Below, piece after piece: positions 1 to 64,000 of a stretch of 64,000 bases of DNA; within the stretch, counting starts at the first letter, position 1, and each line of letters begins with the position of its first letter. The position numbers and the translations under genes are program-made. Below the pieces are notes generated by a model, which ran no database searches, was not told where the DNA came from, and was given only the letters and a program-made list of their open reading frames with translations. Origin of the DNA: Nannocystales bacterium (lineage in GTDB: Bacteria > Myxococcota_A > Polyangia > Nannocystales > Nannocystaceae). The DNA lies in contig JBOEGF010000009.1 in assembly GCA_050633305.1 (NCBI GenBank), forward strand, positions 94,314-158,313, given 5' to 3'.

Positions 1-697
1 TTCGGACGCGCTGGGCGAACGAGGAGGCGCCGCGCTCCACGTACGCCTGCGCTCGCTTCGTCGTTGCGGGGGTGCTCCGAAGGTTGCACGACGCGATGAG
101 CTTGAGGACCTCGGCCTCCTCGACGAACGCACCCGTCGGAAACTCGCGCGCATACGTTTGGGCGGTGGTCTTCGCACTGGAATTGTTCCCCGCCGTGAGG
201 GCGCGCCGGGCCTTCACGATGAGCGCGAGTTCGGCCTGAAGGTCGCTTCCCTTGGGCTGCGCGGCCGCGGAGGTCGCTGCGTTCTTGGTCGATCCGCGGC
301 GCTTGCGGGGCCGCTGAACGGACGGGGGATCCTCGTTGGGTGCCGAGGATTCGTGCGCGGTGACGTCTTGGCGCGGTTGCGGCGTCTCGATGTGCGGGGC
401 AGGAGCGCGCTGCTCTGGAACGTAGGTTGCGATCGGGTCCAGCCGACTCGGGGCCGGGCGCGAAGCGGTGGCAGCGAGGCCCGCAGCGCCAAGAGCTGCA
501 GCCGCAACTCCGCCGACTACAATCCGGCGAAGGATGCTCGTCTGGGGCGCGGATGGTTCGGGCGCGCTCTGAGACGGGGGAGGCGGAGCAGCGAAGCCAA
601 GGCGGTCTCGCAGCGCGGCGACCTCCTGGGACGTGGGAGACGAGGCGCCGCGGGCTGCGTCGAGCAGGGCCCTCGCGTTGGGGTTGAGTTCATCCAC
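1..697 (-). CDS. Putative anti-sigma factor (N-terminal helix, single TM, Pro-rich linker, C-terminal TPR-like domain); runs off the left edge
   Basis: Absent from the ORF track. My translation from GTG at 697 is stop-free to the window edge: MDELNPNARALLDAARG...ILRRIVVGGVAAAALGAAGLAA (TM)...DLQAELALIVKARRALTAG...YAREFPTGAFVEEAEVLKLIASC. It overlaps the ECF sigma stop by 8 nt and aligns by eye with 23192-24025. Confidence 0.75.
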   Translation of the reverse strand, partial: MDELNPNARALLDAARGASSPTSQEVAALRDRLGFAAPPPPSQSAPEPSAPQTSILRRIVVGGVAAAALGAAGLAATASRPAPSRLDPIATYVPEQRAPAPHIETPQPRQDVTAHESSAPNEDPPSVQRPRKRRGSTKNAATSAAAQPKGSDLQAELALIVKARRALTAGNNSSAKTTAQTYAREFPTGAFVEEAEVLKLIASCNLRSTPATTKRAQAYVERGASSFAQRVR

Positions 698-1229
698 CTT
701 CTCGTCTCCTCACGGCGTCGAGTCGGTCGACGCTGGCCTGAAATGCTTGCCGGGCGGAGCGGAGCCGCGAGGCCACGGTGTTGGGGTTCTCGCCGAGGAT
801 CTCACCGATCTCGGCGGCGGTGAGCCGCTCGAGCTCACCGAGAACGAATGCCTCCCGTTTGGCTTCGGGCAGGCTCTCGAGGAAGTCCGCGAGGAATGCC
901 TCGGCCTCTCGGTAGGAGACGGCCTCGTCTGGCGAGGGCGTGGTGTTCACGCTGGGCTCGAACGCCGCCTCCTTGCGCTCGGAGCGAAGATGCTTCCGCT
1001 TGTGGTGCAGGACGACGTGGCGGGTGATGCCGCCGATCCACGCGCGGGCGGAGCGGCTGGGGTCGAGTTCGTCGATCTTTCGCTGCACGATGATGAACAC
1101 CTCGTGCACCACGTCTTGAGCGTCGGCTTGGGGGATGCCCAGGTACCGAGCTGTGCGCCATGCAAACTCGACGTGGTCCTGGTAGAGGATCGCGATGGGG
1201 GTCGCAGCCGACTGGGGCGAGGCGCTCAA
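690..1229 (-). CDS. ECF-type RNA polymerase sigma factor (cassette copy 1)
   Basis: Region 2 LYQDHVEFAWRTARYLG..DAQDVVHEVF..RAWIGGI and region 4 LPEAKREAFVL..TAAEIGEILG..NTVASRLRSAR. TTG start at 1229 overlaps the upstream TGA (TTGA). Confidence 0.9.
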   Translation of the reverse strand: MSASPQSAATPIAILYQDHVEFAWRTARYLGIPQADAQDVVHEVFIIVQRKIDELDPSRSARAWIGGITRHVVLHHKRKHLRSERKEAAFEPSVNTTPSPDEAVSYREAEAFLADFLESLPEAKREAFVLGELERLTAAEIGEILGENPNTVASRLRSARQAFQASVDRLDAVRRREGG

Positions 1230-2236
1230 CGCCCTGTCTTTCCCGCCGCCGCCGAAGTTCGTGAAGGAAAATGGACTTCGAGGCCGACCGTCCCGCGGAT
1301 GGACGCGGGACCGGGCTGAAAGGGCGTCTGGGAGTCCATCTGGGGGACCGAAATGCTTCGAAGACCCACGTGGGCTTCGGCCGACGCCCACAGCGCGAGG
1401 GCGGGGCGAAAGAACCACGTGACCCCCGCGGACCCGGTCGCGGCTGGCCATGCGGCATGGCGGACTCGCCGCCGTGTCGGTGCTCGGTCTGCAGTGCGAA
1501 GCGCGCCGACGCCGCCGCCCACACACAACGGGAACAACACCGTCTTTGAACCGGGGGTCAGGCAGCCGCGGGCGGCGACGAACCCCATCGTGACGAGGAA
1601 TCGATATCCAGCGCCCCGGGGGTCGGAAGCGTCGGCCGGCGTCCACAGGGCCCCAGAGACCTCGGCGCGGCCCCAGGGCCCAGCCGCTCCGACGGCGAGA
1701 CGACCCGCGGTCATCGTCGGCGTGACCCCGTACCCCAGACCGAGGTCGAACCGCGCCAGGGCGCGAGTGAAGTCCTCTCTCGGCACGCGCTGTCGAGGCT
1801 CCGGTTCCGGCTCTGGCTCTGGCTCCGGTTCCGGCTCTGGCTCTGGCTCTGGTTTCGGTTCCGGTTCCGGTTCCGGTTCCGGTTCCGGTTCCGGTTCCGG
1901 TTCCTGCGGTGGGGGGTCCGCTTCGAGGGGGTCAGGACTGAGCGCGAGCGACAGAATTACGGCGGCCGCGTCCCCCAACGCCTCGCACGACCCGGCTTCC
2001 AGCTCTTTGGTGGAGTCCCCGAACCGCAGCACCAGCGTCCATCGGCCCTCGAGCAGCGTGACCTTGGCGTCAGCGCTCAGCGGCCGCAACGGCGCCTGTT
2101 CGAGCAGCGCGTCGACCCGGGCGCGGACCTGCGCTTCGTTGGGACAGGTCTGCGGAGCGTCCCAACGGAGCTTCAGCGGGTCGGACTCGGGTGGGGCGAT
2201 CCCGACCGCCCCCGCCAGGAGTCCGGCCACCAGCAC
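1226..2236 (-). CDS. Exported protein: Cys-pair N-domain, (EP)n spacer, beta-barrel-like C-domain (cassette copy 1)
   Basis: Signal-like N-terminus; W.AP..CP...SC..L..AAAVILSLA motif shared with 19017-19994 and 21421-22590; amphipathic Gly/aromatic beta strands ending ..GLEVHFP plus 12 residues. Confidence 0.7.
   Translation of the reverse strand: MLVAGLLAGAVGIAPPESDPLKLRWDAPQTCPNEAQVRARVDALLEQAPLRPLSADAKVTLLEGRWTLVLRFGDSTKELEAGSCEALGDAAAVILSLALSPDPLEADPPPQEPEPEPEPEPEPEPEPKPEPEPEPEPEPEPEPEPEPRQRVPREDFTRALARFDLGLGYGVTPTMTAGRLAVGAAGPWGRAEVSGALWTPADASDPRGAGYRFLVTMGFVAARGCLTPGSKTVLFPLCVGGGVGALRTADRAPTRRRVRHAAWPAATGSAGVTWFFRPALALWASAEAHVGLRSISVPQMDSQTPFQPGPASIRGTVGLEVHFPSRTSAAAGKTGR
1796..1903 (-). 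repeat. Hexanucleotide tandem repeat encoding (EP)8-KP-(EP)9
   Basis: GAACCG/GAGCCA/GAGCCG units are read directly on the minus strand. Confidence 0.95.
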
Positions 2237-2265
2237 CCCCGTTGCCTATCACACTCTCACCGCGC

Positions 2266-3336
2266 TCAGGCTGTGGCCGCTGCGACCGGGAGGTGGGGGA
2301 GCGCGAGGTTTTCTCGGAGAATCTGCTCGACCGCATCGACCCACGCAGGCTCGGTGTTGAGCGAGGGAACCAGCGTCAGCTCGCGGCCCTCGCCGGCCTT
2401 CTCGAACTCCTCCTTCAGACCCATGCCGACCTCTTCGAGCGTCTCGAGGCAGTCGGCGACAAATGCGGGACAGAACACGACCAGTTTTTTGACGTCGCCC
2501 TTGTCTCGAATCTGCTCGAGCACGACATCGGTGAACGGCGTGATCCACTCCTTGGTCAGTCGCGATTGAAACGTGACCGTGTAGTCCGACGCATCCAGCT
2601 CGAGCTTGGCGGCAAGATCTCGTGCCGTGGTCACGCTCTGTGCCCGGTAGCAGTTGCGGTTGACGTCGGTGATCGTCTCGCAACAGTTCGGCTTGGCGAG
2701 GCAGTGCGCACCGGAGCGGTCACCCTTGCGAAGGTGTCGTTCGGGGAGCCCGTGAAAGCTCATCAGGACGTGGTCGGGCTGCTTTTCCTCGAGGATCGGG
2801 CGACCGACTTGGGTGAACGCCTCGATGAACGCCGGGTGGTCGTAGAACGGAGGGACCACGGTCACGAACGGGGTGTTCTCCTGCTCTGCCGCGATGCGGT
2901 ACGCCGCTTCGGCGGTGGAGCCGGTGGAACTCGATGCGTACTGGGGGTACAGCGGGAAGGCGATAATCCGGTCGCATCCGTCTTGGATGAGTCCTTCGAT
3001 GCCCGAGCGCAGCGACGGTGATCCGTAGCGCATGGCGAGGCGAACCCGAACGTCGGCTTCGCCTGCGAAGCGTTCGGCGATCTGCTCCGCGAGCGCTTTG
3101 CCGTGGATCAGCAGGGGCGAGCCCTCGTCCGACCAGATCTTCTTGTAGGCGGCCGCCGACTTGGCGGGGCGGAACCGAAGGATGATCAGGTTGAGCAGGA
3201 ACCACCGGCTCACCGGGTGGATGTCGATCACCCGCGGGTCATTGAGGAACTCCGCCAGGTAGCGGCGCACGTCGCCGGTCTCCGGCGAGTCCGGGGTTCC
3301 CAGGTTGACGAGCAAGATGCCGATGCGGCGGTTCAC
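2266..3336 (-). CDS. hemH: Ferrochelatase
   Basis: GILLVNLGTP, LAMRYGSPS, PLYPQYASSSTGS, LMSFHGLP, FQSR, FVADCLETLEE motifs; GTG start chosen at 3336. Confidence 0.95.
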   Translation of the reverse strand: MNRRIGILLVNLGTPDSPETGDVRRYLAEFLNDPRVIDIHPVSRWFLLNLIILRFRPAKSAAAYKKIWSDEGSPLLIHGKALAEQIAERFAGEADVRVRLAMRYGSPSLRSGIEGLIQDGCDRIIAFPLYPQYASSSTGSTAEAAYRIAAEQENTPFVTVVPPFYDHPAFIEAFTQVGRPILEEKQPDHVLMSFHGLPERHLRKGDRSGAHCLAKPNCCETITDVNRNCYRAQSVTTARDLAAKLELDASDYTVTFQSRLTKEWITPFTDVVLEQIRDKGDVKKLVVFCPAFVADCLETLEEVGMGLKEEFEKAGEGRELTLVPSLNTEPAWVDAVEQILRENLALPHLPVAAATA

Positions 3337-3406
3337 GGCAGCGAGCCTGCGGAAAAACCCCGGCCCGCGCAAGCGAGTCCGGGGTTCGACACCGTGCAGC
3401 GGGGTT

Positions 3407-5350
3407 CTACTTCTCGACCAGCGCGTCGAGCATCGACTGGATGCGCGCCACGGTGCCCTTGGGGTCGGGAACCTCGCCCTCCGAGAGGTGCGCTTGGTCG
3501 TGCAACAGCTCGATGTAGGCGTCGGCTCGGGCGGCGTCGTCGCCGGACTGAACCAGCGCACATGCGGCCTTCACGAAGCTGTGGCCGCCGTTGAGCTCGA
3601 GGACGCGTGGTCGATTGGAGACCTCACGCCCCGCGGCCTGGAGGATACGCTCCATGTTGCGACCCATTCCGCCCGCATCGTCGACGAGGCAGGAGGCGCT
3701 CGAGGTGAGCCGACGCGAGACCTTCACAGCGCTGACGCGACCGGCGAGGAGCTCGGTTGCACGCTCGAGGAGCGGGGCCAGCTCGGCGGATTGGCCGTCG
3801 TCCTTGGTGTCTTCGCCTTCGTCGTCCTTGCTGTCCTCGTCGGAGGAACCGTCGAGGTTGAGGTCGCTCGCGGTGACGCTGATGAGCTTCTTACCGTCGT
3901 ACTCGGCCAGGTCCTGAACGACCCATTCATCGACCGCGTCGGTCATCATGATGACGGCGTAGCCTCGGTCGCGCAGCGCCTCGAGATGCGGGCTGCCCCG
4001 CAACTCCTCCTGCGAGCGTCCCGTGATGTAGTAGATGGCCTGCTGGCCCTCGGGCATCGTGTCGACGTACTCGCGCAGAGAGACCCACTTGGCCTCGTGC
4101 CCGGTGCTTCCGAAGCGCAGCAGCTCAGTGAGGTCGTCCTTGTGGCCCGCGTCGAGGTGCAGCCCTTCCTTGAGGAACACACCGAAGTTCTCGAAGACCT
4201 TCTCGTAGCGCTCGCGGTCTTCCTTGGCGGTGTCGGAGAGCAGCCGCAGGGTCTTGCGGGTGAGCTGCCGACGGATGGCGGAGAGGTTCTTGTTCTCCTG
4301 CAGCATCTCGCGGGAGACGTTCAGGGGGAGGTCCTCGGAGTCGACAACACCCCGCATGAACCGCAGGTAGGTCGGCAGGAGCTTGTCGCAGCTCTCCATC
4401 ACCATCACGCGGCGGGCGAAGAGCTGCAGGTGCTTGCTCTCCTCGTTGAACAGGTCGGCAGGGCGACGACCGGGGATGAACAGCACCGCGTGGAACTGGA
4501 TCGGTGCATCCATCGACAGGTGCATGCGCCCCAGTGGCTCGTCGCCGGGCAAGACGAAGCCGCCCATGACGTGCTTGTAGAACTCTTTGTAGTCGTCGTC
4601 GTTCAGCTCGGACGCGTTCTGCGTCCAGAAGGCGCCGATCTCGTTGAGTTGGGTCCACTCCGGCGTGTCGTCGCCTGGCTCGTCGCCCTTTTTGTCGACC
4701 GCGAACTGGACCGGGTACATGACGAAGTTGCTGTACCGCTTGACGATGTTCTCCAGCCGGTAGTGATCGAGGTACTCCTTTGCATCCTCCTTGAGGTGGA
4801 CCTCGATGCGCGTGCCTCGGGTGGCCTTGTCGGTCGGCGCGATGGTGAACGAGCCATCCCCGGTGCTGCTCCAGTGCACACCGTCGTTGCCGGGCAGGGC
4901 GGAGCGGGTGAAGACGTCGACGCGGTCCGACACCATGAAGGCGCTGTAGAAGCCCACACCGAACTGGCCGATGAGCTGTACGTCGGGAGACTTGCCGTCG
5001 GCCTGAGCCTTGGCGGCTTGCTCGAGGAAGGCGAGGGTGCCCGAGTGGGCGATGGTGCCGAGGTTGGCGCGCGCCTCTTCGGGCGTCATGCCGATGCCGT
5101 TGTCTTCGATGATCAGGACCCCGCGCTCGGTGTCCGCGGACAGCCGGACGCTGGGCTCGAGCTCTTGACCCTCGAGGCTTGTGTCGACCAGCGCCGTGTA
5201 TCGGGCCTTGTCGATGGCATCGGAGGCGTTGCTGATCAGTTCCCGGAGAAAGATCTCTCGGTTCGTGTACAGCGAATGGGTCACCAGTTTGAGAACGGCG
5301 GCGACCTCCGCCTTGAACTCGTGCTTTTCGGGTGCTGGCGTGTCGGGCAT
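3407..5350 (-). CDS. htpG: Molecular chaperone HtpG (Hsp90)
   Basis: HSLYTNREIFLRELISNASDA, DNGIGM, IGQFGVGFYSAF, GVVDSEDLPLNVSREMLQ. Confidence 0.98.
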   Translation of the reverse strand: MPDTPAPEKHEFKAEVAAVLKLVTHSLYTNREIFLRELISNASDAIDKARYTALVDTSLEGQELEPSVRLSADTERGVLIIEDNGIGMTPEEARANLGTIAHSGTLAFLEQAAKAQADGKSPDVQLIGQFGVGFYSAFMVSDRVDVFTRSALPGNDGVHWSSTGDGSFTIAPTDKATRGTRIEVHLKEDAKEYLDHYRLENIVKRYSNFVMYPVQFAVDKKGDEPGDDTPEWTQLNEIGAFWTQNASELNDDDYKEFYKHVMGGFVLPGDEPLGRMHLSMDAPIQFHAVLFIPGRRPADLFNEESKHLQLFARRVMVMESCDKLLPTYLRFMRGVVDSEDLPLNVSREMLQENKNLSAIRRQLTRKTLRLLSDTAKEDRERYEKVFENFGVFLKEGLHLDAGHKDDLTELLRFGSTGHEAKWVSLREYVDTMPEGQQAIYYITGRSQEELRGSPHLEALRDRGYAVIMMTDAVDEWVVQDLAEYDGKKLISVTASDLNLDGSSDEDSKDDEGEDTKDDGQSAELAPLLERATELLAGRVSAVKVSRRLTSSASCLVDDAGGMGRNMERILQAAGREVSNRPRVLELNGGHSFVKAACALVQSGDDAARADAYIELLHDQAHLSEGEVPDPKGTVARIQSMLDALVEK

Positions 5351-5365
5351 GACTCTCGGCGGCCA

Positions 5366-5393
5366 ACGCTAAGCATCGTCTTCGCGACGTCAA
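5366..5393 (-). promoter_or_regulatory. Candidate sigma70-type promoter of htpG (TTGACG-N16-TAGCGT)
   Basis: Seen on the minus strand, ending 15 nt before the htpG ATG; consensus resemblance only. Confidence 0.35.
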
Positions 5394-5492
5394 TACGCGG
5401 GCGACCAAGCACGCCGAAACGGACGTTTGCGGGATCTCACGGCTTTCTAGGAGCGCTTGTCACGGGGTCGGTGTCGCCCCTACAGTCGTGGG

Positions 5493-6635
5493 GTGAGGTT
5501 GTTGGCGTTCGTGGGTGTTGCGGTGTTGGGGTGCGCGGGGGTCGTAGCCTGCGACTCGACATCCTCAAATCCCGGCGTTGGCGGTGCACCACGAGATGCT
5601 GAGATCCCACTCACGGCTCCGCCACCGGCGATTCGAGTCCCCGCTCCACTGCCGAGCGCGTACTGCGATGTCAACGTGACCGGGACTGGGGTCATCGACC
5701 TCGAAGAGGTCTATTTGCCCGGGGTGGTGACCTGCGAGAATGGAGGCGCAGATCTCGAAGCGCTCAAGGCCCAGGCCATCTCCGCTCGCTCGGTTGCCTA
5801 CTACAACATGGCCACGGAGGGGGAGATCTGTGACAGCCAGGGGTGCCAGGTCTTCTCTTGTGCCAGCGACCCCTCGGCACTTGCGATTCAGGCGGTGCAG
5901 GAGACCTCGGGGATCTACCTCATGTACAACAGCACGTTGACCTACGGCTTCTACGTGGCCGGGGACAACAACACGTCCGGGCCCGATTGTGTGGGCTCCA
6001 GCGGCTCGACGGAGCAGTGGGTCACGTACAACAGCGGGCAGTCCGGGACGAGTGTCGAGCAGACCGAACTCGGCTTCGTGCACCCGACCGGTGATCCGTC
6101 GTACGGCCAGAACCGCGGCTGCATGGGGCAGTGGGGTGCGCGGTGTCTCGAGGAGGGCGGAGCGGACTACCTCGACATTTTGCGGTTCTACTACGGCGAG
6201 GACATCGAGCTCGTTCAAGGCGAGGGAGATTGCGTCCTGCCGGGCGAGACCACCGACGGGTCTGCCTCCGAGTCCTCAGGGGCGGATGCTTCGACGGGTG
6301 GCGACCCTTCGGCGAGCGGAGACCCGACCGACCCGAGCGGAGAGCCGACAGATCCCACCGAGGGCAGCACGGGACTTGGCGGGGGGACAGCGGGCGACAC
6401 AGGGAAGCCGGGCGCTGGGGACTCGGACGACTCGAGCGAGGACCCGGCGCCGACGTCCGGCTCCCTCTCCGCGGGGGCCTTGCCCGCAGGCTTTGGCGAG
6501 GACGCAACCAACTCCGGATGCAACTGCACGTCCGCTGCTCATGAGGGACGTCGCGGCTTCGGCTCTACGGCCGCCTTGTGGCTGGTGGTGCTGGGTCTTG
6601 GCCGTCGACGACGGCGCGGCTCATCCCGCAGCTGA
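5493..6635 (+). CDS. SpoIID/LytB-domain exported protein with C-terminal MYXO-CTERM-like signal
   Basis: LEEVYLPGVVTCE..LEALKAQAISARS and ICDSQGCQV (SpoIID-like); lipobox-like VVACD; Ser/Gly/Asp linker; GCNC..hydrophobic..RRRRR C-terminus. Confidence 0.8.
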   Translation: MRLLAFVGVAVLGCAGVVACDSTSSNPGVGGAPRDAEIPLTAPPPAIRVPAPLPSAYCDVNVTGTGVIDLEEVYLPGVVTCENGGADLEALKAQAISARSVAYYNMATEGEICDSQGCQVFSCASDPSALAIQAVQETSGIYLMYNSTLTYGFYVAGDNNTSGPDCVGSSGSTEQWVTYNSGQSGTSVEQTELGFVHPTGDPSYGQNRGCMGQWGARCLEEGGADYLDILRFYYGEDIELVQGEGDCVLPGETTDGSASESSGADASTGGDPSASGDPTDPSGEPTDPTEGSTGLGGGTAGDTGKPGAGDSDDSSEDPAPTSGSLSAGALPAGFGEDATNSGCNCTSAAHEGRRGFGSTAALWLVVLGLGRRRRRGSSRS

Positions 6636-6672
6636 GTCGCTCCGCCCGGCGTTCGTGTCGGTGGCTGGACAT

Positions 6673-6709
6673 GAAGAAACCCCGGCCGCAATGCGATCGG
6701 GGTTTCTTC
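6673..6709. terminator. Probable bidirectional intrinsic terminator
   Basis: Perfect 12-bp inverted repeat GAAGAAACCCCG / CGGGGTTTCTTC between convergent genes. Confidence 0.75.
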
Positions 6710-6753
6710 GTTGCCGCATGAGCCGGAGCTCGCACGGCGGTTGAGGCTATTGC

Positions 6754-6975
6754 CTACTCTTCGGCGGTGGGCGCCTCAGCGTCAGCCTCTTCGGCGGACT
6801 CTTCAGCAGCTTCGTCGGTGGACTCTTCGGTGACGTCGTCAGCCGAGGGAGCCTCAGGGGTCTCAGGCGCCTCGGGGGCGGCAACGTCGGGGGTCGCGGT
6901 GTCGGGGGTGGACTTGTCGCAAGCAACGAGGGTGCCGGCAGCCGCAACGATGAGAAGCAGGTTGGTGATCTTCAT
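6754..6975 (-). CDS. Small acidic lipoprotein
   Basis: MKITNLLLIVAAAGTLVAC lipobox, AAGGAAG RBS, Glu/Ala/Pro-rich mature part. Confidence 0.75.
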   Translation of the reverse strand: MKITNLLLIVAAAGTLVACDKSTPDTATPDVAAPEAPETPEAPSADDVTEESTDEAAEESAEEADAEAPTAEE

Positions 6976-7194
6976 GCTGGTCGCTTCCTTGTGGAGGGCG
7001 AGCCGAAAGAGCTCGCGATTCGGCTTGATTACCCCAAGCCGGCGCACTTGTGAACCCGGGCCCTAGAGCATTCCTGCGCACAATGACGCGCAGACGCACG
7101 ATCCGTAAGCATCTGCACGGGTTTCGCGCAGTCCGTGCGGTCCGGACGCTGACAAAACAGACGTCCCGACGAGCCGGACGGTAGGATCGCGCTG

Positions 7195-7563
7195 ATGGGG
7201 ACCCTTGGAAAGCTGTGGCCGTTGGTCTTGTTCGCCTCGTGCTGCGGGCTCGCCTACCAAGGGTGGGCCAACAGCCAGACTCCCCATCCGGTCGATGCGC
7301 AGGCGGAAGCGATCGCCTGCGAGGAACTCGACGCTTGCGGAGGCTCAGCGGCGAACTGGTCCGAGCTCGAGACCTCACCGTTCGTCCGGATCTACCGGAT
7401 CGATTCGGGCAGCGGTCCGGTCACGATCGAGTGCCGATGGTCCGCCGTCATGTTCGGCACGATCTCGTGCCTCGCAGACCGCGAGAGCATTGCCGACGTC
7501 CCAAAAGAGAAACCAGACCAGCGCCCCCACGAGCTTCGCCGGGGCAACAGTAAGCGCCGCTAA
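7195..7563 (+). CDS. Hypothetical exported/membrane-anchored protein with 4 Cys in the mature part
   Basis: Hydrophobic N-terminus and protein-like composition; no family recognised. Confidence 0.6.
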   Translation: MGTLGKLWPLVLFASCCGLAYQGWANSQTPHPVDAQAEAIACEELDACGGSAANWSELETSPFVRIYRIDSGSGPVTIECRWSAVMFGTISCLADRESIADVPKEKPDQRPHELRRGNSKRR

Positions 7564-7855
7564 AGCCCGCCAGATGGCAACCGCCGCCGGGCCGATTGGG
7601 GTCGCAGCCGCCCCGCGCATCTGGCCTTCCATCGCACCACCAGCTGCCAACCCTGCTGAACCCCAACCCCCGAGTCAAGCCAGAGACGAGGGCTGCCGAA
7701 CAGCCCACGGGCCGCCCGGTCGCGGACGCCGAAGCGACGAGCAACCCCCCCCACCGGTCGCCCGGTCGTGGACGCCAACCGCCGAATCAAGCAGGAGGAG
7801 CGAGGCGACGAGCAAGCGCTACGGGGTGCGGGGCGAAGCTCTCTTGGGTGTCCGG

Positions 7856-8055
7856 GTTGCCGCGACCTCCCCGGTGGGGAGGGCGCGACAACGCAAGAGG
7901 CCCCTGGCCTTTGGGGGCTCAGGGGCGTTGAGGCTCTGTTGGGAGGCGGCGGTGATGCCGGCTCCCGAGCGCACGCGTTGTCGCGACAGGGGTCGCGAAA
8001 CTCTTTCGCGCTTACGCGTTGTCGCGACCTCCCCGTTGGGGAGGGCGCGAAACGC
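7856..8055. repeat. Cluster of REP-like palindromic repeats
   Basis: GTTGYCGCGACCTCCCCGKTGGGGAGGGCGCGA at about 7856 and 8018, and a shorter variant GTTGTCGCGACAGGGGTCGCGAAAC at about 7977; each can fold into a hairpin. Confidence 0.7.
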
Positions 8056-8937
8056 TCAAATAAAGCTCGGGAGCCGAGGCGAGTTGCTCGAGGTGAGCCG
8101 CCGGTGCCAGAGCTGAACGCCGATGAAGTCGCCGGAGGGCTTGACCACGTGATCGGTGAGCCGGGCGGTGACCTTGAAGCCGAGTGTCGCGTAGACTTGG
8201 TTGCAGAACTCGTCGTCGACGGGGCTGAGGCCGAACACGCTGGCGGTGTCCATCTTGAGGAGTTCATCGAGCAGGGCCCGCATGGTGAACTCGTACTGCG
8301 GCATGTCGTCCTCCTTGAGGGGGACGGTCATGAGGTCGACCTTGGCGTGGCCGAAGGAGCTGTCCGTCTCCGCGCCAAGCCAGATCTCGCGCTTGCCCTG
8401 TTTGCCGTGGACGGCCACGTCGGGGTGGAACATGCCGCGGCGGAAGGGGGCGTAGACCGAGCCGTCTTGCAGCGTCTCGGTGATCGCCTTGAGCCGGTCC
8501 TCTTCGGTGACGACCTCGAGGTTCAGACCGCGAGGCTTGCTCTCTTGCGGCTCGCGCGAGGCGACGTTGGGGCCGGTGAGCTTGGGTGCTCCGCCTTGGA
8601 TGGGATCTCCATCCTCGGTGTAGACACGGCTCATGACGTAGGCGTCCGCGGTTCGGAAGTAGCCGGGGATGGCTCCTTCGCGAGAGAAACCGACGGAACG
8701 CCAGCTCTTGCTGTCCTGCTTCTCAACGACGGTGAACACCTTGCGCAGACCTTCGGCCCGAGCGATCCGGTCGAAGAAGTCGCGCTTCTGCTGGTAGTTG
8801 CCTACCCTGTAGTCGAACACGCGCAGGTTGTGATGGCGCCGATTCAGCAAGAAGCAGAAGTCGATGTCGCCCTTGCGGTAGTAAATCTCTTCGACGGGCT
8901 CTTCCGTTGGGACGGGAGCGGCTTGGGCTTCAGCCAT
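8056..8937 (-). CDS. GNAT-fold protein resembling beta-lysine N-acetyltransferase (AblB/YodP-like)
   Basis: N-domain LRVFDYRVGN...GFSREGAIPGYF..DAYVMSRVY and C-domain N.VYATLGF....RL resemble AblB/YodP as I recall them; acetyl-CoA motif A looks degenerate. Confidence 0.55.
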   Translation of the reverse strand: MAEAQAAPVPTEEPVEEIYYRKGDIDFCFLLNRRHHNLRVFDYRVGNYQQKRDFFDRIARAEGLRKVFTVVEKQDSKSWRSVGFSREGAIPGYFRTADAYVMSRVYTEDGDPIQGGAPKLTGPNVASREPQESKPRGLNLEVVTEEDRLKAITETLQDGSVYAPFRRGMFHPDVAVHGKQGKREIWLGAETDSSFGHAKVDLMTVPLKEDDMPQYEFTMRALLDELLKMDTASVFGLSPVDDEFCNQVYATLGFKVTARLTDHVVKPSGDFIGVQLWHRRLTSSNSPRLPSFI

Positions 8938-9083
8938 GCTTGGTTCTCGATTCAAGTCGGGGGAGAGTGTCCCGGGGGCTCGTGTCTGCTCACGCGTTCA
9001 CCGAGGGCCCTGAAAACACTACGTTTTGCCGGCCTGCGAGGCCAGCTCAGATGATTCCGTACCCCTACCACCTACATATTTTC

Positions 9084-10424
9084 ATGTCAAAGCGCGCCAA
9101 CACAATCGGCCTTGACGCAGGGCCCCGGCACCGGGTACCGGCTACCGCGCTCTGCGTGCTGAGCGCGGCCTTGGCGTGCCGACCGGAGACTGCACCGGCC
9201 CCAAAGACAGGTTGCACGAAAGATCTCGACTGCAAGGGCGAGAGAATCTGCGTCGACTCGTTGTGCGTCGACGCAGAACCGAAGGATGCCCTGCAGGGGC
9301 AGGCTGCGTCTCCAGCGTCGCCAGATGACTCCTGGAGACGGGGTGGCCCGGCGGGTGACCGCCCTTCGCGCGGGCGGGGGCCGGTGGAGCCACCCAAAGC
9401 GGCGTGGGAAGTCGATCTTGGCTCGGTTGTATTCGCGAGACCTACACTGGGGACGGACGCGAAAGGGCGCACGATCGCGTATGTGGGGACACACGCGGGC
9501 CGATTCGCGGGGGTGGTCGCAGATGGGCCCGGGGCGGGCTCCATCGTCACGGACATGACCGTGGGGGGCATGGTTTGGTCGACCGCTGCCCAGGACGGCC
9601 GAGGTCGTCTGTACGTAGGCGCCGACGACGACACGCTGTACGCAATCGAGCCCGCGGCGTCGAAGATCGTGTGGTCCAAGAAGCTCGGCGACTGCAAGCC
9701 CGCCCGAGCGCCGGGTCCCGAGGGCGCCCGGTGTGACGTGGACGGCGGTCCGACGCTGGGACCCGATGGCGACCTCTACGTCGGTGCGGACGGGGTCTAC
9801 CGCATCACGACCGGGGGCGCCGTGGTCTGGCATTGGCCCGCGGACGAGGACAAGGCCAAACACGTGTTCTCGAGCCCTTTGGTCACCAAGGAGGGGTTGG
9901 TCGTGTTCGGGGGCCAGGACGGCTTCGTCACCGCGCTCAACTCGGACGGAACGCTCGCGTGGCGGTACAAGGTGGGGGCCGATGTCGACGGCTCCGCTGC
10001 CGCTGGGATCGAGGGGTCGATCTACATCGGAGCCGACGACGGCCGCATGTTTGCCCTGCGCACAGATGGCAGCCTCAAATGGAGCTTCGTCTCTCAGAGC
10101 GACATCCGCTCCTCGGTCGCGGTTGCGGCCGATGGCACGATCTACCTGTCGTCGTTCGACGGGAACCTCTACAGCCTCGACCCCGCGGGGAACGTCCATT
10201 GGATGCTTCCATCCGGAGGTCGAATCGCGGCGTCCCCGGTGCTCGATGCCGACGAGGTCGTCTACGTGGGGAGCCAGGATGACCGACTGTATGCCGTGAC
10301 GCCGGAGGGCAAGGTACGGTGGAACGTCGAGTTCCCGACCGACATCGACAGCTCGGTGGCGATCACCGACGCGGGGACGCTGGTGGTCGGGTCCGACGAC
10401 GGCAAGCTTCGCGGTTTGCGTTGA
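9084..10424 (+). CDS. PQQ-like beta-propeller repeat lipoprotein (BamB-like)
   Basis: Repeated IYVG.DDG.LYAL...G...W units; lipobox ALAC; small Cys motif CTKDLDCKGERICVDSLC. Start uncertain. Confidence 0.85.
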   Translation: MSKRANTIGLDAGPRHRVPATALCVLSAALACRPETAPAPKTGCTKDLDCKGERICVDSLCVDAEPKDALQGQAASPASPDDSWRRGGPAGDRPSRGRGPVEPPKAAWEVDLGSVVFARPTLGTDAKGRTIAYVGTHAGRFAGVVADGPGAGSIVTDMTVGGMVWSTAAQDGRGRLYVGADDDTLYAIEPAASKIVWSKKLGDCKPARAPGPEGARCDVDGGPTLGPDGDLYVGADGVYRITTGGAVVWHWPADEDKAKHVFSSPLVTKEGLVVFGGQDGFVTALNSDGTLAWRYKVGADVDGSAAAGIEGSIYIGADDGRMFALRTDGSLKWSFVSQSDIRSSVAVAADGTIYLSSFDGNLYSLDPAGNVHWMLPSGGRIAASPVLDADEVVYVGSQDDRLYAVTPEGKVRWNVEFPTDIDSSVAITDAGTLVVGSDDGKLRGLR

Positions 10425-10511
10425 ACGCTCGCCTGGACTCCCGAGCATGGTCCCACGGGGACCGGTGGGGCCGGGTTTTCCGTTCGTCGGTTGGACTGAT
10501 AGCGTGCCGCC

Positions 10512-12740
10512 GTGGCTCGCAAGCCGAAACCGAAACCGAAGACGAAGGCTGCCAAGGCGAAGGCCAAGCGCGGCTCCCGAGGTTCTTCGACGGGCAGTCC
10601 GAAGCGCGGTTCCTCGAAGCCGTCGTGGCCCAAGGGATCGACGCGCCGCAAGCCCGCGGGGTCCGCCTCTTCTGCGGACTCGGGCTGGGAGCCCAAGACG
10701 CCGGGACGTGTGCGCCCGGGCGCGGCTCCTCGTCCCAGTGCGCCCCCGAGCGCGCGACACGACTCCTCGTCCGACCCACGGATCGTGCAAGGGAAGCTGC
10801 TCGTGAACCCGGCCGGGTTTGCGTTCGTCGACCGCGGCGACGGAGAGCCCTCTGTGTTCGTGCCGCCGCCGGAGCGCAACGGCGGAATGGATGGTGACCA
10901 GGTCATCGTATCGTGGACGCCTGGCGCACGAGGTCCCGAGGGCAGCGTTCGCTCGGTCATCTCCCGCGCACGGACTCGGGTGACCGGTGTGCTTCGCCGT
11001 CGTGGTCGTCGGTTGTTCATCGAGCCCGATGACCCGCGCGTCTTGGGAGAAGCCGACGTGTTGGCTGACACCACCGCGTCTCCGGGCATGGTCGTGGTCG
11101 CCACGATCGTCGACTACCCCGACCCTTGGAAAGACGGGTTCTCGGTCACCGTCGAACGGGTGTTGGGCGAGCCCGGGTCGCTGGCGACCGAAGAAGAGCG
11201 TGTCCTCGTTGAACATGGCGTCAATCCGCACCTCCCCCAGGCGGTGCTCGATGCTGCCGAACTCGTCCCGAATCGCGTGATGAAGGCGGACCGCGAGAAC
11301 CGGGCGGACATGCGGGAGTTCGACTTCATGACGATCGACCCGCCCGACGCGCGGGACTTTGACGACGCAGTGTGTGTCGAGCTGCTGGGCAAGGACCCGC
11401 GGCGAGCCAAGATGCGCGTCCACGTGGCGGTTGCAGACGTGTCGCACTACGTGCACGAAGGCGACATCTTCGATACCGAGGCTCGCAACCGGTACTTCTC
11501 CTGCTACCTGCCCTCTCGGGTCATTCCGATGCTTCCGATGCCGCTGAGCGCTGGGATCTGCTCGTTGGTGCCGAAGAAGGAACGCTGCGCGATGGTGGTC
11601 TCCTTCGACGTGGATGCGAGCGGCCGGATGAGCAAGGCCGAGGTCGCTGCGGCGGTCATCAAGTCGAAGGCGCGCCTCTCCTACGACCAGGCTGCAGCGC
11701 ACATGAGCGGCGCCAAGCTGCTCGACGAGGAGGTCGGGGCGCGTGTCGTCATGCTGCGCGCCGCGGCAGACCGACTTCGATCGGCTCGGCTCAAGCGTGG
11801 CGCGGTCGAGCTGCACCTGCCCGAGACGAAGGTCATTCTCGATGAGGATGACCGCGAACGGGTTCGCGACGTGGTGCAGGCCCGGCAGGATCCGGAGATG
11901 AAGCGCGCCTACAACCTCGTCGAGGAGCTGATGGTCGCCGCAAACGAGGGGGTGGGGCAGCTCGCCGTGGAGCACCGGCTTCCCGTGGTGTTTCGTGCTC
12001 ACGACCGCCCGGACGAGGCGCGAATCGAGCGTTTCACGCAGGTCGCGGGTTTGCTTGGCGTGGAGGTGTCCGCGGAGGACCTACGCTCCCCGCTGGCGTT
12101 TGGCGCCTTGCTCGAGCGCCTCGAGGATCATGAACGTCGGGCCCCGCTCAACGCACTGTTGTTGCGTACGCTCGCCCAGGCCGAGTACTCGACGCACAAC
12201 CTGGGTCACTTCGCGCTGGCGAGTCCGGCCTACGTGCACTTCACCAGCCCCATTCGTCGCTACCCCGACCTGATCAGCCACCGGGTGCTCAAGGCGTACC
12301 TGCGGCAGACCGGTGGCTTCTGCGGGCCCGACCCGGTGCCGCGAATGCCCTCGATGCGTGACAGCACCGCGCAGGCGGGAGCGTGCAGCGAGAAGGAGCG
12401 ATCGGTCACTCAGGCTGAGCGGGACGCCAAGGCGCTGCTGTGTGCTGCGTTCATGCGCGACCGGATCGGGGACCGTTTCGAGGCGTCGATCAACGGCATG
12501 TCGCAAGGAGGCCTGTACGTCACCCTCGACGCCCCTGCTGTCGATGGCATGGTCCGTCGGGCTCAGATCGAGCGGGAACTCCGAGAGAAGTTCGAGGTCG
12601 ACGACATGGGCGCCATCATGACCGGGGTCAAGAGCGGAAAGACGTTCGCGGTGGGCGACCGGCTCATCGTCGAGATCACCGACGTGTCGCTCCAGCGTCG
12701 CCAGATCGAAATGGCGATGGTCAGCAAGCTCAGCGACTAA
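10512..12740 (+). CDS. rnr: Ribonuclease R (VacB/RNase II family)
   Basis: TIDPPDARDFDDA, HVAVADVSHYV, HFALASPAYVHFTSPIRRYPDL, C-terminal S1 domain. Confidence 0.93.
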   Translation: MARKPKPKPKTKAAKAKAKRGSRGSSTGSPKRGSSKPSWPKGSTRRKPAGSASSADSGWEPKTPGRVRPGAAPRPSAPPSARHDSSSDPRIVQGKLLVNPAGFAFVDRGDGEPSVFVPPPERNGGMDGDQVIVSWTPGARGPEGSVRSVISRARTRVTGVLRRRGRRLFIEPDDPRVLGEADVLADTTASPGMVVVATIVDYPDPWKDGFSVTVERVLGEPGSLATEEERVLVEHGVNPHLPQAVLDAAELVPNRVMKADRENRADMREFDFMTIDPPDARDFDDAVCVELLGKDPRRAKMRVHVAVADVSHYVHEGDIFDTEARNRYFSCYLPSRVIPMLPMPLSAGICSLVPKKERCAMVVSFDVDASGRMSKAEVAAAVIKSKARLSYDQAAAHMSGAKLLDEEVGARVVMLRAAADRLRSARLKRGAVELHLPETKVILDEDDRERVRDVVQARQDPEMKRAYNLVEELMVAANEGVGQLAVEHRLPVVFRAHDRPDEARIERFTQVAGLLGVEVSAEDLRSPLAFGALLERLEDHERRAPLNALLLRTLAQAEYSTHNLGHFALASPAYVHFTSPIRRYPDLISHRVLKAYLRQTGGFCGPDPVPRMPSMRDSTAQAGACSEKERSVTQAERDAKALLCAAFMRDRIGDRFEASINGMSQGGLYVTLDAPAVDGMVRRAQIERELREKFEVDDMGAIMTGVKSGKTFAVGDRLIVEITDVSLQRRQIEMAMVSKLSD

Positions 12741-13612
12741 CCGGGGTCGCTGTCGGGCTCGGGAACCTCGAGCGCGTCACCAATGGCCCACTGGGTCTGT
12801 GGCACGCGTTCGAGTCCTGCGATCGGATGGGCGATGACGCTGACGCCCTCGTCCACATGCACGACGTGCCGCTTGGTCTCCGAGGGCACGATGCGCGGCG
12901 CGTTTGGACTCGCCTGCTCGAAGGCGTGGAGCTGGCTGTCGAACTCGGCCTGCTCAGCCTCGCTGGGATGCAGGGAACCCGCGGCACGCAGTGCATAGCC
13001 CTGCAGTGCGGGGGCGTCGAACGGCTCGGCAAGCGCGCTGACGGCATGCCACAGCTCGGCATGCACGGCGAAGTCTTCGGCGCAGGCCGCCAGGGGGAGC
13101 AGGAGGCCTTCCTCGCAGGCCGTCATGGCGTCCTCGAACGCCTCACGCTGGGCGGAGACGTACGCGATGCACAGCAGGGCGCTCTTGTGGCTGGGCACCT
13201 GTGGGGCTTCGGGGATCTGCAGCGCCCGATGAGCAGCAGCGAGCGCATCGTCAGGGCGACCGACGTCACGGTACGCGAACGCGGCGTTGATCAGCTGGCG
13301 GCCCGCCGATGGATCTCCGTGTCGCGCGAATCGCTTGGCCGCCTCGACCCAGGTGTCTGCGGCTTCGCGCAGAGAATCGGTTTTCGCCAGTGCGTAGCCC
13401 AGTCGCGCCTGGCTTCCGGCCATCTCCATGCTGTCGTCGCCGAAGAAGGCCGCGTCGAACCGTACCCCGCAGTGCATCGCGAGCACCTCGTCGAGTTCGA
13501 GCATCTCGTGCACGACGCTTGCCGTCTCGTTCGACGACCCGGGCAGTTGGGTCATGAGCGTCTCGAATCGTTCGAGCAGCCCCGGCAGGGCCTCGCGAGG
13601 ATCGGTGGCCAC
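12737..13612 (-). CDS. Hypothetical helical/TPR-like protein
   Basis: Ala-rich helical repeats (INAAFAYRDVGRPDDALAAAHRAL); lies 5 nt downstream of the barrel gene on the same strand. Confidence 0.6.
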   Translation of the reverse strand: MATDPREALPGLLERFETLMTQLPGSSNETASVVHEMLELDEVLAMHCGVRFDAAFFGDDSMEMAGSQARLGYALAKTDSLREAADTWVEAAKRFARHGDPSAGRQLINAAFAYRDVGRPDDALAAAHRALQIPEAPQVPSHKSALLCIAYVSAQREAFEDAMTACEEGLLLPLAACAEDFAVHAELWHAVSALAEPFDAPALQGYALRAAGSLHPSEAEQAEFDSQLHAFEQASPNAPRIVPSETKRHVVHVDEGVSVIAHPIAGLERVPQTQWAIGDALEVPEPDSDPG

Positions 13613-13617
13613 GGCTG

Positions 13618-14466
13618 CTAGAACTCAATCGCGAGGCCGGCAAACCAGGTGGCATCGCCGACGCTGATCGAGTTGCCAATACCGAGGTTGTCCAGTCGGC
13701 TGAACGAGAACTCGCCGAACACGTAGGTGTGGTTGATCCCCGTGGTCTGATCGAGCTTCTTGGCGGTGCCGCGCTCGATGAAGTCGAGGCGGAGCATCAT
13801 GCCGGCGTTGAGCGTGTAACCCCAGACCCCGCCGAGGCCCTTGTCGCCGTCTTCGTCTCTGGCGATGTTGCGGCGACCGTCCCGGGCCCAATACAGGGCG
13901 TACGTCGGGCCCGCCTTGGCGTACGGCACCAGTGGCACCTTGAAGCGATCGGCGAGCAACTCGAAGCGGTAGCTGATCAGTGCCGAGACCGGCAACAGCG
14001 TGAACGTGGCACTATCGGCCGAGCTGCGGATGGTGGTGTCTTCGGGGGTGGGGTTGGCGAGGATCGCGGAGGCCTTGTCGCGGAAGAACGCAACTTGGGT
14101 GCCCAGGCCGAGCGGTCCACCCGCGTAGAAGAACTGCCAGTCGAAGCCGAGCACCGGCATCAGACCATTCTTGGGCTCTTCGGTTGCCACCCCGCCGCTG
14201 TCCGTTTCGCCGAACAGGGTGGCGTAGGGCCCGAGACCCGACCCGTCGTACTTGCGGTCGATGTCCGGCAGGTACGGACCCATTTTGATCTCGACCGCAA
14301 ATCGCTGTGGCGAGCCAGGGCGCTTGAACTTGTCCCTGCGGCGGGCCCCGAAGTCGACGCTGCTTTGGCGTTCGAGCGCCTCGTCCGAGGGCGTCCCGGG
14401 CGGCGGCGCATCATCGGTGGCCGGCGCTGCGAGGAGCGCGGCTGCGAGAAGTCCCGCGGGGTTCAT
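13618..14466 (-). CDS. Outer-membrane beta-barrel protein, MXAN_2562-like
   Basis: Signal peptide, SPQRFAVEIKMGPYLPDID, PLVPYAKAG, GINHTYVFGE, terminal WFAGLAIEF; family name from recall. Confidence 0.75.
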   Translation of the reverse strand: MNPAGLLAAALLAAPATDDAPPPGTPSDEALERQSSVDFGARRRDKFKRPGSPQRFAVEIKMGPYLPDIDRKYDGSGLGPYATLFGETDSGGVATEEPKNGLMPVLGFDWQFFYAGGPLGLGTQVAFFRDKASAILANPTPEDTTIRSSADSATFTLLPVSALISYRFELLADRFKVPLVPYAKAGPTYALYWARDGRRNIARDEDGDKGLGGVWGYTLNAGMMLRLDFIERGTAKKLDQTTGINHTYVFGEFSFSRLDNLGIGNSISVGDATWFAGLAIEF

Positions 14467-16268
14467 GCCTGACCTCCCGCGCTGCGGCGACGGCGAGCGA
14501 CGAGTCCCAACAGTCCGGTCAGCAGCAGCCAGCCGGCGTCGTGTCGAGAGGGGCCATCCGTGGTGCAGCTGCAGAAACCACCTTTGCCGCAGATCTCACC
14601 CTGTGCGTTGCACTGCTCCCACAGGTCCGTGGTCTCGCGCGGCGTCGCGATGAAGACCTCGGACGCCGAGACCGGGTTGCCGGCGTAGTCGAAGGCGACC
14701 AGCAGGACCTGATAATCGCGGTCGTTGGTGAGGCCGTCGATGCGCGCCGTGCTTGCGTTGGCCGCGATGAAGTCGGAACAGACGTAGTCCCAGTGCAGGG
14801 TTTCGATGCCCGAAGTGTCGAGGCCGTCGGTGTCCGTGCCGGAGTCGGTATCGGTGTCGGTTTCGGTGGAACTCGTTGTCGTGGAGCTCGCCGTTGCGGT
14901 GGTGGTCGTGGCTCCGGAGGTCATCCCGGGCTCGCCGGTCGTGCCGGCCTCACACACCATGCAGCCGGTGTCGCCCTTTGCCTCGTTGGCGCAGGCGGCA
15001 TCCCAGCGGTCGGCGCAGCAGTACTCGAAACCCTCGACCTGGCAAACCGCCAGCGTGCACTCACTGTCTGCGCAGCTGGGGGAGGTGTTCTCGGCGCAAC
15101 AGTTTCCCGCGCCTCCGCAGACCTCGCAGTAGTCGTTCGCCAGAGCCGCGCATGCTTCGCTCCACGTGTCCGCGCAGTCTCCCAGCTCAGCGGCGACGGC
15201 GGCGAGGCAGGTGTTGTCGCTGCAGCTGCCGACCCCGCAGCAGTCCCCGGTCCCGCCATGGGCAACGCCGGGCTCTGCTCCGAACTCCGAAGCGCCGCTC
15301 GTGCCGCCCCCGGTCTCCCCACCGCCGTCGGTGTCGCCATCGGTATCCCCGCCGTCGGTATCGCTGCTACCCGGAAGGATGGGGTCAGGATCAGGGTCGA
15401 CGTCGACCTGGTCGAAGGGCCCGTCAGGGCAAAGGTTCTCCGCCGTGTAGTAGACGGTGCCACGGTTCTCGGCGGTGACCGACGAGATGCTGAAGCCCTT
15501 GCTCGCCACAGGAGTGCCGTCGGCGTTGGCACAAAGCGCGCGGTAGCCCTGGATGTCGGTCGTCGTGGAGTTGTCCCACTTGATGACCACGGATCCGTCC
15601 CCGCCGGATGCACGAAAGTCCGTGGCGTTGATGGTCGGAGCGAGGAAGTCGAAGGTCAGCGCGGGAGTGTTTCCGTCGGCGTCCGAGATCTCGGTCTGCG
15701 TCCCTTGGATGACGAACTCACCCACTTGGCAATCGGTTTGATCACCGTCCTCAACGCAGACCCAAATGCCGCCGTCTCCGGTCTGTGCGTCGCAGCCGTA
15801 TCGGGCCTCCGCTGTGTTGATGTCCCGAGGGCTCCCGGGGGTCACGCCGGTCGCCAACCATAAGGGGTTGAACTCGAAGTCGATATTGCGGGTGTATGTG
15901 TTGGTAAAGTCGTTGATCGCGAGGGCGCACGGGAAGTTCTGCTGGTTGTTTCCTGCCTCCGCCGTACCGCAGTTGTTCCCGATGTAGGCGCGGACTGGGA
16001 CTGAGTCGAGCGCCGTACCGCTCTGGAGCCGGATGCGCGCCGACACGGCCTGACCACACTCGCAGCGGGCCTTGTTCACGTACCCCCGCAGGTCGTTCGC
16101 GGTCATCTGACGACCGCGAGTTCCGTCCGCCTTGGTCGTCCAGTATTGGATCGTGAAGTCGTCCGCCGTTGGGGGGGCGGCGGCTGCCGACTGAGGCTGC
16201 ACAAGCGTCATCAGCCCCCCCAAAAGGGTGGCTCCCAGACGACTGAATCGGACGAGGGCTGAGCTCAT
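14463..16268 (-). CDS. MYXO-CTERM-anchored FN3/Cys-rich surface protein, MXAN_2561-like
   Basis: Signal peptide; GLTNDRDYQVLLVAFDYAGN..ATPRETTDLW; GGFCSC..WLLLTGLLGLVARRRR; ATGA overlap with the barrel gene. Confidence 0.75.
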   Translation of the reverse strand: MSSALVRFSRLGATLLGGLMTLVQPQSAAAAPPTADDFTIQYWTTKADGTRGRQMTANDLRGYVNKARCECGQAVSARIRLQSGTALDSVPVRAYIGNNCGTAEAGNNQQNFPCALAINDFTNTYTRNIDFEFNPLWLATGVTPGSPRDINTAEARYGCDAQTGDGGIWVCVEDGDQTDCQVGEFVIQGTQTEISDADGNTPALTFDFLAPTINATDFRASGGDGSVVIKWDNSTTTDIQGYRALCANADGTPVASKGFSISSVTAENRGTVYYTAENLCPDGPFDQVDVDPDPDPILPGSSDTDGGDTDGDTDGGGETGGGTSGASEFGAEPGVAHGGTGDCCGVGSCSDNTCLAAVAAELGDCADTWSEACAALANDYCEVCGGAGNCCAENTSPSCADSECTLAVCQVEGFEYCCADRWDAACANEAKGDTGCMVCEAGTTGEPGMTSGATTTTATASSTTTSSTETDTDTDSGTDTDGLDTSGIETLHWDYVCSDFIAANASTARIDGLTNDRDYQVLLVAFDYAGNPVSASEVFIATPRETTDLWEQCNAQGEICGKGGFCSCTTDGPSRHDAGWLLLTGLLGLVARRRRSAGGQA

Positions 16269-16523
16269 GGCGAAGCGGGAAGGCAGGGTGCAACGATGAT
16301 GCCACCAAAGGATGCGAGCAGACGCACCGGTTGGCGGTTTCGAACGACGCGCATCGTGGACGAGATGGCTCCGGCCGGCAAGGGGCCGTGACGAAATGGC
16401 AATCGGGTCCGCCCGCCGACGTCAGTGGCCACGATCGGGTCGGCCAATCGCTTCGCAAAGGTGCCATACTCCCTGCATGGGATTCTCGCGCACACGGCGA
16501 GACTGCCCCGAAGAAGAAGACAC

Positions 16524-17093
16524 ATGGGTTTCACGCGACTGGACGACGAAATCGAGTTCACCCTCCTCAAGGCGCGCCGGCTGTTTTTTTCCGGCGGCGT
16601 GGGCGGGGACTCGGCCACCGATGCGATTCGCAAGCTCTGGTACCTGGAGCTGACGGGTAAGGGAGAGCCGATCACGCTCGTCATCAACAGCCCCGGGGGC
16701 TCGGTCGATGCCGGCTACGCGGTCTGGGATCAGGTCAAGTTGATCTCCTCGCCGGTCCGCACGCTGGTCACCGGGATGGCGGCTTCAATGGGCTCCATCC
16801 TCTCGCTCGTGGCCCCGAAGGGCAGCCGCTATGCGACCAAGAACGCCCGCTTCATGATCCACCAGCCCTCGATGGGCGGAATTACGGGCCCGGCCACGGA
16901 TATCGCGATCACCGCCGAGGAGATCGTCAAGACCCGGGACAAGATCACGGATGTCTATGCCGAGGCCACCGGGCAGCCCCGCGAGAAGATCGTCAAGGCG
17001 CTCGACCGCGACACCTGGATGTCGCCCGACGAGGCGCTCGACTTTGGCCTGATCGACAAGGTCGTCGAGTCGTTCGACGAAGTCGGGGCCTGA
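16524..17093 (+). CDS. clpP: ATP-dependent Clp protease proteolytic subunit
   Basis: [16 protein letters not shown] (catalytic Ser), FMIHQP, LDRDTWM, FGLIDKV. Confidence 0.95.
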
Positions 17094-17210
17094 TCCTCAA
17101 CTGAACCTCGCGGGTCCGGCCTTTGGGTCTGGCTCCGTGTTCACGCCCGGTCGAGCGCTCGGATCACTCCGGGCATCTCGGCAGGGCGTCTGTCGTTGTG
17201 GGGCAGAGGG

Positions 17211-18128
17211 CTATGAGCTTTGGGCTCGCGCATGCACGCTGGCGATGGCTGCGGCGATGGCTTCAGGAACCTCCTCTTGAAGGAAGTGTCCGGCGTCGGT
17301 CACCGTCAGTTCCGCTCGCGGAAGCTCCCGTTCGTGTCGACGCAGCGCGCGGCCCAGGATCGGATCCCGCGAACCCCAGACCAGACCGGTGGGCCCCTCG
17401 AACTCCGAGAGCCACGCTCCACCCTCCCGCAGGGCCGTCATCGACGGGTGCTCGGGGCCGTCGGGCACCATCCGGGCCAAGGCCAGGGGCCCGACGCGGT
17501 CGGCAGGGCGACGCAGTGGCCAGCGGTAGGCCTTTGCGACGCGTCCGCGAATCGACCGGCGATCGCCTTGCACAGCCCACATCGCGTTCTGGGGAAAGCC
17601 GAGTCCCCGGAAGGCGAGGTCGGAGACCACCGGGAGCCGCGCGAACGCGTGGAAGCTGCTGCCTCGCGGTCGGCTGGGGACGAACACCGCGGTGTTGCCT
17701 AGGACGATGCCTCGCACGCGGTCGGGCAGGGCGCGGGCGAGCTGAACCGCAAGCGGTCCACCCCAGTCTTGTCCCACGACGATGAAGGGACCGGGAACCA
17801 GAGCATTGATCAGGGCGACCAAGGTCTCGGCGTGGTTGACGATCGTATGATCGACCGCACTGCGCAGTCGGGCGGAGAGCCCGAATCCCAGCAGATCGGG
17901 GGCCACACAGCGAAAGCCGGGCAGGGCGGCGATGACCTTGCGCCACAGGAACGACCAGGTCGGGTTTCCATGCACGAGAACCACGGCCGGGGCATCGGGG
18001 GGGCCTTCGTCGAGGACGTGCATCGCCCGGCCTGCGTAGGGGCCCTCCTCCAGCTCAAACGTGCACCGCTGCACCGGGAGCATTTCGTCGAGCCAGCGAG
18101 GCAGCGGGGGCGCAGGACGGACGGCCAC
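17211..18128 (-). CDS. Alpha/beta hydrolase, haloalkane dehalogenase-like
   Basis: HGNPTWSFLWR, PDLLGFGLS, GQDWGG, AGHFLQEE. Confidence 0.88.
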   Translation of the reverse strand: MAVRPAPPLPRWLDEMLPVQRCTFELEEGPYAGRAMHVLDEGPPDAPAVVLVHGNPTWSFLWRKVIAALPGFRCVAPDLLGFGLSARLRSAVDHTIVNHAETLVALINALVPGPFIVVGQDWGGPLAVQLARALPDRVRGIVLGNTAVFVPSRPRGSSFHAFARLPVVSDLAFRGLGFPQNAMWAVQGDRRSIRGRVAKAYRWPLRRPADRVGPLALARMVPDGPEHPSMTALREGGAWLSEFEGPTGLVWGSRDPILGRALRRHERELPRAELTVTDAGHFLQEEVPEAIAAAIASVHARAQSS

Positions 18129-18168
18129 GCGCGGGTTCTACTTCACGCGCGTGGCAATCGCCAGACGC

Positions 18169-18936
18169 TCATTCGTCGGGGTCGGAGCAGACCAAATTGT
18201 TCTCCCCCATGCAGCTCAGGCAGATGCCGGCGCTGGGGCTCGGCGCGCAGTCGAGGACCGGCTGCGGTGTGCAGTCCATCCGCCAGATAAACTCGCCGCC
18301 CGCGTTGCCGCCCCCGTCGTAGGCGAAGTTGGACTCGGAATACACAAAGCCGACGGTTCCCGCGTATCCAACCCAGACGGAAGAGTCGATGCCTTGAATC
18401 TGGGCGACCATCCGGTAGGCCTGTTCGGAGCCGCTCGCTTCAAGAACGCAATCGTGGGCCGCGACGTAGGCTTCGGGGGGATCGTCCAGAGTCACGGTGC
18501 CGCAGTCCTCGGGTACGGTCTTCCCCGCAGCCGCCTCGTCGACGTACATCGCAAGATCGCACTTGCCGCCCGGCACGCAGTCGCAGACCCAGTTGCCTCC
18601 GTCGCAGTACTGCTCCAGGTTCGTACCTTCGGGGCACGGCCCGCAGTCGGCTTTCTCGCAGTTGCCACCGCTGCTCGAGCCGTCGCTTTCCCCGGGGCCA
18701 GTCGTGCTCGATGGACTGTCGCTCGTCGCGCTGGCCACGGTGCTCGCCGAGTCGCTGGTGTCCGGGGATGTCTCGGAGTCGGACGCCGAGCCCCCGGTGG
18801 TGGAACCCGGGGACGAGTCCCCCGACGCACTGTCGGATCCGGAACCCCCGGTATCGCTTTGACCGACCGGCTCGGAGTCGGGGTCGCATCCGGTGAGCGC
18901 GAGGACGGGAAGCAAGATCAAGGAAAGCTGTCTCAT
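18169..18936 (-). CDS. Cys-rich lipoprotein with Ser/Thr/Gly tether (putative target of cassette copy 2)
   Basis: MRQLSLILLPVLALTGC lipobox; low-complexity S/T/G linker; many Cys. Confidence 0.8.
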   Translation of the reverse strand: MRQLSLILLPVLALTGCDPDSEPVGQSDTGGSGSDSASGDSSPGSTTGGSASDSETSPDTSDSASTVASATSDSPSSTTGPGESDGSSSGGNCEKADCGPCPEGTNLEQYCDGGNWVCDCVPGGKCDLAMYVDEAAAGKTVPEDCGTVTLDDPPEAYVAAHDCVLEASGSEQAYRMVAQIQGIDSSVWVGYAGTVGFVYSESNFAYDGGGNAGGEFIWRMDCTPQPVLDCAPSPSAGICLSCMGENNLVCSDPDE

Positions 18937-18941
18937 CGGGA

Positions 18942-18981
18942 GGTTGGTGTCGGCCGCCGATTCAATGTATCGAAGAAAACG
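18942..18981 (-). promoter_or_regulatory. Candidate ECF promoter of the lipoprotein gene: CGTTTTCTTC-GATAC-N15-GACACC-AACC
   Basis: Near-identical boxes and identical spacing to 19983-20022, in front of the sigma gene. Confidence 0.65.
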
Positions 18982-19016
18982 ACGCGCCCACTAGGTTGAG
19001 CACGTCGGTGCCCACG

Positions 19017-19994
19017 ATGGGTTTTGTTCTGGCAGCGCTGGCGCTTTGGGGGGTTCCTGATGCGGAGATCCCGCAGTGGGATGTGCCCGAGGTGTGTCCG
19101 GAGCAGGGCGCTGTGGAGGCGTGGATCGACCGTCTGATGCTCGACGCTGCCGGGGATGTCCCCAAGTGGCAGGGACACATCGAAGGGGCGGAGGAGGCGG
19201 GGTTCGTGTTGACGCTGACGGTGTCGGGGCAAACGCGGACCGTCGAAGCGCCGGACTGCGGGAAGCTCGTGGTTGCGGCCGCCCTCGTTGTGGCAGTCGC
19301 AGCGGACCCCGTGGCGGTTGCCGACGTGATCGAGCCTCAGCTTCAGCGGCCGCTGCTCGCTCCGCTGCCCTTGGAACGGACATCGGTCGTGGAGCCGCCC
19401 GCACCGTCGTTGGGTCCCGCCGAGCCGCAAGAGCGCGTGCCGACGACGAGGGACCCGCCAGAGCGGGGGCCCGCCTCTGGTGTGTCCGTGGTGGTCTCTG
19501 GCGTGGTCGGGGCGGAGCTGGCGGTTCTTCCGCGAGCAGGGTTCGCGGCCAGCGTGGGCGGGGGGGTGCTCTGGTCCTGGCTTCGGCTGGAGCTCGTCAG
19601 CGTCGTGTCGACGCCGCGTGATGTCCGGTCATCCGAGCCCAGCTTCGGTGCCACAGCTGCGGTCGTGGGCGCTCAAGTGCGAGCCTGCGGGGTCGTGGAC
19701 ACGGAACGGGTCGAGGTCCCGCTGTGTTTGGCGGGGGAGGGCGGAGGCGTGTGGGCGCGCGGATTCGGACCCAGCATCGAGCCGGAGTCCAGGATGCAGC
19801 CGTGGGCGGCGCTCGTTCCCAGCCTCGCGATCACGCGCTGGGTCTCCAAACGGGTGGGCGTGGAGGCTCGAATCGCGGTTCCGGTTGGTCTGTACAAGCC
19901 CGCTGTCCATTTGAGCGGGGTGGAGCTCGACGTGTTTCGCGCCGGACCCGTGGGGGCCCGCGTGTGGGTGGGGCCGGTACTGCGTTTTCCTTGA
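19017..19994 (+). CDS. Exported Cys-pair/Pro-linker/beta-barrel-like protein (cassette copy 2)
   Basis: WDVPEVCP...EAPDCGKLVVAAALVVAVAADP; VRAC..VPLC; ends GPVLRFP. Alternative TTG start at 18996. Confidence 0.7.
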   Translation: MGFVLAALALWGVPDAEIPQWDVPEVCPEQGAVEAWIDRLMLDAAGDVPKWQGHIEGAEEAGFVLTLTVSGQTRTVEAPDCGKLVVAAALVVAVAADPVAVADVIEPQLQRPLLAPLPLERTSVVEPPAPSLGPAEPQERVPTTRDPPERGPASGVSVVVSGVVGAELAVLPRAGFAASVGGGVLWSWLRLELVSVVSTPRDVRSSEPSFGATAAVVGAQVRACGVVDTERVEVPLCLAGEGGGVWARGFGPSIEPESRMQPWAALVPSLAITRWVSKRVGVEARIAVPVGLYKPAVHLSGVELDVFRAGPVGARVWVGPVLRFP

Positions 19995-20022
19995 TACTTC
20001 GAGCTCCCGGGCGACACCTACC
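19983..20022 (+). promoter_or_regulatory. Candidate autoregulatory ECF promoter: CGTTTTCCTT-GATAC-N15-GACACC-TACC
   Basis: Immediately upstream of the sigma GTG at 20036 and duplicated at 18942-18981. Confidence 0.65.
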
Positions 20023-20035
20023 CCTCGAGTCCACC

Positions 20036-21229
20036 GTGACCTCCAGCGCCGCTCCCTCTCAATCCGCGTTTCGCGGTCTCTACGACGAGCATCACGCCTT
20101 CGTCTGGGCGGTGCTGCGTAAGCTCGGTGTGCCGGAGCGGGACGCGGAGGACGTGATGCAAGAGGTGTTCTTGGTCGTCCATCGCAGGCTTGGCGCCTTC
20201 GAGGGTCGGTCGGCGTGGACGACCTGGCTGTATGGCATCACGACGCGGGTCTATTGGAACTACGCCCGGCGGTTGCGCAGTCGCCCGCAAGCGAGCTCGT
20301 CTGCATCCTCGCTTCGCTTGGTCGATCCCAGCGCCGACCCCGAGCGATTCGCCCAGCGGCGAGAAGCCAGCGCAATGCTCGAGGCGCTGCTCGGCTCGCT
20401 CGATGTGGACAAGCGTACTGCGTATGTCCTGCACATCGAAGGGCTCTCTGCGCCGCAGATCTCCGCCATCACGGGGGTCAAGACGAGGACCGTCTACTCT
20501 CGGCTACGTGCCGCGAAGGCCGAGGTCGAAGCAAGTGCGCGGCGGGTTCAAGCCCGAGCACGCAATGACGACGCGGTCCGTCGGTTGGCGCAGCGGTCCA
20601 CGGCTCACCCGCCCAAACGGCTCCGCGCGCGTGGTTGGGCTGCGCTTGCACTGCGCAGTCCGGAGCTCGCGGGCTCGCTCGGAGGGGCGGCTTCGACGAC
20701 GACGCTTCCATGGGTGGGCGTGCTGGGCGGTGTTGCGATGACGGTCTTTGTGGTGCTGAAGAGCGGCGCCGAGCCGTCCGCACCCACGCTCGGACCGGTC
20801 GTTGCCGAGGTGGCCTCCCCCGAGCGCCCCGTCTCGACGGCTCGGGCGACCTCCGCACCGGCCGTGCCCGCGCCGGCCTCGGCCGTGCCCGCTTCTGTCG
20901 CGGCTTCGAGGGTGCCAGCCTCTCCTGCACCCCGAGCGCGTGTCCGCTCGGCATCGCCGAAGCACACCGCGACCGCGCACTCCCCCGAACCGGTGCTCGG
21001 ACCCCTGCCGCGGGCTCGGATCGAGCTCAAGGCGGGCAGGGCCGCCGACGCGCTGGCGTTGTTGAAGGCGCATGCGCGTGTCGAACCGGACAGTCCACTG
21101 GCCACGGAGCGCACCGCCATGATGCTGCTCGCGTTGTGTTCCCTCGACCGTGTCGACGAAGCGAAGGCGCTTGTCGAAGCCGACTCGGCCGCGCTCCCGG
21201 CCTCGTGTGTCGCGACGCCCAGTCGCTGA
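20036..21229 (+). CDS. ECF sigma factor fused in frame to an anti-sigma-like TM + TPR-like region (cassette copy 2)
   Basis: Sigma regions 2 and 4 (DAEDVMQEVF, TTWLYGI, RTVYSRLRAAK), then with no stop a TM segment WVGVLGGVAMTVFVVL, an Ala/Pro linker and ARIELKAGRAADALALL..EPDSPLATER..LALC. Confidence 0.85.
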   Translation: MTSSAAPSQSAFRGLYDEHHAFVWAVLRKLGVPERDAEDVMQEVFLVVHRRLGAFEGRSAWTTWLYGITTRVYWNYARRLRSRPQASSSASSLRLVDPSADPERFAQRREASAMLEALLGSLDVDKRTAYVLHIEGLSAPQISAITGVKTRTVYSRLRAAKAEVEASARRVQARARNDDAVRRLAQRSTAHPPKRLRARGWAALALRSPELAGSLGGAASTTTLPWVGVLGGVAMTVFVVLKSGAEPSAPTLGPVVAEVASPERPVSTARATSAPAVPAPASAVPASVAASRVPASPAPRARVRSASPKHTATAHSPEPVLGPLPRARIELKAGRAADALALLKAHARVEPDSPLATERTAMMLLALCSLDRVDEAKALVEADSAALPASCVATPSR

Positions 21230-21420
21230 CATCGGTCGGTAACGCTGCTTCGTTGCGGGGACTCGCCGATTTCCAGGGCCGCCGTGTCGTCGCGGAAACC
21301 TGTCAGGACCCAGCTGTCCACACGGTCGCTTCCTCGTCTCTTGGAGTGGGCCGTGCGGTGGGAGTTCGGCCCCACCGTGGCTTGCTCGTGTTGCGTCCTG
21401 CCATCATAGTTGGCGTCCAG

Positions 21421-22590
21421 ATGTCGCCAGCACGCAGGCGCGCGCAAAGTCGCGCCGAGGCCTCGGTCGTTGGCCGTCGTGCTCGAAGGAGGGGGACGAC
21501 TCGCCGTAGACCGCTGCGGCGGCGCCCGAAGGCGCTCGCCCTGCTCGGCATGTTGGGCCTGGGACTCGCTGGCCGCGCGGGGGTGGCTGCGGTGCCATCC
21601 GACCTCGGCACCCCGTCCGCGGTCGAATGGTTGGCCGACCCCGCCGGATCCTGCGACCGAGGACCCGAGCTACGCACCCTCGTCGCGCGACTCGCGGGCC
21701 CGGACCTTGCTCTGCGCGCGGAGGTCGAGGTCTCGATACGTGAGTCCGTGTTCCATGCGGTGGTTCGGGTGCACAGCGGCGGCCAGACGCAGGAGCGCAG
21801 CCTGTCATCTCCGCACTGTGCGTCGTTGGTGCGGGGCGCGGCGATCATTCTTGCCGTCAGCGCGGACCCGGTGCAGACGGCGTCGGCCCTGCGCGTCCGC
21901 GAGCCGACCCTCGAGGAGCCGGATCCGCCTGTGATCGTTCCGCGTCCGCCGGATACGGCCGGCCCGACCGGCATGGTGAATCCCAACCCCGCCCGTGCAC
22001 GAGAGTCTTCCCCTGTGCCGAGCGAAGGGTCGCACCGGACCCACGCGCGACCGAACCTCCACGCGTTGGGGGAGGCGATCGGGACGGTCGATCTGCGCGG
22101 GCATTTCGGCGCGGGTGTCGTGCCCGGGTTCTCGGGGGGCGTCGGCGGTGGTCTGACCCTCGGTCGCGAGCACCTCGCGGGTCGATTGGGGGGCACGACC
22201 TGGGCCCCGAGGCGCGCGAGCCTGGACGGGGCCACCGACGTGGGGGTCGAGGTGTCCGGGTGGAGCCTCGATCCGCAGCTCTGCAGCGGGTTCGGCTCCC
22301 AGCGTTGGTCACTCCAAGGTTGCCTCGGAGGCGAGCTCGGACAGCTCTCCGGTCGCGGGGAAGGGCGCAGCCTGAGCGCCTCGCGGACACAAACCCGCTT
22401 GTGGGCGGCCGTCGCCGCGAGCCTTGCGGGGCGTTTCGCGGTCCATCCCCGCCTGCTGCTGGGCGTGTGGGGGGCGATGAACGTGCCCGTGATGCGAGCG
22501 AAATTCGTCCTGCGCGATGGTCGGGAGCTGTTTGCGACAACTGCGCTCGGCTGGCGAGCGGGGTTTGAGCTCGTGGCGAGGTTTTGGTGA
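21421..22590 (+). CDS. Exported Cys-pair/Pro-linker/beta-barrel-like protein (cassette copy 3)
   Basis: EWLADPAGSC...SPHCASLVRGAAIILAVSADP; PQLC..QGCLGGELG; ends FELVARFW. Start uncertain (21421 or 21550). Confidence 0.7.
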   Translation: MSPARRRAQSRAEASVVGRRARRRGTTRRRPLRRRPKALALLGMLGLGLAGRAGVAAVPSDLGTPSAVEWLADPAGSCDRGPELRTLVARLAGPDLALRAEVEVSIRESVFHAVVRVHSGGQTQERSLSSPHCASLVRGAAIILAVSADPVQTASALRVREPTLEEPDPPVIVPRPPDTAGPTGMVNPNPARARESSPVPSEGSHRTHARPNLHALGEAIGTVDLRGHFGAGVVPGFSGGVGGGLTLGREHLAGRLGGTTWAPRRASLDGATDVGVEVSGWSLDPQLCSGFGSQRWSLQGCLGGELGQLSGRGEGRSLSASRTQTRLWAAVAASLAGRFAVHPRLLLGVWGAMNVPVMRAKFVLRDGRELFATTALGWRAGFELVARFW

Positions 22591-22614
22591 CGGAATCCGG
22601 CTCGGGCCCGCAAT
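22587..22614 (+). promoter_or_regulatory. Candidate autoregulatory ECF promoter GTGACGGAA-N14-GCAAT
   Basis: Same boxes and spacing recur at 23988-24015, in front of the downstream lipoprotein. Confidence 0.6.
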
Positions 22615-22622
22615 GGGGGTCT

Positions 22623-23195
22623 GTGGCGGCCCACGCCAGCGAACCAGAGTTCTCCGAGGTGTACCGCTCTCACTACGACTTCGTCTGGCGTTGTGTGCGC
22701 CGACTTGGGGTTCCCGCCTCTTTGGTCGACGACGCGACCCAGGAAGTGTTCGTCATCGTTCACCGACGGCTGAGTAGCTACGACCCCCGCACACCGATGC
22801 GCGGGTGGCTGTTTGGGATCCTGCGGAAGGTCGCCGCGTCGCAGCGGCGGCGTGCCAAGCGGGTCGCTCCGGTGCCCTCGTCGGTGCGGTCCTCGGCGGA
22901 CTCCGATCCCGAGGCAGCGCTCGCGCGTCGAGAGGCTGCCGACTGGGTCGAGCGATTTCTCGCCACCTTGGATGAGGAACAGCGCGCCGTCTTCGTGTTG
23001 GCGGAGTGCGAGGGCGTTCCTGTCGTCGAGTTGGCCGACACGTTGGGGATCAAACTCAACACTGCGTACTCCCGGTTGCGCCTCGCCCGACGCCGATTCG
23101 AACGCGCCCTCGTCCGGGTGCAAGCTCGTGCACAGGCGCGCGCGCGCGTCCGACCTGTCGTGCAGGCCCCAGCGCGCTCGGAGAGCTCGCGATGA
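22623..23195 (+). CDS. ECF-type RNA polymerase sigma factor (cassette copy 3)
   Basis: FSEVYRSHYDFVWRCVRRLGV..DDATQEVF, RGWLFGI, LDEEQRAVFVL, NTAYSRLRLARRRF. Start is GTG 22623 (downstream of the candidate promoter) or GTG 22587 (GTGA overlap). Confidence 0.92.
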   Translation: MAAHASEPEFSEVYRSHYDFVWRCVRRLGVPASLVDDATQEVFVIVHRRLSSYDPRTPMRGWLFGILRKVAASQRRRAKRVAPVPSSVRSSADSDPEAALARREAADWVERFLATLDEEQRAVFVLAECEGVPVVELADTLGIKLNTAYSRLRLARRRFERALVRVQARAQARARVRPVVQAPARSESSR

Positions 23196-24025
23196 AGGAA
23201 CTGGGACCAGACGCGAAGCGGGTCTTGCAGAACTACTGCGAGGAGACTCGTCCCGCCGCCTCCGAGGGGAGAGACCAAAACCAAGCGATTGCAGAGATCG
23301 TACGGCTGGCCAAGGTGCGGGCTCTGAGACGACGGGTTGCGATCGTTGGCACAGTCCTGGCGGTCGCGGCGTCGCTCCTCGCCGTGCTGGTGTTGCGTCC
23401 GGGGCGGGGCGCACAGTTCGTGGAGCAGTCGCGCCCGCTCGAGGCGACCGACCTGCGTGCCGGTGTCCTGCCAGGACAGGCGAGACCGGGCACCGCCCCG
23501 ACGACAGCCGCCCTGCCCGAGGTCACGAAGCAGCAGCGTGCACCCGAGTCGCCGAGCCGACCGGAGCAAACCGCGACTCCGTCAAGTGCAACTCCGCAAC
23601 TTCCCTCAGGCTCGCGTCGCAAGCCGAACCGGCGGCCGCGCCCGGCTGGCCCGAACGAGGAAGGGTCCAGTGAGGGTCCCGAACCGGCGGTCGACACCTT
23701 GGGCGCGGAAGCGGAGTTGATGGCCCAGGGGCGGAAGGCCTTGCGTGAGGCCGACGATGCTCGCCTCCTTCGACTGATGGCGCGGCACCGTACAGAGTTT
23801 CCCGAGGGTGCCTTGGTCCACGAGCGCGAGGCCTGGGAGAGCATCGCTCGGTGTCGAGCGAACACGGCTACGCAGGCGGTGCGGGAGCGAGTCGGGCAAG
23901 CTTTCCTCGAACGACACGCCAGCTCGCCGTGGTCCGCAAAGATCGAACGCGCTTGCGCTGGCGTCGAAGAAACATCGACGAAGTCGCGTGACGGAAACGG
24001 TTCGCCGAAAGCAACTGGGGAATGA
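23192..24025 (+). CDS. Putative anti-sigma factor: single TM, Pro-rich linker, TPR-like C-terminus (cassette copy 3)
   Basis: ATGA overlap with the sigma; MKELGPDAKRVL; TM VAIVGTVLAVAASLLAVLVL; LGAEAELM..GRKAL..EFPEGALVHERE..IARC. Confidence 0.78.
   Translation: MKELGPDAKRVLQNYCEETRPAASEGRDQNQAIAEIVRLAKVRALRRRVAIVGTVLAVAASLLAVLVLRPGRGAQFVEQSRPLEATDLRAGVLPGQARPGTAPTTAALPEVTKQQRAPESPSRPEQTATPSSATPQLPSGSRRKPNRRPRPAGPNEEGSSEGPEPAVDTLGAEAELMAQGRKALREADDARLLRLMARHRTEFPEGALVHEREAWESIARCRANTATQAVRERVGQAFLERHASSPWSAKIERACAGVEETSTKSRDGNGSPKATGE
23988..24015 (+). promoter_or_regulatory. Candidate ECF promoter GTGACGGAA-N14-GCAAC of the downstream lipoprotein
   Basis: Embedded in the 3' end of the anti-sigma gene; matches 22587-22614. 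Confidence 0.6.
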
Positions 24026-24831
24026 TGAATGCTTCTGAACTCCTTGGGTCGGGCCGCGTGCTTGCAATGGCTGCGGTCGCGACGATGACCGTTGCCTGTC
24101 CTCTTCCCGACGCCGACGTTGGCGAGGTCGACACCCCGTCCGGCGATGCGGACAGTGCCCAACCTGAAACCGGAAACGGCGGGGGGCCTTCGAGCGACGC
24201 GGAGTCGGGAGTCGAGCCCGGCACGGGGGAGCCGGGCGGTGCTTCGACCAGCACCACCGGCGGTGGGGGCACGGAACCCGGCGATCCCGGCGACGAACCG
24301 GATGAGACGAGCGGGGGAACGGGGACGACCGCGGAGACAGGCGAGCAAGGATCGACGGGCGGGACCTCCGGATCCTCGGTGTGTTGTGTGGACGGCTTGT
24401 CTTGGAGATGGGTGGTGGGGTTGACTCCGACCTTCGCGACGCACTCGCTCACCGAATGCGACACCTTCACCTTTACCCACGACGACAACACGAACGATGC
24501 TGTCCCGCCTGCGGTATGCACCAACCCGGTGAGTTGCGAGGGCGGGGTGGGCGAAGTGACACTCGCAGACGTTTACGAGCACCTCATGTCGCCCGGGATG
24601 CAACAGGTCCTTGCGGCCGGGACGGCCTTGTACGGCACCAACCTGTTGCCCAACGACGGTGCGTCGAAGCGCATTACGTACGGTGAGGTTGTGATGACCC
24701 TGGGCCTCGGGGAGTGCCCGGGCGGCAAGTCTCCGCTTTGCATCCCCGTCCCACCCGCGCTCGCCGAACTCGACGTCATGCTCGAAGCGCTGGCCGCCGA
24801 CCAACCCGCGCTGACCGACTGTGGAGGATGA
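24022..24831 (+). CDS. Cys-rich lipoprotein with Gly/Thr/Glu tether (putative target of cassette copy 3)
   Basis: Lipobox-like MTVAC; low-complexity linker; Cys-rich C-domain; ATGA overlap with the anti-sigma. Confidence 0.75.
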   Translation: MMNASELLGSGRVLAMAAVATMTVACPLPDADVGEVDTPSGDADSAQPETGNGGGPSSDAESGVEPGTGEPGGASTSTTGGGGTEPGDPGDEPDETSGGTGTTAETGEQGSTGGTSGSSVCCVDGLSWRWVVGLTPTFATHSLTECDTFTFTHDDNTNDAVPPAVCTNPVSCEGGVGEVTLADVYEHLMSPGMQQVLAAGTALYGTNLLPNDGASKRITYGEVVMTLGLGECPGGKSPLCIPVPPALAELDVMLEALAADQPALTDCGG

Positions 24832-24939
24832 CCTGCCGGGGCACCGCCAACCCTCGTCGAGTGCTCTGCGGCTCTGGCTGCCTGCAGAAATCTCCATCCG
24901 AGGTTAAACCGTTCGCCAGCGTTGGGATCTTCGGGGGCA

Positions 24940-26562
24940 ATGGCTCGCATTCCCCTTTCCCTCGCGTCCTCTGCATGTCTTGTGGCCCTGTCGACGTCGG
25001 TCGCGTCGACTCCTGCGCATGCCGCGAGTGTTTCGTTCTCCGTCGACACGACCAACGATACGGTCGACATCAACCCTGGAGACGGGCTGTGTAGAGATGC
25101 GGAGGGCTACTGCTCGCTTCGTGCGGCGGTGATGGAGCTCAATGCACTTGGGGGTGGCGCGGTGTCGGTCCCCGCGGGGACGTTTCGGCTGGCGCGAACC
25201 GGGGCGTCCGAGGACGCCGGCTTGACCGGGGACCTCGATATTTGGACGGACATTCATATCTCCGGGGCCGCAGGTGCCTCAGGCCCCACGACGGTCATTC
25301 AAGCCGTAGGCGATCGCGCGGTCGATGTCTCGGACCCCACGAACCTGATTCAGGTCGCCGTGAGCGACGTTGAGTTCATCGACGGGGACGCGGGCGCGGG
25401 CGATGGCGGTGCGATCCGGGCAGCGGGTGGGGCGCTGCTCGTCTCCGATTGTCACTTCTTCGGAAACACGGCGACCGAAGGTGGGGCGATCGACTTCGAG
25501 GGGGTCTTCATGACCACTTCGGCCGACACGTTCGACAGCAACGTCGCCGATCACGGCGGGGCGATCGCCGCGAGAGGGGAGGTTACAGGCGGGAACTCCA
25601 CCTTCAGCAACAACGAAGCCACGGCCGCGAATGGACGAGGCGGAGCGCTGTACATCCCCTCGGGGATGTTCCGGCTGCTCGACATGACGTTCGAGTTCAA
25701 CACCGCGACATACGGAGGCGCTTTCTTCAGCAGCCCCGCGCCGATGATGACGCTCACCTCGGGGAGAGCTCATCTCGAGAGGGCGTTGTTCTACGGCAAT
25801 GACGCTGCGAGCGGCGGCGCGGCATGGATCGAAGGGGCGCAACGGGTCGAGATCGCCGATACGCTGTTTCTGTCAAACACGGCGGATAGCGACGGAGGCG
25901 CAGTCTGGGCGGAAGCGCAGCTGGATGTCGATCGAAGCTCGTTCGTCGACAATCGCACGACGGCGAGCGGAGGAGCGATTGCCTGGGACGGGTCGGGGAC
26001 CGGTGCGAGGCTCGACATCCTGAACTCGACGTTGGGCGACAACGAGGCGGCGTACTCCGGTGGAGGCCTCTTCGCCGATGGAGGGGATGTGGACATCACC
26101 ACTTCGACCATCGCCGACAACGAGGTAACGGCAGGGGGAGGGCGTGGGGGCGGCATCTATCATGCGGCCGCGGCGGGTTTCCGCATGACGCACACGCTGG
26201 TCATGCGCAACCGGGTGAGCGGTGCCCCGTACCTCTCACCTCTGGGCAATGACATCTCCGCATTCTCGACCCCCGTGGTCTCCGCGGACCACAACATCGT
26301 CGGCGATGCGCTGGGCTCCTCGTTCAGTAGCAACCCCACCGACCTCGTGGGGAGCTCGACGATGTCGGTCGTATGGCCACTGACCACGCTTGGCTACTTC
26401 GGTTCTCCGACGCTCAGCTACGGGATGGGCTGGTTCTCGTCGGCACGCGACGGCGGGGCATCGGTCTGCACGACACCAGGCGGGGCTCCGGTCAACGTCG
26501 ATCAGCGGGGCAACCCCCGTCCCATGGGTGTTGCCTGCGACATCGGCGCGGTCGAGGGGTAG
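24940..26562 (+). CDS. Secreted beta-helix protein (CSLREA motif, polymorphic-OMP GGAI/FxxN repeats, choice-of-anchor Q-like end)
   Basis: Signal peptide ..AHA; CSLRAAV; many F..N.A..GGAI repeats; DQRGNPRP..CDIGAVE C-terminus. Confidence 0.85.
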   Translation: MARIPLSLASSACLVALSTSVASTPAHAASVSFSVDTTNDTVDINPGDGLCRDAEGYCSLRAAVMELNALGGGAVSVPAGTFRLARTGASEDAGLTGDLDIWTDIHISGAAGASGPTTVIQAVGDRAVDVSDPTNLIQVAVSDVEFIDGDAGAGDGGAIRAAGGALLVSDCHFFGNTATEGGAIDFEGVFMTTSADTFDSNVADHGGAIAARGEVTGGNSTFSNNEATAANGRGGALYIPSGMFRLLDMTFEFNTATYGGAFFSSPAPMMTLTSGRAHLERALFYGNDAASGGAAWIEGAQRVEIADTLFLSNTADSDGGAVWAEAQLDVDRSSFVDNRTTASGGAIAWDGSGTGARLDILNSTLGDNEAAYSGGGLFADGGDVDITTSTIADNEVTAGGGRGGGIYHAAAAGFRMTHTLVMRNRVSGAPYLSPLGNDISAFSTPVVSADHNIVGDALGSSFSSNPTDLVGSSTMSVVWPLTTLGYFGSPTLSYGMGWFSSARDGGASVCTTPGGAPVNVDQRGNPRPMGVACDIGAVEG

Positions 26563-26636
26563 CGGCTCGGGCGGGAATACTTTGGCCCTAGGCCTGATTG
26601 TGGGTGGGCACGTCGGCTTTCGACCTGCATCCACCT

Positions 26637-28838
26637 ATGCTCCACAGGCCTCCTCATCGTTCCCCCCGTCTCGTCCTCGTTGCTGCGCTGCTGCTCTCGG
26701 TCGGCGGATGCCACCCTCGCTCCGGCGAGCGCCACCCCGACGCCGCGGAAGTGTCGACGCCCACCGCAGGTTTTCCGGCTGCGACGCCCGAGGACGTGGG
26801 CATTCCCAGCGAGGCGCTGGAGCGACTCTCGCGACGAGTCCAGGCGCTGGTCGACGACGAAGACATCGTGGGCGGCGAGTTGATGGTCGTGAAGAACCGG
26901 CGGACCGTCTTTCAAGCCGCGTATGGCTGGAAGGACCGCGAGGCTGGGCAGGCGTTGGAGACCGACGCCGTGTACTGCGTGCGGTCGATGACGAAACCGT
27001 TAATCGGGACCGCGATCCAGATGTTGGTGGACGATGGCCGGCTCCGTGTCGACACACCTGTCCATGAGATCTTGCCGTCGTTCGACACGCCGGACACCCG
27101 CGGGATCACGGTCGAGCATCTCCTCTCCCACACCGGCGGCTTCCCGATCTCGACCATCGCTCAGCCGCTCGATGCCTACCCAGACCTCGCTGCCGTCGCG
27201 GCTGAAGCCGCAGCGACCCCGCTCCTGTTCGAACCCGGGACTCGGTTCGAATACAGCGATGCGTCGGCTGACACGCTGGGGGCGATCGTCGAAACGTTGA
27301 CCGGGGCCTCCGCGGAGGCATTCATTCAAGAGCGCATCCTCGACCCGCTGGGGATGCAGGACTCGTTCACGCTGCTGACCCCCGATGCGCCGTTTCGGGC
27401 CCGGATCCCCAGCGCCTATTCCGGGGGACCGGGGGCGTGGGAGCGGCACTGGCAACCCTCGGCGTCGATCATGTTTCCGATCTTCTTGCCGTCGCAGAGT
27501 TTGTACTCGACGACGACCGACTACGCTCGATTCGTGACCCTGTGGATGGACCGAGGCCGAGTCGGGAACGAGCAGCTGCTCTCGAGGGAAGCGGTCGCGC
27601 GCGGGCTCGTTCCTCGTGAGCGCATCACTGGCATGCGCTCCGGGTTTCAGGGGCTGGACCTCTACTACGGCCAACAATGGGTCCTGTATGCGGACCCGGA
27701 CCCGGAGCGTCCGCAGCATCGGGTGTTCGGTCACTCCGGATCCGACGGAACACATGCGTGGGTGTGGCCCGAGGAGGACCTGATCGTGCTGTTTTTCACG
27801 CAGTCTCGCGGCACAATGGCAGGCATCGCGCTGGAACCAGCCCTGCAGAAGCTGCTGGTCCAGCAGGACCTCAGTGCGCCCGAGCCTGTGGGTGCTTCGC
27901 AGGCGTTGGGCGAGTTGGCCGGGCTGTATTGGGATGAGACCGCACACGCGGCGTACTACGTCATGACGCCGAAGGGCCGCGGATTGGTGCTGGAACGTCC
28001 CGGTCGCATGCGGATGACGTTGGTTCCCGGCGAGATCCCCGGCCGCTATGAGCACGAAGCCGGCGCCCCGGCGTGGGTTGAGTTCGTGCGGGACGAAGCG
28101 GGCGCGGTCATCTCCATGCGCACCTCGTTCGCAGGGACGGTGGAACTCGACCCCAAGTACGTGCCCGATCCGAGCCTACCTTCGGTGCCCGACGTGCTCG
28201 CTCGCGTCCGCGCGGCTCACGGGATCGACAACCTTCCCAAAGCGGGGACCGTGCAGCTTCGGGGGACCGTGACCTTGAAGTCGCGCCGTCTGGAGGGGGT
28301 GTTCTCCTCGACGTTCGACAGCACGCATTCGAACTCGTCGGCGGAACTCGCCGGCACCGAAGAGGTGGTCGTGGTCTCGGGCGACCAAGCTTGGTACCGC
28401 GCGACGCACTTGGGCGCACAAGAGCTGACGGGGGCCCGTCGTGCCCAGACGTTGCTCGACCAGGTCTCGGTTCGATATGGGGACTGGTCGGAGCACTACG
28501 AGAGTGTCGAAGTCCTCAAGCGCCTCGAGCATGATGACCAGTCCGTTCTCCTGGTGCGGGTGGTGCCCAAGGAGGGTCCGGGGGCGACGATGGTGGTGGA
28601 CGAAAAGACCGGGCGCTTGATCCACACCGACACCCTCGTGCAGGTCCCCGGGCTCGGGTTGGTCGGGGTGGAGACGGACTACGGGGACTTTCGCGATGTC
28701 GGTGGGATGACCCTCCCATTCAAGGTGGTGGCCACGTACGCCACGCCGATGATCGGTACGATCGTCTCCGTCGTCACCGAGTCCAAGACGGGCGTTCGGG
28801 TGCCCGAGGACACCTTCAAAGCCCCTCGGGCGGAGTGA
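26637..28838 (+). CDS. Serine hydrolase (beta-lactamase class C/AmpC-like) lipoprotein with extra C-terminal domains
   Basis: SMTK, LLSHTGG, FEYSD, GHSG; lipobox VGGC; about 330 aa C-terminal extension. Confidence 0.85.
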   Translation: MLHRPPHRSPRLVLVAALLLSVGGCHPRSGERHPDAAEVSTPTAGFPAATPEDVGIPSEALERLSRRVQALVDDEDIVGGELMVVKNRRTVFQAAYGWKDREAGQALETDAVYCVRSMTKPLIGTAIQMLVDDGRLRVDTPVHEILPSFDTPDTRGITVEHLLSHTGGFPISTIAQPLDAYPDLAAVAAEAAATPLLFEPGTRFEYSDASADTLGAIVETLTGASAEAFIQERILDPLGMQDSFTLLTPDAPFRARIPSAYSGGPGAWERHWQPSASIMFPIFLPSQSLYSTTTDYARFVTLWMDRGRVGNEQLLSREAVARGLVPRERITGMRSGFQGLDLYYGQQWVLYADPDPERPQHRVFGHSGSDGTHAWVWPEEDLIVLFFTQSRGTMAGIALEPALQKLLVQQDLSAPEPVGASQALGELAGLYWDETAHAAYYVMTPKGRGLVLERPGRMRMTLVPGEIPGRYEHEAGAPAWVEFVRDEAGAVISMRTSFAGTVELDPKYVPDPSLPSVPDVLARVRAAHGIDNLPKAGTVQLRGTVTLKSRRLEGVFSSTFDSTHSNSSAELAGTEEVVVVSGDQAWYRATHLGAQELTGARRAQTLLDQVSVRYGDWSEHYESVEVLKRLEHDDQSVLLVRVVPKEGPGATMVVDEKTGRLIHTDTLVQVPGLGLVGVETDYGDFRDVGGMTLPFKVVATYATPMIGTIVSVVTESKTGVRVPEDTFKAPRAE

Positions 28839-28953
28839 TCGACTCCGGGCTTGAGCGGGCCTGATCTTCACCCGTTCGGCGCAACGCACAAGAGCGGCCG
28901 AGTTCCGCGTGCCCTCACGCCCCGGGGCTGTCGACGGCGCTGGGCCACAGGCG

Positions 28954-29790
28954 TTAGGAGGCGGCCACGCGGCGGAGGAACGCCTCGCCGTCTTTGCGCC
29001 CGAGGTCGAACGTGGCCTGAACCCGAGCGGGGTTGGCGTAGTCCCACAGGGCGATCGGGACCGGCGCGCTGGGCCGGACCGCGGTCATACCGGGAAACTC
29101 CGGGAGCGCGTCGTCGTGTCGGGACAGCAGGACCAGCGTTGGGCCGTGGTGGGAGACCTGCTCCACAGGGACACTGTCGACCAGCGCTCCGTCGAGAACA
29201 TTGCGACCCTCTCGCCGCATGAGTGGCATCAGCGGAGGCGCACAAGACGACTGCAGAATCAGATCCGCGAGGTCGGCCGCGTTCTCACACTGGTCCGCGC
29301 GGACCATCGCGGCCTGGTACCCCAAGCGTCGCGGCCAACGTGGTCGTACCCGCCCGGCCACGCGTCGCTCGATCCGGTACGAGACCAGCCCCACAGCGGC
29401 CGCGACTGCGGGGTGCCAGCCGCTGGGGGGATGGGTCAGCATCACGTAGATCTCGGGCCCTTCGCGCAGGGCCTTGAGCATCTCGGGGGTCGTCGTGCGC
29501 TCGATGGTCCCTCGGTACATCTCGTAGTGGGGAAACACGGGGCCCGCTCGGCCGACGTTGCCCAGGTGGAGGTTGCTGGGGTTCTCGTCGGTGCGCCGCT
29601 TGAACTCCTCGAGCACATGGCGACTGCGACCGGTCACCGCGGCACAGGCGAACGCCGCACCGGCGCTGACCGAGGCGATGACCGCGGGCTCGAAGAGGTG
29701 GCCTGCCTCCTCCCAGAAACCAGCCTGCCAGAAGCAGCGGCATCCACCCCCGGAGAAGACCACCGCCCGGATCGAACTGGGCTCAAGCAT
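28954..29790 (-). CDS. Patatin-like phospholipase
   Basis: FSGGGCRC Gly-loop, VSAG nucleophile elbow, LDGA catalytic Asp. Confidence 0.85.
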   Translation of the reverse strand: MLEPSSIRAVVFSGGGCRCFWQAGFWEEAGHLFEPAVIASVSAGAAFACAAVTGRSRHVLEEFKRRTDENPSNLHLGNVGRAGPVFPHYEMYRGTIERTTTPEMLKALREGPEIYVMLTHPPSGWHPAVAAAVGLVSYRIERRVAGRVRPRWPRRLGYQAAMVRADQCENAADLADLILQSSCAPPLMPLMRREGRNVLDGALVDSVPVEQVSHHGPTLVLLSRHDDALPEFPGMTAVRPSAPVPIALWDYANPARVQATFDLGRKDGEAFLRRVAAS

Positions 29791-29929
29791 GGGAGGTGTT
29801 GTAGAGGGCTGGAGGCCTCCTGCCCAGCGACGTTTCGATTGTTGCGTATCTGGGAGCGCGCCTTACGAGGAGGCGAGGGGCCCTTGCGGGATGCGCGCTA
29901 TGAACCCGAGGTGCGGTGCAGTCCGCCGC

Positions 29930-32062
29930 TCAGACGGCCTCGAAGAAGGTGTCGCCGTGGTCGGCCATCTGTCGAAGCGCTCGCGGAACGGCATATCGCT
30001 CGCCGTACTGCTCCGCGAACGTGTCCATCTGTGCCACGAAGGCGGCCACGCCCATGCGGTCGATGTACGAGAGGGGTCCACCGGTCGCCGGCGAGAACCC
30101 AACGCCAAAGATGGCGCCGACTTCTGCATCGCGGCGGCGCTCGATGATGCCCTCGGCCACGGTACGGGCCGCCTCGAGGGCTTGAATGCCGAGCAGCCGG
30201 GCACGCAGGTGCTCCACCGACGTGTCCTCGGGCGTGCCGCGGGCGTGGGCCTTGAGGCCCGCCCAAAGTCCGCGGCGTCGGCCGTCTTTGTAGTCGTAGA
30301 ACCCGGCCCCTACAGCCTTGCCCGTTCGTCCATCCGCCACGAGCGTCTCGACCATGGCCACGCCTGGCAGGTCCAGGCTCCGTCCGTACTTACGACCCAT
30401 GCTGAACGCCTTGGCGCCCAGGGAGAGGGTGACCTCATCGAACACCTGAAGTGGCGGTACAACCATCCCGGCGCTGCGTCCTGCCCATTCCACGACAACG
30501 GGGTCGTGCCCCTCTGCGACGAGTTGGGCACCCTCGAGGATGTAGGCTGAGAACACCCGCGTGGTGTAGAAACCGTAGCCATCACCGACCACGATCGGGA
30601 GCTTGCCGATGCTCTGGGTGAAGGCGAGCGCGCGAGCGGCCGTCGACTCGGAGGTCTGCTCCCCGACGATCACCTCCAGCAACTCCATTTTCTCGACCGG
30701 AGAGAAGAAGTGCAGTCCGATGAAGTTGTCGGGATTGCTGCTGACCTTGGCGAGGTCGCCGATGGGGAGCGCGCTGGTGTTGGACGCCCAAATGCCCCCC
30801 TCGGCGAGCATCGGTTCGGCCTCTTGGGTCACCCGGTGTTTGAGTTCGAGGTTTTCGAAGACGGCCTCGATGATGAGGTCGGAGCCTCGCAGCGGCTCGA
30901 GCTCGAGCGTGGTCTGGATGCGTCCGAGTAGGGTGTTGCGGGCCTCGTCGCCGAGGTGCCGGAGCTTGGCAGCCTGGGCGGCGCAGTGGGCCTCGGCGGT
31001 CTGCAGTGTTGCCTCGTCGATGTCGCGCAGAACAACGTCGTATCCCGCCTTGGCGCAGACGAACGCCAACCCCGCGCCCATCATGCCGGCGCCGAGGATC
31101 GAGACCTTCTGGATGCGCGCCGACTCGGCTCGCGGAAGGCCCTCGTGCTTCTTGGCCGCGTTGCGGTGGTACCAGAGCGTGCGGATCATGTCCTTGGCTT
31201 GGTCCGAGATCGCCAGCTGCACGAAGGCCCGGGCCTCGACTTGCAGGGCTCGATCGAAGTCGAGGGCGAGTCCTTCTTGGACCGTCGCAATCGCGAGTCG
31301 GGGGGCTGCGTAGGCACCCGCGGTCTTCTTCTCGATCATGCCGCAGGCGGCCATGAACAGGTTCCGAGCATCACCGGAGCCAGCCCGTGGGCCCGGCATT
31401 CGGCCCTTGCGGTCCCAGGGTTGTGCGGCCCCGGGGTTGGCCTCGATGAAGTCCAGCGCCGCTTGGCGAACGGCGGCCGCATCGGGAGCCAGCGCGTCGA
31501 CCAGTCCTGCAGCCCTGGCTTTGGGGGCGCGCAGGACCTTGCCCTGCAGGATGATGTCGAGGGCAGCCTGAATGCCGATCAACCGGGGGAGGCGCTGGCT
31601 ACCGCCCGCCCCGGGGATCACGCCGAGCGTGACCTCCGGGAGCCCGACTTGAACGTGGCCTTCGTCGAGTGCGATGCGGTGGTGGCAGGCGAGGGCCAAC
31701 TCGTAGCCGCCGCCGAGCGCCGAGCCCGTCAGGGTCGCGACCACGGGCACGCTCATCGTCTCGAGTCGTCGATACAGCGCCGAGAGTTTCTCGACGCGCT
31801 CGAGCAACGCTCGGGCATCGCGCTCGGGGAACAGCGCATCGAGGTCGGCCCCCACGCAGAAGTCGCGGTGCGCGGTGTCGATGATGATGCCGCGAAGGCC
31901 CTCCTGGGCGGCAGCCCAGTCGAGTGCCTGCCCGAGCCCGATGCCGAAGGCCGCATCGATGCGGTTGACCTTGGGCATCGCGAGCGTGAGCGTGGCGACG
32001 TGGGTCTGTGCGTCGAACTGGAGGCGGACCGTCTTGTTTTCGGTGGTGGTGGGTGCGTTCAT
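29930..32062 (-). CDS. fadB: Fatty acid oxidation multifunctional enzyme (enoyl-CoA hydratase/3-hydroxyacyl-CoA dehydrogenase)
   Basis: FCVGADL, ALGGGYELALACH, GLPEVTLG, GAGMMGAG, EAVFE, SNTS, GLHFFSPV. Confidence 0.93.
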   Translation of the reverse strand: MNAPTTTENKTVRLQFDAQTHVATLTLAMPKVNRIDAAFGIGLGQALDWAAAQEGLRGIIIDTAHRDFCVGADLDALFPERDARALLERVEKLSALYRRLETMSVPVVATLTGSALGGGYELALACHHRIALDEGHVQVGLPEVTLGVIPGAGGSQRLPRLIGIQAALDIILQGKVLRAPKARAAGLVDALAPDAAAVRQAALDFIEANPGAAQPWDRKGRMPGPRAGSGDARNLFMAACGMIEKKTAGAYAAPRLAIATVQEGLALDFDRALQVEARAFVQLAISDQAKDMIRTLWYHRNAAKKHEGLPRAESARIQKVSILGAGMMGAGLAFVCAKAGYDVVLRDIDEATLQTAEAHCAAQAAKLRHLGDEARNTLLGRIQTTLELEPLRGSDLIIEAVFENLELKHRVTQEAEPMLAEGGIWASNTSALPIGDLAKVSSNPDNFIGLHFFSPVEKMELLEVIVGEQTSESTAARALAFTQSIGKLPIVVGDGYGFYTTRVFSAYILEGAQLVAEGHDPVVVEWAGRSAGMVVPPLQVFDEVTLSLGAKAFSMGRKYGRSLDLPGVAMVETLVADGRTGKAVGAGFYDYKDGRRRGLWAGLKAHARGTPEDTSVEHLRARLLGIQALEAARTVAEGIIERRRDAEVGAIFGVGFSPATGGPLSYIDRMGVAAFVAQMDTFAEQYGERYAVPRALRQMADHGDTFFEAV

Positions 32063-32078
32063 CGCGATGGCTCCGAGT

Positions 32079-33284
32079 TCAGACGCGTTCGAGAATGGTG
32101 GCGATGCCCATGCCACCGCCGATGCACAGCGTGACGGCGCCGACTTGCTTGTCATGGTCCTCGAGCGCGTCGAGGACTGTTCCCAAGAGCATCGCTCCGG
32201 TGGCGCCCAGGGGGTGCCCCAGCGCGATCGCACCGCCGTTGACATTGACTGTGCTGGGGTCGACCTCCAACTCTTGCATGAAGGCCAGCGGCACGGCAGC
32301 GAACGCTTCGTTGACCTCCCAAAGCTCGACGTCACTGGCTTGCATACCGGCCTTGGCCAACGCCTTGCGGGTGGCTGGCATGGGTCCGGCAAGCATTAAG
32401 ATGGGATCGGTGCCGACCACCGCGACCGAGCGGATCTTCGCGCGTGGCGTCAGCCCCATGGATTTGCCCATCTGCTCGGTGGCCACCAGCACCGCGGCGG
32501 CACCATCGACGATGCCCGAGCTGTTGCCTGCGTGGTGCACGTGTTGGACACGCTCGACCTGGGGGTAGCGCTCCTTGGTCAGCGCATCCAGCCCGAACTG
32601 TCGGCCCATGGTTTCGAACGACGCCCCCAACTCGGATAGTGTCTCGAGGGTGGTGCCTGGACGTGGGTGCTCGTCGGACTCGAGGACCGGGAGCCCCAGA
32701 CGGTCGGTCACGGGGACCAGGCTTCGCCCAAAGCGGTCCGCCTCGACCGCAGCCGCGGCTCGTTGCTGACTCTGCACTGCAAACCGGTCGCAGTCTTCTC
32801 GGGTGATCCCGTTGAGCGTTGCCAGAAGGTCTGCACTGATGCCTTGCGGGACCGATCCGACGTTCCACAACGTGCTGGGATCGAAGATGGCTCCTCCGTC
32901 GCTTCCCATCGCGACGCGAGACATGCTCTCCACGCCTCCGGCGACGACGCAGTCGTAGAAACCCGAGGCGACCATCGCTGCGGCGTCGTTGACCGCCTGA
33001 AGTCCGGAGCCACAGAATCGGTTGAGCGTCACGCCGGGTGCGTCGAGGTCCCATCCCGCCTCCAGGGCCGCAAATCGGGCGATGCACGCCCCCTGGTCCC
33101 CGGTCTGGGTCACGCAGCCGATGACGACATCGTCGACGATGGAGGTGTCGAGGCTGTTGCGCTCCGCCAGTGCGTGGAGCGACTGCGCGAGAAGGTCGAT
33201 CGGGCGGGTCGCGTAGAGGCTTCCGCTCTTCTTGCCGCGTCCTCGTGGGCTGCGGACGGCATCAAATACATAGGCGTCGGGCAC
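32079..33284 (-). CDS. fadA: Acetyl-CoA C-acyltransferase (thiolase)
   Basis: NRFCGSG, EVNEAFA, NGGAIALGHPLGATG, LCIGGGMG; GTG start after CAGGAG. Confidence 0.95.
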   Translation of the reverse strand: MPDAYVFDAVRSPRGRGKKSGSLYATRPIDLLAQSLHALAERNSLDTSIVDDVVIGCVTQTGDQGACIARFAALEAGWDLDAPGVTLNRFCGSGLQAVNDAAAMVASGFYDCVVAGGVESMSRVAMGSDGGAIFDPSTLWNVGSVPQGISADLLATLNGITREDCDRFAVQSQQRAAAAVEADRFGRSLVPVTDRLGLPVLESDEHPRPGTTLETLSELGASFETMGRQFGLDALTKERYPQVERVQHVHHAGNSSGIVDGAAAVLVATEQMGKSMGLTPRAKIRSVAVVGTDPILMLAGPMPATRKALAKAGMQASDVELWEVNEAFAAVPLAFMQELEVDPSTVNVNGGAIALGHPLGATGAMLLGTVLDALEDHDKQVGAVTLCIGGGMGIATILERV

Positions 33285-33321
33285 GGTGCACTCCTGCCGC
33301 CCGTCGGGGGCTGGCGAAGGT

Positions 33322-33341
33322 ATAGTAAGCATGCTTAGTAT
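33322..33341. promoter_or_regulatory. Palindromic operator candidate ATAgTAAGCATGCTTAgTAT
   Basis: AT-rich dyad with a perfect 12-bp core in the 66-nt gap between divergent fadA and the MarR gene. Confidence 0.7.
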
Positions 33342-33350
33342 TCGGGTGCA

Positions 33351-33887
33351 ATGGCGCCGAAGACCACCACTGCACCTTCGCAGCCGACCGTCGGCGTTGC
33401 CGCAGCCACCGTCGCGGCAGAGGCTGGTGTCGCGCCGGACACACTCGAGCTTCGTCGGGTTCAGTCCGAGGCGTACTTGACGTTTGTGGCGATCGGGCGA
33501 CGACTCGAACGGCGGGTGGCGAGGCTCTTCGACGCGCATGGCCTTCACGACGTGACGCCGCCGCAGGCCAACGCCCTGATGATCCTGTTTGCGGCCAAGG
33601 AGCCGCTCCAAGCACGTGCGTTGGCCGACCGCATGGAACTCTCGCAAGTCACGGTGGGCCGTTTTCTCAAAGCCCTGGAGCAGGAGGGCTGGGTCGCCCG
33701 CGAGCGCGACCCCGACGATGCCCGCGCGATGCTCGTGCGGCCGACGCCCAAGGCCTATCGGACGCTTCCGAGCTTCATCGCGGTCTCGAACACGATGCTC
33801 GACCAGGCATTCGATGGGTTCTCCCGACCCGAGATCCGCCGGATCGCAACGGTCGCGGGGCGCGTCCGGGAAAACCTCTCCGACTGA
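33351..33887 (+). CDS. MarR family transcriptional regulator
   Basis: VTPPQANAL, LADRMELSQVTVGRFLKALEQEGWVAR..DPDDAR. Confidence 0.92.
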   Translation: MAPKTTTAPSQPTVGVAAATVAAEAGVAPDTLELRRVQSEAYLTFVAIGRRLERRVARLFDAHGLHDVTPPQANALMILFAAKEPLQARALADRMELSQVTVGRFLKALEQEGWVARERDPDDARAMLVRPTPKAYRTLPSFIAVSNTMLDQAFDGFSRPEIRRIATVAGRVRENLSD

Positions 33888-33894
33888 GCGGGCG

Positions 33895-34725
33895 CTACAG
33901 TTCCAGCGATTCGAGGACCCAGGTCGGCTGCAGCGGTGCATCGGGGAGTGGTCGGCGGCCGACGCCGGTTTCGGTCAGGGCGACGTCGAGCCCGGCCGTG
34001 AGCGCCCCGGCGACGTCCGTCTCCAGTTGATCGCCGATCATCAGGATGCGGCCTTCGAGCCGTTGTGTGGCGGCTTCGAAGATCGGTGCGTGGGGCTTGC
34101 CCAGACGCTCGAAGCTTGGGGCGTCTGTCCCGAAGCGAGCCTGGAGTCCGCGCTCGATCACACACGCCGCGGCGCCCGCGGTGATGCCCACTGCGCCGCC
34201 GGCCTTGGGATACAGGATGTCGGGGTTGGGCAGCACGAGGGCGGTGGGGTGCCCAAGTTCGGTGCGACGAATGAGGGTGGACAGGACGGCTTCGATCGTC
34301 TGGACGAAGGGGAACCCAGCTTCGTCACAGACCAGCAGGGCCCGAGCTTGTGCGTCCTGTGGTGGGACCACGTGCAGGCCCGCTTCGGCAGCGATCCGTT
34401 GCGAGCCTTCGGGTCCGAGCACGATGCAAGGGGCGTCGATGAGGCCGTGTTGTCGGACCCAGGGACCGACCATCATGCCGCTGGTGAGGATCTCGTCCTC
34501 ACCAAGTCCAATGTCGAATCTCTGAAGGCGATGGTGGACCTGTGCGCGGGTCCGCGAGGCGTCGTTGCTCAGCAGCAGCTTCGCCTTGCCCGATGCGGCC
34601 AGTGCACGCACGAACGCCGCGGCATGGGGCAGGGGGCCCTCGCCGTCGACCAACACGCCGTACGCGTCGAGAAGAAAACCATCGTAGCGCTCGAAGAGGG
34701 AGCGCACTCGGACCACCGTCGACAC
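33895..34725 (-). CDS. HAD-IIA family hydrolase (NagD-like)
   Basis: FLLDAYGVL, LSNDAS, NPD, GKP, MIGDQLETDVAGA. Start uncertain. Confidence 0.88.
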   Translation of the reverse strand: MSTVVRVRSLFERYDGFLLDAYGVLVDGEGPLPHAAAFVRALAASGKAKLLLSNDASRTRAQVHHRLQRFDIGLGEDEILTSGMMVGPWVRQHGLIDAPCIVLGPEGSQRIAAEAGLHVVPPQDAQARALLVCDEAGFPFVQTIEAVLSTLIRRTELGHPTALVLPNPDILYPKAGGAVGITAGAAACVIERGLQARFGTDAPSFERLGKPHAPIFEAATQRLEGRILMIGDQLETDVAGALTAGLDVALTETGVGRRPLPDAPLQPTWVLESLEL

Positions 34726-34757
34726 GGGCCGTAGCGTAGCAGTGCTACGTTGACCGC

Positions 34758-35468
34758 ATGAGTGAGCGGGCGTTTGTGGCAGGGGCCACGGGGTACACCG
34801 GGCGGGCGGTTGTGTCCGAACTCCGCCGACGCGGTTTGACGACGACGGCACACGTGCGCCCCGACTCGTCGTCGTTGTCGCGTTGGACACAGCGCTTCGA
34901 GGAACTCGGCGCGGTGGTGGACACCACCGCCTGGGAGCTCGAGGCCATGACCACGACGCTCGCCGCAGTCCAGCCCACGGTCGTCTTTGCACTGTTGGGG
35001 ACCACGCGCAGGCGGGCGGCGACCGAAGGCATGGACAGCAAGGCGGGGTACGAGCGGATCGACTACGGTTTGTCGAAGCTCCTGCTCGATGCATGTCGTG
35101 CTGCGGCCCCACAGGCGCGCTTCATTTACCTGTCCTCGCTCGGTGTGAAAGAAGGGACCCGCAACCCTTACCTCTCGGCACGCGCACGGGTGGAGCGAGC
35201 GCTGCGAGACTGCGGTCAGCCGTTCACCGTGGCGCGGCCGAGTTTCATCTCCGGTCCAGGCCGGGACGAGGACCGACTGGGTGAGCGGGTCGGCGCAACG
35301 GTTGCGGACGCGCTCTTGGGTGCGGTGGGGTGGCTGGGGGCCAGGCGAACCCGGGACCGATTTGCGTCGATGGATGCCGACACGCTCGCCGCGGGGCTGG
35401 TGCGCGCTGCCCTCGACCCCGAGGCGCGGGACGCTGTCCTCGAGGCAGATGCGCTTCGAGCGGGCTGA
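34758..35468 (+). CDS. NAD(P)-binding Rossmann protein (atypical SDR/epimerase-like)
   Basis: VAGATGYTG, ALLGTT, IDY, YLSSLG, ARPSFI. Confidence 0.85.
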   Translation: MSERAFVAGATGYTGRAVVSELRRRGLTTTAHVRPDSSSLSRWTQRFEELGAVVDTTAWELEAMTTTLAAVQPTVVFALLGTTRRRAATEGMDSKAGYERIDYGLSKLLLDACRAAAPQARFIYLSSLGVKEGTRNPYLSARARVERALRDCGQPFTVARPSFISGPGRDEDRLGERVGATVADALLGAVGWLGARRTRDRFASMDADTLAAGLVRAALDPEARDAVLEADALRAG

Positions 35469-35477
35469 CCCCATCGG

Positions 35478-35497
35478 AGCTCGGCCCGGGCTTTTTT
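35478..35497 (+). terminator. Weak intrinsic terminator candidate
   Basis: AGCTCG-GCC-CGGGCT short stem followed by a T run, just after the stop at 35468. Confidence 0.35.
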
Positions 35498-35546
35498 CGA
35501 GTTTGTCGTGATCCGATCCGGGCTCGCGCCGCACAACCCCCCTGGC

Positions 35547-36413
35547 GTGAAGCGGTTTGCCCTGATCCTCATCATGACTCCCGGGTGCTTCTCGGAACCC
35601 ACGGAACCCCTTGCGACAGGGTCTACTGGCGATCCTGCGAGCTCTTCAGGAGACTTGCAGCCTGGCTCTTCGAGCGACAACGACGCGGGCGGAGAGTCCA
35701 GCGGGTTCGGAACGTGGGGGAGCAGTTCGACGGGCTGGATTCTCGAGAGCTCCACCGGGAGCTCGGGCGGGGACTCGGACGACACGTCGACAACCACGGG
35801 ACCCCAAGGAACGTGCGGCAATGGAGAGGTCGAGGCCGGTGAGGTTTGTGATGAGCCTAGCGCGACGTTGGAGACCGGTGCGTGTCGCCCTGACTGCGCG
35901 GGGGTGATCGAGAGCCGGACGATCCGAGTCTCGAACACAAGTGTCCTGGGGGACCTGGGGCAGAACCCCGTCGCCACGGTCGATGCGCTGTGTCCTGCGG
36001 GTCATCGCGCGATGTTTTCGGACGGCGAGAACCGACGGGCGACCACGGTGGCCAATGGTGTGTTCGACCCCGTGGACTGGGTTCTGGAGCCGTACACCGC
36101 GTACGTGAACGCGAACGGGGCGTTGCTGTGGGTGACCGACGAGGTCGCGCTGCTGGGCGTTCGGACGGGGACCACACAGACGCTCCTCGCCCCCATCGTC
36201 GCGTTCGAAGACAACCCCCCCGGCTGCATCACTGGGATGAACGCGGACTGGACGGCGCCGGCGAGTGCGGACTGCCTGGGCTGGTCCACGGCTGCGGCGT
36301 CGGAGGACCACAACGTGGGCATTCCGTGGGTACAGGACGTCGGCGCGTTTCTGAACAACGGTGGGATCACGCCGTGCAACCTTCCCGAGCATGTGTACTG
36401 CGTCGAGGGGTGA
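35547..36413 (+). CDS. Lipoprotein with Ser/Thr tether and DUF1554-like (Leptospira Len/endostatin-like) domain
   Basis: Lipobox-like TPGC; CGNG.VE.GE.CD myxobacterial Cys motif; RAMFSDG.RRA..DWVL.PYT.Y; terminal C..HVYCVE. Confidence 0.65.
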   Translation: MKRFALILIMTPGCFSEPTEPLATGSTGDPASSSGDLQPGSSSDNDAGGESSGFGTWGSSSTGWILESSTGSSGGDSDDTSTTTGPQGTCGNGEVEAGEVCDEPSATLETGACRPDCAGVIESRTIRVSNTSVLGDLGQNPVATVDALCPAGHRAMFSDGENRRATTVANGVFDPVDWVLEPYTAYVNANGALLWVTDEVALLGVRTGTTQTLLAPIVAFEDNPPGCITGMNADWTAPASADCLGWSTAAASEDHNVGIPWVQDVGAFLNNGGITPCNLPEHVYCVEG

Positions 36414-36427
36414 GCGCGGCGGGGTGC

Positions 36428-38578
36428 TCAGCTGGAGCGCGGCCGAACGTCTCGCGCACCGCTGGCACAGCGGCGAAGCTCGCTGAGGTCGGCGGATTCA
36501 CGGCCGAATCGAATCTCGTCATACTGCGCGACGAAGCGCAGCAGCGGCGCCCCGTCTTCGAGCTCCGGCGAGACGCGCTGCGCGAACCGTTTGGGGCTCT
36601 CGGTAGGGTCGCGCACCATGCCGTGTCGCGCGAGCGCCTTGAGCACCTGCGCGTACAGTTGCTGCGCCTCGGGAAGCTTGGGCTTGGAGCGCCGACGCCA
36701 CAACCACACGGCCAGCAGCACGAGCGCGGCTCCGCCCCCCCACATCGCGACGCCACGCCATTGGACCCGTGGGTACTGGCCCGAGCTGCTGCGCATGCCG
36801 AGCCCCTCGAGCAGGCTCAGCTGCTTGGTCAGGTTGTAGTCGATGACATACTCGAGGTATGCGTTTCGCAGCGCATCGAAGGCCTCGTTGAGTGCGGGGA
36901 TGAGGGGCGCATCGTCTCCGGCGACGCGACCCGACGGCGGCGTCGGGTCGAACGTGATCCAGCCAGCCTCCGGCCCAAACCACACTTCGACCCACGAGTG
37001 CGCGTCTGCCTGGCGGACGGCGTAGAAGTCCCCCAACGCGTTGTAGTGAGCACCATAGTAGCCGTTGACGAGCCGGGTGGGGATCCCGACCTCGCGACCG
37101 AGGACGGCGAGTGCGGTCGCAAAGTACTCGCAATGCCCAGTCTGGGTATCGAAGAGGAACCCCTCCAGTGGGTCGGCGCCGTCGCGGACTCTTGGCGACG
37201 ACTCGAGGTCGGTGGTGTAGCCGAACTCACCGAGGTGGCCCATCAGTGCCAGGACTTTGTCGTAGCGATTTGTGGCGTCGTTGGTGAGCTGCTGGGCAAG
37301 GTCCAGGACTTCGGGAGACAGTCCTTCGGTCCGGCGGAGGTAGCCCGCGAACTCCTCGTCGACCTCGGGATCGCCCAGGCCGCGGAGCAGATGTGCGTTG
37401 GGGGTTCCGACCTGGGCGACGAACTCGTATTGGACGGGGCCGGGGGGCTTGTCGATCCGGAACTCCCGATGGAGGCCAGGGCGAACCTTGAGGTCGCGTT
37501 GTTCGAGCGCGCCTCGGGGCGAGACACGAACGGCGACGGGATCGCTGGCGACAAACATCGCATCGACGCCAAGATCCTCGAGCATCACATCGACGTGAAT
37601 CTGCTGCGCGTCTTCCAGGTACGGCTTGGGAAGCGCCTCGTACTGGGCGCTGAGTTTTCCCGGAGAGAGGCCGCGGACCGGAACGAGCAACGGCGTCTTG
37701 TTCGGAGCGAGGGCTCGGTACTGGCCCACGCGTCGAAGTGGGACCCGCTCGGCGGAGGCGTTGTTGTTGGACCAGCGCCCATCTTGGTAGATGTCGAACG
37801 CGCCCCCGCGCAGGTGCCACGTCAGCCGGTCGACCCGCGGCATGTCGCCCTTGGGTCGCAATCGGGCCGCGACCGTCGCATCGGATTTGATGCGACCGAA
37901 GTCGCCGAGCGTGACTTCACCCGCGAAACCGCTGCGAGAGTCCTTGGAGAAGGCGCCGCGCAGGAACACACCCGCGCCCCAGCGAGGGAAGAGCAGGAAC
38001 ACCAGCAATGCGCCAACACCCGCAAGAGCGGCCACACCGGAGGCCGCGCGCCACAGTGTCTTGCGTGAGCGCATCGCTGCGCGGGCCATCTCCGCCATCA
38101 CCCGCACCCCGAGGCGCTCGCCCTCGGACATCAGGTGGTTGACCACCAACGTCATGACCGCGATGACGGTGTAGGCGGCAAAGAGGACCGGGTAGGTCAG
38201 GCCGGTGTTCACCACCGCGCCCACAACCATCATCAGCGAGCCCAGCATGAGCAGCTGCATGTGCTCTCGGGCTTTCTGGCGGTTGAACAGGCGCTGGACG
38301 ATCATCAGGAGAAGAAAATCCACGCCGGCGTCGAGCAGGTCGCCGACGAGCAGGACTCGTGCGAACGTGGCGACCAGCGCGAAGACAATGCCGACCGTCC
38401 AAATGCGTAGCGTGGACTTGGGCGTCACCTCGGGGCGCGGGCGGTAGAAGGCGAGCGCGCCGAAGGCCAGGGCCAGGCCGAGGCTGGTCCACGACATGCC
38501 GCCGCCGGCGAGCACAGCCGCGGAGGCGATGAGGGCTTGCAGGGCGCTGAGGCGGTCACGGAGCTCGCGCAGGGTCAT
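36428..38578 (-). CDS. Membrane transglutaminase-like protein (TgpA/DUF3488 type)
   Basis: Multiple N-terminal TMs; GHCEYFA, AHSWVEV, FDPTP catalytic triad motifs. Confidence 0.92.
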   Translation of the reverse strand: MTLRELRDRLSALQALIASAAVLAGGGMSWTSLGLALAFGALAFYRPRPEVTPKSTLRIWTVGIVFALVATFARVLLVGDLLDAGVDFLLLMIVQRLFNRQKAREHMQLLMLGSLMMVVGAVVNTGLTYPVLFAAYTVIAVMTLVVNHLMSEGERLGVRVMAEMARAAMRSRKTLWRAASGVAALAGVGALLVFLLFPRWGAGVFLRGAFSKDSRSGFAGEVTLGDFGRIKSDATVAARLRPKGDMPRVDRLTWHLRGGAFDIYQDGRWSNNNASAERVPLRRVGQYRALAPNKTPLLVPVRGLSPGKLSAQYEALPKPYLEDAQQIHVDVMLEDLGVDAMFVASDPVAVRVSPRGALEQRDLKVRPGLHREFRIDKPPGPVQYEFVAQVGTPNAHLLRGLGDPEVDEEFAGYLRRTEGLSPEVLDLAQQLTNDATNRYDKVLALMGHLGEFGYTTDLESSPRVRDGADPLEGFLFDTQTGHCEYFATALAVLGREVGIPTRLVNGYYGAHYNALGDFYAVRQADAHSWVEVWFGPEAGWITFDPTPPSGRVAGDDAPLIPALNEAFDALRNAYLEYVIDYNLTKQLSLLEGLGMRSSSGQYPRVQWRGVAMWGGGAALVLLAVWLWRRRSKPKLPEAQQLYAQVLKALARHGMVRDPTESPKRFAQRVSPELEDGAPLLRFVAQYDEIRFGRESADLSELRRCASGARDVRPRSS

Positions 38579-39561
38579 GCGGGGTGTTCTCCGATCAACG
38601 CGAGAGCTTCCAGCAGGGTGTGCCGAGCGTGGGCGCCCGACGCCGGCTCGAGCATCAGCTCACCGCCGTATCGCAGGCCAACAGCCACCCCAGGTTCCTG
38701 CAGGTAGGCCACGGCCATGGAGGCGACACGCGACACCTCGGCTTCGAACTGGGGGTCGCCGGTGGTGCCCAACCCGAGGTCGAGCAGGCGTTCGTCGTCC
38801 CCCAGCGCCTCGTAGTCGCGGACGGCTGGACGTTGGCCGCGAGCGACCGTGCGCCAATCGATACGTCGTGGGTCGTCACCCTCTCGGTACTCCCGCATGC
38901 CGAAAAACTCTCCGACACGAGCGATCCGCCCGGACGCTTCGCCCTGGCCGGGGCGATGCCGGGTGCCCGTCTCGACACGGACGGGGTGCAGTTTGGGGTA
39001 GACGGTGATCTCCGGAGGCTTTGCGACGTCGCGGCGTTTGACGAATAGGCCAAACGGGAATCGGGTCGCGACCACGGCACGCGGCAGCGCGTGGCGACCG
39101 CGGGCCGGCATGGTGACGGTCGTATGCAGCGTGAGGGTTTGTTTGGGGGCGAGACGGACAGCAAACACCGGGCCACAGACGCCGGGCTGATCGCCGTCGT
39201 CATCCTCGACGCTCACGGAGAGCAACTCGCCCGCGGCACTGCTGTTGGAGATCTCGACCTGCAGGGGCGTAGGGGTCTGCGCGTGGACGGCTTCGGCGAG
39301 CACCCTTTTGGCCGAGGCTCGAAACACCGCTCGCTCCGAGAGCATGCCGCTGCCGATGATCAGGGCCATTTGCGCTCCGAACACCGCATGCAGCAGGTTG
39401 GCGCCCGAGTTGATCGCGGCAAACCCCACTGCGAGCGTCAGGGCGATGAACAACCACCCCGACTTCGTGATCTCGAGCCGACGCCCGCGCGCCGACAACA
39501 TGCGCCGAAGCAGCCGCGAGATACGGCCCTTCGGTGGAGCGGCGGGCGTGTCGTGAGCCAT
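38575..39561 (-). CDS. DUF58 domain protein
   Basis: TRFPFGLF, EFFGMREYREGDDPRRIDWR; lies between MoxR and the transglutaminase. Confidence 0.9.
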   Translation of the reverse strand: MAHDTPAAPPKGRISRLLRRMLSARGRRLEITKSGWLFIALTLAVGFAAINSGANLLHAVFGAQMALIIGSGMLSERAVFRASAKRVLAEAVHAQTPTPLQVEISNSSAAGELLSVSVEDDDGDQPGVCGPVFAVRLAPKQTLTLHTTVTMPARGRHALPRAVVATRFPFGLFVKRRDVAKPPEITVYPKLHPVRVETGTRHRPGQGEASGRIARVGEFFGMREYREGDDPRRIDWRTVARGQRPAVRDYEALGDDERLLDLGLGTTGDPQFEAEVSRVASMAVAYLQEPGVAVGLRYGGELMLEPASGAHARHTLLEALALIGEHPA

Positions 39562-40475
39562 CACTGAGGAACGGGGACGGTGGCCGTGATCTCTCGGACC
39601 AGCTCTTCAGAGGATGCGCTGGCTTCGTCCGATGCGAGGCTCGGCAACACGCGGTGGGCCAACGCAGCGATCGCGAGCTCTTGGAGGTCGTCCAGGCTCA
39701 CCTGCTCTCGGCCTTGAAGCAGAGCGCGAGCGCGGGCGGCCGCGACCCAAGCCAAAGCGCCACGTGTGCTCACCCCGAGCCGCGCGCGGGGGTGCTCCCG
39801 TGTCGCCTGGACCACGGCCTGGGCATAGGCCGCGAGGTCGGCGTGCACGAAGACCTTTTGCGCCGCACGTTGGGCTGCGAGCACATCCTCCGGCGAGACC
39901 ACGGCCTCTGCTTGGGGGCGTGTGCCGTTGCCTTGTAGAAGCGCCGCCTCCACCTCCGGGGCCGCGTACCCCATCGACAGTCGCAGCACGAAGCGGTCGC
40001 GTTGGGACTCCGGCAGCGGGTAGGTGCCGTAGTGCTCCAAGGGGTTCTGCGTCGCGATGACCATGAACGGCTCGGGCAGGGGCCGGCTCACGCCGTCGAC
40101 CGAGATCTGGTGCTCACCCATCGCCTCGAGAAGGGCGCTTTGCGTCCTGGGGGGCGCCCGGTTGACCTCGTCGGCGAGGACGAAGTTCGCGAACAGGGGG
40201 CCTTCGCGAAACTCGAACGCTTCCCGTTGCGGTCGCCACACATTGACCCCCAGGACATCGGCTGGAAGCAGGTCGGCCGTGAACTGAATGCGCCGGAAAG
40301 CACCACCCACTGCGCCCGCGAGAGAGCGAGCGAGGGTGCTCTTGCCCACGCCTGGCATGTCTTCGAGGAGCAGGTGGCCCCCGGATAGCAGGGCCACGAG
40401 CGCCAAGTCGATGATCTCGTCCTTCCCGACGATCGCGCTGCCGACCGCCTCTCGGATCGCGGCCGCGGTGGCCAT
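39561..40475 (-). CDS. MoxR family AAA+ ATPase
   Basis: HLLLEDMPGVGKS, RIQFTADLLPAD, LADEVNRAPPRTQSALLEAM, ATQNP, YPLPESQRDRF. Start uncertain. Confidence 0.95.
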   Translation of the reverse strand: MATAAAIREAVGSAIVGKDEIIDLALVALLSGGHLLLEDMPGVGKSTLARSLAGAVGGAFRRIQFTADLLPADVLGVNVWRPQREAFEFREGPLFANFVLADEVNRAPPRTQSALLEAMGEHQISVDGVSRPLPEPFMVIATQNPLEHYGTYPLPESQRDRFVLRLSMGYAAPEVEAALLQGNGTRPQAEAVVSPEDVLAAQRAAQKVFVHADLAAYAQAVVQATREHPRARLGVSTRGALAWVAAARARALLQGREQVSLDDLQELAIAALAHRVLPSLASDEASASSEELVREITATVPVPQ

Positions 40476-40558
40476 GGGAGTGGGCGTAGGACGGGGGGTG
40501 TGGACAGCCGGAGCGGACACCGCAGACGAGTGTACGTCAGCGACCGAGCAAACGTTTC

Positions 40559-41227
40559 TCAGTGCGCGCCTGGATCGTCGCTGCCGCGCTTGCGGGCCAA
40601 CATGACACCATCGCGGACCGACAACAGGACCGCGTCGACCCGGGTGTCGGCGCGGACACGCGCATTGAAGGAGACGAGGGCGTGGTCGGACGGTTCCTCT
40701 GGATGTAGGACCTTTCCGCTCCACAGGGTGTTGTCGGCGACGATCAGCCCTCCGACGCGCATCATCGGTACGAGCGCTTCCCAGTACGCCTCGTAGGAGG
40801 TCTTGTCCGCGTCGATGAACGCCAGGTCGATCGGCTCGTCATCCCTCGCGAGAGTCTCGAGGGTGTCCAGCGCGGGGCCGAGGCGGAGGTTGATCTTGTG
40901 ACCGTGTGCGCTGCGCCTCCAAAACGTCTTCGCGAGGTCGGTCGCGACCGGGTCGATGTCGCAGGTGATCACTTGTCCGCCCTCGGCGACCCCGGCTGCA
41001 AGACTGAGCGTCGAGTAGCCACTGAAGGTGCCTATCTCGACGACACGCCGTGCTCCAACGGTCATTGCGAGCAGGCGCAGCAACGCGCCTTCGACTCGCC
41101 CAACCTGCATCTGCGGATCCTCGAGTTGGCCGTAGGTGGCCTCTTTGAGTTCTGTGAGGAGCGCGGCCTCGGCTGGTGCGTGGTCCTCGACGTAGGTGGC
41201 GAGGTCTGGGGACAGCAGGGTGAGCAC
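40559..41227 (-). CDS. SAM-dependent O-methyltransferase (caffeoyl-CoA OMT-like)
   Basis: VEIGTFSGYS, DLAFIDADK, GGLIVADNTLWSG. Confidence 0.92.
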   Translation of the reverse strand: MLTLLSPDLATYVEDHAPAEAALLTELKEATYGQLEDPQMQVGRVEGALLRLLAMTVGARRVVEIGTFSGYSTLSLAAGVAEGGQVITCDIDPVATDLAKTFWRRSAHGHKINLRLGPALDTLETLARDDEPIDLAFIDADKTSYEAYWEALVPMMRVGGLIVADNTLWSGKVLHPEEPSDHALVSFNARVRADTRVDAVLLSVRDGVMLARKRGSDDPGAH

Positions 41228-41243
41228 GGATCCACCGTAGCAG

Positions 41244-42977
41244 TCATGCGGACGCTTTGCGGCGGCGTTCCATCCAGGCTTGTCTCGCGGGGCTCGGTCG
41301 TCGCAGGGCGGCGGGCACCTCAATCGAGAACACCATGCCGTCCTCCAGTGCCTCGATGTCGAGGGCACCACCTTGTTGTTCGAGGACGGCTGCCGCGAGC
41401 GGAAGGCCCAGTCCGAGTCCGTGATGCCCGGGGATTCGGAAAAATCCGGAACGGGCGCGGGCGAGGTCCTCCGGAGACGCGGGGTGATGGCCGACGGTGA
41501 TGTCGACGAAGACCGCGCCCCCGCGCTCGGTGCTTCCCAGTTTGACCTCGATGCTGACCTCGGCGGCGTCGGTGCCTTCGTGGGCGAAGAGCAGGACGTT
41601 GGCGATCGCCTGCACCGACCGTAGGGTGTCGCAAAGCACCGCGGGCAGTCCGGGCGCGAACTTCACCTCGGAGTCGGGGAGTCCTGGTGCGCGCTTCTTG
41701 GCCGAAGCGATCGCCCGCGTGACGAGGTTGGCGACGGGGGTGGGCTCCGGAGCCAGTTCTAGGTGGCCGGCCTCGATCTTCGCCGTGTCGAGAATGTCGT
41801 CGATCTCTCGCAGCAGGTCCTGTCCACTTCGAAGGATGAGTCGGACCATTTCGCTCTGAGCGGCGTTGAGGTCGCCGTCGATCCCCGAGAGCAGCAACTC
41901 AGAGAACCCGAGGATGGCGTTGAGCGGGGAACGAAGGTCGTGGCTCATGTTGGCGAGGAACTGGCTCTTGAGTCGGTCGGCTTCCTTGGCCTTCTCGATG
42001 GCGACGTAGTGGGCGACGTTCGACTCTGAGATCCGGGCCACCATCCGGTCGACCGCGGCGATGAGGTGCCGGGCTTCGTGCGTTGCAAAGCTGGCCTCGT
42101 CGATGGCGGGAATGGGTGCGTCGTGCACGACGGCATGGATGCGGGATGTCGCGCGGACGACGTCGTGATGGACCGAGCGCGCCACGAACACGCTCGCGGC
42201 AAAGGCCGCGGCGGTGAAGACAAACCCGGCGAACGCGAGCGCACCCCAGGGCGGCCACGGCCCTGGGGGGCTGCGGACGGCGACGAGGGCCGCGGCGCAC
42301 AGCGGTGCCAGCACGAGGGCACCGGAGGCCACGGACGACTGCATCGTCATCCGACCGCGAAGGACGGGACGGGAGGCAAACTTTGCGACCCGATGGGGAG
42401 CCGACAGAATCTGTGGCCGGACGAACGCGCGAGAGAGTCCCGTGACGACGAGAGCGATCGGCGTGATCGTGCAGATCCATACCAACAGCAGACCCAGCGC
42501 GACCGTAGAGGACAGATCCTGGGTTTGGGAGAGGGTCAGTACGTTGACGACGAGCGCCGCGGACAGCCAAGCCCAAAACCGGAGCCCAAGCGCGCGAGGC
42601 AGTCGCAGCAGGCGGGCGAACGCCTGCTCGACCGCGGCCTTGGGCGGGGCCCCTGCCTGTCGGATGCTGCGGTCCCGCGCGACGAACAGCGGCACGATGG
42701 GAAGGGTGAGGAACCCGGCCAGCATCCAGAACGTTGGGCGCGGTGAGACGTCTGTCGTCCATCGTGCTTTGGGGGCGTCCGCGAACAGGGAGAGCGAGGC
42801 GACGACGAGGGCGACCGCGTGCGGGACCGCGAACATGCTCCACGGAAGGTCGCCGAAACGAAGCGGGCCAAGGACCAGTCGGGCCCACAAGATGGCCTGA
42901 CCGACGGCGAGTAGCCACGCCCAGCCCAGCCCGCCCAACAACCTCAACTCGACGCGTAAACGTCCTCCATCGATCAT
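41244..42977 (-). CDS. Membrane sensor histidine kinase-like protein with degenerate ATPase domain
   Basis: Several TMs; H-box FLANMSHDLRSPLN intact; N-box and G1 degenerate; GLGLGL retained. Confidence 0.8.
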   Translation of the reverse strand: MIDGGRLRVELRLLGGLGWAWLLAVGQAILWARLVLGPLRFGDLPWSMFAVPHAVALVVASLSLFADAPKARWTTDVSPRPTFWMLAGFLTLPIVPLFVARDRSIRQAGAPPKAAVEQAFARLLRLPRALGLRFWAWLSAALVVNVLTLSQTQDLSSTVALGLLLVWICTITPIALVVTGLSRAFVRPQILSAPHRVAKFASRPVLRGRMTMQSSVASGALVLAPLCAAALVAVRSPPGPWPPWGALAFAGFVFTAAAFAASVFVARSVHHDVVRATSRIHAVVHDAPIPAIDEASFATHEARHLIAAVDRMVARISESNVAHYVAIEKAKEADRLKSQFLANMSHDLRSPLNAILGFSELLLSGIDGDLNAAQSEMVRLILRSGQDLLREIDDILDTAKIEAGHLELAPEPTPVANLVTRAIASAKKRAPGLPDSEVKFAPGLPAVLCDTLRSVQAIANVLLFAHEGTDAAEVSIEVKLGSTERGGAVFVDITVGHHPASPEDLARARSGFFRIPGHHGLGLGLPLAAAVLEQQGGALDIEALEDGMVFSIEVPAALRRPSPARQAWMERRRKASA

Positions 42978-44611
42978 GCGGACACCTCCTCGAGCACCCG
43001 CTGGGTCTTGGCGCGGGCGTCCTCTTCGGTGATGTCGATCGTATCGGGGCGCTCGGGCGGCTCGAGAGGGAGGCGTAGGGTGAAGACCGAGCCCTCTCCG
43101 AGGGTGGACTCCGCCCGCAGCGTGCCCCCGTGATAGCCCGCGATGCGGCGTGCGATCGCGAGCCCGAGCCCCGTGCCTTTGGAGCGGCGCTTGACGGATC
43201 CTGCCTGGCGATACTCTTCGAACACCGCAACCAGGTCGTCCTGGGCGATGCCGACGCCGGTGTCGATACATCGAATCACCACGGCTTCCTTGCGAGCATC
43301 GTGCGCGACGCGAAGGGTGATCGAGCCGCGCTCGGTGAACTTGATCGCGTTGCTGACCAGGTTCGTCAGGATCTGACGGAGCCGCCGCCCGTCACACACC
43401 ACCGGCGGGAGGTTCGGGCCGATCTCGGCGTGCAGCTGCACGTATCGCTCGTCGACGAGCGGCTGGTGAATCTTGACGACGCCCCGGACGAGCTCGGCGA
43501 TGTCCGTGCTCTCGAAGGAGAGCCGCAGCTCACCGGACTCGATCATCGACATGTCGAGGATGTCGTTGATCAGCTCCAGAAGCTGACGCCCTCCGTCGCG
43601 GATGAGCTCAACGTCTTCGGCCTGTGGCTCGCTCAGGACGCCGTCGTATCCCTCGAGCAGGAGCTGGGCGAACCCGCCGACCGCGTTGAGCGGCGTGCGG
43701 AGCTCATGGCTGACCGCGTTGAGGAAGTTGGCCTTGCGGGTATCGGCGTTGCGGGTGTGCAGGAGCGCGGTTTGGTAGGTGACGAGTTCTCGCCGCAACT
43801 TGCCCCGGAGGGCCTCGAGGTTGGCCAGCATCGCGCCGACCTCGTCCCCCCGGGTGACCACGACCGGACGGCGTGTGGCTTCGGTCGCGTCGTCGTCGTA
43901 CGCGTCGAGCCGTCGGGTCAGGGAGCGAATGTCGTTGCCGGGGCTCATCCCGAGCGTGGCCGCGCCCATGGGACCCCACGCCAACAGCAAGCCGATTGCG
44001 GTGACCCACAGCAACACCTCGACGCTGCTGGCCTCAGGCCAGCGCGGAATGAGCACGGCTGCGATGGCGACCACACTGGAGGCCAGCCCGCCGACGAACA
44101 GAATGCGCACGTAGCTGTAGGCCAGCGTGGGCGGGGAGGGGGCGAGCAACGCCGGTTCGGCCGCCCCCTGAGGATAAGCGGCCGCGAGGACTCTCAGCAG
44201 CCGGTCCAGGAGCATGCCGACCACGAGGCCGACGGATACGCATGCGGCGAAGACGGGGCCGATCGCCGTGAGTAGGGTCTGTGAACTGGGTTCGGCGGGG
44301 ATTGGGACTGCGACGATGGAGAGCGCGAGCGCGGCGATCGGCGGCGTCGTCCAACAAACCCACGGGAGGGTTCGCGCCACGTGGTCCGGGCTGGCGTACT
44401 GCGTCCGCACGTAGAGAAACGCCAGCTCGGCGAGCGCGGTCAGGAGGACGCAAAGCGCCACGCTCAGCGCCTGCCCGGGGAGCTCGTGACCGCCGACCAG
44501 GAGCCGAAGGAGGATGGACGCGAATAGGCCGTGGATGGCCGCAGCCCCAAGGACCACGACCAGGGCTCGGACCGCATAGTCCGAGGGCCCCGGCGACCGA
44601 ATCTCCTCCAC
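42974..44611 (-). CDS. Membrane sensor histidine kinase (HAMP, HisKA, HATPase)
   Basis: SHELRTPLN, NLVSNAIKFT, DTGVGI, GTGLGL. Confidence 0.92.
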   Translation of the reverse strand: MEEIRSPGPSDYAVRALVVVLGAAAIHGLFASILLRLLVGGHELPGQALSVALCVLLTALAELAFLYVRTQYASPDHVARTLPWVCWTTPPIAALALSIVAVPIPAEPSSQTLLTAIGPVFAACVSVGLVVGMLLDRLLRVLAAAYPQGAAEPALLAPSPPTLAYSYVRILFVGGLASSVVAIAAVLIPRWPEASSVEVLLWVTAIGLLLAWGPMGAATLGMSPGNDIRSLTRRLDAYDDDATEATRRPVVVTRGDEVGAMLANLEALRGKLRRELVTYQTALLHTRNADTRKANFLNAVSHELRTPLNAVGGFAQLLLEGYDGVLSEPQAEDVELIRDGGRQLLELINDILDMSMIESGELRLSFESTDIAELVRGVVKIHQPLVDERYVQLHAEIGPNLPPVVCDGRRLRQILTNLVSNAIKFTERGSITLRVAHDARKEAVVIRCIDTGVGIAQDDLVAVFEEYRQAGSVKRRSKGTGLGLAIARRIAGYHGGTLRAESTLGEGSVFTLRLPLEPPERPDTIDITEEDARAKTQRVLEEVSA

Positions 44612-44724
44612 GCCAAGAGGGTACCAACCAAAGCAACGCCCGAGCTGTCACAGGACGGCTCGGGCGTTCAGCTCTGCGCCATGAAAGGCCGGCGACGGCT
44701 TCCCAGGCGGCGTGCGAGTCTCGA

Positions 44725-45696
44725 TCAGCCGGACTTTTTGGCCTTCACCAGCTCGATGAGCTGCGGGAGGGTGTCCTCCCACTTGGCGACCAGGCCGTAG
44801 TCGGCGACCTGGAAGATCGGCGCCTCGGGGTCCTTGTTGATCGCGACGATCGTCTTGGAGCCCTTCATCCCGGCAAGGTGCTGGATGGCGCCGGAGATGG
44901 CGACCGCGAAGTACAGCTCCGGTGCGACGACCTTGCCGGTCTGACCGACCTGAAGGTCGGCGGGGACCATGCCCGCGTCTGTCGCTGCACGACTGGCGCC
45001 GAGTGCACCGCCGAGCATGTCGGTGAGCGTCTCGAGTGGGGCGAAGTTTTCGCCCGAGCCCATGCCGCGGCCACCGGCCACGACGACGTTCGCCTCGGTG
45101 AGCGCCGGTCGGGCGCTCTGGGTCGTCTCGATGCCGACGACTTCCGCCCCGCGTTTGCTGGGCGTTCCGACGTCCACGGCGGAGACGGCTGCAGCGGTAC
45201 CGGCGGCGGCCGGTGCGAAGTCGCTGGCGCGCGCGGTGAAGCACACGACGGCTCCGGAGAGTGTGAAGTCGGCCAGAGCACGACCCGCCGACATCTCGCG
45301 GCTGAACGTGTTGTTGCCCTTCACACCCGTGATCTCGGCGGCGAGCGGCGCGTCGAGCAGAGCCGCTGCCCGTGGGATCACGTCGCGCAGCGTCGAGGTT
45401 GCAGTTCCGCCGAGCGCCGTGGCGCCCACGGATTTGGCCGCAGCCACGACCGCGTCGGTCCACGCCTCGGTGGTGAACGGAGCGAGTTCGGCCTGGTCGG
45501 CGACGTGGACGGCCGCGGCGCCGTAGCCTGCAGCGCCCACAGCGTTGGCGGCATCGCCGACGCCCGAACCGACGACCAACAGGTGAAGTTCACCGCCGGT
45601 GTGCTTGGCGAGTTCCGCGCCGGCGGTGACGCCGGGAAGGCTCGCGTTCTTGATGCTGGTGCCGTCCGTTTCGACGACTACGAGGACCTTGCTCAT
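44725..45696 (-). CDS. etfA: Electron transfer flavoprotein alpha subunit
   Basis: [35 protein letters not shown]. Confidence 0.96.
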
Positions 45697-46511
45697 AGAA
45701 CTTTCGCCTCCGAAGCCAGCTTCTCGACCAGCTGTTCGACGCTTTCGACGATCTGTCCCGCGGCGCGTGCCGGGGGCGGAGTCACCGCGTTGTTGTTGAC
45801 TGCGCTGACGGCTTCAACACCAAGGTCAGCCGGCTTGAGCTGCTCGACCTTCTTACGCTTGGCCATCGTGATGCCGCGCAGCGATGCGAGGCGAGGGCCT
45901 TCGTTGTAGGTGTAGTCGTCGGGCGTGACGCCGTTCTTGACGCTGCTCGGAAGGACGACACGAAGGTCACACGTGACGACGGAGGGGAGCGGGACCTTCT
46001 TGGTCTCGACACCGTCGTCGACTTCGCGCGACACGACCATGGCGTTTGCGCCCTGATCCCACGTGACCCCTCCGGCGAACGAGGCGATGGGGAGATCGAG
46101 CAGGCCTGCGACCCGCTGACCGACCTCGTTCCCTTCGCTGTCCTGGGAGAGCTTTCCACAGACCAGGAGATCTGCGCCTTCCTTCTTGAACACGCCGGCG
46201 ATGAGCTTGGCCACCGCCTGTGAATCGAGCGCCGTATCATCGGCGTCGACGACGACGCCGCGGTCGGCACCCATCGCGAGGAACGTGGTGATGTGCTGGC
46301 GTTGTGCCGCTGGGCAAACACTGCACACCACGATCTCCGCGTGGCGTTTTTTGGACTTCGCGTCTTCAGCGAGACGCAGGGCGGTTTCCACCGCGTACTG
46401 ATCGAATTCGTTGGGGACCCATTTCGTCGACGAAGTGTCGATGGCCCCGTCGGCGAATTTCACGCTCGCATCGGGGTCTGGGATCCGCTTGACCGTCACC
46501 AAGATCTTCAA
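45693..46511 (-). CDS. etfB: Electron transfer flavoprotein beta subunit
   Basis: KILVTVKRIPD, AVETALRL, LAMGAD, REVDDG, PRLASL; TTG start after AGGAGG. Confidence 0.94.
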   Translation of the reverse strand: MKILVTVKRIPDPDASVKFADGAIDTSSTKWVPNEFDQYAVETALRLAEDAKSKKRHAEIVVCSVCPAAQRQHITTFLAMGADRGVVVDADDTALDSQAVAKLIAGVFKKEGADLLVCGKLSQDSEGNEVGQRVAGLLDLPIASFAGGVTWDQGANAMVVSREVDDGVETKKVPLPSVVTCDLRVVLPSSVKNGVTPDDYTYNEGPRLASLRGITMAKRKKVEQLKPADLGVEAVSAVNNNAVTPPPARAAGQIVESVEQLVEKLASEAKVL

Positions 46512-46641
46512 ATGAGACCTCCTTTTCCGGGCGGAGACTTGCGTGCCTGGCCCCATCCGTCAACGTACGAGAGGCCTGCAAAACTGCAGCATGTGCCGCA
46601 AAGCGTGCGTGTACGCGCCCCGCTTGCCGCAGCCGTTTCCC

Positions 46642-47637
46642 GTGCGCTACCTTCCGCGGGCTTTGACCCGTCTCGTGCTGATCGCAAGCGTCCTGGCCAT
46701 GACCGCGTGCAGCCCCGCCTGCACCCCGCCGGAGGCGAAGAATCCCGACGCCAAGGCGGACTCGGGCAAGGGGGAGACGCCCGAAGCCGACCCGAACTCG
46801 GCCGATGGAGGTCAGGGGGGTCCCGCGGACGCCAAGAAGGCCCCCGCGCCGGTGCCCAAGGGCGAGATGATCATGGAGGCGAAGGGCGTGGATCTCTCCA
46901 AGCTCAAGGAGTCGCAGCGCTCCACGTTCTTCCAGATCATCAACTCCGAGCCGAGCGCTTGCGACAAACCACATTCGTTGGCGAAGTCGCTTCGCGATGA
47001 CGACAAGTGTCGGGACTCGCTCATCGCTGGGCAGTTCGTCGCGGACTACCTGCAGGCGGGCGCCCCGACCAGCGAGGTCCGGACCGGTTTGCAAGAAGTC
47101 TCCAAGGCTCTCAAGCCCCGGGAGATCCCGGTGGACGGGCGTCCTGTGTTCGGCAGCGAGACGGCTCCGGTCACCGTTGTGGTCTTCGCCGACTTCCAGT
47201 GCCCGCACTGCAAACTGGAGGCTCCCAAGATTCGCAAGACCGTCGAGCAGTTCCGCGGTCGGGCGCGTCTGATCTTCAAGCACTTCCCTCTGATGGGTCA
47301 TCCTCGGGCCAAGGCGGCCGCGATCGCGACCGAAGCTGCGCTCGAGCAAGACAAGTTCTGGGAGATGCACGACATCGTGTTCGCCAACCAGGACAAGCTC
47401 GAGGACGGGGACATTCGCTCCTACGCGTCGAAGATCGGCTTGGACATGGCCAAGTTCGACGCGCACTACAACGCACGCAAGGGCAAGGACGTCGTCGAGG
47501 CGGACAAGCAACACGGCGAGGACGCGGGCGTGGACGGCACGCCGGCGGTGTTCGTCAACGGGCGTCGTGCCAACGGTCGCTACATTTTGTTCGGCGGCGA
47601 GCTGTCGGGCTGGATCGACGATGCCCTGAAGCGGTAA
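46642..47637 (+). CDS. DsbA-family thioredoxin-fold lipoprotein
   Basis: FADFQCPHC, FKHFPL, FWEMHD, GTPAVFVNG; lipobox MTAC. Start uncertain. Confidence 0.9.
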   Translation: MRYLPRALTRLVLIASVLAMTACSPACTPPEAKNPDAKADSGKGETPEADPNSADGGQGGPADAKKAPAPVPKGEMIMEAKGVDLSKLKESQRSTFFQIINSEPSACDKPHSLAKSLRDDDKCRDSLIAGQFVADYLQAGAPTSEVRTGLQEVSKALKPREIPVDGRPVFGSETAPVTVVVFADFQCPHCKLEAPKIRKTVEQFRGRARLIFKHFPLMGHPRAKAAAIATEAALEQDKFWEMHDIVFANQDKLEDGDIRSYASKIGLDMAKFDAHYNARKGKDVVEADKQHGEDAGVDGTPAVFVNGRRANGRYILFGGELSGWIDDALKR

Positions 47638-47646
47638 GCCTACGCG

Positions 47647-48597
47647 GTGACCGACGTGCGTCCCTGGGTCGAGGCGTTCGCGCCTGCGACCGTCTCGAAT
47701 CTCGGCCCCGGCTTCGACTGCTTGGGCCTGGCGCTGCGCGAACGCGGCGACACCGTGCGAGCCCGCAAGGGGGACTCGCCCGGCGTGACGATCCTACGGA
47801 TCGAAGGCGATGGCGGTCGGCTCCCGCTCGACGCCGGGCGCAACACCGCCTCGGTCGCGGTACGGCACATGCTCGAGCGCTTCGCTCCCAAGGCGTCGGT
47901 CGAGCTGGAGTTGAAGAAGGGCCTGCCGTTGGGCAGCGGCCTGGGAAGTAGTGGCGCGAGTGCGGCTGCAGCGGTTGTCGCAGCGGACTCGGCGCTCCAA
48001 CTCGGCCTCCCGAGCGACGTCCTTGTCGAAGCGGCTCGGCACGCAGAGGGGATCGCTTGCGGCACGCCGCATCCGGACAACGTGGCGCCAGCAATCGTGG
48101 GGGGCGTGGTCCTGATCCCGTCGCTCGACCCGCTGCGGCTGGTGTCGTTGCCTGCCCCCGAAGGCCTGTGGGTCACGGTGTACACGCCCGGCTGCGAGGT
48201 CAACACCGCCGACGCCCGCGCCGTGCTTCCCGAAGCTGTCTCGGTCGCAGACTGCGTGGGCCAAGCGGCTCGGCTCGGGATGCTCGTTCACGCCCTGCAC
48301 CTGGGCGACATGCAGATGCTCGGGGAGGCCGTGGTCGACAGGGTCGCCGAGCCCCATCGAGCCCGCCTCATCCCCGGGTACATCGATGCCAAGGCCGCGG
48401 CCTGCGAGGCCGGAGCGCTGTGTTGCAGCATCAGCGGCGCGGGGCCGACAACCTTCACCCTCGCCGAGGATGAACATCGGGCCAAGGCGCTGCTGGAGAT
48501 CCTCGAGGAGCAGTACACGCATGCGGGCGTGCCCGGCGAAGGTCTCGTCGACCGCGTGGGCCCGGGCGCGCGCGTCACTTCCCAGCCGCTGCACTGA
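47647..48597 (+). CDS. thrB: Homoserine kinase
   Basis: PATVSNLGPGFDCLG, LPLGSGLGSSGASA, HPDNVAP, ISGAGPT. Confidence 0.95.
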   Translation: MTDVRPWVEAFAPATVSNLGPGFDCLGLALRERGDTVRARKGDSPGVTILRIEGDGGRLPLDAGRNTASVAVRHMLERFAPKASVELELKKGLPLGSGLGSSGASAAAAVVAADSALQLGLPSDVLVEAARHAEGIACGTPHPDNVAPAIVGGVVLIPSLDPLRLVSLPAPEGLWVTVYTPGCEVNTADARAVLPEAVSVADCVGQAARLGMLVHALHLGDMQMLGEAVVDRVAEPHRARLIPGYIDAKAAACEAGALCCSISGAGPTTFTLAEDEHRAKALLEILEEQYTHAGVPGEGLVDRVGPGARVTSQPLH

Positions 48598-48624
48598 AGC
48601 CGCGATACGGGCCGAGCTGCCGCG

Positions 48625-49728
48625 TCACAGGATTCGCGTTGCTCGGGGATAGCTGCCCAGCACGAAGAGGTCCTGGCAGTGTCCCCGGGCGGACTCGATC
48701 GCATCGGCCATCGTCGGTTCATCGCGGTGGCCCTGCGCGTCGAGAAAGAACGTGTAGCTCCAGTTCTCGCGCCGAGAGGGGCGCTTGTCGATGTGCGTGA
48801 GGTTGATACCCGAGTCGGCAAACGCCCGGAGCACCCGTACGAGCGCGCCGGGCTCGTGCGTCGTCGTGAGCATCACCGAGGTCTTGTCATCCCCACTGGG
48901 CTCCGCCGCTGTCTTCGCGATGACGAAGAAGCGGGTGATGTTGTTGGGGTTGTCCTCGATGCTTGGGAAGAGCAGCGGCATTCCATACAACCCGCCGGCG
49001 AGCTTGGAGGCGATGGCTGCGTTTCCTGAGCGGGGGTCTGCCTTCGCGTCGAGGACGGCCTGAGACGAACTCGCGGCTGCGACCAGCTCGGCGCGTGGGT
49101 ACTGCGTGCCGAGCCATCCCCGGCATTGGGCAAAAACCTCCGGCTTGCTGAACACCCGCTGCACGTCCTTGGGCTCGCAGTCTGCCAGGAGGTTATGGCG
49201 AATCGCGAGCGCGACCTCGGAGTACACGAGCACTTCGCCCGCCGCGTCCCGGAACGCGTCGAGGGTCTCCGCGATGCCTCCTCCGGTAGAGTTCTCGATG
49301 GGGACCATGCCGTAGTCCACGTGTCCTCGACGAACCTCGGTGAACACTCCCCCGATCTCCCGAAGGTTCTCGAAGCTGACCGACGCTCCGAACTGCGCGG
49401 AGGCGGCCGCATGCGAGAACGACCCCGCCGGCCCCAGGTATCCGATACGCAGCGGCTGCTCGATCGCGAACGACCCGCTCATGATCTCCTTGTAGACCGC
49501 CTCGACACTTCGGTCGGGCAGGGGGCCCTCGGACAGTCCGAGCACGCGAGCGAGGACCGCAGCCTCTCGATGGGGGGCGTAGATCGGACCGCCGGTCTGC
49601 TGTTTGACCTTTCCGACCGCAACGACCACTCGAGCTCGCTCGTTGAGGAGCTTGACGAGCGCTTGGTCGAGCGCATCGATTCGGTCACGAAGCGGCGCCA
49701 GTCCATCGTCCGGAGAATCGTCGCTCAC
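48625..49728 (-). CDS. pheA: Chorismate mutase/prephenate dehydratase
   Basis: LRDRIDALD CM domain; YLGPAGSFSH, VPIENST, NITRF, ACT domain. Confidence 0.95.
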   Translation of the reverse strand: MSDDSPDDGLAPLRDRIDALDQALVKLLNERARVVVAVGKVKQQTGGPIYAPHREAAVLARVLGLSEGPLPDRSVEAVYKEIMSGSFAIEQPLRIGYLGPAGSFSHAAASAQFGASVSFENLREIGGVFTEVRRGHVDYGMVPIENSTGGGIAETLDAFRDAAGEVLVYSEVALAIRHNLLADCEPKDVQRVFSKPEVFAQCRGWLGTQYPRAELVAAASSSQAVLDAKADPRSGNAAIASKLAGGLYGMPLLFPSIEDNPNNITRFFVIAKTAAEPSGDDKTSVMLTTTHEPGALVRVLRAFADSGINLTHIDKRPSRRENWSYTFFLDAQGHRDEPTMADAIESARGHCQDLFVLGSYPRATRIL

Positions 49729-49880
49729 CCGCACATCATAGGTGGCGCGTCCCAGCAGGCGGAAGGGCGCACGCACGGTTCCATCGTGAAGAACGGCTCC
49801 GGGCTTGGCGCGTCTGCGGAACCAGCAAGAAACCCCCGCCAGCAGGCGAGGGCTCTCGTGCCCGAGGTGAGTGCGTCGGA

Positions 49881-50333
49881 CTACTCGACTTCGGCGAGGC
49901 CGTACTCGGAGAGGTACATGGCCGAGCCGTACACGACGGCATCGTCGAGGTCGACGTCGCGGTCGGCAAGAACACGCCATCCATCGGCCGCCTGAGCGAC
50001 AACCCCGACGTCCTCCGTCACGTTCATGTCGGCGACTTCGAAGGCCACCTCGACGGGCAGCAAGAACGTCGTGCCCAGCGGGAGGACTGCGTAGCAGGAG
50101 CCGATCGTCGTGCTGAGTTCGCACTCGACCTCTTCGATCGACAGCTCGACGTCGGAGTCGAGCGCCCCGGCCGGAATCTCGAGGCTGAACCGACCGTCGT
50201 CGGATGCGAGGGAACCGCCGCGGGGTCCGATGGTCTCTCCGGCGCCGTCGCAACCGACGGCGAGTGTCGCCAGCGCAGCACCCATGATGAGTGTCGCTGC
50301 CGTCCTGAAGAGTCCTGTGTGAGTGGTCGCCAT
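49881..50333 (-). CDS. Lipoprotein with ZU5-like domain
   Basis: Lipobox LAVGC; IGPRGGSL...LEIPAGAL motif. Confidence 0.65.
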   Translation of the reverse strand: MATTHTGLFRTAATLIMGAALATLAVGCDGAGETIGPRGGSLASDDGRFSLEIPAGALDSDVELSIEEVECELSTTIGSCYAVLPLGTTFLLPVEVAFEVADMNVTEDVGVVAQAADGWRVLADRDVDLDDAVVYGSAMYLSEYGLAEVE

Positions 50334-50630
50334 CGCTGTCCCCCTTGCACCTACTCTGACTCCCCTTGCCCCGTTCTTTCCGGGTTCTTGGGACGAAAAA
50401 ACGTCAAAAATTTGGAAAGTGACGGAAACGGTGTTTTTGGACCGAATGTAGGGTGGACGGCATGTGCGCGGATGTACGATTCTCCCGACCAGAGCCGACC
50501 CTGCGAGCGTGCGCATTGCTCGCGTCTTCTGAGGACCCTGTATGGGGCGTCACGCAAAGAGCGTCTCCGATGCCGGAGGAAGGTCTCCTCGCTCAGATTG
50601 TGCGGTACTCGCGCTCGCTTCGGGGAGCCG

Positions 50631-52358
50631 CTAGTCCCGGGGCGCCACGCGTTGGGTCTCGCCCCAGCTTGCCGGCTGCCCCAAGGTCGCGAGCTGTGCG
50701 AGCTCGGCAACTGGCGCAAGAGCCTGTCGCGCCATCGCCCGGGCAACCTCGGACCGGGCGATCATCCGGGCCATCGGCGGGGATGCATAGTAGTAGAAGT
50801 CGACCATCGACTTCCCGAGCGGTGATCGCTCGAGGACCCGGTCGCGAACCCATCGCAAGGCCTGAACCTTGTCGTCCCACGGAACGCCGTAGGCCGCGGT
50901 GGCGACGAAACAGAACCCTTCGACGACCGCGAACTCTTGCTGCGGCGTGGTGATGGCCATCGAGGCGACTTCACTGCTGTTGGCGCAGCGGTCCTCGTAC
51001 CGGATGCCGACTTGGTAGTTGGTGGCGCCGAACAGCTCGTCGAGCTCGCACCAGGTGGTGACGCCAGGGGCGAGCGGCTCACCGCAGTCTTCTTCGGCAG
51101 GGACCTGCTGGATCGCGGAGGAGAGGGTGTCCGCGGTGAGGGCCAGATCGCCTTGGCGGTAGAACATCCGGACGGTACCGAGTTCGCCCGAGAGGTCCTC
51201 AGGAACGGTGAAATGCACCCGCACGCGATCGAAGTCGATCGCCTCGATCTCGATGTCACGCAGCGCGGTGAGGGTGGCGTCCTCGCAGCTGCCCCACCCG
51301 GGGTCGTCACCCTGGCCGCCGCCTTCGGTGCCGTGGCTGTAGACACCGAACCGGAACGTTTGCTCGTTGAGCGTGTAGAGCTGAAGGCGATCGGCGCCGC
51401 TGCCGTCCTCGATGCTGATGCTGTCGTCGGGGGGATTGAGCGTGCCCGACTCGCCGGTGAGGTCTCCGTACCCGGCGTAGTGGTCGCTGGAGTTGAAGCC
51501 GGTCATCGTGGGCTCGAACGTCACGTCGTAGACGATCGAGGGCTGCCCCAGGTAGGGGATGCCGAAGCTTGCCAAGCGAGCATCGACGTAGTGGTCGTCC
51601 TCGCGATCGTAGGCCCAGCGGTCGTTCTGGTCGTCTTCGATGTGGATTTCGATCCGGGCGGTGAGCGGCCCGGCGTTGGCGACATCGGCGGGGATCAGAG
51701 CTGTGACGAGTTGCGGTGTGTATCCCGCGGGCGTCGCACGGGTGACGGCGTCGAGGTCGTTGAGGTCGGAGAACGTACGAACATCGGCGTGGTCGTGTTC
51801 GGTCTCGAATTCGACGAGGTCCGAGCGCGGTGGATAGACGCTGGTTTCCTCGGAAAAGCGCCCCTTGTCGGACTGGAACACCGCCGGTGAGGGGCAGGTG
51901 AACGTGTCGGTGGAGATGACTTCGTGCTCGGCCGCGGTAAGCGGTCGACAGAAGTAGGGCTCGGGCGAGCTCGAGTTCTCGTGCCACCCCAGCGAGTTGG
52001 CGTCGGAGGGCTCGTCGTCGTGGAAGACGAGCTTGGGGTAGGTGACGTCCCGGGCATGAGCCCAAACTGGGAGGACGCCTGGTCGGGGGCCGTAGGGGAA
52101 ACGCCAGCTCGAGAGGAAGTCCCAGCGACCCGGTCGGTTGCCGATGCCGAGGGTTCCGGTGGCCTGGGTCACGAAGACGTTCTGGACGAAGTTGCCGTCC
52201 GCGTCTTCGAGCCAGATCGCGATCTGAGCTCCGGGCACGGGCTCGAAGTGAAACTCGAGGAGGGTGTCGCCGTCGGCTGCGGAGGCAAGTGATGGGGTCG
52301 AACCAGCCGCGGCCATGATGCCCACGCTCAACCCGACCCGCAGTGCCGTCCATCGCAT
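50631..52358 (-). CDS. Exported protein with FN3-like domain and CFI-box-CTERM-like C-terminus
   Basis: Signal peptide ..ASA; QIAIWLED N-domain; terminal CFVATAAYG..LRWVRD..YYYASPP. Confidence 0.78.
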   Translation of the reverse strand: MRWTALRVGLSVGIMAAAGSTPSLASAADGDTLLEFHFEPVPGAQIAIWLEDADGNFVQNVFVTQATGTLGIGNRPGRWDFLSSWRFPYGPRPGVLPVWAHARDVTYPKLVFHDDEPSDANSLGWHENSSSPEPYFCRPLTAAEHEVISTDTFTCPSPAVFQSDKGRFSEETSVYPPRSDLVEFETEHDHADVRTFSDLNDLDAVTRATPAGYTPQLVTALIPADVANAGPLTARIEIHIEDDQNDRWAYDREDDHYVDARLASFGIPYLGQPSIVYDVTFEPTMTGFNSSDHYAGYGDLTGESGTLNPPDDSISIEDGSGADRLQLYTLNEQTFRFGVYSHGTEGGGQGDDPGWGSCEDATLTALRDIEIEAIDFDRVRVHFTVPEDLSGELGTVRMFYRQGDLALTADTLSSAIQQVPAEEDCGEPLAPGVTTWCELDELFGATNYQVGIRYEDRCANSSEVASMAITTPQQEFAVVEGFCFVATAAYGVPWDDKVQALRWVRDRVLERSPLGKSMVDFYYYASPPMARMIARSEVARAMARQALAPVAELAQLATLGQPASWGETQRVAPRD

Positions 52359-52519
52359 GGCGGCGAGTATAGCGATGCGACCCCGGAGCGGCCGCTCGAA
52401 TGGTGATTTGCCGGCCGATTCGGCGGGTTTCGGCGGCTGCGGCGCTCGTGCACGTGCCCCAGACCCAACCCTCCCACCGCGATGTTCTGCCGTGTACGCG
52501 GTTGGTAGCCTGTCGGCTC

Positions 52520-53950
52520 GTGTCGCGCTCGTTCCTTGCGTTGGCTCCGTGGAGCCTGGGTTTTGTTCTCGGTTGCTCGCCCGGGCCCGAACCCGCGCAG
52601 GTCCCGGCGAGTGCGCCTGCGCTGCCCGAGCCACCGCCACCACCGCCTCACGGACTTCCCATCGTTTCGTTGGAGGTGGATTGGACGCCCCCGCGTCAGG
52701 TGGCCGGAGACCTGGCCGGGCTCCGCAAGGCTCTACGCTCGTCGTCGGCGATGGGGGTCGCGCGGGTGCAGCGGCGGTTGGACGTGGGGTCCCAGCTCCC
52801 GCGTGCTTTGGCGACCTTGGCTCCGCACACTGCGTGGACCATCGAGCCTTCGGCTTGGGATGCGAGTGTCGAGGGGCGGTTGCCGTTGACTCGCCAGCCC
52901 GCGCCCGTGGGCACGCCACCCACGTACGCGTCCGGCGGCGTGTCCCTCGGGGGCACGGCCGATCGGACGGTGCTCGTGGTGGGCGACGCCGACCTCGATG
53001 TACGGGCCTGGCGGGCGCTGCCTGCGGCCTGGTCGGGGTCGTGCCAGCCGATCTACGACGCCCTCGCACTGAGCCAGGAACAGTCGTTGGCGTACGCGGA
53101 GCCGTTTCTCGACCACGCCGACACCGTGTTGCGCCTGAACTTTCGCGCGGGCCTCGCGGACGTGCTGCCGGACCTCCGCACTGCGCTGGAGCCGTACGCG
53201 TCGCCGGAGCCTCCGGCGGAGGCAACGTCGGACGAGCGGCAGACGCATGCCTGCGGTCGTGCCCAGTACCTGCGGGTCGAGGCCGCTGCGACGTGCCTGC
53301 AAGGAAATCGGTGTGAAGCGGGTCCACGGGTCGTCCTTCGCGGCGGCGTAGCCGTGGCGATGTCGGCTCCGCAATGGGCTCCGGACGATTGCGAGGAGAG
53401 GATCGAAACGGATGTAGAAGCTGTCCTGACGACGGCGGCCACCAAGGCGACCGTCGCTACGGTGTCGCAGCTGGAGCCGCAGTGGGTCACCTTGGTCGAC
53501 CGCGTCGGGGCGATGGGCGCGGTCTACGAAGCGCTCGAGGACCTCTGCTCTCCGCGTCGGCGTCGCTTCGCCGACGAGGACCTGGTGGATGCGCGAGCGC
53601 GCTTGGGCCGGGTCGAGCGAGCGCTAGGCTCCGATGCGCTCGACGAGTCGGGGCGGTGGGACGTGGATGTGGGCTCGATGTTTGTGCCCGGTGCGGGTCC
53701 CGTCACGACGCTCGCGCGGTTTGTTCCCGCGGAGGGGGGCGGCGCGCAGACGGCCGTCGCCGAGGCCAAGGGGGTCCGGCGGTTCTTGCTGTCCCGGTCC
53801 CTGTGTCGCTCGGGCTACGGAGACCTCCCGCTTGCCGTCGCGGTGTTCGACCCGGACCAAGCCGAGGCCAAGCATTTCACCTACGTCTACGAAGAGACGC
53901 TGTTTTGTGCCGACTTGGCGCTGCCGTTGCCCGCTGCCACTGCGGATTGA
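52520..53950 (+). CDS. Hypothetical lipoprotein
   Basis: Lipobox VLGC, Pro-rich tether, long protein-like ORF; no family recognised. Start uncertain. Confidence 0.6.
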   Translation: MSRSFLALAPWSLGFVLGCSPGPEPAQVPASAPALPEPPPPPPHGLPIVSLEVDWTPPRQVAGDLAGLRKALRSSSAMGVARVQRRLDVGSQLPRALATLAPHTAWTIEPSAWDASVEGRLPLTRQPAPVGTPPTYASGGVSLGGTADRTVLVVGDADLDVRAWRALPAAWSGSCQPIYDALALSQEQSLAYAEPFLDHADTVLRLNFRAGLADVLPDLRTALEPYASPEPPAEATSDERQTHACGRAQYLRVEAAATCLQGNRCEAGPRVVLRGGVAVAMSAPQWAPDDCEERIETDVEAVLTTAATKATVATVSQLEPQWVTLVDRVGAMGAVYEALEDLCSPRRRRFADEDLVDARARLGRVERALGSDALDESGRWDVDVGSMFVPGAGPVTTLARFVPAEGGGAQTAVAEAKGVRRFLLSRSLCRSGYGDLPLAVAVFDPDQAEAKHFTYVYEETLFCADLALPLPAATAD

Positions 53951-55365
53951 CGACGGCGCAAGAGGAGCTTCCAAGCGCCCCATCCCAGCAGCGCATAGCT
54001 CTCCATGGCCAGGACGATGAGGACAAAATCGTAGGGCATGCGGAAGCGGGTGCCTCCGAAGAAGATCGCCGATTGCAGCATGAGTGCGAGAATCTGGACG
54101 GTGAGCAGACCGCGCTTGGCGGCACGACGGCCCGGCACCACGACCCACAGCAGCCCGAGCCACGAAGGCACCATCAGCCACAGCAGGACCTGGTCGTTCC
54201 ACCACTTGGCGACGGGTCGCCAGTGCTTGGGCCCGGAGTCCGGCCACGGGATGTTGTGGAACCACAACAGCGACAGGTTGTCCCACGAGTAGGCGACCTG
54301 CTGGCCCCAGCCGGTCTTCTCGATGCAGCGCCGGATGTACTCGTGGTGCTGCCGCTTGTCGCCGATGTAGCCCTTGTAGCTAAACGTATCGCCGAACGCA
54401 GCGTTCATGCGCATGCCCGGCTCGACCTGCTCTCGCCGGGCTGCGTTCTCGGCGTTGACGACCTGAAGCAGCGGGGGCGGTCGGAAGTGGACCTTGCCGT
54501 GGCCTTTGCCGTCGGGGAGCGACTCGATCCGCGAGTTGTGGCACCGGCCCATGACCAGGTTGAAGCTCCCGTTCTCGGAGATCAGACCCCAGCGGTCGGT
54601 GTTGTGGTGCAGGTGGACGACGCCTGCGAGCAGGCACATCCCCAGCGGGACCGCGGAGAGCAGGAGATGGGTGAACTTGATCTTAAAAAGAGCCTTGCGC
54701 CGAATGATCCAGTAGATCCCGACGAACGCCGCCGAGAGCAGGATCTGAGGTCGGAACAGGGCGCCGACGCCTGCAAAGAGACCGAGCAGCAGGGCGTCGC
54801 GGCGGCGACCCTCGTCGGCCATGCGGACCACCGCCAAGACGGCCCCTGTTAGACACAGGCAAAACGGCGTCTCGGAGAGGATGTACCCTCCGTTGGAGAA
54901 GTGCGGGTAGTACAGGATCCCGATCAAACCCACCGCCGGCGGCACGACGGGGAAGGGGCTGACCCGGCGCGCGATCGCGTAGGCCATGGCGACCGAGATG
55001 GCGCCCATCACCGCGTACCAGACGCTGATCGCCGGATCGAGGTCGTCGAAGAGCCACAAGACCCCGGCGACCATCCAGTGGGTCGCGAAGGGGAAGAACG
55101 CCGAGTACTCGTGCGGCTTGGAGAAATCGCGCAACAGCCGCTCCGCCCGCTGTACGTACCCGTTCATGTCCGAGTACACGTAGTCCCCGAGCGGATGGAC
55201 CTCGAGGTTCCAGTGCAGGCGGACCGCGAGTGCGCCCAGAAAGATGCACAGCAGCCATCGTTGGGTCCACAGCCAGGCGAAGACGCGGGCAGACCAACCC
55301 TTGGAGTGCGAATCCGCCACGCTGGGAAGGACCGACGGTGGGATCGATGGGGGGAGACGGGACAA
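53887..55365 (-). CDS. Polytopic membrane glycosyltransferase (GT-C; ArnT/PMT-like)
   Basis: YSDMNGY after the first TM, ILSET, LFRP, many TMs, RFRMP near the end. Confidence 0.72.
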   Translation of the reverse strand: MSRLPPSIPPSVLPSVADSHSKGWSARVFAWLWTQRWLLCIFLGALAVRLHWNLEVHPLGDYVYSDMNGYVQRAERLLRDFSKPHEYSAFFPFATHWMVAGVLWLFDDLDPAISVWYAVMGAISVAMAYAIARRVSPFPVVPPAVGLIGILYYPHFSNGGYILSETPFCLCLTGAVLAVVRMADEGRRRDALLLGLFAGVGALFRPQILLSAAFVGIYWIIRRKALFKIKFTHLLLSAVPLGMCLLAGVVHLHHNTDRWGLISENGSFNLVMGRCHNSRIESLPDGKGHGKVHFRPPPLLQVVNAENAARREQVEPGMRMNAAFGDTFSYKGYIGDKRQHHEYIRRCIEKTGWGQQVAYSWDNLSLLWFHNIPWPDSGPKHWRPVAKWWNDQVLLWLMVPSWLGLLWVVVPGRRAAKRGLLTVQILALMLQSAIFFGGTRFRMPYDFVLIVLAMESYALLGWGAWKLLLRRRQSAVAAGNGSAKSAQNSVSS

Positions 55366-55458
55366 GGCGACTAAGTTAGGCGGGAGTGGTACCGCGACTT
55401 GAGGGGCAGCGCCAGCGCTGGGCTCACGTCCAGCCGATGCTCAGGTATCGTCGGGGTG

Positions 55459-57822
55459 ATGGGCACGGGCAGAGGGTGGGCGGGGCTGGTGGTCACGGCG
55501 CTTCTGGGGGCCTGCAGCGCCGATCCTTCGGCCGCGGCTTGGGACCCGCAGGACACGGACCCCTCACCCACCACCGCCACGTCCTCCGACCCCTCCACCA
55601 GTCCAGGGCCGACGTCCGGTTCAACCACCGGTTCGACCGCCGGTTCGTCCGATCCTGACAGTAGCGACGCGTCGACGGGCGAGCCGCCCGATGACCCCGG
55701 TGATCCCTTCGACCCGGTGCCCGAGCCGGAGCCGTTGGACGACGCAACCGTTGCGGGGCTGAGCGCGACGCTCGCGGGCATCCTCGATGGCGGCGCCCTT
55801 GGCAGCGCGACCGTCGGTGCTTTGGTCGTGGATCTCGAGACCGAGCAGGTGTTGTTCGAGCGCAGCGCCGACACCGTCCTGGTGCCGGCGTCCAACACCA
55901 AGATGTTCACGACAGCGGCGATGCTCGACATCCTGGGGCCGGATACGCGGATCGAGACGGAGGTCTTCGCGGACTCGGAGCCCGATGGCGCCGGCGTCGT
56001 TGCGGGCGACCTCCACTTGATGGGCCGGCATGACGTGTCGTGGTCGACCGACTTTTACGGTGGCGCACGCGAACCGCTGGACCGGATCGCGGACCTGCTC
56101 TACGACGCCGGGGTTCGAACGATCACCGGTGACATCATCGCTCGTGGGGAGTTCATGTTCGGCGGCGCGTCTTTGGGGACCTACAACGCGGCCAGCTATC
56201 GGGCGACGGCGGCGACCCGGTTCCAAGAGGCGCTGGTGGGCGCGGGGATCACCGTGCAAGGCACGACCGCGAGCAGTCCCGACTTCGACCCCCCGGCGGG
56301 ATCCCGCGCACTACTGACGTGGCGTTCTCCTCCGCTGAGCTCCATGGCTGTGCCGATCAACGTACGCAGTCACAACGAGTTTGCCGACATCTGGTTGCGG
56401 CATCTGGGGTGGGCGCTCGAGGGCGAGAGCACGTACACCGCGGGCGGTGCGGCGGTCGTGGACTGGATGCCTTCACTTCCGACCGACAACGCGGGGGCGG
56501 CCTGGAACGATGGCTCGGGACTGAGTCATGGCAACCGCACCTCGGCACGCAACATCGTGGATTTGCTGCGGGCCATGGAGGGGTCCGCCCAAGCCGACCG
56601 TTGGATGCGCTCGATGTCGGTCGCCGGAGTGCGCGGAACCCTGGGAGGACGAATGACCGGGGCGAGTACCGCCGGCCGCTTCTGGGGCAAGACCGGAACC
56701 CTGCCGTCGATCGGGGTGGTCGCGGTCAGTGGACTCCTCTTCCACGGCGATGACGGGCGGCGTTACGCAGTGTCGTTGCTGTTCAACGGCGTCCCCAACG
56801 TGACCTCCGCGCGGGGCGTACAGGACCAGTTCATCACCGCACTTGCGGCGAATCACCACGGGGTGGCTCGGCTGCCTGGACCCGAGCTGATCTCGACCCG
56901 CGCCGCGGCCTCGGACGTGGTCGAGTTGGCGTGGACCTCCGTCGAAGGGGCCGAGGGCTACGCGGTCTGGTTCAGCGACGACGCAGAACATTGGGATCCT
57001 CAGAACGCTCGCCGCGTGGATGGCACGGAGCATCGCGCGGGGGAGCTTCCCTTTGCAGGCGATGTCTTCGTGCGAGTGACCGCATTCACCGAGGATGCCG
57101 GCGTCACCCACTCCAAGTCCTCGGACGTGTACGGCTCCTCGGCGGCGGCTGGGCCCGCCCGGGTCTTGGTGGTCGACGGGCACGAACGCTGGCAGGCCCA
57201 ACGGGTGGTCGAGAACCCACGCGCGGTGGGCCACAACTTCGTGGTGCGGTATGCCGAAGCCTTGGAGCCCACGTTCGACACCGCGTCGGCCCAGGCGGTT
57301 GGAGACGAGCGCGTGGCGCTCTCGGACTATGACGTTGTCTTGTGGATGCTCGGTGAGGAGAGCGACGCGCATCTGAGCTTCGACGACCTCGAGCAGGATG
57401 TCCTCTCGTCCTACGTCGAGGCCGGCGGCGCGGTCATGGTGTCGGGGTCCGAGTTCGCGTACGACCTCGGCGCGTTGGGAACGCCGGAGGACACCGCGTT
57501 TCTCGCCGACGTCCTGCACGTCGCCTACTCCGGCGACGATGCCGCGACATGGTGGCTTCACGATGGGCAGGGAGCGCTGCAAGGTGCGCCGGTGCTTGGC
57601 TTCTCGACCCGGGATGCGATCGTTGTCGACTTTCCCGACCAGCTCAACCCCGTCGGTGGCGGTGCTGCTGCGCTTTCATACTTCGGCGGTGTGGGCGGGA
57701 CCGCGGCAGTGTCTTGGTCGGGGACGGGTTCGACGTTCGCACTCGGTGTGCCCTTCGAGTCGATCGAAGGTGTGGCGGACCGCACCTGGCTCTTGGACCA
57801 GGTGCTCGCCGCGCTGCAGTGA
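55459..57822 (+). CDS. dacB: D-Ala-D-Ala carboxypeptidase/endopeptidase (PBP4, peptidase S13) lipoprotein with FN3-like and extra C-terminal domains
   Basis: PASNTK, SHN, DGSGLS, KTGTL; lipobox LGAC. Confidence 0.88.
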   Translation: MGTGRGWAGLVVTALLGACSADPSAAAWDPQDTDPSPTTATSSDPSTSPGPTSGSTTGSTAGSSDPDSSDASTGEPPDDPGDPFDPVPEPEPLDDATVAGLSATLAGILDGGALGSATVGALVVDLETEQVLFERSADTVLVPASNTKMFTTAAMLDILGPDTRIETEVFADSEPDGAGVVAGDLHLMGRHDVSWSTDFYGGAREPLDRIADLLYDAGVRTITGDIIARGEFMFGGASLGTYNAASYRATAATRFQEALVGAGITVQGTTASSPDFDPPAGSRALLTWRSPPLSSMAVPINVRSHNEFADIWLRHLGWALEGESTYTAGGAAVVDWMPSLPTDNAGAAWNDGSGLSHGNRTSARNIVDLLRAMEGSAQADRWMRSMSVAGVRGTLGGRMTGASTAGRFWGKTGTLPSIGVVAVSGLLFHGDDGRRYAVSLLFNGVPNVTSARGVQDQFITALAANHHGVARLPGPELISTRAAASDVVELAWTSVEGAEGYAVWFSDDAEHWDPQNARRVDGTEHRAGELPFAGDVFVRVTAFTEDAGVTHSKSSDVYGSSAAAGPARVLVVDGHERWQAQRVVENPRAVGHNFVVRYAEALEPTFDTASAQAVGDERVALSDYDVVLWMLGEESDAHLSFDDLEQDVLSSYVEAGGAVMVSGSEFAYDLGALGTPEDTAFLADVLHVAYSGDDAATWWLHDGQGALQGAPVLGFSTRDAIVVDFPDQLNPVGGGAAALSYFGGVGGTAAVSWSGTGSTFALGVPFESIEGVADRTWLLDQVLAALQ

Positions 57823-57860
57823 CATTGCGGTGATCCACCGCGGCTGATATTTCGGCCAGC

Positions 57861-60800
57861 ATGCGCCTGCATCGGGTCTTGCTGGGTCTTTCGCTCGTGG
57901 TCGCCTCGGGTTGTCGGGGGAGCGATACCGCCGTTCCAGACGTCGCACCGACACCGGGCAAGGTGGCAACCGTCGACGCTGCTCCGGTGTTGTCGGTCGA
58001 CGAAATCTTGGCTGGCAGTGACCTGCCCGATCCTCTGGAGCAGCCGATGCCCAGCGATCCGATGGGGGTGAGCATTCACCGGCTGAGTAACGGGCTCACC
58101 GTTTACATCAGCACCGACCGACAACAGCCGCGTTTCACCGCGTGGGTGGGGGTGCGGGCGGGCAGCAGGATGGACCCTGCGGAGTCGACCGGGCTCGCGC
58201 ACTACCTCGAGCACATGCTCTTCAAGGGCACCGATGAGTTCGGCACCCTCGACATGGAGGCGGAGCAGCCCCACATCGATGCGGTCCAGGAGCTGTACCG
58301 GCAACTCCGCGCCACGGATGACCCAGGCCAGCGGACGACGATTCTCGCCAAGATCGATAGCGAGACCCAGGCTCAGGGCAAGTTCGCGATCCCCAACGAG
58401 ATCGATCGCATGTACGCGACGATCGGGCTCGAGGGGGTCAACGCGTACACCAGCGACGAGGAGACGGTCTACATCGGCAGTGTGCCGAGCAACCGACTGG
58501 AGCAGTGGGCGACGATCGAAGCCGAGCGCTATACCGACCCCGTCTACCGACTGTTTTGGCCCGAACTGGAGGCGGTGTATGAGGAGAAAAACCTGGACCT
58601 CGACTCGCCGAACTCCCGGGTGTGGCGCGCGATGCTGTCGGGTCTGTTCCCACAGCACCCCTACGGAACACAGACAACGATCGGAGAGGTCGAGCACCTC
58701 AAGTCGCCGGCCTACGACGACATGGCTGCGTACTTCGAGCAGTGGTACGCCCCCAACAACATGGCGATTGTGCTCGCCGGGGACATCGACGCGAAACAGG
58801 CTGTCCCCGTCCTGGAGCAGGCGTTTGGCCATCTGAAGCCTCGGGCTCTGCCGACGCCGGCGCCGGGAGCACTTCCTGCGGTCGGGGAGCGCAGGATGAC
58901 CGAGGTGCTCGGCGATGGAGAACCCGGGGTTCGCATCGCATGGAAAACTGTCCCTGTGGGGCATGCGGACGAGCCCGCGCTGACCGTGTTGGACCGGGTC
59001 CTCGATGACGCCAGTGTCGGCCTGCTCAATACGCGTCTCGAGCTCACTCAAAAACTCCCCGCGGTCGGCTCTGGCCACAGCACGATGAACGAGGCGGGCT
59101 ACTTCTACACCTGGGCACAGGCTCGCGAAGAGCAGAGCCTCGAGGAGGTCGAGGCGATGATGCGCGAGGTGGTGGACGCAGTCCGAAGCGGCGCCATCAA
59201 GGATGCCGATGTTGCCGCCGCGAAGCTGCATTGGAGCCTGGCTCACAAACAGGGGCTGGAGTCCGCGGGCTCTCGCGCGAGCCGCATGATGGATGCGTTC
59301 ATCACCCACCGCGCTTGGACGGACGCGGTCGGCACGGCGGAGGCGGTGGCCGCCGTGACCCGTGAGGACGTGATGCGGGTCGCCAACAAGTACCTGGCAC
59401 AGGGCACCGTGGTAGTGTTCAAGCGCAAGGGCCAACCCGAGCTCCCCAAACTCGGCAAGCCCGCGATCACCCCGGTCGACATCGACCCGTCACGCAAGAG
59501 CCCGTTTGCGGAGCGGATCGAGGCCATGGAAGCTCCGGACCTCACTCCGGTGTGGGCCGAACAGGGCACCGACTACGAGCGCCGTACGCTCCCCGGCGGA
59601 GAGCTGATCGCGGTGAAGAACCCGCGCAACGACCTGTTTAGCGTGACGATTCAGATGAAGCGGGGCTATCGGAAGGCGCCGCTGCTCTGTTACGCGCTCG
59701 ACCTGTTCGAACTCTCCGGTCGCGGCGAGACCCCTGCAGCGGACCTGCAGAAGGAACTCTACGCCCTGGGCTCGTCGGTGTGGACCTCATGCGATGCGGA
59801 GTACAGCGCGATCAACCTCCGTGGGGTCGAGAGCAATCTGGAGGCGACGCTGGCCCTGGTCACCGCGTGGATCGACGACCCGACGTTTAGCCCCGAGCTC
59901 CAAGCCGCCCACCTCGACAACACGCTCAGCTCTCGCAAGGACCAGCTCGACCAGGACCGATACCTGACCTCTGCGTTGGACGCGTACGCCAAGTACGGGG
60001 AGCGGTCCGCATGGACGCTGCAGCCCTCCAACGCGAAGCTCGCAGCGGCGAAACCTGCGGTGCTTCGAAGCTTGATCCGCACGGTGCTCGACGTTCGTGG
60101 GCGGACGCTCTACTTCGGAACCCGGTCCGTGGACGATGCTGCGGCTGTACTGGGGCGTTCCAAAACCTCGAAGGGCCGCTCCCGTTTCCGAGATCCGGGC
60201 GACGTTTGGGTTCGGGAGTTTCGGGACCTCGAGGCGCCGACCGTGTACTTCCTGGACAAGGAGGTCGCAAAGGCCAGTGTTCGTTTCGCTTTCCCGGCAG
60301 GGGCCCTGGCCCGCGAGGACCGGCCGCTGGCCAAGCTCTACACGCAGGTGCTCAGCGGCAACATGAGTGCCGCGGTGTTCCAAGAGCTTCGGGAGTCCAG
60401 CGGACTGGCGTACTCGGCCTACGCTCGTGTGAGCGAGGGCCGGACTCCGAAGGATGCGTCCGCGCTGTTCGGCTCTCTGAGCACCCAGAACGACAAGACC
60501 CCGGAGGCGGTTGCGCGATTCATGTCGCTCCTACGGTCGCCGCCGTTGTCCGAGGCCCGGGTCGAAGAGGCCCGGGAGGCCCTCGATCTCGAGTACCGAG
60601 CCACGCGGTTGGACCCTCGTTGGCTCGGCTGGACCGTGGTCTCTTGGGATGAGATGGGGGAGGCCGCGGATCCCCGAGCCTGGGAGTGGGGGCAACTGGC
60701 CAAGGCCGACATCGCGACGTTGGAGCGATTCGCCAAGGCGTGGGTCGAGGCCCCGGTGGTGTTTGCGGTGGTCGCCGAGCGCGAAAGGGTGGGAATGGAG

Positions 60801-60899
60801 GCTCTGCGGGCCCTTGGAGAGGTGAAAGAGGTCCGAGCTGAAACGCTTTTCGGGTACGGAGCGTTCCCCACTGACTCCAAGAAATCCGCGGCCCGATGA
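57861..60899 (+). CDS. M16 (insulinase family) zinc metallopeptidase lipoprotein
   Basis: GLAHYLEHMLFKG, NAYTS, HPYG, duplicated second half (LRESSGLAYS); lipobox ASGC. Confidence 0.93.
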   Translation: MRLHRVLLGLSLVVASGCRGSDTAVPDVAPTPGKVATVDAAPVLSVDEILAGSDLPDPLEQPMPSDPMGVSIHRLSNGLTVYISTDRQQPRFTAWVGVRAGSRMDPAESTGLAHYLEHMLFKGTDEFGTLDMEAEQPHIDAVQELYRQLRATDDPGQRTTILAKIDSETQAQGKFAIPNEIDRMYATIGLEGVNAYTSDEETVYIGSVPSNRLEQWATIEAERYTDPVYRLFWPELEAVYEEKNLDLDSPNSRVWRAMLSGLFPQHPYGTQTTIGEVEHLKSPAYDDMAAYFEQWYAPNNMAIVLAGDIDAKQAVPVLEQAFGHLKPRALPTPAPGALPAVGERRMTEVLGDGEPGVRIAWKTVPVGHADEPALTVLDRVLDDASVGLLNTRLELTQKLPAVGSGHSTMNEAGYFYTWAQAREEQSLEEVEAMMREVVDAVRSGAIKDADVAAAKLHWSLAHKQGLESAGSRASRMMDAFITHRAWTDAVGTAEAVAAVTREDVMRVANKYLAQGTVVVFKRKGQPELPKLGKPAITPVDIDPSRKSPFAERIEAMEAPDLTPVWAEQGTDYERRTLPGGELIAVKNPRNDLFSVTIQMKRGYRKAPLLCYALDLFELSGRGETPAADLQKELYALGSSVWTSCDAEYSAINLRGVESNLEATLALVTAWIDDPTFSPELQAAHLDNTLSSRKDQLDQDRYLTSALDAYAKYGERSAWTLQPSNAKLAAAKPAVLRSLIRTVLDVRGRTLYFGTRSVDDAAAVLGRSKTSKGRSRFRDPGDVWVREFRDLEAPTVYFLDKEVAKASVRFAFPAGALAREDRPLAKLYTQVLSGNMSAAVFQELRESSGLAYSAYARVSEGRTPKDASALFGSLSTQNDKTPEAVARFMSLLRSPPLSEARVEEAREALDLEYRATRLDPRWLGWTVVSWDEMGEAADPRAWEWGQLAKADIATLERFAKAWVEAPVVFAVVAERERVGMEALRALGEVKEVRAETLFGYGAFPTDSKKSAAR

Positions 60900-61777
60900 A
60901 AACCTCCCATATCAGTCTCTTCGTTCTGGCCAGCGTCGCGCTGGCTTGTGGTTCCAGCTCGACTCCCGGGTCCCCGGGTTCCGAGGAGAACCCATCCTCG
61001 GGAGCTGGATCGAGCGCTGCGATGGCGACCGGGTCCGGGGACCCGATGCCGCATCCTCAGCCGGGCTCCGGAGCCCCACCAGAGCCTTCTTACGACTTGA
61101 ACGCCGCACTTCCACCGGCCTGCGAGGGGGACCCGGCTGTGGTGACGTTTGAGACGGCCGACGGGGTGGCGCTGGAAGCAGACTTCGTCCCCTCGGGGCA
61201 GGCGAGCGGAAAGGCGGTGGTGTTGCTGCACATGATCCCTCCCAGCAACGACCGCAGGAACTACCCCGCGGGGTTCATCAACGCCCTGGCGTCGGCCGGC
61301 TACTCGGTGCTCAACGTCGACCGCCGGGGTGCAGGGGGGTCCGCTGGGGACGCGACCGCGGCCTACGAAGGGCCGGCGGGCAAAGAAGATGCGCTCGCGG
61401 CTGTGGCTTGGCTGGCTCGTTCTGCGTGCGCGATTCATGCGGATGAGGTGGTGTTGGTCGGTGCCTCCAACGGGACGACCACGGCCCTCGACTACACGGT
61501 GGCCTCGCAGACCCCACCACGCGCTTTGGTGTTCTTGAGTCCGGGTGCGTACACCGAAAACCAGAACGCTGTGGCTGAGCACGCCGAGCTCCTCTCTGGC
61601 TTGTCCGTGTTCATGGGGTACCCCGACAACGAGCGGCGGTGGCCGGAGTCGGTCCGCGCGGTGAGTGGCGAAACATGGGAGTTCCACCAGTACGACGGTG
61701 GATCCCACGGGTCCCGACTGTTCATGTCGAACAAGGAGGTCACAAACGACATCCTCGGGTTCCTCGCGGGCCTTTGA
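60896..61777 (+). CDS. Alpha/beta hydrolase lipoprotein
   Basis: Lipobox ALAC; DRRGAGGS, VGASNG nucleophile, HG; ATGA overlap with the M16 gene. Confidence 0.8.
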   Translation: MKTSHISLFVLASVALACGSSSTPGSPGSEENPSSGAGSSAAMATGSGDPMPHPQPGSGAPPEPSYDLNAALPPACEGDPAVVTFETADGVALEADFVPSGQASGKAVVLLHMIPPSNDRRNYPAGFINALASAGYSVLNVDRRGAGGSAGDATAAYEGPAGKEDALAAVAWLARSACAIHADEVVLVGASNGTTTALDYTVASQTPPRALVFLSPGAYTENQNAVAEHAELLSGLSVFMGYPDNERRWPESVRAVSGETWEFHQYDGGSHGSRLFMSNKEVTNDILGFLAGL

Positions 61778-61801
61778 ACTGGACCTCGGGAGGCTGATGG
61801 C

Positions 61802-63016
61802 CTACTCGGTCAGCGCCTCGCACCCAAGGGTTCGGACACATCCCGCACAGACGCTGAGGTTGCCGCGTTCGTGCGCCTCCTGGTCTGCTCCGTTCCCGTC
61901 CCCTTCGAAGTCTTCGGGGTATTCCGTACCCAGAACGACCTCGCACCGGTCGGACAGCAGCGTGATGCCGTAGCCGGCGCCTTGGACCCCGTTCGGGGGT
62001 TGGTTGAGGAGTCCGTCGTTGAACCAGGGAGCCTGTGTAGGGTCCGTGGTCGCGGAGGGGAGGAGGACTCCCGAGCCGGCGGAAACCGACGCGACACACA
62101 GCGCTCCGGGGTCTACTTCGTTGCCGACCTCCATCCCGTCGGCCTCGTTGCGGAGTGTGTATCGGGCCCAGAGATCCTCCGGCACATCGACCGTGATGTC
62201 GGCCGCCTGACCATCGCCACTGCGGACGATCGTACGGGTCCCGACGGCCTGCGTGGCGAGGCACGGGCACCCGAGTTGCCATCCCGATTGCTCACATGCG
62301 GAGATGTCCTCTGCCGTGCACAGTGGGAATGGGTTGAGGTCCGTGGCGAGAGACACGAACGCCTCCCCCGCGCCCAAGAACACATCGGCCGATCCTGCCA
62401 AGTCTTCGACACACACCGTCGCGCGGTCTTGGTAGTCGGGGTCCGCGTCGTTGTCCTCGGTTCCAAGCCCCAACGCGCCGGCGAACCCCTTGGGGAGCGT
62501 CACCCGGAAGTCCGCGCCGCTGCGAGCGAGCTGGACAAGCCCGTCGTAGTAGACGCGGATCTGACAGCCGTCACGCCATGGGGCTTGACCGCTGGGATCG
62601 ATGCAGGCGTCCGCCGCATCCATCTGGTCGGGCCGGTTCGGACTGCCCGCCGTCTCGTACGCCCAAATGTTGAGCCGGTCGAAGTCTTGCTGCGCGCCCG
62701 TGGCATTCGAGGCCGAGGTGAATCTGCGCATCTCCACCGTGATGCGGTCGGTCGCGGCGTACTGGACGGCGATGTCTCCACGGTTGGCAAAGTTGTCCGC
62801 GTGCTCGAGGCCTCCAATGATCAGGCTCTGCACAACCGCGGGGTCAAACGGCTGGTCGATTTCGAGGGTCCATTCATCCTCTGCCGGCTGGTTTCCGGAG
62901 GCTGGGAACGCGTCCTCGCCGGAATCGGTGCCGCCTCCTCCGCCCCCGCCGGAGGGGTCTTCGCTTGGACAGGCGCACAGAAGGGGTACGCAGAGCAGCA
63001 GGTGGCGCGTCGACAT
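61802..63016 (-). CDS. Hypothetical lipoprotein
   Basis: Lipobox LCAC; Gly tether; acidic Cys-containing body; no family recognised. Confidence 0.7.
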   Translation of the reverse strand: MSTRHLLLCVPLLCACPSEDPSGGGGGGGTDSGEDAFPASGNQPAEDEWTLEIDQPFDPAVVQSLIIGGLEHADNFANRGDIAVQYAATDRITVEMRRFTSASNATGAQQDFDRLNIWAYETAGSPNRPDQMDAADACIDPSGQAPWRDGCQIRVYYDGLVQLARSGADFRVTLPKGFAGALGLGTEDNDADPDYQDRATVCVEDLAGSADVFLGAGEAFVSLATDLNPFPLCTAEDISACEQSGWQLGCPCLATQAVGTRTIVRSGDGQAADITVDVPEDLWARYTLRNEADGMEVGNEVDPGALCVASVSAGSGVLLPSATTDPTQAPWFNDGLLNQPPNGVQGAGYGITLLSDRCEVVLGTEYPEDFEGDGNGADQEAHERGNLSVCAGCVRTLGCEALTE

Positions 63017-63111
63017 GTCCGATCAACGCGCCGCTGTGGGCGCGCTTCCGGGGATGCGGGATGGAATGCCCGCACCCAGGGGTGCTTCGGCCCAGGAACG
63101 CGCAGGACCGC

Positions 63112-63915
63112 TCAGTCGCCGGTCTTGACCGTCTCGAGCATCGAGGCCCATGCGGGGGCCCACACGTCGAGGGTCTTCGCGGGGCCGGTGGCCTTGAAGA
63201 ACAACGGGTCGCCGGAGCCTTCGATGATCGCTGCGAGCATGCGGTGATCGGGCTTGTCGTGCTTTTCGTCCGCGCCGGGCATCATCGCCGCGACGTAGTG
63301 TCCGGTGACGTCCAGCGTATGCATCGTGAGGGCGCCGACGGACTTCTTGTCGACCTTGGAGATGTCCTCGAGGGTCTTGCCCTCGGGTGGGGTGAACTGG
63401 CCCTTCCAACGGGTCATGTTCGCCTCGACACCGCCGGCACCGCCCTTGAAGCGGTACACGACAAGCTCGCCGTCGCCGCCGGGACCGGGCACAACCCATT
63501 GCGCCATCCGCATCATCCCGCTGGGCTGACCCTTCTCCCATTCTTTGGGGACGCTCACGGCGAACTCCGCGAGAGTCTCGGCGACCACGTCACCGCTGGG
63601 GGTGACGTCGCGGGGCGGTCCAGCTTTGGCAGGAGCGGGTGCGCCGGCCTTCATCCCGCCGTGCGGGTTGGCCGAGGGCGCGGCTCCACCGTGCGGGTTG
63701 GCCGAGGGGGCGGCTCCACCATGCGGGTTGCCCGGGGTGCCGCCGCCGTGCGCCATGGGTGCCTTCGCGGCGCCGGGTCCCTTCGCGTCAGGTGCTTTTT
63801 CGGCCGGTGCTTTTGCGCCGGCCGGCGCGGTTCCGGCTGCCGGTGCGGCCTTCTTTTCCCCGTCGCAGGCGGCGAGGGACAGGGCGATACACAGCGGGAG
63901 CAAGGCTTTGTTCAT
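63112..63915 (-). CDS. Lipoprotein with Ala/Pro/His-rich linker and conserved-looking C-domain
   Basis: Lipobox LAAC; MRMAQW..GGVEANMTRWKGQF..FFKATGP. Confidence 0.75.
   Translation of the reverse strand: MNKALLPLCIALSLAACDGEKKAAPAAGTAPAGAKAPAEKAPDAKGPGAAKAPMAHGGGTPGNPHGGAAPSANPHGGAAPSANPHGGMKAGAPAPAKAGPPRDVTPSGDVVAETLAEFAVSVPKEWEKGQPSGMMRMAQWVVPGPGGDGELVVYRFKGGAGGVEANMTRWKGQFTPPEGKTLEDISKVDKKSVGALTMHTLDVTGHYVAAMMPGADEKHDKPDHRMLAAIIEGSGDPLFFKATGPAKTLDVWAPAWASMLETVKTGD
63661..63750 (-). repeat. 30-nt tandem repeat encoding NPHGGAAPSA
   Basis: GTGCGGGTTGGCCGAGGGSGCGGCTCCACC twice plus a degenerate third copy. Confidence 0.9.
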
Positions 63916-64000
63916 GGCGCGCGCACTGTAGCAGCAACACGCCGAACGGGGGCGGCGCCTCGCAGCGCACGGCCCGGGAGCCTCACATACAGAACGCGGG

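Follow-up and report, generated by a model that had tools for sequence, protein, structure and literature searches.

A dispersed gene cassette of Polyangia-type myxobacteria combines a predicted small outer-membrane barrel, an ECF sigma factor and a putative membrane inhibitor: a candidate TonB-independent switch

The window, a stretch of 64,000 nucleotides from a Nannocystales bacterium, carries three times the same succession of genes: a barrel-like secreted protein (gene 1), an ECF sigma factor (gene 2) and a single-pass membrane protein with a TPR-like end (gene 3). What is this succession, and how might its products act together? A sequence-only reading had proposed a cell-surface signalling system of the FecA/FecR type that dispenses with TonB. 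The three copies, termed A, B and C, are part of an uncharacterised gene cassette family with about 40 copies in this genome. Their features in the window are:

1..697, minus strand: copy A putative anti-sigma; two short cytoplasmic helices, TM helix, Pro-rich tether, TPR with a Cys pair
690..1229, minus strand: copy A ECF sigma; probably starts with TTG at the predicted +1, presumably leaderless
1226..2236, minus strand: copy A gene 1; short signal peptide, disulfide alpha/beta N-domain, (EP)n tether, 8-stranded barrel (family model)
1237..1265, minus strand: copy A promoter-like two-box site before the sigma gene; cognate rank 1 of 40
18169..18936, minus strand: copy B candidate output lipoprotein (divergent); lipobox, C-x6-VG tag, S/T/G/D tether, 14 further Cys, no Pfam match
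18945..18973, minus strand: promoter-like site before the copy B lipoprotein gene; matches the copy B sigma's own site, rank 1 of 40
19017..19994, plus strand: copy B gene 1 (protein modelled); N-domain, tether, 8-stranded OmpA/NspA-type barrel
19991..20019, plus strand: copy B promoter-like site before the sigma gene; weak PWM score of 5.9, kept in congener G283
20036..21229, plus strand: copy B ECF sigma fused to anti-sigma-like helices, TM helix, Pro-rich tether and TPR; one ORF
about 21550..22590, plus strand: copy C gene 1; start approximate
22587..22615, plus strand: copy C promoter-like site before the sigma gene; overlaps the gene 1 stop
22623..23195, plus strand: copy C ECF sigma; starts with GTG at the predicted +1
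23192..24025, plus strand: copy C putative anti-sigma; short cytoplasmic helices, TM helix, tether, BamD-like TPR
23988..24017, plus strand: promoter-like site before the copy C lipoprotein gene, lying within the final stretch of the TPR gene; cognate rank 1 of 40
24022..24831, plus strand: copy C candidate output lipoprotein; lipobox, C-x6-VG tag, G/S/T/E tether, 8 further Cys, no Pfam match

The gene 1 products of all three copies carry what had been described for them: a signal-like N-terminus, a W..C / C..L..AA..A.DP domain, a Pro-rich spacer, a second Cys pair and an HFP, RFP or RFW end. Cys-rich tethered lipoproteins flank the second and third copies, as had been noted. Separate genes for the sigma and the TM-Pro-TPR protein had been assigned to every copy, which is true of A and C, whereas copy B has both in one ORF. 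A frameshift artefact is ruled out as the source of this fusion, which is kept in 3 of 3 congeneric genomes. The first copy, placed at 1-2236 on the minus strand, is indeed present there, except that its TPR gene overruns the window start and ends 25 nt outside. Directly past this gene lies a second, near-identical box pair, followed by a beta-rich secreted protein, not a lipoprotein, and then by a beta-lactamase-family lipoprotein. Both copy A sites are kept in congener G274, and the site before the copy B lipoprotein in G274 and G283. Between 2.3 and 18 kb, the window holds mostly unrelated genes (ferrochelatase, HtpG, RNase R, ClpP, an alpha/beta hydrolase, MXAN_2561/2562).

Counted as genes with both N-domain and barrel, 42 paralogous cassettes are dispersed in this 11-Mb Nannocystaceae-like genome, and a TPR gene lies at most 2.6 kb downstream of 40 of them, far above chance. 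Of its 235 ECF-like sigma matches, 43 are cassette sigmas, and all 43 fall within one clade of 47 (support 0.99), with those of the three window copies in separate subclades. The genome-wide count and the different subclades rule out a local tandem triplication: the three copies reported before are real, but they are not sister duplicates. Both this expansion and the sigma/anti-sigma fusion had escaped the sequence-only reading.

The order barrel gene, ECF sigma, TM-TPR gene recurs in Polyangia-type myxobacteria. As had been predicted, gene 1 is linked to ECF and TM-TPR genes elsewhere: the cassette holds together at 46 of 60 loci picked by the barrel in 37 other genomes. At loci picked by the sigma, the barrel gene stands directly upstream in 57 of 70 and the TPR gene downstream in 69 of 70; the barrel is absent within 4 kb of the sigma at six of the 70, and certain barrel genes have no adjoining sigma. 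The N-domain is carried by 11,057 protein clusters at 50% identity. Cultured carriers, named from the sigma-based scan, are Nannocystis, Paraliomyxa, Sorangium, Polyangium and Labilithrix, and records of Sorangium and Polyangium contain the cassette. High-score matches in the ESM Atlas were solely unnamed Myxococcota clusters. A full-text literature search, with subscription journals mostly outside its coverage, found no paper on this cassette.

For the gene 1 product of copy B, structure prediction (pLDDT 91) gives an alpha/beta domain held by a disulfide, followed by a Pro-rich tether and a barrel of eight strands, in good agreement with the closed small barrel and separate N-domain foreseen earlier. 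The modelled barrel matches NspA with Z 18.3 and an rmsd of 2.4 over 147 residues; OprF, OmpA and OmpW are further structural matches. At about 170 residues it is too small for a plug or a TonB-dependent 22-stranded barrel, and 50 gene 1 members matched no TonB-dependent receptor family in Pfam or NCBIfam, which bears out the claim that a plug is absent. Gene 1 has no specific Pfam or NCBIfam family of its own. On the model, its product appears to be a small outer-membrane barrel protein, with a tether of 40-77 residues across the family. The N-domain has no Pfam match, an STN-type signalling domain having been sought, and Foldseek returned no match at E <= 0.001. Its structural matches are middling; the best in VIA were HpaA (Z 7.7), TolB-N (6.6) and the periplasmic domain of VtrA (6.2), along with many HPF/dsRBD folds; the domain was assigned to no family. 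The likeness to VtrA/VtrC, where the barrel matches VtrC at Z 8.2, was considered too weak to build on. The final helix of the N-domain is conserved and hydrophobic at almost all positions and therefore suggests a buried partner.

The sigma factors of the window match Sigma70_r2, Sigma70_r4_2 (both above cut-off) and TIGR02937, so that gene 2 is an ECF sigma as proposed. Sigma and anti-sigma-like part form one chain in 15 genes of this genome, about a third of the cassettes including copy B, and in 4 of the 70 sigma-picked loci. A TM helix (KD >= 1.6) is predicted in 37 of 40 gene 3 products, which combine short cytoplasmic helices with a periplasmic TPR of only about two units on a tether of 65-105 residues. 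TPR_14 was matched in 35 and YfiO in 17 of 86 members, and a profile of the TPR searched against PDB sequences hit solely BamD/YfiO (best E 2.7e-7). No FecR domain was matched in the three window proteins, whose periplasmic domain is the TPR, and no CHAT or zinc-finger domain in gene 3. Its cytoplasmic part matched no known anti-sigma domain and has no conserved Cys or His among 26 aligned members. In the classic anti-sigma arrangement, an autoregulated ECF sigma has a TM gene at +1. From this layout, gene 3 appears to encode a putative membrane inhibitor of the cassette sigma.

What each sigma might read is suggested by strong sequence evidence for a new, paralog-specific two-box promoter-like motif, approximately GTGACGGAW-N11-CGGMCA, which stands before the sigma and the neighbouring lipoprotein gene and not before the barrel gene. 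In other genomes, it precedes the sigma at 40 of 46 loci of one set and 57 of 70 of another, with a slight overlap between the sets. Held-out scores reached at least 6 after the TPR gene in 24 of 40 cassettes; upstream of gene 1 this was so in 8 of 42 and, among 599 random upstream regions, in 12.7%. The site cognate to the cassette's own sigma was the best match in 17 of 34 cassettes, or 20 with divergent genes included, where 0.85 was expected; for the barrel gene, this was the case in 1 of 34. In the other 14 cassettes, no cognate site in the vicinity ranks first, and the preference for cognate sites is less pronounced in distant genomes (G210: 7 of 15; others: 4 of 25). Identity between paired sites is 0.79 and 0.68 in the boxes versus 0.33 in the spacer. 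Origin of the pair as a direct repeat by duplication was ruled out, since the two sites share neither spacers nor flanks, and the second one sometimes lies on the opposite strand. Start codons peak at the predicted +1 of the motif: the first in-frame start lies exactly 11 nt past the invariant A in 11 of 32 own-genome sigmas and 20 of 62 others. A sigma-70 promoter scan found none.

A lipoprotein gene comes next after the TPR gene in 26 of 40 cassettes, compared with 86 of 791 random genes, and in a further count in 54 of 107. These lipoproteins share a tag near the lipid anchor, C-x4-8-[LVI]G (20 of 26 and 41 of 54, versus 57 of 958), and are otherwise unrelated, without a blastp pair at 1e-4 among 33 candidates. 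Judging from the paired sites, the sigma appears to switch on one adjoining lipoprotein gene via a cassette-specific promoter, as the earlier idea of a lipoprotein output had it. Tagged lipoproteins at a distance from any cassette gave no sign of a wider regulon (score >= 8 in 2 of 26, versus 53 of 945 untagged).

Taken as a working model with a probability of about 0.58, each cassette forms a complete ECF switch in itself, crossing the envelope in two parts and without TonB. According to the structural model, gene 1 protein would be exported and insert its barrel into the outer membrane, so that the alpha/beta domain hangs in the periplasm on its tether. Gene 3, by its sequence, would be an inner-membrane protein with cytoplasmic helices and a tethered periplasmic TPR, sometimes fused to the sigma. 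We infer a contact from barrel protein to anti-sigma: N-domain and TPR may touch in the periplasm and keep the anti-sigma intact or in the off state, until a signal at the outer loops of the barrel, or a change of the envelope, modifies this contact and the sigma is set free by regulated proteolysis. In fused forms, release from the membrane by cleavage would be close to obligatory, as in IutY. The freed sigma would then, on strong sequence evidence, read its own version of the two-box promoter and drive the sigma and anti-sigma genes plus one adjacent lipoprotein gene, largely as leaderless transcripts. The N-terminal tag of the lipoprotein may finally bind a cassette component, most plausibly the barrel protein, and close a feedback loop. 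That the barrel gene has no sigma site is as expected if the barrel is a pre-made sensor or anchor.

Covariation was sought for the N-domain/TPR contact. Distances of the two domains were uncorrelated in 40 paralogous pairs (r 0.07, p 0.20) and in 17 pairs of G210 (r -0.03); over all 86 pairs r was 0.20, a value confounded by lineage. Complex prediction for a sole pair, the copy C N-domain with its own TPR on row-matched 86-row alignments, scored 0.47, 0.29 and 0.03 in three runs (median 0.29, mark 0.32). Mutual information between W3 and the TPR cysteines (0.26 versus a shuffled maximum of 0.16; 86 pairs) was set aside, the columns being near-invariant and the signal probably one of lineage. 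The idea of a molecular ruler was dropped as well, for tether lengths do not compensate each other (rho +0.31, p 0.055).

An unlikely alternative, though the best of the rivals, is that the barrel serves the output: it would be a docking, chaperone or surface-display partner of the tagged lipoprotein with no direct role in sigma release, while the TPR would respond to another cue, perhaps the lipoprotein or its tag, and gene 1 would remain linked solely as a helper of the output. One tag common to unrelated lipoproteins fits this, as do the concentration of conserved barrel residues at the ends of loops 1, 3 and 4 and the middling likeness of the N-domain to the envelope adaptors TolB-N, CsgE, LptE and PelC (Z 4.5-6.6). 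But one would expect the dedicated partner of an induced protein to be under the sigma's promoter, which the barrel gene is not, the barrel stays beside the sigma more often than the lipoprotein stays behind the TPR gene (the 57 of 70 and 54 of 107 given above), and copy A retains its barrel although its first output gene encodes no lipoprotein.

OMP C-termini activate DegS. A comparable gauge of outer-membrane assembly, in which the BamD-like TPR captures its cassette's barrel by the C-terminal strand when insertion fails and so releases the sigma, seems quite improbable. The BamD/YfiO matches and the conserved last strand of the barrel (R.x.G.E.R.F) speak for it, yet BamD likeness is common among TPRs, many barrels have tails beyond the terminal aromatic residue, one stress gauge has no need of 42 paralogues with differing promoters and unrelated outputs, and the conserved N-domain and tether would be left without a role. 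Least probable is that gene 3 is a pro-sigma or membrane tether and not an inhibitor, or that the hydrophobic N-terminal helix of gene 1 is a true inner-membrane anchor without outer-membrane link (cf. the ECF220 -1 gene below): gene 3 has no anti-sigma domain match, 17 of 42 N-domains attain KD >= 1.6 in a 19-residue stretch, and signal peptides are short and frequently lack a charged n-region, but this helix packs on the sheet in the model (pLDDT 94.7) and begins at an invariant Cys that probably pairs with an N-terminal Cys, the C-domain is a clear OmpA-type barrel, and the gene order is that of a classic anti-sigma.

For the two-piece switch, the nearest precedent is on our best reading not FecA/FecR, as had been assumed, but the Dma proteins of Bacteroides, already a TonB-independent small-barrel/anti-sigma system; the cassette resembles a Dma protein split in two. 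Dma1-3 with Das1-2 (ECF21) of B. thetaiotaomicron, and Reo/EcfO, are described in PMC10927553. According to the relevant parts of that paper, Dma and the cassette have in common an ECF sigma, an inner-membrane anchor, a long disordered periplasmic tether and an 8-stranded outer-membrane barrel (modelled in the cassette) without TonB; both know a sigma-fused form (Dma3), and the Dma regulon includes a neighbouring uncharacterised lipoprotein gene (NigD2). As described there, Dma is a single chain through both membranes, whereas barrel and anti-sigma are separate genes in 40 of 40 complete own-genome cassettes; a search for a one-chain form found no N-domain protein above 368 aa among the 25 matches listed. 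The cassette also differs from the Dma described in that each tether ends in a folded domain (alpha/beta N-domain or TPR), the barrel gene comes first and up to 43 paralogues occur per genome. In the passages on distribution, the authors found no Dma outside Bacteroidota, to which ECF21 is confined (PMC10927553).

With FecA/FecR/FecI and FoxA/FoxR/FoxI, as outlined in PMC11637429, where the FoxA signalling domain protects FoxR, the cassette shares a three-part logic of outer-membrane protein with periplasmic N-domain, single-pass anti-sigma and ECF sigma, and as in Fec the sigma adjoins the single-pass membrane regulator. It has, however, an 8-stranded barrel in place of a plugged TonB-dependent transporter and a TPR in place of the FecR domain, and its sigma promoter precedes lipoprotein and sigma, not the outer-membrane gene. 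A sigma/anti-sigma fusion is described for cell-surface signalling in IutY (PMC8999054). DdvA/DdvS of Myxococcus xanthus likewise joins a myxobacterial ECF to a single-pass anti-sigma with periplasmic TPRs; the cassette lacks the CHAT domain and CHCC zinc anti-sigma domain, has fewer TPR units and includes a barrel partner, of which the pertinent text on DdvA makes no mention (PMC11506125). The ECF220 group of Casas-Pastor et al. 2021 comprises Polyangiaceae ECFs whose C-terminal extension has about one TM helix and, in one case, a TPR (PMC7826278), features also of the fused cassette sigmas of Polyangiaceae-type myxobacteria. Its conserved -1 gene is given as extracytoplasmic with two TM helices, which fit the signal peptide and the hydrophobic N-domain helix of the cassette; the ECF220 entry itself contains no barrel, anti-sigma or lipoprotein output and states promoter motifs to be non-conserved. 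Likened by description, ECF220 may be an earlier listing of the cassette sigma with the barrel unrecognised, and ECF210 is possibly a further match on the same basis (PMC7826278).

The two-piece switch can be carried further, to a picture that we put forward tentatively: about 40 insulated envelope-spanning switches per cell, in which the tagged lipoproteins are swappable surface receptors seated on their own barrels, the barrel protein's domain clasps the TPR, and the released sigma, reading a promoter specific to its paralog, makes more of the same lipoprotein. If true, this would amount to TonB-free surface sensing with an exchangeable sensor. To our knowledge, signalling from the outer membrane to a sigma factor has been described chiefly for TonB-dependent transducers, joined in 2024 by the one-chain Dma proteins. 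A two-piece version, if true, would extend TonB-free trans-envelope signalling to another phylum and on a large scale. The promoter pairs name the likely target and start site of each sigma, which makes the system testable at once, and the cassettes offer a natural set of diverged sigma/promoter pairs.

All three cassette copies that the sequence-only reading proposed are present in the window, which is part of contig C9 of the host genome (11.0 Mb, 90 contigs, approximately 67% GC). Each comprises gene 1 (N-domain, tether and barrel), gene 2 (ECF sigma) and gene 3 (putative TM-TPR anti-sigma); the sigmas of copies A, B and C match Pfam Sigma70_r2 and r4_2 as well as TIGR02937, passing the cut-off. 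Copy A extends past the window edge and is thus incomplete inside it, and within the span 1..24831 assigned to the three copies, the 16 kb separating A from B consist mostly of unrelated genes. The sigma and gene 3 of copy B, formerly taken as separate genes, form a single reading frame (20036-21229), a fusion kept in the orthologues of all three congeneric genomes. Copy B was found in all three congeners searched and copy A in two, while copy C had no match in them beyond its sigma. In the copy B orthologue of the congener G274 (L202/L205/L208), the barrel gene is apparently frameshifted, by assembly error or as a broken gene, so that the N-domain, along with some of the barrel, continues in frame into the sigma-TM-TPR gene. 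Other genes observed in the window are:

5490-6635, plus strand: SpoIID/LytB-domain protein, lipoprotein-like, with a weak MYXO-CTERM tail
8056-8937, minus strand: well-formed ORF of 293 aa with high GC3 and no Pfam match
13618-16268, minus strand: MXAN_2561-like MYXO-CTERM protein (47.9 bits, below cut-off) adjoining an outer-membrane barrel of the MXAN_2562 family (223 bits, above cut-off), a further surface protein/barrel pair without a sigma alongside
24940-26562, plus strand: secreted protein of the beta-helix type that carries Chlam_PMP repeats plus a choice-of-anchor Q domain; it lies about 110 nt past the copy C lipoprotein, with which it may form one inserted block

Iterated profiles revealed 42 ORFs with N-domain and barrel in the own genome, and four more with one of the two only. 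A TPR gene lies at most 2.6 kb downstream of the barrel gene in 40 of the 42, 14 of those 40 being fused to the sigma; genome-wide, sigma/gene 3 fusions number 15. In a tree of the 235 ECF-like hits of this genome, all 43 cassette sigmas fall inside one clade of 47 (support 0.99), the fused sigmas are scattered over the tree, and the sigmas of the three window copies do not group as sisters. Eight sigma loci termed Tonly (e.g., C8:238440, C19:130135, C22:94345, C42:75444) constitute a second ECF group outside the cassette clade, with longer TM/beta-rich/TPR partners and without a cassette-type barrel.

Clusters at 50% identity that match the N-domain profile number 11,057. The profile also hit 39 of 251 genomes sampled from the phylum, with only 21 candidates scored in each, and 37 of 40 further genomes belonging to the family, in which a single genome had as many as 31 matches. 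Carriers by name include Nannocystis, Paraliomyxa, Enhygromyxa, Sorangium, Polyangium, and Labilithrix; the sole named close homologue of gene 1 comes from a Nannocystaceae bacterium, and on that basis the host is taken to be a Nannocystaceae-like myxobacterium. The linkage to ECF and TPR genes anticipated for other genomes was borne out, the order N-domain, sigma, TPR occurring at 46 of the 60 loci that were selected by their barrel in 37 other genomes. Among 80 loci chosen by sigma alone, 70 had sufficient flank to be counted: a barrel gene lies directly upstream in 57 and within 4 kb in 64, and a TPR gene downstream in 69 (fused in four). Gene linkage within the cassette is strongly supported. 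Additional genes separate barrel gene and sigma at C15:171936-175450 and C49:21262-26322 of the host and at L126, L131, L147, L156, and L170 elsewhere; on C15 two lipoprotein-like genes stand there, directly behind a promoter-like site.

A promoter-like two-box motif, approximately GTGACGGAW-N11-CGGMCA, occurs at two spots, shortly after the barrel stop and shortly after the TPR domain. Because the 42 sigma-upstream regions served as the training set for the matrix, their scores, and the contrast between 27/42 cassette sigmas and 5/193 other sigmas, are partly circular. In held-out regions, a score of at least 6 was reached in 24 of 40 regions past the TPR gene, against 8 of 42 (longer) regions before gene 1 and 12.7% of 599 random upstream regions. 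In two slightly overlapping sets of loci from other genomes, a site with at least this score precedes the sigma at 40 of 46 loci and at 57 of 70.

Cognate pairing was assessed in the 34 cassettes that have a TPR gene and whose sigma site scores at least 6; six of 40 were dropped, including copy B (5.9). Out of 40 downstream regions compared, the one from the same cassette came first in 17 of the 34 (0.85 expected), or in 20 allowing divergent genes; the region before gene 1 ranked best in just one. For copies A and C the own downstream site ranks first, and for copy B, tested separately, first rank falls on the opposite strand, before the lipoprotein at 18169-18936. Across 23 site pairs, box identities were 0.79 and 0.68 for cognate versus 0.52 and 0.46 for non-cognate sites; spacer identity was 0.33 versus 0.29, spacers and flanks being near background. 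The cognate signal is weaker in other genomes (7/15 in the more distant G210, 4/25 elsewhere). Judged by sequence, the putative promoter motif is paralogue-specific. The invariant A was taken to be the -11 base, as the five sites of the window suggested. On that assumption, the earliest in-frame start codon coincides exactly with the predicted +1 in 11 of 32 own sigmas and in 20 of 62 from other genomes; among 19 downstream genes, 7 have a start codon there. Such a pattern would be expected of leaderless transcripts if the promoter is real. The predicted cognate promoter pairs are strongly supported, and each cassette very probably works as a sigma module that acts on a local target of its own.

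Of the own cassettes, 26 of 40 carry a lipoprotein-like ORF next after the TPR gene, versus 86 of 791 for random genes; in other genomes the figure is 54 of 107. These ORFs were called by a simple lipobox heuristic that misses some. These lipoproteins show no likeness to one another by blastp. Even so, 20/26 own and 41/54 other lipoproteins bear a tag, C-x4-8-[LVI]G, directly behind the lipidated Cys, versus 57/958 genome-wide; since the own set served to choose the pattern, the count in other genomes is the test. Both window lipoproteins carry the tag. The predicted targets of copy A are instead a secreted, beta-rich protein together with a lipoprotein of the beta-lactamase family. Tagged lipoproteins are strongly supported as cassette outputs, and the tag may have a binding role.

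Gene 1 has no sequence relative in the PDB, and 50 members searched against Pfam and NCBIfam matched no specific family, the only matches being to the Pro-rich tether. In its predicted structure (pLDDT 91), an alpha/beta N-domain is joined by a tether of low confidence to a C-domain similar to NspA (Z 18.3, rmsd 2.4, 147 aligned), which also matches OprF, OmpA, and OmpW; a barrel fold with a separate N-domain, as formerly proposed, is strongly supported by this model. Modelled alone, the N-domain (pLDDT 94.7) is beta-alpha-beta-beta-beta-alpha with two invariant Cys; its structural matches are only middling, and therefore no family was assigned. The final helix of the N-domain is hydrophobic and conserved on almost every side, which suggests that the N-domain may have a partner. 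Across the host genome, the signal peptides of gene 1 are shorter than usual, and in most of them the n-region has no positive charge; some, for instance, open with the hydrophobic stretch itself.

The cytoplasmic part of gene 3 consists of two short, poorly conserved helices and matched no known anti-sigma domain. A TM was predicted in 37 of 40 (KD at least 1.6), followed by a Pro-rich tether of 65-105 residues and the TPR; this membrane topology is strongly supported. TPR_14 is matched in 35 of 86 members, and the TPR profile finds BamD (E 2.7e-7). We favor, with a probability of roughly 0.6, a two-piece trans-envelope switch. The barrel would sit in the outer membrane, the N-domain would contact the TPR, and the sigma would be released by proteolysis, steps that we infer together with the signal. 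Two results count against the contact: N-domain and TPR distances among paralogues are not correlated, and tether lengths show no compensation. Another reading takes the barrel as partner of the lipoprotein only, which we consider unlikely. That the cassette is an assembly-stress gauge appears improbable. An inner-membrane or pro-sigma reading is slightly less probable still.

The two-piece switch works most like the Bacteroides dual membrane-spanning anti-sigma Dma with its ECF21 sigma Das: as far as the account in PMC10927553 extends, both have an eight-stranded barrel, a tether, a known or putative TM anti-sigma and a lipoprotein regulon, but Dma is one chain, which the cassette is not. The same account states that its authors found no Dma-type proteins outside Bacteroidota. 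The logic of Fec/Fox signalling, as outlined in PMC11637429, is common to the cassette, which however is without the TonB-dependent transducer and the FecR domain. DdvA, from its portrayal in PMC11506125, is alike in its TPR and not beyond it. Fused cassette members resemble ECF220 as summarized in PMC7826278, compared by description only, where the -1 gene is taken as a two-TM protein and promoters are called not conserved. Our search of the published literature found no description of the cassette. The cassette family is real, large and uncharacterised. It probably represents a further form of ECF signalling across the envelope, in which the central contact is putative, and its promoter code is now testable.
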